Assembly: GCA_963528875.1 (NCBI GenBank)
Contig: CAURWT010000002.1
Coordinates: 150,001-182,000 of the forward strand
Reading direction: 5' to 3'
Source of the DNA: an uncultured Candidatus Saccharimonas sp.
GTDB taxonomy: Bacteria; Patescibacteriota; Saccharimonadia; Saccharimonadales; Saccharimonadaceae
Length of the DNA: 32,000 nucleotides
A model generated the notes under the pieces. That model had not been told where the DNA came from, did no database searches, and was given only the letters and a program-made list of their open reading frames with translations. Both the position numbers and the translations under genes were made by a program. Shown here piece by piece: positions 1-32,000 of this stretch; position 1 is the first letter of the stretch, and each line of letters opens with the position of its first letter.

Positions 1-77
1 TTTTTTTGCTTTCAAGATTAAGCTTTAAGCTCGCTTTTTCAAGCTCATTTAAAATTTCGCCAACGCGAGCTTTCAGC

Positions 78-509
78 TTATCCATAATTTATTTCTTTGC
101 CGCCTTCTTCAGCTTCTGCTTCAGTATCATCGTCTGTGAAAAGTTTTTCAACAAACAAAAGTACGAAATATACAACGAATGCAATTACTAAAAAGTTAAT
201 GACATCGTTTAAAAATGCACCATAAGAAAGAACTGCTTCTTTACCTGCTGGTGTTTTTCCCATATTCCAAACAACACCTTTCAAACCTTCGGCTGATCCA
301 AGAATGAAACCAAGTGGTGGCATAATGATATTATTAATCAAAGACTTAACAAGATCGCCAGAAGCCGTACCGAGAATTAAACCGATCGCCATTCCGATCA
401 ATCCTTGATCTTTAATAAATTTTTTAAAACCCGCAAATTGTGCTTTTGGGTCTACTGCTTTTAATTTTAAAGCAGATTTCTTTGTAGATTTAGCTTGTTT
501 TTTAGTCAT
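78..509 (-). CDS. mscL: Large-conductance mechanosensitive channel MscL
   Basis: 143 aa. MscL core GFKKFI..GLIGMAIGLILGTASGDLVKSLINNIIMPPLG plus second TM NFLVIAFVVYFVLLF. Lys-rich N-terminal extension, acidic tail, and only one possible ATG. Confidence 0.9.
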   Translation of the reverse strand: MTKKQAKSTKKSALKLKAVDPKAQFAGFKKFIKDQGLIGMAIGLILGTASGDLVKSLINNIIMPPLGFILGSAEGLKGVVWNMGKTPAGKEAVLSYGAFLNDVINFLVIAFVVYFVLLFVEKLFTDDDTEAEAEEGGKEINYG

Positions 510-516
510 AATATAA

Positions 517-545
517 ATTTTATCATAAAAGGTTTACATTTTCAA
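517..545 (-). promoter_or_regulatory. mscL promoter inside the murD 3' end: TTGAAA (540-545), 17 nt, TGaTAAAAT (517-525). The -10 ends 7 nt before the ATG.
   Basis: Reverse complement of 510-545 reads TTGAAA-N17-TAAAAT-ttatatt-ATG. There is no Shine-Dalgarno in the 7-nt gap. Confidence 0.6.
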
Positions 546-1857
546 CAAATTGTTCACCGCGATCAACATAACTTTTAAACATATCAAAACTGGCATGAGC
601 AGGGCTTAAAATAATCACATCACCACTTTTTGCGTTTTCGAAAGCGGTTTTTACAACTTCTTGCATATTTGTTTTTGTGCCTAAATTTATAAACCGCTCG
701 AATCCGCTTGATATCAATTTCTGGGCTAGTTTTTCAGATTCTGCCCCCATTAAAATTACCTTTCGAAGCTCTTGCTCTGGCATTTTTGCAATTTTTCCAA
801 TCAGTTCACTTAGATCGGCGCCTTTATTGCTTCCACCAAGAATTAGAATTTTTGGCTTTTCGAAAGAATTTAGTGCAGCAATCGCACTACCCGGTGTGGT
901 TGCAATGGAATCATCATAAAATCGCACACCTTCAAACTTACGAACAAATTTTAACCGATGTGGTAAACCTGTAAATTTCGAAAGCCCCTCTCGCCAAAAA
1001 TCGAAGATTTCCTCAATTTCGAAACCCTCTTCACGCAAAAAATCAAAGGTTGCAATCATTGCAGCACAAGCATTTTTTTGATTGTGTTCGCCTGGAATTT
1101 TCAAAATATCAGTTTCGAAGAGAACTTCATCTCCCCATAAAAAATGATCTTCTTGAATATGGGCTAAATTGTAGTTCTGAAAAGGCTGAAGTTCCGCCTT
1201 GAGTTGATTTTTTAAGTTTTCAACATTTTTTAAAACTATTGGATTTTCAGCATTAAAAATAAAAAAATCATTCTCGGTTTGATTTTTAGCAATATTCATT
1301 TTTGCCGCCACATAATCTTCAAAATCATCATGAACGTCAAGGTGATCAACTTCAAGATTATTTAAAATTGCAATATGCGGCGATTTTTGAGCATCCCAAA
1401 GCTGAAAACTGCTGAGTTCATAAATCACGGCATCATCTTTTTGAATTTTCGAAAGCTCATTAAGTGCTGGTAAGCCAATATTGCCAACAAGATGAATACT
1501 TAAACCAACTGCACGCAAAATTTCAGCAATAAAACTCGACACAGTTCCCTTGCCTTTTGAGCCAGTTACACCAATAATTGGTGCTGGGCATTTTTCGAAG
1601 AATAAATTTGTAACAGATGTAATTTTAGTATTTTTCGGCAAACGGCTAGGATTAACTGCGGGTGTTCGCACGATCAAATCTGCTTGAATTTTTGAAAAAT
1701 CATGAAAATCACCAAAGAATTTAACGCCACTTGGTAGCTCAATTTTACTTTTTGGGTTTTCGTCATAAATTTCAAAAGTATTATTTTGATCAATACTTTT
1801 GAAATAATCATAAGCACTTTTTGCCTCGAGCCCAAAACCAATTAATGCAATTTTCAT
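523..1857 (-). CDS. murD: UDP-N-acetylmuramoylalanine--D-glutamate ligase MurD
   Basis: 444 aa. N-terminal Rossmann-like MKIALIGFGLEAKSA, Mur-ligase P-loop GVTGSKGKGT, DHLD motif, and MurD-typical GLPHRLKFV..EGVRFYDDSIATTPGSAIAAL. SD AAAAGGAG lies upstream. Confidence 0.85.
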   Translation of the reverse strand: MKIALIGFGLEAKSAYDYFKSIDQNNTFEIYDENPKSKIELPSGVKFFGDFHDFSKIQADLIVRTPAVNPSRLPKNTKITSVTNLFFEKCPAPIIGVTGSKGKGTVSSFIAEILRAVGLSIHLVGNIGLPALNELSKIQKDDAVIYELSSFQLWDAQKSPHIAILNNLEVDHLDVHDDFEDYVAAKMNIAKNQTENDFFIFNAENPIVLKNVENLKNQLKAELQPFQNYNLAHIQEDHFLWGDEVLFETDILKIPGEHNQKNACAAMIATFDFLREEGFEIEEIFDFWREGLSKFTGLPHRLKFVRKFEGVRFYDDSIATTPGSAIAALNSFEKPKILILGGSNKGADLSELIGKIAKMPEQELRKVILMGAESEKLAQKLISSGFERFINLGTKTNMQEVVKTAFENAKSGDVIILSPAHASFDMFKSYVDRGEQFVENVNLL

Positions 1858-1911
1858 ATTTCTCCTTTTAGTTTAGATTATCTTTATTTTATTTTAGCAT
1901 ATTTCATGCAA

Positions 1912-1948
1912 AAAAACACCCCTTCCATTTTTTTGGAAGAGTGTTTTT
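1912..1948 (-). terminator. Intrinsic terminator downstream of the 823-aa membrane protein gene
   Basis: Imperfect inverted repeat AAAAACACcccTTCCA / TGGAAgaGTGTTTTT. On the minus strand it is followed by a T-run. Confidence 0.6.
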
Positions 1949-1952
1949 ACAT

Positions 1953-4424
1953 TTAGTTAGCACCAAATTTTCTGTTTGATTTAGTTGGATCGCTCGCAGT
2001 TTGCCGAGGTTGGATATTTTGATTACTATTATTTATCGGCTGCGAGGCTTGGCTAACTCGTGCTGCAGGCGCACTATACGTAACGGAGCTGGAACCGGAA
2101 GCAGTAGCAGAAGAGCCAGTCTGAGCTTGTTGTGGAGCCGATGTTTGCGAAGTATGTAATTGAGCCAGCTTTTGCATTGCCATAAAGTTAGCTTGCTGAT
2201 CTGGTGTTAGAGACATTGTTCCATTTGCATTAGCGGTAAGAGCTTGCTCGGCAATCTTGCCCATATTCTGCGCTTGCGAAATCTTACTTTGGTCACCACT
2301 ATTAAATGCGCTTTGCATTGCCTTAAACGCTTTATTGTCATTAACATTTGCGCTAGACATGTCAGACCAATCAGCCATTTGTTTAGCACTTGCACCTGAG
2401 TATGTTGAAATATCATTTTCGAAATCTTGAACAGATTTAATATTTCCTGAAGAAAAATCTTGCATGACTGCTTTTGCTGCAGCAGGGTTAACCTTCTTAA
2501 TATCACCACCCGCTTTTGAGGCAATTTGAGCTGCGATAGCACGACTTTGGTCTACATCGCCGATACTTAACGCACTGTTTGCGATATTACTCATAGCAGC
2601 GGCCTGACCAGCAGTGTTCAAACCGGAATTAGTAACTGCTTGAGCAAGAGCTCCATACATCAACCTCTGCTGACCTGGATCTTTAACTTTCGAAATCTTA
2701 TCAAGCTCATTATTAACCATCGAGGCATTATTTCCGATACTATATGTCATAGCGGCAACCATTCCCTCATTTTGGCTCTTTTCGTAGCTAGCAACTCTAG
2801 AACCGTATCGTGCTCGCCTTCGATAGTCCGCCGCAGTTTTATTTTTCTTTTTATCTAGCTTTTCAAGAGCAGCTTTATCTCTTTCGTATTGACCTTCTTC
2901 GAATTTATCGTTTCTGGCATTTTTACCAATAGCAATACCACCAATAGTTCTATCCAAAGCTTTTGCCCTTGAAGCTCTAGCCCAGTTTGAATCTTGCGCC
3001 GCTGCATTAATACGACCGCTCATCTTACCTAGAGCACCACGCAAGTTTCCGCCAGTTAAGCCGTCAATAAACGAAAGCACAGTTTTAATAATTGCAATAA
3101 TTGCAAATAGTGACAATATGGGCAAAACACCATAAATAATTTTGAGTAGAGGGTCATCAACCACACCATACAGTAAATTAGAGACAAACAAAGCGCCACC
3201 GACTATTAATGAACAAATCGGGTAAATCATTAGCATATTTTTTGTAAGCTTGATCCACTTTTTGAATAATCCTTCTGTATTCGGCAACAACCCTGCAACA
3301 AAAGCTAAAGGAGAAGTTACTACAAGAACAATAACCGCCGCTTCCCTTATCATTAATATAAACACAGTCATAACAACGGCGAGCGCCGCAGAGGCAATAA
3401 ACAGAAGAATTGTAGCTCCGCCAACAAGAGCAGCAGTAACTCCAGCAGCAATAAGTGCACCTGTTGCTACAGTACCTGTTAGAATTCCTTCAACAGGAGA
3501 TGTTTCTTTTTGAACATCACTCGAAAAGCTCCAATTTCCATCATTTGATAACCATTTAAATAAAGTACTACCAACAATATTTGAAATATCAATAGCAATT
3601 ACAACAATATACCAAGAAATATTAACTAAAATTGCATAGATAATAATTTTTGGCAGCATCTTCTTAATACCATAGCTAGAAATCCCTACACCAGTTACTT
3701 GCGAGAAAATTATTATTGCAATCATAATTACAAAAAATATATTTGCAATATCTCTAAATGTTACCCAGTGTTTAAATGCTTCTTGCCCCTTTCCAGAATT
3801 TGAGAAAAGTTGATCAGACTTAATATTTAAGAAATTTGCTTGCATGAAATTATACAGACCTACAACAACACCAGTCGAACCACGAACAATCGGGCAAACA
3901 ATCCAACCAATCCATTCAATAGCGCACGAATTTTTGTCTTTATTAGATTCCTTAGTTTGCTTGTCCATTTCCTCAATTGCAGCCTTGGCTTCATTATTCT
4001 TTTTAGTCCAATCGCCATCGTTTATTGCGGGAGAATAATTACATTTTTTCTTGAGCTCATTAAGTTTCTTCTCGTCAACACCGGCAGCTTTAGCCTTTTT
4101 GTACGCCTCTTCACATTTAATTCTATCATTATTAGCTGTATTATTTCTTACGTCCTGCTGGGTTTTATCTGTTGTAGGTTGCGAAGATCTACCAGTTGGG
4201 GTTGTAGGAACAACCTGATTGTCTTTTTTTCTTTTTTCTTCTATTTCTCTATTCTTCTTCTCTTGCTCTGCTTTTTTCTTAACTTCATCAGGTGTAACAA
4301 AATTACTGTTAGGATTAGTCAAATCTATAGCATTTGCAAAATTATTACTAAAAAAAGAAAAAAATACTAAAAAAATAACTATTAAAACTTTTTTATTTTT
4401 CAACCCAACCCAAAAACTTTTCAT
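1953..4424 (-). CDS. Large multi-pass membrane protein (823 aa). The VirB6/ConG/TcpH-like architecture is speculative.
   Basis: Signal peptide ending ..NNFANA, then a Lys/Glu-rich charged region and about 7 hydrophobic spans (e.g. IANIFFVIMIAIIIFSQV, IIIYAILVNISWYIVVIAI, AAVIVLVVTSPLAFVAGLL). A roughly 350-aa Ala/Ser/Gln/Asn-rich low-complexity tail follows. I recognise no catalytic motif. Confidence 0.75.
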   Translation of the reverse strand: MKSFWVGLKNKKVLIVIFLVFFSFFSNNFANAIDLTNPNSNFVTPDEVKKKAEQEKKNREIEEKRKKDNQVVPTTPTGRSSQPTTDKTQQDVRNNTANNDRIKCEEAYKKAKAAGVDEKKLNELKKKCNYSPAINDGDWTKKNNEAKAAIEEMDKQTKESNKDKNSCAIEWIGWIVCPIVRGSTGVVVGLYNFMQANFLNIKSDQLFSNSGKGQEAFKHWVTFRDIANIFFVIMIAIIIFSQVTGVGISSYGIKKMLPKIIIYAILVNISWYIVVIAIDISNIVGSTLFKWLSNDGNWSFSSDVQKETSPVEGILTGTVATGALIAAGVTAALVGGATILLFIASAALAVVMTVFILMIREAAVIVLVVTSPLAFVAGLLPNTEGLFKKWIKLTKNMLMIYPICSLIVGGALFVSNLLYGVVDDPLLKIIYGVLPILSLFAIIAIIKTVLSFIDGLTGGNLRGALGKMSGRINAAAQDSNWARASRAKALDRTIGGIAIGKNARNDKFEEGQYERDKAALEKLDKKKNKTAADYRRRARYGSRVASYEKSQNEGMVAAMTYSIGNNASMVNNELDKISKVKDPGQQRLMYGALAQAVTNSGLNTAGQAAAMSNIANSALSIGDVDQSRAIAAQIASKAGGDIKKVNPAAAKAVMQDFSSGNIKSVQDFENDISTYSGASAKQMADWSDMSSANVNDNKAFKAMQSAFNSGDQSKISQAQNMGKIAEQALTANANGTMSLTPDQQANFMAMQKLAQLHTSQTSAPQQAQTGSSATASGSSSVTYSAPAARVSQASQPINNSNQNIQPRQTASDPTKSNRKFGAN

Positions 4425-4433
4425 AATGCTTAT

Positions 4434-4462
4434 ATTTAATCACAAAAAAGCAAAAAAATCAA
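4434..4462 (-). promoter_or_regulatory. Promoter of the 823-aa membrane protein gene: TTGATT (4457-4462), 17 nt, TGaTTAAAT (4434-4442). The -10 ends 9 nt before the ATG.
   Basis: Reverse complement reads TTGATT-N17-TTAAAT-ataagcatt-ATG, with no SD. Confidence 0.55.
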
Positions 4463-4483
4463 TATAGTTATGCTTTTTGCCAT

Positions 4484-4511
4484 AAAAAATAGCCTGCAAT
4501 TTTGCAAGCTA
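4484..4511 (-). terminator. Intrinsic terminator downstream of the DUF2207-like gene
   Basis: On the minus strand the stem TAGCTTGCAA/TTGCAGGCTA has one G-U pair and is followed by TTTTTT. Confidence 0.65.
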
Positions 4512-4546
4512 CTTTTCGAAATTCTGCTTTATAGAAAGGTGCAGTT

Positions 4547-6439
4547 TTACCAACCGCCACCTCCGCCGCCGCCAGCGCCTCCGCCGGAGAATCCGCCGCC
4601 TCCGCCAGAGCTACTCGAACTTGGTGCAGAATAACTGTTCATTGCACTATTAAAGCTGTTCAAGCTGTTCGAAAATACCATAGCATTAAACGCTGTTGAG
4701 CCAACATACCAATCTGGTAGGTAATCTTCATCTTGAAATTGTAATTCAAGTACCTTCGCCCAAGATTTCTCTAGCCCAAACAACGCTGCCCAAGGTAAAA
4801 GTTTTTCATAAAGTTTTACGCGAGAGCCATCAAATTCAGTATGGAATCTTTCAGAATTCTGCAGGCTTTGCGAGAACATTAACCGTTCGCTTTCTGCCAC
4901 CGAAATATAAAGCTTTAAACCTTCAAGATAATTCTTTGCTTCAAAACCTTTACGAGATAGAATTTTTATATTTGAAATAGTAAATATTAAAATTGAAAGT
5001 GCGACGGCTGCAATGAAAGAATATATAGCTATCGTAAACCAAGGCGAAATAGTTGAAATAAAATTAACCAGTATTCCATTTGCAAATAACAATACTACAG
5101 ATAAAACGATCACTCCACCGGCAAAAAACTGAGAAGTGCTGAAAACTGCTGGCTTTTCTTGAACATAGTAAGAAGTTCCGCTAAATGCAGAATTCAAAAC
5201 TTTCGAAGAAATATCAGAGGCTTGCATACTGCTCATTTGTTTAGATAAATCAATCTCAGTTTTACTTCTAAAAAATGAATTTAATAATGAAAGCATGTCT
5301 TGATTCAAATTATCTCGATTTAATAGCTGAATTATATAGCTCTTTTTCTCACCACCCAAAAAGCCCTTTGAAGTTTTTTCAACAATCTGAATATTGCGGT
5401 TCACTGCAAAAAATAGCATTGCAGCAGTAAGTTTTTTATTTGATTTTACTAAGTTTCCCGCATCCAAAATATCTAATTCTTTAATTTTTGGCGGCAAATA
5501 TTGCGGAACAACCGCTTTCGAAACCTTGTTTTCTCTCTTAACTGAATTATATTTTAAAATAACCCGAATAGCAAAGAATAATGTAATTACCACCAAAATT
5601 ACTGCCAAAATTCCAAAAATTATTGTATTTACATCGATACCGCTCACCTCTGGTTGGGTAAATTTATTATTAAAGTCAATTTCAAAAGTTAGATTCTCAC
5701 CAGCTTGGACATCTTTTTGTGAGAACTTAAAGACCCCCTCTTCCGGCTTACGTTCAAAAATATTACACTTTTCAGTTGAACCTTGTATTCCAGCGAAACA
5801 TCTCACCGTACCATTAAATTCTTTCAAAACTGATGAATCTAAATTAACTGTTGCAATAACTTCATTAAAAGGCCGCTTCCACTGAGTACCATTGGTGTTC
5901 ATAATCAATTTTTGTACACCGCCATCTGTTAACAGTAGATTTCTAAACCGATATTTTAGCTGATAATTATGCCTTCCGTAAACGAAACTTCCGCTTTCAC
6001 CAATTCGAAATACGATATTTCCACCACTTTCATAAGTTGAATATGAAACTTTTTTGCCATCCATTTCAATTTCAGCTTTACCATCAAAAATAGTTTTACC
6101 ATTAAAAAACCGCGGAATTGCACGCTCGATTCCATGATTTATCCCATCATTAATAAAATATGTCGAAATATTTTCAGTAATTTCAAGGTTTGTATTTCCT
6201 TTTTGGTCGGCACTAAAATTATATTTTGCATCAAACTTTGAAAAAATAATATTATAATTTTTTATTCGTTGTTCAGCTTCTTCAGCATCACGACTCCGCC
6301 GTCTTCTGGCAAAAGCTTGATTTGAAAAACTACTAAAAGTAAAACTAAAAGCCAAAACCGCCACTAAAAATAGTGGCATAATTTTGGTGATTTTTCGAAT
6401 AAAATTATTTTGTAATTTCATTGTCGGTTGTTCCTGCAT
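4547..6439 (-). CDS. DUF2207-family membrane protein. The start is probably the ATG at 6421.
   Basis: N-terminal signal/TM MKLQNNFIRKITKIMPLFLVAVLAFSF, a large extracytoplasmic domain, TM spans in the middle and C-terminal parts, and a characteristic Gly-rich C-terminus SSSSGGGGGFSGGGAGGGGGGGW. It overlaps the ldhA 3' end by 17-35 nt. Confidence 0.75.
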   Translation of the reverse strand: MQEQPTMKLQNNFIRKITKIMPLFLVAVLAFSFTFSSFSNQAFARRRRSRDAEEAEQRIKNYNIIFSKFDAKYNFSADQKGNTNLEITENISTYFINDGINHGIERAIPRFFNGKTIFDGKAEIEMDGKKVSYSTYESGGNIVFRIGESGSFVYGRHNYQLKYRFRNLLLTDGGVQKLIMNTNGTQWKRPFNEVIATVNLDSSVLKEFNGTVRCFAGIQGSTEKCNIFERKPEEGVFKFSQKDVQAGENLTFEIDFNNKFTQPEVSGIDVNTIIFGILAVILVVITLFFAIRVILKYNSVKRENKVSKAVVPQYLPPKIKELDILDAGNLVKSNKKLTAAMLFFAVNRNIQIVEKTSKGFLGGEKKSYIIQLLNRDNLNQDMLSLLNSFFRSKTEIDLSKQMSSMQASDISSKVLNSAFSGTSYYVQEKPAVFSTSQFFAGGVIVLSVVLLFANGILVNFISTISPWFTIAIYSFIAAVALSILIFTISNIKILSRKGFEAKNYLEGLKLYISVAESERLMFSQSLQNSERFHTEFDGSRVKLYEKLLPWAALFGLEKSWAKVLELQFQDEDYLPDWYVGSTAFNAMVFSNSLNSFNSAMNSYSAPSSSSSGGGGGFSGGGAGGGGGGGW

Positions 6440-7394
6440 TTTTAAAATTAATTAAATTCTCAGTTGACATTTTTACCATATTCTGCACGGCAACATCTGT
6501 ATTAAACGCAACGTGTGGAGTAATAATAACATTCGGAAAGTTCGCTAGATCGCGATAAACAGCATCCTTAATAATTTTTCCACTCAAATCTTTTCGAATT
6601 AGATTCTTTTCATGCTCAAAAACATCAAGGCCGGCTGCTGCAACTTTTCCGCTCACCAAAGCATCTCGCAAATCTCTGGAGTTAATGTGTCCACCACGCG
6701 CAGTATTAATAATGACTACTCCATCTTTCATTTTCGAAATACTTTCTGCGTTAATAATGTGGCGATTTTCTGGTGTTAGAGGAATATGAAGTGAAATTAA
6801 ATCACTTTCCGCAAAAACTTCATCTAAACTTTTATATTCCAAAATTTCACGAGCAGCATAATTTTCGAAAGTATCATAAGCAATTATTTTTGCGCCAAAA
6901 GCTTTAAAAGCCTTTGCGGTTGTTAAGCCAATATGGCCCACACCAATAATTCCAATGGTCATTGTATTAAGTTCGCGACCCATCAAATTATCTACCGAAA
7001 AGTTCTGATTTTTGGCGCGCGAAAGACAAAGTGGAATTTTTCGAATTGTTGCTAGTGCCAATGCAACAGCAAATTCAGCAATTGCGCTTGGCGAATATTG
7101 AGGTACATTCGAAATTTTAATACCGAAACTTTTAGCTTTTTCAATATCAATTCCATCAAACCCGGCCGTCCGAACAGTAAAATAAGAAATTCCCATTTTC
7201 GAAAGAGTTTCCCAAACATCATTGAGTTCTTCGCTTGAAGTATAAGATGAAACCGCGTCAAAACCTTCAGCCAATTTTACAGTTTCAGCGTTTAAATCTT
7301 TTGGAGTTGTAGCATATTCAATACCAAACTGCTCCGCGAATTTTTCGAAATATTGGAGCTCATCTTTTCGTACACTATAAGCAATAATTTTCAT
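6405..7394 (-). CDS. ldhA: D-lactate dehydrogenase / D-isomer-specific 2-hydroxyacid dehydrogenase
   Basis: 329 aa. N-terminus MKIIAYSVRKDELQYF resembles lactobacillal D-LDH. NAD fold GIIGVGHIGLTTAKAFKAFGAKIIAYD, and catalytic-region motifs NTARGG, LDVFEHE, TPHVAFNT. Confidence 0.8.
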   Translation of the reverse strand: MKIIAYSVRKDELQYFEKFAEQFGIEYATTPKDLNAETVKLAEGFDAVSSYTSSEELNDVWETLSKMGISYFTVRTAGFDGIDIEKAKSFGIKISNVPQYSPSAIAEFAVALALATIRKIPLCLSRAKNQNFSVDNLMGRELNTMTIGIIGVGHIGLTTAKAFKAFGAKIIAYDTFENYAAREILEYKSLDEVFAESDLISLHIPLTPENRHIINAESISKMKDGVVIINTARGGHINSRDLRDALVSGKVAAAGLDVFEHEKNLIRKDLSGKIIKDAVYRDLANFPNVIITPHVAFNTDVAVQNMVKMSTENLINFKNAGTTDNEITK

Positions 7395-7400
7395 ACATCA

Positions 7401-7429
7401 ATTATAATGCTTATACTTGCTTTTTTCAA
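7401..7429 (-). promoter_or_regulatory. ldhA promoter: TTGAAA (7424-7429), 17 nt, TATAAT (7401-7406). The -10 ends 6 nt before the ATG.
   Basis: Reverse complement of 7395-7429 reads TTGAAA-aaagcaagtataagcat-TATAAT-tgatgt-ATG, with no SD. Confidence 0.7.
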
Positions 7430-7438
7430 GAGCTGATA

Positions 7439-8689
7439 TTATTTTACGAATTTTTCAAAAAGTTCTTCTCTTGAGAGCAATTCAACTTCACCATTTGCAC
7501 GCTTTACAACTTCAAATTTTCCACTTTCAAGCAAACGATCAGAAATTGTCAACCGATATGGAATACCCATTAATTCGGCGTCAGCAAATTTTTGACCTGG
7601 GCGAAGATTGCGGTCATCAAATAGAACCTCAATTCCCTTTTTCGAAAATTCATTATAAATTTCTTCTGCTAATTCTTGCGATTTTTCACCAATTTGCACA
7701 AGGTAAATTTTTGCTGGAGCAATATTTTCTGGCCAAATTAAACCTTTTTCATCACTAAATTTTTCAGCAATAACACCCATCACGCGAGTGATTCCAATTC
7801 CATAAGATCCCATCCAGGCTGATTTTCGTTCACCATTTTTATCGGTGAAATAAAGCCCCATTTCATCAGTTTTTTGCGTGCCAAAGTTGAAGATATTTCC
7901 GACTTCTGCAGTTTTAACCTTTTCTAATCCTTCTTTCGAACTAATTTCGCCAGCTTCAATTGCTTGGTCTAAAATTTCTTCGTTAAAAGCAAGAATTTTT
8001 TCGCCGTCACGCTTCAAATAAACATAATCTTCACCAGCATCGCAAATTGTTTGAAATTCGTGACTGAATTTCGTAAATGCTCCGCCACTAGCAAATGTCA
8101 CAAAAGTATCTTCACCCAAACCGAGACGTTCGAAAATTCGCTCATATGCTTTCGAAACTTTAGAATAATAGCTTTCCAAATCTTCTTTAGTTTCGTGAAT
8201 TGAATACAGATCTTTCATCAAAAATTCGCGACCGCGCATAATTCCACTTTTCGCACGGAGCTCGTTTCGCATTTTATTTTGAAATTGAAAAACCGAAATT
8301 GGCAAATCTTTATAAGATTGAATATGATTCTTAAGCATTTCAACAATTGGTTCTTCGTGGCTCCACCCTAATCCAACCTCTGTCTTATCTTTCAGATTGG
8401 TTTTAAACCAAACATCTACAGCATCATCGCTCCAGCGAGTTGTGCGTTCCCAAACTTCACGGCGTTGAAGCGTCGTCATCAAAATCTCATTTGCATCGAT
8501 TTTTTCAAGCTCTTCACGCACGATTTTTTTAATGTTTTCTAGCACTTTAAAACCAAGCGGTAAATAATCATAAGCACCCGCCATTTCTTTATGAACAAAT
8601 CCAGCTTTAATTAAAAGTTGCGCATTCTTAGCTTCTTCACCAGATGGAACTGTTTTGCTTGTTTTTGTATATAATTTTGATAATCGCAT
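7439..8689 (-). CDS. proS: Prolyl-tRNA synthetase, bacterial type, lacking the INS editing domain (416 aa)
   Basis: Collinear with E. coli ProRS at the N-terminus (LLIKAGFV.., SHEEPIVEM, REFLMKDLYS, SHEFQ..AGED) and the C-terminal part (GNIFNFGTQ, GSYGIGITRV, IWPENIAP). Only about 35 aa sit where the roughly 180-aa INS domain normally lies. SD AAAAGGAG. Confidence 0.9.
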   Translation of the reverse strand: MRLSKLYTKTSKTVPSGEEAKNAQLLIKAGFVHKEMAGAYDYLPLGFKVLENIKKIVREELEKIDANEILMTTLQRREVWERTTRWSDDAVDVWFKTNLKDKTEVGLGWSHEEPIVEMLKNHIQSYKDLPISVFQFQNKMRNELRAKSGIMRGREFLMKDLYSIHETKEDLESYYSKVSKAYERIFERLGLGEDTFVTFASGGAFTKFSHEFQTICDAGEDYVYLKRDGEKILAFNEEILDQAIEAGEISSKEGLEKVKTAEVGNIFNFGTQKTDEMGLYFTDKNGERKSAWMGSYGIGITRVMGVIAEKFSDEKGLIWPENIAPAKIYLVQIGEKSQELAEEIYNEFSKKGIEVLFDDRNLRPGQKFADAELMGIPYRLTISDRLLESGKFEVVKRANGEVELLSREELFEKFVK

Positions 8690-8704
8690 AAAATCTCCTT
8701 TTCG

Positions 8705-8737
8705 AAAAATAAAACTCGGCTGAATTGGCCAACCGAG
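8705..8737 (-). terminator. Terminator-like hairpin plus T-run downstream of greA, immediately upstream of the proS SD
   Basis: Minus-strand stem CTCGGTTG/CAGCCGAG (one G-U) followed by TTTTATTTTT. It ends about 15 nt before the proS SD. Confidence 0.55.
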
Positions 8738-8746
8738 CTTTAAAAA

Positions 8747-9208
8747 TTAGTTAATTTCTGTAATTTCGTATTTGATTACACCTTTTGGTGTCGTAATATC
8801 TACTTCTTCGCCGAGCTTTTTGCCCATAATCTGTTGACCGATTGGTGATTCATTCGAAATCTTACCCTCAAGGGGGTTTGCTTCAACCGCACCGACCATT
8901 GTATATTTTACCTCTTTACCGTTTTCTAGGTTTTTTAAGCTAACCTGATTGCCAAGAGAAACAACACCCTTTTCACCACCACCAATGATCACAGCATTTT
9001 GCAAAATGTTTTCAATTTCCATAATTCGAGATTCTGCTAAAGCTTGTTTTTTGCGAGCAGCATCATATTCTGAATTTTCACGCAAATCACCAAAATCACG
9101 TGCAGTAGCAACTTCTTCTGAAATTTCTTTACGTTGCGAAATCAAAAGCTCTAGTTCAGCTTCGAGTTCTTTTTTTCCTATTTTTGTAATATTAAATTCT
9201 TGTTTCAT
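8747..9208 (-). CDS. greA: Transcription elongation factor GreA
   Basis: 153 aa, with an N-terminal coiled-coil carrying GDLRENSEYDAARKKQ and a C-terminal FKBP-like domain. Confidence 0.9.
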   Translation of the reverse strand: MKQEFNITKIGKKELEAELELLISQRKEISEEVATARDFGDLRENSEYDAARKKQALAESRIMEIENILQNAVIIGGGEKGVVSLGNQVSLKNLENGKEVKYTMVGAVEANPLEGKISNESPIGQQIMGKKLGEEVDITTPKGVIKYEITEIN

Positions 9209-9238
9209 AAAATAAAAATCCTCTAAATAAGTCTTATA

Positions 9239-9267
9239 ATTATATCAAAGTTTTAATTTCAAGTCAA
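9239..9267 (-). promoter_or_regulatory. greA promoter: TTGACT (9262-9267), 17 nt, TATAAT (9239-9244), with a 30-nt 5' UTR carrying SD AGAGGA
   Basis: Consensus hexamers with a 17-nt spacer on the minus strand. Confidence 0.7.
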
Positions 9268-9269
9268 CG

Positions 9270-10076
9270 CTAAGCTTGAAAGAATTGAATAGTTTGCAAA
9301 ACATAAAGCAGAAAGAAAGCAATCCCATTTTTAATCATATGAATTACAATCCCCGACCAAATTGTTTGCGTCCATTTTTCGCGAATAAAACACATCACAA
9401 CGCTCATCACAAATACCGTTACGCCAACATTCATTTGAAAATGTACAAATCCAAAAAGTAAACTCGTTATAAAAATTGCAAGTGGAACATTCACTTTTCG
9501 AAGTTGGCCATAAATTATTCCGCGAAAAATCAATTCTTCAAAAAACGGTGCAATAATAACAATTGAAATAAAAGCTAGCAAAAATTGCCAAGAATGAATC
9601 ATTCCGCTGCGTTGAAAAACTAAATCTTGAACTTGCAATTTATCAAAATGAAGAATATTCGGCAAAAACTCTAACAAAACGCCAGAAACAATCATCGAGG
9701 CTATAAAACCTAAAATTGCCAGACCTAAATCTTGCCAAGTAATTACACCCTTTAAAGCGATATCGTCTTTCGAAATCTTCTGCTTGAAAAGTTTGGTCGG
9801 GATGAAATATACTATCGCAAGCATTAATCCAAGAAACAACGCTGAATAAATTGTAGTAGTAATCGTGTTCGAAGCCGCATTTCGATAGCCCGCATCATTA
9901 TTCCAAAAAATCAAAGTGAGCGAAAGTCTAATTATTACAGCTGCAAAATAACTTGCTGCAAAATATGACAAAATTGGAAAAATTATCCAAAAAATAATTT
10001 TTAAAGGTTTTTTCGAAAGCATTTCTTCATTCTTTTTTTGAAGTTTTAAAAATATATTTTTAAATCTATTCTTCAT
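9270..10076 (-). CDS. CPBP-family intramembrane glutamic endopeptidase (CAAX protease/Abi-like)
   Basis: Multi-TM protein with CPBP motifs FFEELIFRG, FGFVH and HMIKN. Its ATG lies 2 nt after the rseP stop (TAA-aa-ATG). Confidence 0.8.
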   Translation of the reverse strand: MKNRFKNIFLKLQKKNEEMLSKKPLKIIFWIIFPILSYFAASYFAAVIIRLSLTLIFWNNDAGYRNAASNTITTTIYSALFLGLMLAIVYFIPTKLFKQKISKDDIALKGVITWQDLGLAILGFIASMIVSGVLLEFLPNILHFDKLQVQDLVFQRSGMIHSWQFLLAFISIVIIAPFFEELIFRGIIYGQLRKVNVPLAIFITSLLFGFVHFQMNVGVTVFVMSVVMCFIREKWTQTIWSGIVIHMIKNGIAFFLLYVLQTIQFFQA

Positions 10077-10078
10077 TT

Positions 10079-11257
10079 TTAACCTCTAAAAATCTTTGTA
10101 AAATCTAGAAAAATAATCAAAAGCGAAAGACCCATTAAAAACATAAAACTCCAGCCGTTGATATTTTCTTCATTCTCTTTTGAGAGTGGCTTTTTGAGCA
10201 AAATTCGAAAAATGAAAGTCATTAACCAACGACCGCCGTCAAGTGCAGGAATTGGCAAAACATTCATACACGCCAAACTAATTGAAATAATTGCAGTCAA
10301 CATTAAAATCATATCAGGCCCCATTGAGATGATGTTTGGGAAGATTCCACCAATCACTAGAATTGGCCCAGAAACACTTTCACCTGCTTTCGAAAGTTGA
10401 GAATTTGCTTTCTGCTGTGATTGCGGATTCGGAATTATCTTTTCGAAAACCCCGCCAAAAAAGTTCATAAAAAGTTCGCCAACACCTTTAAAAGTTTCAC
10501 CCGTAAATTGAATTGTTGTGCCAAGCCCAACAATCGGTGCACTCCAAGTTGCATGAATTTTCTGCATTCCATCAGTCAAAAATGCGCCCAAAAAACCATT
10601 CTTATTATTTTTGTTTAATTTAATATCTTTTGAAAAAAATTGATTACCACGCTGAATTTTTAAATTCACGCTTTTGCCAGCATTACTACGTAAATCTTCT
10701 TTAACGGTGGCTGAATTATCAACTTTTTTACCATTAAATTCCAAAATTATGTCTTTTTTTTGCAAACCAGCTTTTTGTGCAGGCGAATCATTCGAAATCT
10801 GCGAAACTTGCACGCCACCACCAGAAATTCGAGCATCAGAACTCAAATAAAACTGATTCGAAATTAACTTTGGCATTCCAAAAATCGACAGGATCGTAAA
10901 AATAACAAAAGCAACTAGCCAATTCATTGCAACACCAGCAAATAAAATTTGAGTTTTTGCCCAAAAACTTGCCGCACCATAATCACCTTTTTTAGAATCT
11001 GAATCGTGCTCCCCTTTCAACCGAACAAAACCGCCCAGTGGAATCGCACCGATTGAAATTTTTGTGCTTTTTGGTAGAATTTTGTTAGTTTTTGCTCTAA
11101 AACTTTTAATTCTTGGCGGAAAACCTATTGCGTATTCTTTAAGTTTTACACCATTTTTCTTAGCCGCAAGCGCGTGACCAAGTTCATGTATTGCAACCAA
11201 AAAAGTTAGCGAAATTAGACCAATAATTATACCAAAAATTAAATTCAAAATCTCCAT
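10079..11257 (-). CDS. rseP: Site-2 protease RseP (M50 zinc metalloprotease with PDZ domain)
   Basis: HELGHAL (HExxH) in TM1, a central PDZ-like segment, and NVLPIPALDGG near the C-terminus. SD GAAAGGG. Confidence 0.85.
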   Translation of the reverse strand: MEILNLIFGIIIGLISLTFLVAIHELGHALAAKKNGVKLKEYAIGFPPRIKSFRAKTNKILPKSTKISIGAIPLGGFVRLKGEHDSDSKKGDYGAASFWAKTQILFAGVAMNWLVAFVIFTILSIFGMPKLISNQFYLSSDARISGGGVQVSQISNDSPAQKAGLQKKDIILEFNGKKVDNSATVKEDLRSNAGKSVNLKIQRGNQFFSKDIKLNKNNKNGFLGAFLTDGMQKIHATWSAPIVGLGTTIQFTGETFKGVGELFMNFFGGVFEKIIPNPQSQQKANSQLSKAGESVSGPILVIGGIFPNIISMGPDMILMLTAIISISLACMNVLPIPALDGGRWLMTFIFRILLKKPLSKENEENINGWSFMFLMGLSLLIIFLDFTKIFRG

Positions 11258-11324
11258 TCTACCCTTTCGAAATTCCTTAAATTACCTTTTGCCGGCACAA
11301 CTTTATGTGCTAGCAAAAAACAAT

Positions 11325-11879
11325 TTAAATTGTGAGAATTTCTTTCTCTTTTTCTTTAAAAATTGTATCAATTTGTGTGCTAAAATCTTTGATTTCAGCA
11401 TCAATTTCTTTTTCAATTCTCTTTAAATCATCTTCAGTTAAAGCTTTTTCATCTTTAAGTTTCTTGGCGTGCTTTAAAGCATCTTGGCGAATATTTCGAA
11501 GTGTAATTTTTGCGCCTTCAACTTTTTCTGAAGTTTGTTTTACGATTTGCTTACGGCGTTCCTCTGTTAGCGGTGGAACTGGCACTCGAATAACGCGGCC
11601 GTCATCACTTGGGTTGAATCCAAGGCTTTGATCGTTGCGAATTGCAGCCGAAATTGCTGAAATATTATTCGCATCAAATGGCGTAATTAAAATCATCCCT
11701 GCTTCTGGTGCGGTCATATTCGAAACTTGATTTAATGGCATTTTTGTGCCATAAACTTCAACCATAACACTATCAAGCATTGAAGGATGTGCTCGACCCG
11801 TTCGAACCTTCTTCATTTCACCCTTAAAATGCTCAACGGCTTCAGTCATTTTTAATTTAAATTCATCTGTATCAAACAT
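11325..11879 (-). CDS. frr: Ribosome recycling factor
   Basis: 184 aa, collinear with Frr (RTGRAHPSMLD, LGFNPSDDG..IRVPVPPLTEERR). Confidence 0.92.
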   Translation of the reverse strand: MFDTDEFKLKMTEAVEHFKGEMKKVRTGRAHPSMLDSVMVEVYGTKMPLNQVSNMTAPEAGMILITPFDANNISAISAAIRNDQSLGFNPSDDGRVIRVPVPPLTEERRKQIVKQTSEKVEGAKITLRNIRQDALKHAKKLKDEKALTEDDLKRIEKEIDAEIKDFSTQIDTIFKEKEKEILTI

Positions 11880-11885
11880 AGCCCT

Positions 11886-11915
11886 ATTATATCACACATT
11901 ACCATTGTTATTCAA
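11886..11915 (-). promoter_or_regulatory. frr promoter: TTGAAT (11910-11915), 18 nt, TGaTATAAT (11886-11894). The -10 ends 6 nt before the ATG. It lies back-to-back with the promoter of ORF 11997.
   Basis: Reverse complement reads TGATATAAT-agggct-ATG, with no SD. Confidence 0.65.
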
Positions 11916-11916
11916 A

Positions 11917-11945
11917 TTGACTTTTAAGAGTTTTTATGCTATAAT
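11917..11945 (+). promoter_or_regulatory. Promoter of orphan ORF 11997-12347: TTGACT, 17 nt, TATAAT
   Basis: TTGACT at 11917-11922 and TATAAT at 11940-11945. The 5' UTR holds a small hairpin TAGCTTT-ttag-AAAGCTA and SD AGGAGG (11982-11987). Confidence 0.75.
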
Positions 11946-11996
11946 AATGGTTATAGCTTTTTAGAAAGCTAAAAAATAAAAAGGAGGTACCAATAG

Positions 11997-12347
11997 ATGG
12001 TACTAGTATCGGTCGCCTTAACCGAATCAACGCTTATCAACACTAATCTGCAACTTGATAGTTTTATCCTACCGTACAATCCAACAACTGAAGAATCTGT
12101 TCGAATAAGTATTCGAAAGTTCCTCAAAAAGCTAAACGAGGGAGACAAGCTTCTCGTTTTCGCTGATAAGCGATACGATAAGCTTAAATACTTGACCGTA
12201 TTAAAAGAAGAATGTGATAAAGCAGGAATTAAACTAAACATTTCGCTTTATCGTAAGGACAAAAACCGTCATAGTGAATACTATAAAAAATGGTATTTCC
12301 GAGAAATGGATATAAACAACCTATATAAAGAGTATATGCAGGCTTGA
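11997..12347 (+). CDS. Hypothetical protein (116 aa), orphan, own transcription unit
   Basis: Consensus promoter, AGGAGG 9 nt upstream of the ATG, and a terminator 20 nt after the TGA. No recognisable motif, signal peptide or TM. Confidence 0.7.
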   Translation: MVLVSVALTESTLINTNLQLDSFILPYNPTTEESVRISIRKFLKKLNEGDKLLVFADKRYDKLKYLTVLKEECDKAGIKLNISLYRKDKNRHSEYYKKWYFREMDINNLYKEYMQA

Positions 12348-12365
12348 TAGGCAGTACATTTAATT

Positions 12366-12391
12366 CCCCCGCAACAAACTGCGGGGTTTTT
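12366..12391 (+). terminator. Intrinsic terminator of ORF 11997-12347
   Basis: CCCCGC-aacaaact-GCGGGG followed by TTTTT. The next -35 (TTGATT) starts 1 nt after the T-run. Confidence 0.85.
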
Positions 12392-12392
12392 C

Positions 12393-12421
12393 TTGATTAA
12401 AAATATAAAAAATGTTAAAAT
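12393..12421 (+). promoter_or_regulatory. Promoter of orphan ORF 12449-12814: TTGATT, 17 nt, TGtTAAAAT
   Basis: TTGATT at 12393-12398, TAAAAT at 12416-12421 with an extended-10 TG, and SD GGAGG at 12437-12441. Confidence 0.7.
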
Positions 12422-12448
12422 ATTAAAAATAAAAATGGAGGTGGTTTT

Positions 12449-12814
12449 ATGATAGACCAAGAACTTTTAAGTACAGATCGGACAGATTTAATCGACGAAT
12501 TTGGTGTAATCCAGATCAACCTTTCGAATAGAGGTTTTCGAAATCAGGATTTGTGCTACATTTTTCATAAAGATGCACGATTTAGCTATGACCAAAATTG
12601 CAGAATTCTCTCAGATTCACTACTTAGAGCGAGCAAATTATCCCAGCAAAAAATTCGCGACATTGAATGCTATGTCAGTTTTAAAGACCCGAAAAGTCAG
12701 CGTGAAATTTTGTTAAGTTTTTGCAAGGAATATAGAATAAATCTCCTGCTCCACACAGCGCAAGGTGATTCTCGCGGAACTTATGAAACGCAAGTTTTAA
12801 ACTTTTCAATTTAA
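12449..12814 (+). CDS. Hypothetical protein (121 aa), orphan, own transcription unit
   Basis: Promoter, GGAGGTG SD and a downstream bidirectional terminator. No recognisable motif. Confidence 0.7.
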   Translation: MIDQELLSTDRTDLIDEFGVIQINLSNRGFRNQDLCYIFHKDARFSYDQNCRILSDSLLRASKLSQQKIRDIECYVSFKDPKSQREILLSFCKEYRINLLLHTAQGDSRGTYETQVLNFSI

Positions 12815-12818
12815 CCTT

Positions 12819-12843
12819 AAATCTCGCAAAGTGCGAGATTTTA
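12819..12843. terminator. Bidirectional terminator shared by ORF 12449-12814 (+) and xseB (-)
   Basis: AAATCTCGC-aaagt-GCGAGATTT, a 9-bp stem flanked by A/T runs. Confidence 0.8.
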
Positions 12844-13038
12844 TTCTTCTTGTGCAAAATTTTTACTCAAAATTTGAATTTCATTTTTAAGTGAATCAAG
12901 CTCTTCCTCGAGTTTTTCGGCTTTCGAAATCGCTTCTTTATATTTTTCAAAAACCTCTTCAAGAGGAATTTCACCACTTTCAATTTTTATTAGAATCTCA
13001 TCAATTTCAGCCATTTTTTTACTAATTTCGTTTGACAT
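12841..13038 (-). CDS. xseB: Exodeoxyribonuclease VII small subunit
   Basis: 65-aa helical protein (EIDEILIKIESGEIPLEEVFEKYKEAISK). It overlaps the xseA 3' end by 17 nt. Confidence 0.8.
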   Translation of the reverse strand: MSNEISKKMAEIDEILIKIESGEIPLEEVFEKYKEAISKAEKLEEELDSLKNEIQILSKNFAQEE

Positions 13039-14167
13039 TTTTTACCTCCGCCGTTATTTTTTTATCAATTGTTTGAATCGTAATTTCCTCACCAGCCGCC
13101 AATTTTCCACTTACTAAAGCATAGCCTTTTGAAAGTATGTTTTGTGGATTGTAGCTTTCTAAAATTCGCTTTTTGGCTTGAAGTTCTCTTTGCTGTTCAA
13201 AAATATTATTTAAAATTAAATCTTTCATTTCATAAATCTTTTGATGGTTTTCAATTTTCAATTCATTAATCTTCGAAATAATAAAATCGTTTGTGTGCAA
13301 AATTTTTGAACATAAAAATCTCATTTCGTCAAATTTATTCGGTGTTAAAAATTGCGCAACATTACTTGGTGTTGAAGCCGCAAAATCTGCCGCTAAATCA
13401 CACAGACTTTCATCAATTTCGTGGCCAATTCCTGTAATAACTGGCACCCGAGAAGCAGAGATCGCACGAACTAATTTTTCGTCATTAAAAACCGCTAAAT
13501 CATCAGTACTTCCACCACCACGAATAATAGCAATCACATCTGGCAATTCACTTTGCGAATTGAAAAAATCAATTGCTCGAATAATCTGGTCGCTCGCAGA
13601 AATTCCCTGCACCTGCGTATGTGCAGCAGTAATTTCTAACCCACCCCAACGCTCGTTAATAATCTTAATAAAGTCAGCATAGCCCGCTGCCTGAACGCTC
13701 GAAATAACAGCAATTTTTTGAGGATTTCGTGGAATTTCACGCTTCCGGCTTTCATCAAATAAGCCCTCTTTTGTTAACTTTTCCTTTAAAATTTCGAAAG
13801 ATTTTTTGAGACTTCCTTCACCTTTTGGTATGATTTTCTCAATTGTTAGGCTGAATTTTCCCCAATTTGTAAGTTTTGGCTTTGCTTGCACAACAACTTT
13901 CATTCCATCTTCGAGAGGAAATCGCATTTGCCAAACCGTCATAAAACAGCCAAGAACTGAGTCTTCATCTTTCAAATCAAAAAAAACGAACTTGTTGTGA
14001 TTTACCTTAAAGCTTGAAATTTCACCTTCAATCAGAACACTCGGAAAACTCTTTTCGAAAATATCATTGCTGGTTGCAATAAAATCTGAGACGCTATAAA
14101 TCACCTCGTGTGGTTGAGGTTTTTTTATTTCAAAATTTAACAACTCTTCGAATTCATCAAAATCCAT
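13022..14167 (-). CDS. xseA: Exodeoxyribonuclease VII large subunit
   Basis: N-terminal OB-fold (YSVSDF..VLIEGEISSFKV..KFVFFDLKDEDSVL), a catalytic core (IAVISSVQAAGYADF, IIRGGGS, ITGIGHEID) and a C-terminal coiled coil. Confidence 0.88.
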   Translation of the reverse strand: MDFDEFEELLNFEIKKPQPHEVIYSVSDFIATSNDIFEKSFPSVLIEGEISSFKVNHNKFVFFDLKDEDSVLGCFMTVWQMRFPLEDGMKVVVQAKPKLTNWGKFSLTIEKIIPKGEGSLKKSFEILKEKLTKEGLFDESRKREIPRNPQKIAVISSVQAAGYADFIKIINERWGGLEITAAHTQVQGISASDQIIRAIDFFNSQSELPDVIAIIRGGGSTDDLAVFNDEKLVRAISASRVPVITGIGHEIDESLCDLAADFAASTPSNVAQFLTPNKFDEMRFLCSKILHTNDFIISKINELKIENHQKIYEMKDLILNNIFEQQRELQAKKRILESYNPQNILSKGYALVSGKLAAGEEITIQTIDKKITAEVKNVKRN

Positions 14168-14175
14168 ATAAAACC

Positions 14176-14184
14176 ATTATAGCA
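14176..14184 (-). promoter_or_regulatory. xseA extended -10 (TGcTATAAT), ending 8 nt before the ATG
   Basis: Reverse complement of 14168-14184 reads TGCTATAAT-ggttttat-ATG. There is no SD and the -35 is weak. Confidence 0.55.
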
Positions 14185-14195
14185 CATTTTAAGCA

Positions 14196-14223
14196 TAAAA
14201 AATAACCGCCACAAAGCGATTAT
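14196..14223 (-). terminator. Intrinsic terminator downstream of the M16 peptidase gene
   Basis: Minus-strand stem ATAATCGC/GCGGTTAT (one G-U) followed by TTTTTT. It overlaps the stop codon. Confidence 0.6.
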
Positions 14224-15509
14224 TTTTCGAATATTTTAGAAAATTCCTGGTTCAACTCTTGAATTTGTGATTTTTCACCGCCAGAAACTGCACCCAAAAT
14301 CCAAGTATTTGCGTCTATAAATTCTTTCGCAACTTTAAAAATTTGCTCACGAGAAATCTGCTTAATAAATTTTGGCTGAGATTTATAATCTCGAAGATGT
14401 CCATCCCAAAAATATCGAGAAGCATAAAATCCTGCCGTTGAAGCTACTGTTTGCCCACCCATTTGAAACGAACCAAGAGAATAGCTCTTCATAGCATCAA
14501 GCTCTTCTTCGGTAATTTCTTCATTTAAAACCTTTTTGAGCTCTGAAACAATTAATTCAAAAAGCTCTTTAGCGGTTCCATAATTAGTTTGCCCTTCAAA
14601 ATCCCAAGAAGAGTCTTTTGGGCCACGTGAAGCACCAGAATAAATACCATAAGTTAAACCGCGTTTGCGAGCTTGGCCAAGGATTCGAGCGTGCATTGTA
14701 CCAGTTAAAATATGGTTCAAAGCATGCATTGCATCCATTTCAGATGTTGTAAGTTTTCGTGGAAGCAAAAGCGAAATACCAAAACTTATGTTTTTCAAAT
14801 CTGGGCGATAAATAAAAATTGGCTCTTTCGGTTTTCTCATTTCATCAGTAATGATTTCGAAACGCTCACCTCTTTCAAGCGGTAAATTTTCAAAGCCTTC
14901 AAGAATTTTATTTTTGCGAGTTGGTGTGATTTTTCCGGCAATCACAAAACGCAGATTATCGGTTGTGTGCGTACGTTTATGATGCTCGCAAATATCTTCA
15001 AGAGTGATATTGTCAATCGTTTTAAGTCGCTCTTCATAAGTTAGAACTTTTTCACCAAATTCCTGCTGAATTTTTGGCCAAAGAAGACGCGCATTATTGT
15101 TCAAATAGCCTGTAAGTTCATTTCGAACGTTCCCCTTTTCAGCTTTAAACTCAAATTCATTAAATTTAGGCTGACTAATCGATAGGAGTTGAAGTTCAAA
15201 AATCCTATCCCACTCAAAATCAGCACAATCCGCCACATAGTTCATACTCATATCTGAGGTTGAAGCGTTGTGGTAAGCACCATTTTTAGTGAATTCAGCT
15301 TCAAATTCATGTTCACTGGCAAATTTTGCATTCGCACCAAAAGCCATATGTTCCATGATATGAGCAGTTTCATAAATTTTTGGGCTTTTCGTATAACGCG
15401 AACCAGCCCGAAATTGAAATTGAAAACTCATCACCGTTGCATCTGGAACATTTACAAGAAGGCCGCGTACGCCATTTTTTAGGCGTACTTCTTCAACGGT
15501 GTGCCGCAT
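14220..15509 (-). CDS. M16 (pitrilysin-family) zinc peptidase
   Basis: 429 aa with the inverted zinc motif HIMEH (HxxEH) near the N-terminus and a two-domain M16 length. Its ATG directly follows the secA TAA stop. Confidence 0.8.
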   Translation of the reverse strand: MRHTVEEVRLKNGVRGLLVNVPDATVMSFQFQFRAGSRYTKSPKIYETAHIMEHMAFGANAKFASEHEFEAEFTKNGAYHNASTSDMSMNYVADCADFEWDRIFELQLLSISQPKFNEFEFKAEKGNVRNELTGYLNNNARLLWPKIQQEFGEKVLTYEERLKTIDNITLEDICEHHKRTHTTDNLRFVIAGKITPTRKNKILEGFENLPLERGERFEIITDEMRKPKEPIFIYRPDLKNISFGISLLLPRKLTTSEMDAMHALNHILTGTMHARILGQARKRGLTYGIYSGASRGPKDSSWDFEGQTNYGTAKELFELIVSELKKVLNEEITEEELDAMKSYSLGSFQMGGQTVASTAGFYASRYFWDGHLRDYKSQPKFIKQISREQIFKVAKEFIDANTWILGAVSGGEKSQIQELNQEFSKIFEK

Positions 15510-18170
15510 TTATTTACGACCCTTCCTCTTGTTTTGACGTTGAGCTTTTTTGGCTTTCCGTGCGTTATTTTTCTTGGCATTTTCACTATTTTTCGAAGAC
15601 GCTTTTTTAGCTTTCGAAAAGTCTTCATCTCGGTTTTTTTCACCAGATTGAATTTCATTAACACCTTTCTCGACTGAATTTTCAGCAAGGCGAGTAAGCT
15701 CGGTATCATGATCTTCTTCTTGACGAACGGCAGCATCATTAGGTGTAATTCTAGTCAAAATTCGAATAGTCTCATCACGCAAAGTATTTTGTAAACCATC
15801 AAACAATTTTTGCGACTCAGCACGATATTCAACCAATGGATCACGCTGTCCAACACTTCGCCAATGAATCCCTTCACGCAAGAAATTCATATTTTCAAGA
15901 TGGTTCATCCAAAGCGTATCAAGAATTTGCATATAAACTTCACGTTCAACTTTTTGGAACGCTTCTTTACCGATTTCATATTCTTTATCTTGGTAAAGTT
16001 CTTCGGCAATATGTTTTGCTAATTTGATACGTTTTTTATCGTTCGAAATTCGGCCAAGTGCTTCAACTTTTTCTTCTTCAATTGGGAAGATTTCAATAAA
16101 ATTCGAAACAAATTTTTCGTTATTTTTTGAAGGAAGTTCGGCGAGTTCTTCTGCTTTAGAAATAAACAAAGCCTTAATTTCATCTGTAATATCTTCACCT
16201 TCAAGAATTTTTCGGCGCATTGTGTAGACAACTTTTCGGTGACGGTTAATTACGTTGTCGTATTGAACAACATTTTTACGCGTATCGAAATTGAAGCCTT
16301 CAACACGTTTTTGAGCGTTTTCAAGAGTTTTCGAAACAGATTTATGCTGGATTGGCATATCTTCTGGCACGCCAAGCCTATCCATTAATATTGCGATTCG
16401 TTCACCTTGGAAAATTCGCATCAAATCATCTTCAGTTGAAACATAAAATTGCGTTTCACCAGGGTCGCCCTGACGGCCACCACGGCCACGGAACTGATTA
16501 TCAATTCGGCGAGATTCATGACGCTCTGAGCCGATCACTACCAAGCCACCAAGTTCTTTAACACCTTTACCAAGCTTAATGTCTGTTCCACGGCCGGCGA
16601 TATTCGTTGCAAGCGTAATTGCGCCTTTTTCACCAGCCTTAGCGACAATTGAAGCCTCGTGTTCGTTATTTTTAGCATTCAAAAGGTTATATTTAATTCC
16701 TTCTTGATCAAGATATTTCGCAATCTGTTCATTCTTTTCAATTGAACCTGAGCCAACCAAAACTGGGCGACCCTGTGCGTGATATTCTTTAATTGCTTCT
16801 GCAACGGCTTTAAGTTTTGCCTTTTCAGTTTTAAAGATCAAGTCTTCTTTATCATCACGAATAACTGGTTTATTCGAAGGAATTTGCACAACCTCCAAAG
16901 AGTAAATCTGTTGAAATTCTTCAGCTTCAGTAAAAGCAGTTCCGGTCATTCCTGAAAGCTTATTGTAAAGACGGAAGAAATTTTGGAACGAAATTGTCGC
17001 AAGTGTCATTGATTCTTGAAGAACTGGAACTTTTTCTTTCGCCTCAATTGCTTGGTGTAAACCTTCGTTATAGCGACGCCCATTCATTAAACGACCAGTA
17101 TGTTCATCGACAATAATCACTTCACCATCATTTGTTACAACGTAGTCTTTATCACGCTTGAAAAGAGTTTCAGCACGCAAAGCTTGCTCAACATGGTAAA
17201 CTGCACGCGAATGCTCTGGCGTGTAAAGATTCTTCATGTTGAGAAGTTTTTCTATTTTATCAATTCCAGACTCAGTCAATGCTACGCTTCGGCGTTTTTC
17301 ATCAACTTCATAGTCTTCTTTCGAAAGCTGAGAAATAACTTGTGCGAATTGAATATAGCTTTCTGGATTTTCGGCCGCAGGAGCAGAAATAATTAGTGGA
17401 GTTCGGGCTTCATCAATTAAGATAGAATCAACCTCATCGACAATTGCAAAATTAAGCTCACGCTGGCGTAAAAGTTCAACTTCATTTACCATGTTGTCAC
17501 GCAAATAATCGAAACCAAATTCATTATTTGTTCCATAAGTAATATCTGCCGCATATGCCTCTTTTCGAGTTGCTGGGCGAAGCTTTCGCATATTTTCGTC
17601 TTCATGCTCTTCATTGTCATAATCTGGATCAAAAATAAAGCTTGCTTCATTGATAATTACACCAACTGAAAGGCCAAGAAAATCATATAGATTCCCCATC
17701 CAAGATGCATCGCGCTGAGCAAGATAATCGTTCACGGTTACAACATGAACGCCTTTTCCTTCCATAGCGTTTAAAGAAACTGGCAAAGTTGCCACCAAAG
17801 TTTTACCTTCACCAGTTTTCATTTCTGCAACTTTTCCTTCATGTAAAACCATTCCACCAATTAATTGAACATCAAAATGGCGCATTCCAAGCACACGAGT
17901 TGAAGCTTCACGCACAAGTGCAAAAACATCTGGTAGAATATCATCCAAATCTTTTTTCGAAAGGCTTTTTTTGAGTTTTTCGAAAGTTTCTTTGAGCTTT
18001 TCGTCGCTCATTTTTTCATATTTTTCGCTCAAATCGTTGATTTCATCAACTTTTCGTTGCAGTCGGCGCAAAATCTTTTTTTGCGGGTCACCAAAAACAG
18101 TAGTTAAAAGTTTATCAACTTTATTTTCTTCTACCATTACATTTTTTTTCTTCGCAGTTTTTTTAGACAT
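15510..18170 (-). CDS. secA: Preprotein translocase ATPase SecA
   Basis: Walker A MKTGEGKT, DEVDSILIDEARTPLIIS, TNIAGRGTDIKLG, and a basic C-terminal tail. The start is placed at MSKKTAKKK because GGAGAGGG lies just upstream. The ORF itself is open to 18182. Confidence 0.93.
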   Translation of the reverse strand: MSKKTAKKKNVMVEENKVDKLLTTVFGDPQKKILRRLQRKVDEINDLSEKYEKMSDEKLKETFEKLKKSLSKKDLDDILPDVFALVREASTRVLGMRHFDVQLIGGMVLHEGKVAEMKTGEGKTLVATLPVSLNAMEGKGVHVVTVNDYLAQRDASWMGNLYDFLGLSVGVIINEASFIFDPDYDNEEHEDENMRKLRPATRKEAYAADITYGTNNEFGFDYLRDNMVNEVELLRQRELNFAIVDEVDSILIDEARTPLIISAPAAENPESYIQFAQVISQLSKEDYEVDEKRRSVALTESGIDKIEKLLNMKNLYTPEHSRAVYHVEQALRAETLFKRDKDYVVTNDGEVIIVDEHTGRLMNGRRYNEGLHQAIEAKEKVPVLQESMTLATISFQNFFRLYNKLSGMTGTAFTEAEEFQQIYSLEVVQIPSNKPVIRDDKEDLIFKTEKAKLKAVAEAIKEYHAQGRPVLVGSGSIEKNEQIAKYLDQEGIKYNLLNAKNNEHEASIVAKAGEKGAITLATNIAGRGTDIKLGKGVKELGGLVVIGSERHESRRIDNQFRGRGGRQGDPGETQFYVSTEDDLMRIFQGERIAILMDRLGVPEDMPIQHKSVSKTLENAQKRVEGFNFDTRKNVVQYDNVINRHRKVVYTMRRKILEGEDITDEIKALFISKAEELAELPSKNNEKFVSNFIEIFPIEEEKVEALGRISNDKKRIKLAKHIAEELYQDKEYEIGKEAFQKVEREVYMQILDTLWMNHLENMNFLREGIHWRSVGQRDPLVEYRAESQKLFDGLQNTLRDETIRILTRITPNDAAVRQEEDHDTELTRLAENSVEKGVNEIQSGEKNRDEDFSKAKKASSKNSENAKKNNARKAKKAQRQNKRKGRK

Positions 18171-18207
18171 TTCCCTCTCCATTAAAAACAGTATAAAATC
18201 TATTACA

Positions 18208-18227
18208 ATTTTACCATAATTTTAACA
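18208..18227 (-). promoter_or_regulatory. secA promoter region: two tandem extended -10 elements (TGgTAAAAT and TGtTAAAAT)
   Basis: The minus strand reads ..aaTGTTAAAATtaTGGTAAAATtg.., 38-50 nt upstream of the secA start. Confidence 0.45.
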
Positions 18228-18230
18228 TTA

Positions 18231-18255
18231 AAAAAAGCCCTTTAAGGGACTTTTT
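18231..18255 (-). terminator. Weak terminator downstream of ORF 18254-18688
   Basis: AAAAAG(t)CCC-ttaaa-GGGCTTTTTT on the minus strand. The stem is short and bulged but a T6 run follows. Confidence 0.4.
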
Positions 18256-18688
18256 ATTTTAAAATCGTATCGGCAGCACTGATAAAAGCTTCGATCACTT
18301 CATCTCTTAGTGTCTCATACTTTCTAGCGAACACTTCAAGGCTTTTTGAAGCTTTCTCGTATTCGAAAATTTTTGCTCCTAGTTCTCGAATTTTTTGCGC
18401 ATCACTTGACAATGCTGAAAGCGGAAGAATGGTGTCATTATCAACCAAATTCGATAATTCAAAAGCTTCAGCCCAATCTTCCTCCTCGTCATCATTCGAA
18501 ATGAGCAATTCTTTCTTTGCCGAATTAAAATCAATGGTCTTGATTTTAATAATCGGCAGTTCGCCTTTAACGGTTATAATTTCATAAATTACGACCGTGT
18601 TGATACCGTCAGAACTCTTAGAAACAGAGGCAAATCTCCGACCGTATTTCTCGAAAATCTCCTTAATAGTTATCATTTCACCATTCAT
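18254..18688 (-). CDS. Hypothetical acidic protein (144 aa), distal gene of an orphan two-gene cassette
   Basis: AAAGGAG lies 8 nt upstream of the ATG, inside the preceding gene. The ATG overlaps the upstream stop (ATGAATGGTGA). Acidic patch NDDEEEDWAEAFE. No recognisable motif. Confidence 0.7.
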   Translation of the reverse strand: MNGEMITIKEIFEKYGRRFASVSKSSDGINTVVIYEIITVKGELPIIKIKTIDFNSAKKELLISNDDEEEDWAEAFELSNLVDNDTILPLSALSSDAQKIRELGAKIFEYEKASKSLEVFARKYETLRDEVIEAFISAADTILK

Positions 18689-19199
18689 AGCTAAATTCTC
18701 CTTTGTTGACTTGATAGCAGAATTGAGGAATAACTTCTAAAAGCAATTTGTTCATATACATAATATCATCAGGATTACCTTTATCTGCAAGAGGTTTGCA
18801 ATAATCAATCGTTGCAATATCCTTTATTTTGAAAAGGTCATCAACCCATCGCTCTTGCCCTTCAATTACGAAATGACGATATTTTTGAAGACATTTTTCA
18901 ACCGTCATATCTGGAAGGTTGTCACCACTTTCAATCTTAACATCGCATAGTTTAATATTTATATTATAACCACGCAGCTTCTCAGATCCAAGAGGGTTTC
19001 CACTTCGATAAAACTTAATTTGGATGCCGATATCTGGAACAATCTTATTTCCTTTTTTGGTATAAAAAGAAATTCCATAATCAGTCGACATCTCGCCGAC
19101 TTCACGTCCAATCGCAGCCAAACCTAAACTTTTCGATTTTTTCTTAAATGCTTTACGTAAAAGTTCTTGCTGTTCGTTTATTTTATTCATTTTTTTCAC
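18678..19199 (-). CDS. Hypothetical protein (173 aa), proximal gene of the orphan two-gene cassette
   Basis: Own extended -10 promoter and SD AAGGGGTG. Basic N-terminus. No TM, signal peptide or recognisable motif. Confidence 0.7.
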   Translation of the reverse strand: MKKMNKINEQQELLRKAFKKKSKSLGLAAIGREVGEMSTDYGISFYTKKGNKIVPDIGIQIKFYRSGNPLGSEKLRGYNINIKLCDVKIESGDNLPDMTVEKCLQKYRHFVIEGQERWVDDLFKIKDIATIDYCKPLADKGNPDDIMYMNKLLLEVIPQFCYQVNKGEFSYEW

Positions 19200-19231
19200 C
19201 CCTTAAAATAATTTTAAATAACAATAACTTA

Positions 19232-19260
19232 ATTATATCATATTTTATTTAAAAAGCAAA
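19232..19260 (-). promoter_or_regulatory. Promoter of the orphan cassette: extended -10 TGaTATAAT (19232-19240) with a weak -35 TTTGCT
   Basis: The minus strand reads ..atatGATATAATtaag.. about 32 nt upstream of the ATG at 19199. Confidence 0.6.
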
Positions 19261-19288
19261 ATCTCTGCCAGATTGCAGAGATTTTTTA
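19255..19288. terminator. Terminator downstream of hpf
   Basis: ATCTCTGC-cagatt-GCAGAGAT, a perfect 8-bp stem flanked by A and T runs. Confidence 0.8.
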
Positions 19289-19303
19289 AGTTTTCGAAAG
19301 TTT

Positions 19304-19672
19304 TTAGCCACGTTTTAGAGAACGCTTGAATTTTGCCATAATTCCAGATTTGCCAAGCCGTGGATTTTTCTCAGTTTTGTAACGGCGAATTTGCCCGTCA
19401 AGCTTAGCTTCAACAATATCAATTGCCGCTAAAACATTTGAACTTTGGTCTTTTGCAACAAGAGTTTTGTCTGGCACATCAATAATTGCTTCAACTTCAT
19501 ATTTGTTGTCGTGAGTGCCATTGATTTGCGAAATCACCACGCGGGCTGAAGCTGATTTTTTAGCGTGTCGTGGCAAGTATTTATCTAATTTACCGATGTG
19601 TTTTTCTGCATATTTTTTGGTTGTTTCGTCAATTTCGTATTTATTTCCTGTAATTTCAATCTGTGAGATCAT
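19304..19672 (-). CDS. hpf: Ribosome hibernation promoting factor / RaiA family (short form)
   Basis: 122 aa. MISQIEITGNKYEIDETTKKYAEKHIGKLDKY...VEAIIDV..LVAKDQSSNVLAAIDIVEAKLDGQIRRYK is typical of the S30AE/HPF fold. Confidence 0.85.
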   Translation of the reverse strand: MISQIEITGNKYEIDETTKKYAEKHIGKLDKYLPRHAKKSASARVVISQINGTHDNKYEVEAIIDVPDKTLVAKDQSSNVLAAIDIVEAKLDGQIRRYKTEKNPRLGKSGIMAKFKRSLKRG

Positions 19673-19703
19673 GTATAATCCTTTTTTGTTAGTTTATAGC
19701 TCT

Positions 19704-19732
19704 ATATTAGCATAAACATTTTATTTTGTCAA
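19704..19732 (-). promoter_or_regulatory. hpf promoter: TTGACA (19727-19732), 17 nt, TAATAT (19704-19709)
   Basis: Consensus -35 with a 17-nt spacer. The 5' UTR carries SD AAAGGA. Confidence 0.7.
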
Positions 19733-19734
19733 GA

Positions 19735-19760
19735 AAAAAGCCCGCTTTTATTGCGAGCTA
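19735..19760 (-). terminator. Intrinsic terminator downstream of nrdH
   Basis: Minus-strand AGCTCGC-aataaaa-GCGGGCT (one G-U) followed by TTTTTT. Confidence 0.75.
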
Positions 19761-19991
19761 TTTTTTAATTGCTTTAATCTTACCAGGCTGAAAGCCAGAC
19801 CAGGCGCCCGTATCTGTTTCAACAACTGGTGCAGCTATAAAGCCAAGGTCATTCGTGACATGCTCACGAAATTGCGGACTTTCATCGAGATTAATTTCCT
19901 GATATGCAATCCCTAATGAATCAAGAAGGCGTTTGGTCATTTTACATTGTACGCAGTCATTCATAGAGTAAAGAACTACTTTTTGAGCCAT
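19758..19991 (-). CDS. nrdH: NrdH-redoxin (glutaredoxin-like protein)
   Basis: CVQC redox motif and NrdH signature WSGFQPGK (WSGFRP-like). The start is placed at MAQKV because AAAGAGGTG lies 5-8 nt upstream. The ORF is open to a GTG at 20000. Confidence 0.88.
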   Translation of the reverse strand: MAQKVVLYSMNDCVQCKMTKRLLDSLGIAYQEINLDESPQFREHVTNDLGFIAAPVVETDTGAWSGFQPGKIKAIKK

Positions 19992-20025
19992 TTTAATCAC
20001 CTCTTTCTATTTTGGCTATATTTAC

Positions 20026-20034
20026 ATTATAACA
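20026..20034 (-). promoter_or_regulatory. nrdH extended -10 (TGtTATAAT)
   Basis: Reverse complement of 20026-20034. The -35 region coincides with the proximal NrdR box. Confidence 0.6.
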
Positions 20035-20050
20035 TAAGTAAATCAAAAAA

Positions 20051-20097
20051 GCACTACATTTAGTGTTGTAAAATTTACAAAACGCTACATTTAGTGC
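20051..20097. promoter_or_regulatory. Tandem NrdR boxes (two 14-16 bp palindromes, 31 bp start to start) upstream of nrdH
   Basis: gCACTAcattTAGTGt at 20051-20066 and aCGCTAcattTAGTGc at 20082-20097. This matches the NrdR-box pattern (acaCwAtATaTwgtgt-like palindromes in pairs about 3 helical turns apart). Confidence 0.75.
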
Positions 20098-20109
20098 TTA
20101 TTTTATTTT

Positions 20110-21372
20110 TTAGATTCGTTCGCGATTATTCATATATGGTTGAAGGACTTTTGGCAAAACAAGATCTTCCCCATCTTGAAAATTCTCAATTGTCGCCACC
20201 AAACATCGCGCAAGCGAAACGGCTGTGCCATTCAAAGTGTGAACAACTTGCAATTCACCATTTTCGCGACGCACGCGAATATTCAAATTTCGTGCTTGAT
20301 AGTCGGTGCAGTTTGAGCAGCTCGTAATTTCACGATAACTACTATCCACCGGACTCCAATACTCAATATCATACTTCTTCGAAGCTGGCGCACCCAAATC
20401 ACCGCTGGCAATATTGATTACACGGTAGGGAATACCGAGCTCTTGATAGATTTCTTCTTCTACCGCCAAAATTTTCTCGTGAACCTCAACACTTTGCTCT
20501 GGCAAAGTATAAGCATACATTTCAAGCTTATTAAATTGATGAACACGGAAAAGACCGCGCGTGTGCTTACCATAAGCCCCCGCCTCTTTTCGATAACAAG
20601 GAGAATACCCAGCATAAAAAATTGGCAAATCTTTTTCGTTCAAAATTTCACCAGCGTGAAAACCAGTTAATGACATTTCAGCAGTTGCAATTAAACTTAA
20701 ATCCTCACCTTCAATGAAATATTCATCACTTTGCTCACTCGAACGAGGCGCAAATCCAGTTCCCGTGGCAACTTCACCGTTAACCATATGTGGAACGGTC
20801 ATAAAATTAAAACCTTTCGAAATCAATTTATTCAACGCAAACTGATAAATGGCGTTTTCAAGAAGCGCCAAATCACCTTTCAAGAAATAGAATTTTGTTC
20901 CAGCAACTTTTGATCCACGTTCGAAATCAACCCAGCCTTTTTTGTTTGCAAAATCTAAGTGGTCTTCGGCGCCTTTACGGCTTTCGAAAAGTTCTTCGCC
21001 CCAAGTTTTTACCAAATCATCTTCGCCTTCCTCACCAATCGGCACATCAGCTTGAAGAATGTTCGGAATACCGTTTAAAGCATTCGAAAGTTTTTCATCA
21101 AGTTCGCGATAGGTTTTTTCAAGCTCGGCGAGTTCTTCTTTGATTTTCTTGCCTTCTGTAATCTGTTCATCACTTGGCTTTCCACCAGAGTTTTTCATTG
21201 AGGCTGCAATTTGGTTACGGCGAGTTCGAAGCTCATCAATTTGAGCCGTAAGAGCTTTTCTTTCGTCGTCGAGCGAAATCACAATTTGAACATCAGCATT
21301 TTTATAACCTTTATTCAACGCATCTTTTTGCACACGCTCGGCATTTTCACGAATAAATCTAACATCTAACAT
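20110..21372 (-). CDS. serS: Seryl-tRNA synthetase
   Basis: 420 aa with an N-terminal coiled-coil arm (MLDVRFIRENAERV..) and class II core motifs (FRVHQFNKLE, GTAVSLARCLVAT). Confidence 0.93.
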   Translation of the reverse strand: MLDVRFIRENAERVQKDALNKGYKNADVQIVISLDDERKALTAQIDELRTRRNQIAASMKNSGGKPSDEQITEGKKIKEELAELEKTYRELDEKLSNALNGIPNILQADVPIGEEGEDDLVKTWGEELFESRKGAEDHLDFANKKGWVDFERGSKVAGTKFYFLKGDLALLENAIYQFALNKLISKGFNFMTVPHMVNGEVATGTGFAPRSSEQSDEYFIEGEDLSLIATAEMSLTGFHAGEILNEKDLPIFYAGYSPCYRKEAGAYGKHTRGLFRVHQFNKLEMYAYTLPEQSVEVHEKILAVEEEIYQELGIPYRVINIASGDLGAPASKKYDIEYWSPVDSSYREITSCSNCTDYQARNLNIRVRRENGELQVVHTLNGTAVSLARCLVATIENFQDGEDLVLPKVLQPYMNNRERI

Positions 21373-21378
21373 AGAACA

Positions 21379-21384
21379 ATTATA
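21379..21384 (-). promoter_or_regulatory. serS -10 element TATAAT, ending 6 nt before the ATG
   Basis: Reverse complement of 21370-21384 reads TATAAT-tgttct-ATG. There is no SD and the -35 is poor (TTATTT). Confidence 0.5.
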
Positions 21385-21419
21385 CTACAGTTTTGGCAAA
21401 AAAATAACCCCTTTTTAAC

Positions 21420-21448
21420 TTGACTTTACTAATATAAAATTATATAAT
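21420..21448 (+). promoter_or_regulatory. Promoter of orphan ORF 21503-22168: TTGACT, 17 nt, TATAAT
   Basis: TTGACT at 21420-21425, TATAAT at 21443-21448, and SD AGGAGG at 21488-21493. Confidence 0.75.
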
Positions 21449-21502
21449 ATGTAAGTATTAGTTCTTTAAAAACTAAGCAAAAAATCCAGGAGGAAGTTTT
21501 TT

Positions 21503-22168
21503 ATGATAAATAGCAACCATCTTGTTGGGCCTCTAGCTAGAGAAACTGAGCTAAAAAAGCTCGAAGAAGATTATACAATAATCTTATATAAGATTATTAG
21601 GCATATTATAGAAGGACTCGGCCAATCGGCCAAACGGCAAACAATTCCATTTGACTATTTTAATCATTGGAGGAAGTATTCCACAAAAATTAGCATCCCA
21701 AAAGAAACAGCAATTAAATTTGGCTATGGAAATGATAAATTTATTGAAGTTCGCGGAACCGTCAATAGGAAGTTTCATATTTATGAAGAATATGAAGCCG
21801 AAAAAGATGGCGTAAAAAAAATTTTCTTCTTGATAGAGCCAGAATTGATTTTGGAATCTGATAAGCCAAGTCAAAACGGGAAAGTTAATCTCTATTATGG
21901 AGCAATATTGGAAGAAATCAAGAAGTATCTTCGAAAACTTCCTAAAGATGAATACGATGATCTTTGCGAGAAAATTCATATTGATGAGACAATTGAAATT
22001 CCAATTGTTTTACCGGAGAATATTCATCCGTCATCCTTATATAGATATCTAAAAAGACAGAAGACAGTATTTAAAAATATTACTGGTTTTAGGAGACCTC
22101 ATCTTAACAGTGAGGCTCGAAAGAAAGGCTACGACTTATACGTCAAAGTGACCGGACTGGATTTCTAA
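21503..22168 (+). CDS. Hypothetical protein (221 aa), orphan, monocistronic
   Basis: Consensus promoter, AGGAGG SD and a terminator 7 nt after the stop. No recognisable motif, TM or signal peptide. Confidence 0.72.
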   Translation: MINSNHLVGPLARETELKKLEEDYTIILYKIIRHIIEGLGQSAKRQTIPFDYFNHWRKYSTKISIPKETAIKFGYGNDKFIEVRGTVNRKFHIYEEYEAEKDGVKKIFFLIEPELILESDKPSQNGKVNLYYGAILEEIKKYLRKLPKDEYDDLCEKIHIDETIEIPIVLPENIHPSSLYRYLKRQKTVFKNITGFRRPHLNSEARKKGYDLYVKVTGLDF

Positions 22169-22174
22169 TTCTCA

Positions 22175-22201
22175 AGCTCCAATTTAAATTTGGGGCTTTT
22201 T
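22175..22201 (+). terminator. Intrinsic terminator of ORF 21503-22168
   Basis: AGCTCCAA-tttaaat-TTGGGGCT (one G-U) followed by TTTTT. The next -35 begins 3 nt later. Confidence 0.75.
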
Positions 22202-22203
22202 AA

Positions 22204-22232
22204 TTGACTTTTATTTTTAAAAGTGGTATAAT
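22204..22232 (+). promoter_or_regulatory. Promoter of orphan ORF 22280-22645: TTGACT, 17 nt, TATAAT
   Basis: TTGACT at 22204-22209 and TATAAT at 22227-22232. The 5' UTR contains a CCC-UUCG-GGG tetraloop hairpin (22248-22257) and SD AAGGAGG (22267-22273). Confidence 0.75.
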
Positions 22233-22279
22233 TGATCTATCACTATTCCCTTCGGGGATGCACTTTAAGGAGGACTACT

Positions 22280-22645
22280 ATGGGTACAGCTGTTACAACT
22301 AGTTCAAATGCAGAGTTGATCGAAAACGCTCGCGCTGCTTCTTCGCAGGTCTATCACGATGAACTTTCACAGAAGATTCGCGAAGCTTTTGCTGAGCTAA
22401 GTTTTCAGGAAATTGAAAATGCGATTAGTTCTTGTTCCGCAGGAAAATATTATATTATTGAAATTACCGTTAGCGATATTTTCGAAGAGAAATATCTCTA
22501 TGATATCAATAATATCATTCTAACAAATCCGCTGTTTAACACTATTAAAAGAATTCTATTCTTAGGAGATAATAATGTACGAATTTGGTTGCGAGGCGAC
22601 ATTAGGAAGTTCCTTCCTAAGGGCCACAAGTATTATAAATCCTGA
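22280..22645 (+). CDS. Hypothetical protein (121 aa), orphan, monocistronic
   Basis: The ATG at 22280 lies 6 nt after AAGGAGG. The TTG at 22232 in the ORF track lies inside the -10 box. A terminator follows. No recognisable motif. Confidence 0.7.
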   Translation: MGTAVTTSSNAELIENARAASSQVYHDELSQKIREAFAELSFQEIENAISSCSAGKYYIIEITVSDIFEEKYLYDINNIILTNPLFNTIKRILFLGDNNVRIWLRGDIRKFLPKGHKYYKS

Positions 22646-22657
22646 GCGGTCAACACG

Positions 22658-22681
22658 CCTCGCCAAAATGGCGGGGTTTTT
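22658..22681 (+). terminator. Intrinsic terminator of ORF 22280-22645
   Basis: CCTCGCC-aaaat-GGCGGGG (one G-U) followed by TTTTT. The next -35 begins 3 nt later. Confidence 0.8.
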
Positions 22682-22684
22682 CTA

Positions 22685-22713
22685 TTGACTTTTTTTATTT
22701 TTTATGTTATTAT
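22685..22713 (+). promoter_or_regulatory. Promoter of orphan ORF 22750-23067: TTGACT, 17 nt, TGtTATTAT
   Basis: TTGACT at 22685-22690 and TATTAT at 22708-22713 with an extended-10 TG. Confidence 0.65.
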
Positions 22714-22749
22714 AGTTATGTTTTAAAGCAAAAAACAAAAAGGAATCAA

Positions 22750-23067
22750 ATGAAACAAAAAAAGATTAAAAAAGTAATTGAATACTTTGACCCAATTTTT
22801 AAGAAAAATTTTAAATTGAAAATTGAAAAAAATAACAAAGAAATAAAAATTGAACTGCCCAACGAAAAAAACTTCTTTCGTGGCGTGAGCTTTAGTGAAA
22901 ATGTTAGCCTAAAAAAGCTCGCAAATGGCAACTGGATCAAAACTTTACATGCAAAATTTGGTGAAGGTGCAGAAGAACTGTTTGGCGTAAATGAAATTAA
23001 TGAAGAAAGTGAGTTAGAATCTCGCGATGTGCGAATCATCGCCTTTATCGAAAAGAGTTTAGCTTAA
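22750..23067 (+). CDS. Hypothetical Lys-rich protein (105 aa), orphan, monocistronic
   Basis: Promoter, weaker SD AAGGA, and a downstream bidirectional terminator. No recognisable motif. Confidence 0.6.
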   Translation: MKQKKIKKVIEYFDPIFKKNFKLKIEKNNKEIKIELPNEKNFFRGVSFSENVSLKKLANGNWIKTLHAKFGEGAEELFGVNEINEESELESRDVRIIAFIEKSLA

Positions 23068-23088
23068 TAAATAATAGCAATAAATAAC

Positions 23089-23124
23089 AAAAGACCTCTT
23101 AAATTTTAACGAAAGAGGTCTTTT
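23089..23124. terminator. Bidirectional terminator between ORF 22750-23067 (+) and the adhesin gene (-)
   Basis: AAAAGACCTCTT-12 nt loop-AAGAGGTCTTTT, a perfect 10-12 bp stem. Confidence 0.75.
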
Positions 23125-23140
23125 ATATTATCTATTCTAT

Positions 23141-24685
23141 TTAATAGTTTTTTCTAATAACAATTATAGAAATTACAGAAAGTGCAGCACCACCCATGAA
23201 AAGTAAATTCTTAACAAAATTATTTTCGAAACCTGTGTTTGGTGCAGTAATATTTTCTTTTGGCTTCTTCTCTTCTTTTACTGGGTTCGAAGGTTTTTCA
23301 GGTGCAGGAACGCTTTTCTTTTTATAAACAAACGTTACAATCTTTACACCTTCTTCAACTTTTCCAGTTTTAGGCGATGAGTTTTTAAGTAGTTCAGCTT
23401 TTTCGAATCCTTCGAATTGCTTTTCTTCAGCAGCATAGTCTGTACCTACTTGAACTTTATTTGCTAGCAAGACTTCAGGAGCAAGGCTTGTACCGTTTTC
23501 ATCTTGATAGCGCACAATCACAGATCCACGCTTTTTGATATCTGCGTAAGGTTTCATTTTTGCGCCACTTATAATACTTGTAGCCGTCTTGTCTAGAGAG
23601 AAATATTTATCATTTCCTCGGTAGATTTCTGTAGTTGCAGAAATTGGGTTCAATTTGTTCTCGTTATAGTTAATTGTTTTTTCGCTAGTGTCCAAAATAG
23701 TTAATTTTGGCAAGAATTGATACAAAGCTTTATCATCGGCAATTTCTACAATCTGGTATACTAACTCGTGGCTTGAATTTTCTATAACTTTATACTTTAA
23801 GTTTACGCCAGTTTTAAGCAAGATGCCTTTTGAAGTAGCATTATCACCAAAGTTAGCATATAGCTCCTGAGTATTTATAGTGCCAACTGCGCCCTCTTTC
23901 GGATTCAATTTTGCATCAAACGCAACTCCAGAAGATTCAGGTAATTTCATCTTAACAATGTCGCCTGGTTTAATGTGTTTAGGATTATTTTTATCAGACT
24001 GCATCAATCCAAAGTCAAATATTGTGCCATTTAAATTTTCGCCATCTTGGCTAGAGGCGCGAAAAACATTAAATCTAAAATCAACTGCTGGCGTTATTTT
24101 GCCAACCCCATTAATAGTGCCAGTTTTATGTGCAATTTCTTTATTATTCACTTTTACGGAATGTTCAATATTATATTTATGATTAACCCAAGCAGAATTA
24201 TTTTCTGAGACAAGCTCTATCGAAAGTTTCATATCGGAAAACTTTTTAGCTTGATCATTGAAAACTAGTCGATACTCAGAATTTCTAGCCGAGCTTTTCT
24301 CTGGAATAATATCATTTGCTTTAGGGTTTCCCTTAATAGCTCTTTTATTAAATAGTTCAACGACAGTATTTTCAGTTTTAATAAGTTTCATCTTTCCGAT
24401 AATAATATCTTTATAACGGATTTCTTTATCTGGTAACCCGGTTTCAATAATATTTTCAAATCTAATATCAACATAATCGCCAGCATTAATATTCTGACCA
24501 TTTTTAACGCTAATATTGATCTTAGTATTAGTCCAATTGGCCGAACCGCCCGAAGAAAGCTCTTTAATCTCACCCGTTGCATCAACATCAATTCTCTTTG
24601 CTGTATCAGCAAATGCAGGTTGAGCTAAAAATAAAGCACAAACAGCGCCCAGAAAAGCATAAACTGCTATTTTATTCTTAAACAT
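23141..24685 (-). CDS. Cell-wall-anchored surface adhesin with C-terminal MucBP domain and APNTG sorting signal
   Basis: Signal peptide MFKNKIAVYAFLGAVCALFLAQPAFA. MucBP-like block GSVIVRYQDENGTSLAPEV..VGTDYAAEEKQFEGFE..VKIVTFVYKKK. C-terminus APNTG (23231-23245), then a hydrophobic span and RKNY. Confidence 0.8.
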   Translation of the reverse strand: MFKNKIAVYAFLGAVCALFLAQPAFADTAKRIDVDATGEIKELSSGGSANWTNTKINISVKNGQNINAGDYVDIRFENIIETGLPDKEIRYKDIIIGKMKLIKTENTVVELFNKRAIKGNPKANDIIPEKSSARNSEYRLVFNDQAKKFSDMKLSIELVSENNSAWVNHKYNIEHSVKVNNKEIAHKTGTINGVGKITPAVDFRFNVFRASSQDGENLNGTIFDFGLMQSDKNNPKHIKPGDIVKMKLPESSGVAFDAKLNPKEGAVGTINTQELYANFGDNATSKGILLKTGVNLKYKVIENSSHELVYQIVEIADDKALYQFLPKLTILDTSEKTINYNENKLNPISATTEIYRGNDKYFSLDKTATSIISGAKMKPYADIKKRGSVIVRYQDENGTSLAPEVLLANKVQVGTDYAAEEKQFEGFEKAELLKNSSPKTGKVEEGVKIVTFVYKKKSVPAPEKPSNPVKEEKKPKENITAPNTGFENNFVKNLLFMGGAALSVISIIVIRKNY

Positions 24686-24719
24686 TTTTCTCCCTTTATT
24701 TTTATTACTTATGCTTAAA

Positions 24720-24748
24720 ATTATAACTGTTTATGTATAAAAAGTCAA
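24720..24748 (-). promoter_or_regulatory. Adhesin promoter: TTGACT (24743-24748), 17 nt, TATAAT (24720-24725)
   Basis: Consensus hexamers on the minus strand. The 5' UTR carries SD AAAGGGAG. Confidence 0.7.
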
Positions 24749-24762
24749 GACTTAAAAAATCA

Positions 24763-24794
24763 CAAAAATAAAACTCCACCGTTAGTGGTAGAGT
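24763..24794 (-). terminator. Intrinsic terminator downstream of tsf
   Basis: Minus-strand ACTCTACC-actaac-GGTGGAGT (one G-U) followed by TTTTATTTTT. Confidence 0.75.
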
Positions 24795-24815
24795 CTTATT
24801 GTAAAAAAATATTTA

Positions 24816-25412
24816 TTATTCGTTAACACCGAGTTCGATGCGTGAGAATTGTCGCACAACGATATTTTCACCAAGTTTTGCAACAGTTTCTTTCAAGAAT
24901 TGCTCAACAGATTTGCTGTCATCCATAATGTAAGTTTGTGAAAGTAGAACTTTTTCCGCAAAGTATTTTTTCACTTGACCATCAACAATTTTAGCAGCAA
25001 TTTCAGCTGGCTTTCCTTCTTTCGAAACTCGCTCTTCAGCTTCAGCTTTTACGCGAGCGATTTCTTCTGCCGGAATGTCAGCCTCAGTAGCATAAACTGG
25101 CGCCATAGCAGCAATTTGCATTGCAATTTGGTGGGCAAAATTCTTGAAATCTTCTGTTCGAGCAACAAAGTCGGTTTCGCAGTTAACTTCAACAATTACA
25201 CCGATTCGACAACCATGAACGTAAGCCTCAACCAAACCTTCACGAGCTTCTCGGTCACCTTTTTTCTCAGCTTTTGTTAGACCTTTTTTGCGAAGAGCCT
25301 CAAGAGCTTTATCAAAATCACCTTCAGCTTCAACAAGGGCTTTTTTGGCATCGGTCAAACCAAGACCTGTCAATTCTTTAAGTTTCTTAATTTCTTCAAT
25401 AGAAACAGCCAT
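24816..25412 (-). CDS. tsf: Elongation factor Ts (short 198-aa form)
   Basis: UBA-like N-terminus IKKLKELTGLGLTDAKKALVEAEGDFDKALEALRKKG and core VEVNCETDFVAR. Confidence 0.92.
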   Translation of the reverse strand: MAVSIEEIKKLKELTGLGLTDAKKALVEAEGDFDKALEALRKKGLTKAEKKGDREAREGLVEAYVHGCRIGVIVEVNCETDFVARTEDFKNFAHQIAMQIAAMAPVYATEADIPAEEIARVKAEAEERVSKEGKPAEIAAKIVDGQVKKYFAEKVLLSQTYIMDDSKSVEQFLKETVAKLGENIVVRQFSRIELGVNE

Positions 25413-25435
25413 TTTTATCCTTTCGAATTTAAGAA

Positions 25436-26128
25436 TTATTTATCAGTTTTAGCTTCTTTGATAGCTTCAATCACATAATCCAAAAGCAATTTAACACCTT
25501 TAATAGCGTCATCATTTGCTGGGATTACGTAATCAATTCCATCTGGGTTTACATTTGTATCAACAATTGCAACCACTGGAATATTCAAAGTTTTAGCTTC
25601 ACGAATTGCGTTTGCGTCAGCGATTGCATCAGTTACGAACAAAATTCCTGGGCGACCCATTAAATCTTTGATTCCACCATATTTTGTATTCAAAGCTTCG
25701 ATTTCTTCAGCATATCGTTGAACTTCAAGTTTCGAATAGCGTTTTGTAAGTTCGCCGCTAGCCATTCGTTTTTCAAGAGTTTTCAATTTCTTGATTTGCT
25801 GGTTTACAGTTGCTGAGTTTGTAAGCATTCCGCCCACCCATCGTTCAATAACATATGGTTGTTTTACACTTTCAGCAGCTTCACGAACAGCTTCTTTAAC
25901 TTGTTTTTTAGTTCCAACAAAAAGAACTTTTCGGCCAGATTCAACCGCTTTAGTAATAGCTGGAAGAGCTTTTTCAAGACCTTCGACAGTTTTAGTTAGA
26001 TCGATAATGTGGCTATCTTGACGCTTGCTATGAATGTATGGCGCCATTTTTGGGTGCCAGCGTGAAGTTTTGTGACCAAAATGAACGCCAGCTTCAAGCA
26101 ACTGCTTGATATCAATTTTTACAGACAT
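25436..26128 (-). CDS. rpsB: 30S ribosomal protein S2
   Basis: LLEAGVHFGHKTSRWHPKMAPYI.. and VDTNVNPDGIDYVIPANDD. SD AAAGGAG. Confidence 0.95.
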   Translation of the reverse strand: MSVKIDIKQLLEAGVHFGHKTSRWHPKMAPYIHSKRQDSHIIDLTKTVEGLEKALPAITKAVESGRKVLFVGTKKQVKEAVREAAESVKQPYVIERWVGGMLTNSATVNQQIKKLKTLEKRMASGELTKRYSKLEVQRYAEEIEALNTKYGGIKDLMGRPGILFVTDAIADANAIREAKTLNIPVVAIVDTNVNPDGIDYVIPANDDAIKGVKLLLDYVIEAIKEAKTDK

Positions 26129-26232
26129 TTTAACTCCTTTGTCTTCATTTTTGGGGATAATTTCGAAAAACTCTCGAAAGGAATTCTCCCAAAAATTGTT
26201 TCATTAATTTATATTACTTTTCAATTATATCA
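26129..26232 (-). promoter_or_regulatory. rpsB-tsf promoter (TGaTATAAT at 26224-26232) and structured 5' leader (long imperfect hairpin 26148-26195)
   Basis: The leader of about 90 nt pairs UUUUUGGGaGAAUU with AAUUauCCCCAAAAA, enclosing a smaller TCGA/TCGA stem. SD follows. Confidence 0.5.
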
Positions 26233-26248
26233 TATTTAAAAGAAAAAG

Positions 26249-26270
26249 AAAAGAGGCTTTAACCTCTTTT
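26249..26270 (-). terminator. Intrinsic terminator downstream of the second surface-protein gene
   Basis: AAAAGAGG-ctttaa-CCTCTTTT, followed on the minus strand by a T-rich tract. Confidence 0.65.
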
Positions 26271-26293
26271 CCACTATCTCTAGCTATTAAAAG

Positions 26294-27601
26294 TTAGAGC
26301 TTTTTTCGAATAACAGCTGCACTAGTGATTAAAGTTAAAATAATATAATTTAGCGCAAGAAATGCATTAGAATTCTGTTTTTCTACACCAGTATTTGGAG
26401 CATAAAGCCAAACTGGAGATATTTTTGTTTTAAATTCACCTTTATCATCTATTTCTCGTGCTGGAATTTTATCATCTTTCGGAATTATATTCTTTTGATA
26501 AATAATATTTTCGACAATATTTTCACTATCAGCATTAACTGCTAACTCATTTACCGCTTCTTTATCGTAAGTATATCCTTCAATCTTCGGAGCATTAACC
26601 TTTTCGAAAGTATGAGCTTTTCTCCAATCGCTATCATCAACAGTATAAGTTTCTTCAACTAATTTACCACGATAACATGACCCGTTAGTAATTCGTTTGA
26701 AATATGCCTTCTGAACTGTAGGTTTAGCAGCAATAGATCCATCTTTATATAAATAATTAATCGTTCGTTGTACAGTTTTATTTTCTACAAAACTGCAAGG
26801 GTATATAGGTGGAGTATCCACTGTATCAAAATCCTGAATAATATCTCCATTGATATCTTTCACTTTAGACACCACAGAGAGCTGTCTCAACCATGGATCT
26901 AGTAGCATAGATGAAACATCAATGGTTGTAGAAAATGTTCCGTCTGCTTGAACGATTGCCGAACCATTTTTAACAGGATTATCCAACATAAATCCCTCAT
27001 TAACTCCAAATGTTACAGTTTCACCTGCGGGTACATTTTTAGTAGTTCCAGTAATATTTAAAATTCCACGTTTTTCATCTAATGCTATAGCTGCATCGAT
27101 ATTAGTTTGCGCAATATAATCTATACCGAAAACATCATTATCCACTCCAGGACCATAAGGAGCATAACCGTTCCAAGAGCCCTTCATGCTAACAAATAAT
27201 TTTCCATAGGGTAATGACGAAATATCTATATTAACCTTATATGGAGTGCCATCTTGTTCAAAATAATTATCTGTTATTCTTTCATATTCTTTCACGCCAA
27301 TATAATTTTCTTTCGTTACTGGAACGCTAACCATTTTACCACCTGTAGTTTTTACAGCGGCAGTGAGTGTCTGGTTTTTTGCATTTTCCAAATTCTCAAT
27401 TTGGCCATAAATCGTAAGGGTCTTTTGTGAATCAATACAGTATTTCCTTATACTAATTGTATAGTTAGAATTTCCAACTACACCACTAGTATCACCACAC
27501 CGCTCTACAGAAGCGTATGCACTATTACTTACTCCCTCAGAAAAAACGCCAAAAATAGAAAAGGCGCAAAATAGGATAAAAAACCCAAATTTTCTTTTCA
27601 T
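26294..27601 (-). CDS. Cell-wall-anchored surface protein with MucBP_2-like domain and APNTG sorting signal
   Basis: Signal peptide MKRKFGFFILFCAFSIFGVFS. Block RTINYLYKDGS..KAYFKR..SDWRKAHTFEKVNAPKIEGYTYDKE..ENIIYQK resembles Mub B2/MucBP_2 repeats. C-terminus APNTG (26387-26401), then a hydrophobic span and RKKL. Confidence 0.78.
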   Translation of the reverse strand: MKRKFGFFILFCAFSIFGVFSEGVSNSAYASVERCGDTSGVVGNSNYTISIRKYCIDSQKTLTIYGQIENLENAKNQTLTAAVKTTGGKMVSVPVTKENYIGVKEYERITDNYFEQDGTPYKVNIDISSLPYGKLFVSMKGSWNGYAPYGPGVDNDVFGIDYIAQTNIDAAIALDEKRGILNITGTTKNVPAGETVTFGVNEGFMLDNPVKNGSAIVQADGTFSTTIDVSSMLLDPWLRQLSVVSKVKDINGDIIQDFDTVDTPPIYPCSFVENKTVQRTINYLYKDGSIAAKPTVQKAYFKRITNGSCYRGKLVEETYTVDDSDWRKAHTFEKVNAPKIEGYTYDKEAVNELAVNADSENIVENIIYQKNIIPKDDKIPAREIDDKGEFKTKISPVWLYAPNTGVEKQNSNAFLALNYIILTLITSAAVIRKKL

Positions 27602-27727
27602 ATATTACTACATATTTAAAATTTATTTCAAGACTATCCTAATACACCTTAAAACTAAAAGCAAGCATAGGCATTTTATTTTATTTAAAATATTATATAA
27701 TATGCTTATTTTTAACTTAATTTTCTA

Positions 27728-27756
27728 TTTACTTTCTTAAAATAATATGTTAAAAT
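27728..27756 (+). promoter_or_regulatory. rpmE promoter: TTTACT, 17 nt, TGtTAAAAT. The -10 ends 9 nt before the ATG.
   Basis: TTTACT at 27728-27733 and TAAAAT at 27751-27756. The gap agaaaagtt has no clear SD. A second possible TATAAT lies at 27696-27701. Confidence 0.55.
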
Positions 27757-27765
27757 AGAAAAGTT

Positions 27766-28086
27766 ATGAAGAAGAATTTACATCCAACCGAGTATCGCCC
27801 TGTCGTATTTAGCGACGAGGTGGCTGGATTTGCTTTCTTGACTCGCTCAACAGCAGATTCAAAAGAAACTATCAAATGGGAAGACGGAAACGAATACCCA
27901 CTTGTAAAAATGCACATCTCTAGTGCTTCTCACCCATTCTTTACTGGTGAAGAAAAAATCATCGATACCGAAGGTCGTGTTGACCGCTTCAAACGAGCTC
28001 AAGAAATGGCTGCCGCTCGTAAAGAAGCTTTGGCAAACAAAGCCAAAAAGCAAGCTGCTGAAAAAGCTAAAAAAGCTGAACGATAA
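27766..28086 (+). CDS. rpmE: 50S ribosomal protein L31, type B (no CxxC zinc motif), with a Lys/Ala-rich C-terminal extension
   Basis: [16 protein letters not shown]...GFAFLTRST...[28 protein letters not shown] matches type-B L31. Confidence 0.9.
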
Positions 28087-28097
28087 TTCATCTAAAA

Positions 28098-28129
28098 ATA
28101 AAAATCTCACAACTAAATGTGAGATTTTT
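28098..28129. terminator. Bidirectional terminator between rpmE (+) and ung (-)
   Basis: AAAAATCTCACA-actaaa-TGTGAGATTTTT, a 9-11 bp perfect stem. Confidence 0.85.
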
Positions 28130-28135
28130 ATTTTA

Positions 28136-28798
28136 TTATTTTACCCGCCAATCAATTGGAGTTTCGCCATTTTGTTCTAAAAATTTGTTCGCTTTCGAAA
28201 AAGGCTTTGAACCAAAAAATCCACGCCGTGCTGAAAATGGTGAAGGGTGTGCACTCTCAATTTTAAGGTGTTTTAAATTAGTTATTCGGGTACCAACTTT
28301 TTGTGCATGTGCTCCCCACAAAATAAAAACTAACGGCTTTTCGAAATCATTTAAAAAATCTAAAACATGTTCTGAAAATTCCATCCATCCAAAATTTGCG
28401 TGGCTTGCTGGCTTGCCTTTTTCAACACTAAAAGAAGTGTTTAGCAGTAAAACACCTTGCTTCGCCCAAGATTCTAAAAAACCATCGCTGGCTGGCTCAA
28501 TTCCTAAATCGCTTTGCAGTTCTTTATAAATATTTTGCAAACTTGGTGGAATTTTAACGCCTTTTTTAACCGAAAAACTCATTCCGTGCGCCTGCCCTTC
28601 TCCATGATAAGGATCTTGACCGATAATTACAACCTTAGTTTTTTCAAGCGGGCATTTTTTAAAACAAGAAAAAATCTCTTCTCTTGCGGGAAAAATCTCT
28701 TTCGAAGCACGTTCACGTTCAACTTTTTGCCATAACTTTTTAAAATATGGCTTGGTGGCTTCATTTTCAATAAATTCTCGCCAAGAGGTTATTTTCAT
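28136..28798 (-). CDS. ung: Uracil-DNA glycosylase (family 1)
   Basis: [13 protein letters not shown] water-activating loop, GVLLLN and HPSPFSA motifs. Collinear with E. coli Ung from the first residue. Confidence 0.93.
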
Positions 28799-28804
28799 AT
28801 CAAA

Positions 28805-28833
28805 ATCTTATCATAACCACAATCAAATTTCAA
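28805..28833 (-). promoter_or_regulatory. ung promoter: TTGAAA (28828-28833), 17 nt, TGaTAAGAT (28805-28813). The -10 ends 6 nt before the ATG.
   Basis: Reverse complement reads TTGAAA-N17-TAAGAT-tttgat-ATG, with no SD. Confidence 0.6.
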
Positions 28834-28836
28834 TAC

Positions 28837-28865
28837 TTCAAATTTATGCGAATTTCTGGTATAAT
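28837..28865 (+). promoter_or_regulatory. prfA promoter: TTCAAA, 17 nt, TGgTATAAT. The -10 ends 7 nt before the ATG at 28873.
   Basis: TATAAT at 28860-28865 with an extended-10 TG. It lies back-to-back with the ung promoter in a 74-bp spacer. Confidence 0.6.
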
Positions 28866-28872
28866 ATTTTAT

Positions 28873-29952
28873 ATGCCAAAAATTGATCTAAATCTTGATA
28901 AACTTAAAACTGAGCGCGAAGAAATTCAGACTTTTTTGAGCGAGCCAAACGCTTATTCTTCGCCTGATTTTTCTGCCAAAAACAAGCGATTCACCGAACT
29001 TGAAAAAATTATTGAAAAAGGTGAATTGCGCGAAAATCTTGAAAAAAATATCGAAGAAGCGCGCGAACTTGCTAGTCTTGAAACGGGTGAGCTTGCGGAA
29101 CTTGCCAAAATTGAAATTACCGAAAACGAAGAAAAACTTGCCAGTCTCGAGCAAGAGCTTTTCGAAATGCTTCTCCCTAAAGATCCAAACGACGAAAAGA
29201 ACGTGATTGTTGAAATCCGTGCAGGAGCCGGTGGCGACGAAGCTTCCCTTTTTGCGAGCGAACTTTACCGAATGTATTTGCGATATTGTGAACAAAATGG
29301 CTTAAAGACCGAACTTTTGAGCGAATCCGCAAACGATGCTGGCGGCTACAAGGAAGTTGTTTTTGGAGTAAAAGGTGATGCCCCTTATTCAAAATTAAAA
29401 TTCGAAAGTGGCGTTCATCGAGTTCAGCGCATTCCCGCTACCGAATCTCAAGGTAGAATCCATACCTCAACTGTAACAGTAGCAGTTTTGCCTGAGGCCG
29501 AAGAGGCTGATATTGAGATCAATCCGAATGATTTACGAATTGATGTCTATCGTTCGGGTGGTCATGGCGGTCAGAGTGTGAACACAACCGATTCTGCCGT
29601 GCGAATTACTCACATTCCAACTGGTATGGTGGTTACAAACCAAGATGAAAAATCACAAATTAAAAACAAGGAGAAAGCCATTGGAATTTTGCGTGCGCGC
29701 CTACTTCAAGCTAAAATTGATGAGGAAAATGCCAAACTTACCGCCGAACGCCGTAGCCTAATTGGCTCTGGCGACCGCTCCGAAAAGATTCGAACCTACA
29801 ACTTCCCACAAGATCGCATCACCGACCATCGAATCGGTTTTTCGCGTAGTAATATTCCAGCCGCAATGAATGGGCAAATTTCAGATATTGTTGAACACTT
29901 GCAAGCTGCCGAGCTTGAATTCTTGGCCGCTAACGCTTCAGAAAATAACTAA
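28873..29952 (+). CDS. prfA: Peptide chain release factor 1
   Basis: PAT tripeptide ([14 protein letters not shown]) and GGQ motif ([12 protein letters not shown]). The start at MPKIDLN aligns with other RF1 N-termini. The upstream ATG at 28846 would place the TATAAT box inside the CDS. Confidence 0.92.
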
Positions 29953-29955
29953 TTT

Positions 29956-30789
29956 ATGCGAGAGACTATTGAATCTTGGCTGAAAAAATCAGCTCAAAAA
30001 CTTAGAAATGCTAAAATTGAAAGTTCACAACTTGATGCTGAGCTAATTTTAGCAAACGTTTTAAAAGTTGAACGAACTTTTTTACATGCAAATCCGCAAA
30101 AAAAGCTTTCGAAAACTCTGGTTTTTCACGCTAATAACTTTTTAAATAAGCGCCTAAAGAGGATTCCGCTCGCTTATATTTTTCGAGAAAAGGAATTTTT
30201 TGGAAGAACTTTTTTCGTGAACGAAAATGTACTAGTTCCTCGCCCAGAAACTGAAACCCTAATTGAAATTACTAAAAAAATTGCCAAAAAAGGTGATAAA
30301 ATTTTAGATGTTGGTACAGGTTCTGGAATAATTCCAATCACTCTAAAAGCTGAGCTTGGCGAAAATATTGATTTTTTTGCGAGCGACATTTCACTTCAAG
30401 CGCTTTCTGTGGCGAATCTAAACGCTATAAAAATCCTTGAAAGTGAAATTGAGCTTTTCGAAAGTGATCTTTTAAGCCAAATACCGTCAGAAATTCTTTC
30501 GAAAATAACAATAATTACAGCAAATTTGCCGTATGTTAATAAAGATTGGATAAATTTCAAAAAGAATAATGAGCTACATTATGAACCACAAATTGCACTT
30601 TATGCTCAGAAAAATGGTTTAGAGACAATTTTTAATTTAATTTTTCAAGCTCAAGATTTACCAAAATTGCAAAAAATTATTCTTGAAGCTGACCCTTCTC
30701 AATTTGAGGAAATTGAAAATTATGCCAAAAAATGTGGTTTTTCAAAAACTTACTCAGAAAATTACACAATTATTTTCGAAAAAAAATAA
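29956..30789 (+). CDS. prmC: Release-factor glutamine N5-methyltransferase PrmC/HemK
   Basis: SAM motif ILDVGTGSGIIPI, catalytic tetrapeptide NLPY (30523-30534) in place of NPPY, and a position 3 nt after the prfA stop. Confidence 0.85.
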   Translation: MRETIESWLKKSAQKLRNAKIESSQLDAELILANVLKVERTFLHANPQKKLSKTLVFHANNFLNKRLKRIPLAYIFREKEFFGRTFFVNENVLVPRPETETLIEITKKIAKKGDKILDVGTGSGIIPITLKAELGENIDFFASDISLQALSVANLNAIKILESEIELFESDLLSQIPSEILSKITIITANLPYVNKDWINFKKNNELHYEPQIALYAQKNGLETIFNLIFQAQDLPKLQKIILEADPSQFEEIENYAKKCGFSKTYSENYTIIFEKK

Positions 30790-30851
30790 CCCAAATGGAT
30801 GTATGACATTCAGCAGTCTAAATAATCTGAGTTCACACATCTTATAAATAC

Positions 30852-30882
30852 AATAAAGATGACTGCCTTGGTCGTCTTTATT
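30852..30882. terminator. 12-bp hairpin downstream of prmC, at the compositional boundary
   Basis: AATAAAGATGAC-tgccttg-GTCGTCTTTATT (one G-U). The arms are U-rich on both strands but there is no clean T-run. Confidence 0.5.
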
Positions 30883-31139
30883 GTCTGCAAGTGGATTCTA
30901 TATAATCTATCTTATCCTTATTTAGAATGTTGTCCGACTTTAATTCTATTGCTAATAGCCATGCTTATTCAAAATATTTTCTAAATACACCACTAATTTC
31001 CTTTCCTTTCAAAGAATATAGGTGAGGTGCATAAGAAAAATAGCCTCTTCATTGTCAATTATTACAAATTGAATCTTTGGGAATTTTGTTTTTTCCTCCT
31101 TATTGTCAAAGCATCTATACTAATAAACGGAACCGTAGT

Positions 31140-31607
31140 TTATATGGTCAAGTACATTTTGTCAATATTACGCTCATAACTAAGAGTAAATATTTCTTTA
31201 TATTCTCTTATATCTTTTTTATGATTGTAGAATTTTCTAATTTCCCTATCAATATGATTGCTTACATACTTTTTCTTGGCCTCATTTCTTAGCATAGGAT
31301 TTATTGCCGTAAAGTTACCCGTTAAGCTCACAAACACCTTCCTTAGTCTATGATATTCGTTTGATAATATAATTATCAACTTCATTAATGTTTTTATAAA
31401 GAATTTAACGCTCTCAGAATGCCCTACGATACTACTTATATACTTAGATAGCTCCTCTATTTTTTCCAATTTATCTCTATTTTCAAACTGGTAAAGAATT
31501 AAAATAGTCGACACCAAAACAAGAAGAACTGAGGATATGGCAGGGTATGTCAACTCTATATCAGGCAATGATTTAAGCATGAAATTATTTACCATATCAT
31601 AAACCAT
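31140..31607 (-). CDS. Hypothetical protein (155 aa) with one predicted TM span
   Basis: Hydrophobic segment YPAISSVLLVLVSTILILY, with the rest Lys-rich and helical. No motif recognised. Its composition differs from the rest of the window. Confidence 0.5.
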   Translation of the reverse strand: MVYDMVNNFMLKSLPDIELTYPAISSVLLVLVSTILILYQFENRDKLEKIEELSKYISSIVGHSESVKFFIKTLMKLIIILSNEYHRLRKVFVSLTGNFTAINPMLRNEAKKKYVSNHIDREIRKFYNHKKDIREYKEIFTLSYERNIDKMYLTI

Positions 31608-31710
31608 TATTATGAAAATTACAAAAATAGTAATATACCCTACTAAAAATTCTATGATTTTTCTATTTTTTCACAATTCACCCCAACTATGTTTGATAGA
31701 TAAAGATAAA

Positions 31711-32000
31711 CTACAGCTTACTTACAAAAAAATCAACAAAAAGATTAGCCATATATTCCCATTTTCCGTCTTGAGTATATCCATGGTCACAATTTTCAAT
31801 CAATATTAACTCGACATCAATTGAAGAAGCTAGTAATTGTGATTGTAGCAATTGGGATTGCCGAAAAGGAATAATCTCATCATTCAACCCATGTGTTATA
31901 AGGCAAGAAGAGGATATATCTGAAGAATCTCTATAGATATTATATTTCATTGGATTATATAAAACGTTTATATTGTATCCATTTTCAGGGCAGTAGCCTG
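31711..32000 (-). CDS. Alpha/beta-hydrolase-fold protein, C-terminal part (the 5' end runs off the window)
   Basis: The frame stays open upstream of the M at 31950, all the way to the window edge. CLITHGLNDEIIP...LILIENCDHGY matches the Asp and His loops of dienelactone-hydrolase/S9-type alpha/beta hydrolases. Confidence 0.6.
   Translation of the reverse strand, partial: GYCPENGYNINVLYNPMKYNIYRDSSDISSSCLITHGLNDEIIPFRQSQLLQSQLLASSIDVELILIENCDHGYTQDGKWEYMANLFVDFFVSKL

Follow-up and report, generated by a model that had tools for sequence, protein, structure and literature searches.

The palindrome TTCGAA is over-represented at the DNA level in one young clade of Saccharibacteria

Why is TTCGAA, a palindrome of the BstBI/AsuII recognition type, so frequent in a 32,000-nucleotide stretch of DNA (the window) from a member of the Saccharibacteria (TM7) in the Nanogingivalis neighbourhood? 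While the initial annotation had estimated about 95 copies between positions 1 and 30790, the exact count is 96, forming a dispersed, unstranded set over 637..30780 (637, 762, 859, 977, 1018, 1114, 1448, 1594, 2418 ... 30457, 30498 and 30775, where 637 and 30775 are the first and the last site) at 3.0 per kb. Composition alone predicts 10.7 copies and Markov models of first, second and third order predict 21.8, 36.6 and 50.3, respectively; dinucleotide-preserving shuffles (n=100) gave 22.1±4.3 copies with a maximum of 32, and 0/100 reached 96. Under all of these nulls, TTCGAA is the rank 1 outlier of 4096 hexamers. A fourth-order (maximal) Markov model predicts 82.7 copies but is not informative, since the motif itself inflates the 5-mers TTCGA and TCGAA. 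The spacing of the 96 sites is near exponential, averaging 317 bp with a coefficient of variation of 0.98, and no spacing rule was seen among them.

The coding sequences hold 89 of the sites, divided 30/18/41 among the frames, while synonymous-codon shuffles (n=300) gave 26.4±4.3 (maximum 38) and codon-order shuffles 20.2±4.1. The ~3.3 kb of non-coding DNA hold 6-7 sites versus ~1 expected from composition. The site at 12923 lies outside the long-ORF set and is probably located within a small xseB-like ORF. In total, the enrichment survives Markov models up to third order as well as the dinucleotide, synonymous and codon-order nulls, and it is present in three of three frames and in intergenic DNA.

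The per-gene counts claimed earlier were reproduced for murD (523..1857, minus strand; 8 sites in several frames, 6.0 per kb), the ldhA-like gene for a D-2-hydroxyacid dehydrogenase (6405..7394, minus strand; 7 sites) and secA (15510..18182, minus strand; 10 sites), as were the examples of the three frames at 637, 6394 and 977 and the location of 3 of 9 CpGs inside the motif in two lines checked by hand. The motif occupies 10 of the 13 protein-permitted positions in secA and 7/10 in the ldhA-like gene. Surface genes that evolve fast have a low occupancy, and so have the gene for the 823-aa TrbL_3-like membrane protein (1953..4424, minus strand; 3/13), the Muc_B2 gene (26294-27601; 2/8) and the M16 peptidase gene (3/11). 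The tail of the window (30781..32000, unstranded; GC ~29-30%) is free of the motif, and a 155-aa ORF located there (31140-31607) has 0/7 permitted positions occupied; this is only a local gap because 25 further sites follow in the 9.6 kb that adjoin the window on the source contig.

Intergenic copies, all unstranded, are located at 4515..4520 (upstream of the TrbL_3-like gene), 8701..8706 (adjoining the Shine-Dalgarno sequence of proS, where the gene strand reads TTCGAAaaggag), 11266..11271 (upstream of rseP; TTCGAAagggtagaATG), 19293..19298 (downstream of hpf, directly past its stop codon, and present in 7/8 genomes of the clade described below), 25422..25427 (upstream of tsf; TTCGAAaggataaaaATG) and 26162..26167 (34 nt upstream of rpsB). 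The initial annotation had the intergenic coordinates right except for 25423, which is off by one, and the three copies that it described as adjoining a Shine-Dalgarno sequence, i.e. those of proS, rseP (TTCGAAagggtag) and tsf (TTCGAAaggat), were all recovered.

Codon choice depends on whether the context allows the motif. Phe is encoded by TTC in 60% of cases if GAA follows versus 14-23% elsewhere, Ser TCN in the context T_AA is TCG in 61% versus 11-28%, and Arg in the context TT_A is CGA in 62% versus 13-42%, i.e. the odds shift ~6-fold toward TTCGAA in each frame. Moreover, where five bases of the motif are in place and the sixth is a wobble position, the cognate base is over-used; this holds for 6/6 motif positions. 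Because 55% of TCGA tetramers fall inside TTCGAA, the specificity is for the full hexamer and not for TCGA. T is found at -1 in 65/96 sites and A at +1 in 64/96; the two preferences are reverse-complement symmetric and independent of each other (0.67 each), and the octamer TTTCGAAA accounts for 45 of the 96 sites. This symmetry fits recognition of double-stranded DNA rather than RNA, and fits a dimeric reader. The flanks beyond ±1 contain no information and, therefore, the set is not a repeat element. We conclude that the hexamer as a whole is the target of the force, independently of frame and also in non-coding DNA. Thus, the earlier denial of a peptide or codon artefact is borne out by the context-dependent codon choice in every frame, and the DNA-level process claimed with it by codon context, all six cognate positions and the symmetric flanks.

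Only 8 species-level genomes (the window and L001-L007), which form a clade with SecA proteins at least 96% identical, have the enrichment. The ratio of observed to expected TTCGAA is 2.7-4.3 in these genomes, but 0.95 in the closest outgroup L008, 0.71 in Nanogingivalis and 0.0-0.3 in Nanosynbacter. Similarly, ~45% of protein-permitted positions are occupied in the window, and 0.39-0.51 in each of the 8 clade genomes, versus 9% in L008 and 0-4% in Nanosynbacter; outside the clade, SecA orthologues carry 0-3 sites and offer 3-11 permitted positions. The next relative (SecA 85%) does not have the enrichment. Nanosynbacter strongly avoids TTCGAA (9 observed versus 80.8 expected), environmental Saccharibacteria have 116 versus 212 expected, and the source genome avoids the palindromes AGCGCT, CTTAAG, AACGTT and ATGCAT; the general statement that palindromes recognized by restriction-modification (R-M) systems are normally avoided thus holds in this phylum. 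The contrast between the clade and L008, Nanogingivalis and Nanosynbacter calls for a lineage-specific factor, and the phylum evidently has TTCGAA-specific enzymes in circulation. We conclude that the enrichment originated on the stem branch of this young clade.

Within this clade, TTCGAA density is 2.7-3.1 per kb in 8/8 genomes, with subclades A and B being 0.6 substitutions per 4-fold site apart. Where both subclades align, 47 sites are common, 39 are found only in subclade A and 24 only in subclade B. Sites arise by point substitution, i.e. by synonymous changes as well as by amino-acid replacements at weakly conserved residues: the motif-encoded residues are less conserved versus outgroups than other residues (0.63 vs 0.80, p=5e-4), and most of the 11 clade sites in secA are at residues differing from the outgroups. 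The intergenic proS site is kept in 5/5 subclade-A genomes and reads TTAT(AA) in subclade B, and the rseP site is kept in subclade A and reads TTCA-A or TTC--- in subclade B. Finally, the mosaic pattern of mutual identity among the clade genomes shows ongoing homologous exchange.

What could cause such an accumulation? The initial annotation had named four candidates, i.e. a methyltransferase target, an uptake or self-recognition signal, a nucleoid-protein site and motif-specific repair. We tentatively suggest, as a possibility and not as a probable answer, that TTCGAA, preferably as TTTCGAAA, is a self tag similar to HIP1 or to uptake sequences, is recognized by a symmetric DNA-binding enzyme specific to the clade (probably a TTCGAA methyltransferase) and accumulates by natural transformation and recombination; biased repair and a role at the level of the chromosome are still serious rivals. 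In the mechanism that we infer for the enrichment, a two-fold symmetric protein would read TTCGAA as double-stranded DNA; the most likely reader would be a TTCGAA-specific (BstBI/AsuII-type) DNA methyltransferase present in the clade and missing in its neighbours; fragments with more (methylated) TTCGAA would be favoured in ComEC-dependent natural transformation and homologous recombination; and copies would build up by an uptake-sequence-like molecular drive. Genes for a DNA methyltransferase, R-M, com or pil were found neither in 51.5 kb around the window nor in L294 (~55 kb examined) and, therefore, the reader protein is hypothetical. Methylation that is only 'protective' would give an observed/expected ratio of ~1 and not 4.

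Saccharibacteria are naturally competent via ComEC, and linear donor DNA made by synthesis transforms Southlakia (PMC10633639), which implies that a tag is not a general requirement of the uptake machinery of the phylum. High-frequency iterated palindromes (HIPs) occur together with cognate methyltransferases (PMC4390886), HIP1 has been proposed in the literature as an uptake sequence, its methylated form increases natural transformation >100-fold (bioRxiv 10.1101/2024.09.10.611283), and TTCGA(m6A)A methylation is known in nature. In favour of a self tag are also the persistence of the density across the clade, the loss rate reduced relative to CG-centred controls and, as a footprint similar to that of uptake sequences, the weak conservation of motif-encoded residues, the low occupancy of surface genes and the mosaic identity. 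Against a self tag, a 6-8-mer can tell own and foreign DNA apart only ~5-10-fold unless the specificity comes from methylation, and uncultivated phage contigs have 8-9 TTCGAA sites per kb, i.e. dense iteration can arise where a role as uptake signal is unlikely. Recent branches also show no measurable rise in gains from conserved one-off neighbours (5/114 by the CpG-transition route versus control rates of 0.03-0.06), and the gain:loss ratio of 24:15 is somewhat lower than the 2.7 of control hexamers treated in the same way.

Like HIP1 (GCGATCGC) and the alternate cyanobacterial palindromes, TTCGAA is a short palindrome with the recognition site of a type II methyltransferase as its core. As is the case for HIP1, it is the top-ranked word, has spread by point substitution in all frames and intergenic DNA, has a similar density (here ~1 per 330 bp), is retained between relatives above controls, is lineage-specific and replaced or absent in relatives, has a naturally competent host (for TTCGAA, known at the level of Saccharibacteria), and consists of a 6-mer core plus one symmetric base per side (CGATCG plus G and C in HIP1). 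By contrast, TTCGAA is found in another phylum, is a different, AT-rich word, is enriched 4-9-fold rather than 15-300-fold, is much younger and confined to the genomes of the clade, has a putative cognate methyltransferase, and is actively avoided by sister lineages. With the USS of Pasteurellaceae and the DUS of Neisseriaceae, TTCGAA shares a copy number in the hundreds to thousands (at least ~1 per kb), clade-specific 'dialects', a location mostly within genes, a low density where genes are divergent, a host group that is competent and shows evidence of recombination, and a preference for less conserved residues (Findlay and Redfield 2009; PMC2817400) with some proteome remodelling. However, USS and DUS have non-palindromic cores of 9-12 nt with oriented flanks, while TTCGAA is a perfect 6-8-bp palindrome with far less information. 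DUS has a dedicated receptor, ComP.

According to the summary in a preprint (bioRxiv 10.1101/2024.09.10.611283), RAATTY in Campylobacter jejuni is a transformation self-signal only if methylated by the orphan methyltransferase CtsM and, like TTCGAA, is a palindromic hexamer frequent in an AT-rich genome. A methylation-dependent self-signal of this type is the mechanism that we propose might apply to TTCGAA. RAATTY is degenerate and common by composition alone (~1 per 60 bp) and needs no large excess, whereas TTCGAA, an exact word with a CpG, is over-represented 4-9-fold, and its methylation and role in transformation are putative. In R-M avoidance, the word is the same and the rest of the phylum behaves as for an R-M target, but the sign is reversed in the enriched clade.

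Alternatively, the sites could be functionless products of biased repair or gene conversion, in which a TTCGAA methyltransferase together with mismatch correction turns near-cognate into cognate sites, either by Vsr-like T:G to C:G correction or by a methyl-directed mismatch-repair 'ratchet' (Elhai, for HIP1). We consider this unlikely, although directional correction can over-represent a methyltransferase site, as for Vsr and CCWGG in E. coli, and the Elhai model was made for methyltransferase-paired HIPs (PMC4390886). The single-difference alleles at motif columns are CpG transitions (TTTGAA, TTCAAA) in 57% of cases, and most polarised gains and losses follow the same route; the uniform density over housekeeping genes, the exponential spacing and the phage contigs, which are dense without an obvious uptake role, are also in agreement with it. 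However, CpG transitions are the main synonymous routes too, so that their excess is expected under any model. Moreover, TTTGAA and TTCAAA are not depleted (2.5-3.8 per kb versus 2.4 in L008), T to C at TTtGAA is not elevated on terminal branches (1/38), C to T is 0.154 at TTcGAA and 0.155 at other CpGs, which reveals no hot spot of 5-methylcytosine and no visible correction, and no vsr or methyltransferase gene was seen within the 55 kb examined. The effect size for TTCGAA is also much larger than in the case of Vsr and CCWGG in E. coli.

Selection for a chromosomal function, i.e. for sites of a nucleoid-organising protein, of an epigenetic regulator, or of strand discrimination in replication or repair, is rather doubtful. 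Retention between the subclades is 0.58 for TTCGAA versus 0.35 for frame-matched controls comprising all hexamers and 0.19-0.23 for CG-centred ones, the loss rate is 0.65x that of CG-centred control hexamers (rough confidence interval 0.45-0.89), density is constant over the clade, intergenic copies are kept within subclade A, and there is a precedent in that selection and a nucleoid-level role were inferred for HIP1 (Xu, Lawrence and Durand 2018; PMC5861425). However, a retention of 0.58 is close to the equilibrium occupancy of 0.45-0.6 and, therefore, does not demonstrate conservation of individual sites; positional turnover is fast, as the shared and subclade-specific sites show, no spacing rule is apparent, and the closest relative, with very similar genes, manages without the sites.

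It is improbable that the sites are the relic of a past burst, with near-saturation in the clade ancestor followed by neutral decay and no present function. On recent (terminal) branches, conserved one-off neighbours gain the motif at control level, the 24 gains and 15 losses polarised by parsimony give a ratio of 1.6, which is below the 2.7 obtained with the same procedure for control hexamers at equilibrium, loss is as fast as for the average hexamer, and independent decay from a saturated ancestor would also give a sharing of 0.58. On the other hand, with a divergence of ~0.3 substitutions per synonymous site per lineage, an ancestral occupancy of ~90-100% is needed to leave the present occupancy in 8/8 genomes, loss is slower than for CG-centred controls, and 24 gains were seen, where pure decay predicts a gain:loss ratio 4-6x below the control value.

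Finally, a translation- or RNA-level artefact (dipeptide usage, codon-pair bias or an mRNA motif UUCGAA) is highly improbable and largely refuted: in a nearly completely transcribed window, strand asymmetry cannot separate DNA from RNA effects on a palindrome, but the enrichment extends over all frames and intergenic DNA and outlasts synonymous and codon-order shuffles, TTC is used in only 14% of cases before other G-starting codons, the preferred flanking bases are symmetric under reverse complementation, no tRNA or Rfam elements were found in the window, and the T-loop context GTTCGAAT occurs just once.

Returning to the self tag, a palindrome that fills nearly half of the protein-permitted places in one young clade of tiny epibiotic gut bacteria, while sister lineages avoid it, may offer a tractable case for the origin of iterated palindromes and uptake tags.

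The window contains 96 exact copies of TTCGAA, from 637 to 30775, as against the approximately 95 of the initial annotation, at a GC content of 35.4% and a motif density of 3.0 per kb. Base composition predicts 10.7 copies, Markov models of first, second and third order predict 21.8, 36.6 and 50.3 copies, respectively, and dinucleotide-preserving shuffles of the window (n=100) contained 22.1±4.3 copies with a maximum of 32; the enrichment is 9-fold relative to base composition and 4.3-fold relative to the dinucleotide expectation. The initial annotation had proposed a Markov observed/expected comparison of hexamers as a check, and TTCGAA was the top outlier in the window through third order, i.e. 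it ranked first of 4096 hexamers under mono- to third-order Markov nulls as well as in the shuffles. The runner-up hexamers, TCGAAA and TTTCGA, both overlap TTCGAA. The maximal-order Markov expectation (82.7) is uninformative because the 5-mers are themselves inflated. On recount, murD, the ldhA-like gene and secA again had 8, 7 and 10 copies, and the sequence bore out the three examples of different reading frames, the three copies abutting a Shine-Dalgarno sequence and the location of 3 of 9 CpGs inside the motif in two lines of sequence; the motif coordinates reported with these claims were correct except for one, which was off by one.

The CDS set used for shuffling consisted of the 31 long ORFs of the window. 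Pfam annotation of the window ORFs identified MscL, MurD, TrbL_3-like, DUF2207, 2-hydroxyacid dehydrogenase, ProS, GreA, CAAX protease, RseP, RRF, XseA, M16 peptidase, SecA, HPF, SerS, MucBP and Muc_B2 adhesin-like proteins, Tsf, RpsB, L31, a UDG-family protein, PrfA and PrmC. The TrbL_3-like ORF (823 aa, 1953-4424) had no match in the Pfam scan and takes its name from PF19590 (TrbL_3), which a precomputed annotation of the source contig lists for the identical gene; the protein could be one of the membrane components, similar to those of type IV secretion, that are typical of Saccharibacteria.

The CDS contained 89 TTCGAA sites, distributed over the three frames as 30, 18 and 41, and 6-7 sites were non-coding. 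Synonymous-codon shuffles within genes gave 26.4±4.3 sites in the CDS and codon-order shuffles 20.2±4.1, compared with the 89 observed. Moreover, 60% of the Phe codons ahead of GAA were TTC, compared with 14-23% in other contexts (p=2e-8); TCG made up 61% of Ser TCN codons between ..T and AA.. (11-28% in other contexts), and CGA 62% of Arg codons between.TT and A.. (13-42% in other contexts). Thus, as the initial annotation had concluded from the sequence alone, the excess is not a peptide or codon artefact: it survives both types of shuffle and is present in all frames and in non-coding DNA, and together with the codon context tables these results rule out a codon, dipeptide or codon-pair origin.

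In a wobble test, in which the other five bases match the motif, the cognate base was in excess at six of six motif positions, with 41 of 41 cases at position 1, where 24.7 were expected; for positions 3-6 the odds ratios were 4-11. This test speaks to specificity for the whole motif and not to the mutational route, because a context-dependent CpG-only process also gives that pattern. More than half of TCGA tetramers (55%) are part of TTCGAA, and the specificity is therefore for the full hexamer; other NTCGAN words are at the outgroup level, and a TaqI-like TCGA specificity was rejected. At permitted positions, i.e. places where the encoded protein allows TTCGAA by synonymous choice, the motif was present in 89 of 198 cases (45%). 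T at -1 and A at +1 were each found at ~67% of sites, while T precedes 39% of other TTC; the preferences on the two sides mirror each other and are independent of one another, TTTCGAAA accounts for 45 of the 96 sites, and the window sites carry no flank information beyond ±1. TTCGAA is its own reverse complement, and strand skew is therefore impossible; the flanks, being symmetric under reverse complementation, speak for a site that is recognised as double-stranded DNA.

The spacing of the sites is exponential (coefficient of variation 0.98) with no periodicity visible over 32-51 kb, and codon alignments with outgroups are collinear at TTCGAA sites. An origin as a repeat, a MITE/REP element or a structured RNA was rejected: the flanks are uninformative, there were no tRNA or Rfam matches in the window, and the T-loop context GTTCGAAT is present once only.

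The SecA of the window is that of a member of the Saccharibacteria (TM7) and is 85% identical to that of Ca. Nanogingivalis. On the source contig (ENA ERZ28636975 scaffold_8, 375 kb), the ±10 kb next to the window are enriched to the same extent, and the 51.5 kb in total contain 158 sites (observed/expected 4.28). Among 80 species-representative Saccharibacteria loci surveyed, enrichment was confined to the window and seven related loci, L001-L007 (SecA at least 96% identical), with 2.7-3.1 TTCGAA per kb and observed/expected ratios of 2.7-4.3; TTCGAA is the top-ranked hexamer also in L001-L005 and L007. The TTCGAA-rich genomes include CAUUYC01, CALHPA01, CAURDS01, CAUQKG01, CAURQO01, USNP01 and CAURNE01; L008 is CALIJI01, and Nanogingivalis PRLK01 and Nanosynbacter CP157587 are further genomes for comparison. 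Metagenome pattern scans for other carriers gave matches that were mostly local clusters, and only L294, an unlinked 4-kb locus with 17 TTCGAA sites from another clade member, belongs to the clade. The observed/expected ratio is 0.95 in the next relative, L008 (SecA 85% identical), 0.71 in Nanogingivalis and on average 0.55 in the remainder of the phylum. Avoidance is strong in the Nanosynbacter groups, one of which (eight loci) has 9 copies where 80.8 are expected (p=4e-24). In the clade, 0.39-0.51 of the permitted positions are occupied, compared with 0.09 in L008 and 0-0.04 in Nanosynbacter. The 20.7 permitted positions per 1000 codons of L008 suggested that it might be a fossil of former enrichment; its orthologous SecA, with 7 permitted positions, does not support this.

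The window genome avoids other palindromes, namely AGCGCT, CTTAAG, AACGTT and ATGCAT, and therefore ordinary restriction-site avoidance operates in it. The recognition palindrome of a restriction-modification (R-M) system is expected to be depleted; by contrast, TTCGAA has the opposite sign in the window, in which it is 4.3-fold enriched, and is depleted only in sister lineages. The Nanosynbacter-like loci L012-L043 also strongly avoid TTTAAA (12 observed, 117 expected), GGGCCC and TCCGGA, which implies that the lineage is under restriction pressure of corresponding specificity. In the same loci ACTAGT is ~3-fold over-represented; the evidence for a second 'dialect' is weak, and part of the excess stems from counting an orthologous site anew in several genomes.

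The clade consists of subclade A (the window and L001-L004, 87-92% nucleotide identity) and subclade B (L005-L007), which are 81% identical and 0.6 substitutions per 4-fold site apart; L002 was basal in the branch polarisation. The density of TTCGAA is equal in the two subclades while the positions turn over: in columns aligned in both, 47 sites are shared, 39 are private to subclade A and 24 to subclade B. Between the window and L005, retention was 0.58 for TTCGAA compared with 0.35 for frame-matched and 0.19-0.23 for CG-centred hexamers. Because equilibrium occupancy is ~0.45-0.6, a retention of 0.58 is on its own no proof of site-specific conservation; re-creation at the same permitted positions could also yield it. 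In loss rates determined from sister pairs and an outgroup, TTCGAA was lost at 37 of 189 sites (0.20) and the CG-centred control hexamers at a rate of ~0.30 (ratio 0.65); the average hexamer is lost as often as TTCGAA. Conserved sequences one base away from the motif gave rise to TTCGAA no more often than in controls (5 of 114 through CpG transitions, 0.03-0.06 in controls). Polarised by parsimony with outgroup support and calibrated on control hexamers, gains and losses of TTCGAA numbered 24 and 15, respectively, and control hexamers given the same treatment had a ratio of 2.7. In total, the gain and loss data fit a maintained equilibrium or mild decay of TTCGAA.

C to T changes at TTcGAA occurred at the same rate as at other CpGs, and T to C changes at TTtGAA (1 of 38) were not raised relative to other T (0.055-0.118). 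Moreover, TTTGAA and TTCAAA are not depleted (2.5-3.8 per kb in the clade, 2.4 in L008). Thus, neither Vsr repair nor deamination of 5-methylcytosine has left a signature, and we rejected both a 5-methylcytosine deamination hot spot and a Vsr-only model, from which depletion of TTTGAA and TTCAAA as well as a directional T to C bias would be expected. Altogether, we conclude that the force acting on TTCGAA is frame-independent and symmetric, acts at the DNA level on the whole hexamer, is clade-specific and young, and works by point substitutions.

In SecA, most of the 11 clade TTCGAA sites are at residues that differ from the outgroups, e.g. IKN or IRN in outgroups and ISN (ATT TCG AAC) in the clade, and the protein has 10-13 permitted positions in the clade and 3-11 elsewhere. 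In six orthologous proteins compared with L008, identity was 0.63 for motif-encoded residues and 0.80 for the remaining residues (p=5e-4); uptake sequences have the same pattern of weakly conserved residues (Findlay and Redfield, PMC2817400). Conserved housekeeping genes have most of their permitted positions occupied (SecA 10/13, LdhA-like 7/10), and genes that evolve fast and encode surface or hypothetical proteins have few (TrbL_3-like 3/13, Muc_B2 2/8). Identity among the clade genomes is mosaic, and homologous exchange is therefore active. Specifically, window positions 12001-13000 are 95% identical to L004 and 71% identical to L001-L003, which is below the identity to the other subclade, and positions 26001-27000 are 95-96% identical to L003 and L004 and 71-75% identical to L001 and L002. 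This pattern of identities indicates that two small hypothetical genes and the Muc_B2 adhesin-like gene have undergone allelic replacement or recombination.

The tail of the window (30781-32000) has a GC content of ~29-30% and zero TTCGAA. It contains a 155-aa membrane-like ORF (31140-31607; 0 of 7 permitted positions occupied) followed by the 3' end of a Peptidase_S9/hydrolase gene, and the next 9.6 kb of the contig are motif-rich again; the 155-aa ORF is found widely among clade members (in 45 index blocks) and therefore not obviously foreign. A small unannotated ORF beside xseA (12815-13021, minus strand), the translation of which contains FEKAEKLEEELDSLKN, looks like a candidate exonuclease VII small subunit (xseB), and the TTCGAA at 12923, listed as intergenic, probably falls within it. 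GTGCAG is present at 23182, 23242 and 23302, i.e. with an exact 60-bp spacing, in a MucBP/Big_8 adhesin-like gene (23141-24685), which points to a putative 60-bp (20-aa) tandem repeat, the reason why GTGCAG scored as an outlier hexamer. On the terminal branches of the clade alignment (window 5001-28500 against L001-L007), transitions occurred at 0.155 of CpG compared with 0.078 of other C, and at 0.118 of TpG/CpA compared with 0.055 of other T; despite the raised transitions, CpG is not depleted (observed/expected 1.15-1.34).

Like the highly iterated palindromes (HIP), TTCGAA is a short perfect palindrome, is the top over-represented word of its length and has spread by substitution, in all frames and intergenic DNA, rather than as a mobile repeat. 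On these defining features, the TTCGAA signal behaves like a HIP. A HIP is also accompanied by a cognate, often orphan, DNA methyltransferase that genomes devoid of the palindrome lack; the ~55 kb of clade DNA examined encode no DNA methyltransferase. However, the TTCGAA signal is found in another phylum than the cyanobacterial HIP1, it is young while HIP1 is ancient and phylum-wide, and its enrichment is 4-9-fold compared with 15-300-fold for HIP1. With the DNA uptake sequences USS and DUS it shares the density (~1 per kb or more; 3.0 for TTCGAA), a clade-specific dialect, coding copies at weakly conserved residues, altered peptide usage and a competent host group; by contrast, these have a non-palindromic core of 9-12 nt, and TTCGAA is a 6-bp palindrome with one weakly preferred base per side. 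Chi and KOPS are oriented, strand-skewed and non-palindromic, unlike TTCGAA, and the variant depletion and T to C bias of Vsr/VSP-driven word bias are not seen. Full-text literature searches for TTCGAA listed no report of its over-representation in bacterial genomes, and none of the papers found by a search on Saccharibacteria methylation motifs deals with it.

TTCGAA is also dense (6-9 per kb) in three uncultivated phage contigs of IMG/VR, i.e. L241 (UViG_3300044959_000303, 1-11599; 105 sites in 11.6 kb), L239 (UViG_3300044959_000237, 1-11983) and L260 (UViG_3300020567_000331, 1-6983), and is the first-ranked hexamer in L241 and L260 and the second in L239. Their CpG observed/expected ratio is 1.7-1.9, and the spacing of TTCGAA is aperiodic. 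Two of the three pieces are from contigs of 107-111 kb and have tail-fibre, HNH/homing-endonuclease, KdsD-like and tRNA-Arg genes. The KdsD-like gene suggests a Gram-negative host rather than TM7, and all three contigs appear unrelated to TM7; a comparison with 50,697 records of isolated phages gave no close relative.

Type II enzymes that recognise TTCGAA are well established (BstBI/AsuII), and TTCGA(m6A)A methylation is present in metagenome epigenomes. We propose that the motif would be read by a two-fold symmetric protein. The most economical candidate reader would be a TTCGAA-specific methyltransferase, because the type II specificity is known, the methylated word exists in nature and sister lineages avoid the word as if it were restricted. 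Accumulation of the motif might then result from a drive linked to uptake or recombination. We favour this self-tag reading tentatively, as possible rather than probable. It is supported by the natural competence of Saccharibacteria via ComEC, shown in members other than this clade (PMC10633639), by the >100-fold higher transformation of cyanobacteria with methylated HIP1 (bioRxiv 10.1101/2024.09.10.611283), by the recent proposal that HIP1 is an uptake sequence, by the similar use of methylated palindromic RAATTY in C. jejuni, as summarised in the same preprint, and by the USS-like proteome footprint. Our confidence is low because the ~55 kb examined of the clade (the window, ±10 kb of the source contig and one independent locus) contained neither a DNA methyltransferase or R-M gene nor com genes, because recent gains are not measurably raised, because Southlakia takes synthesized donor DNA (PMC10633639), and because phage contigs reach 8-9 TTCGAA per kb and dense iteration can therefore have other causes.

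Biased repair along the lines that Elhai modelled is an unlikely source of the motif; a Vsr-type repair, in particular, is at odds with the undepleted TTTGAA and TTCAAA and the unraised T to C changes at TTtGAA. A selected chromosomal or epigenetic role, as Xu et al. argued for HIP1, seems to us decidedly unlikely. That TTCGAA is a decaying relic of past enrichment is quite improbable: mild decay fits the gain and loss data, as does equilibrium, and for a pure relic the ancestor must have been saturated to nearly 100%. Because TTCGAA is a palindrome, selection on DNA and selection on RNA cannot be told apart by strand tests, and with the excess surviving the codon shuffles an RNA or codon artefact is scarcely credible. 

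In its full form, the self-tag reading, possible but less than probable, is that a methylation-marked TTCGAA self tag evolved recently in this human- or animal-associated Saccharibacteria clade and would govern uptake or recombination in natural transformation. In the sister lineages, restriction specific for TTCGAA seems to be present instead, and one and the same specificity may thus have turned from a 'weapon' into an 'identity tag'.

The origin and purpose of highly iterated palindromes have been open for ~30 years, and only now has HIP1 been tied to methylation-dependent transformation; its cause is hard to isolate because HIP1 is ancient and phylum-wide. The TTCGAA signal is bracketed by SecA identities of 85% and 96%, is missing in the nearest relative and is reversed to avoidance in the sister clade. 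Because it is young and so tightly bracketed, a gene-content comparison of a few MAGs should reveal the methyltransferase, receptor or repair gene. In practice, (methylated) TTCGAA sites on donor DNA might make gut Saccharibacteria genetically accessible, and the motif density (~3 per kb at 35% GC) is a cheap binning fingerprint for the clade. The 45% saturation of permitted positions and the remodelling of amino acids attest to the strength of a DNA-level force on a reduced genome. If the self-tag reading is true, the Candidate Phyla Radiation would have in TTCGAA its first uptake-signal-like system, an independent and phylogenetically young re-invention of the role of HIP1.
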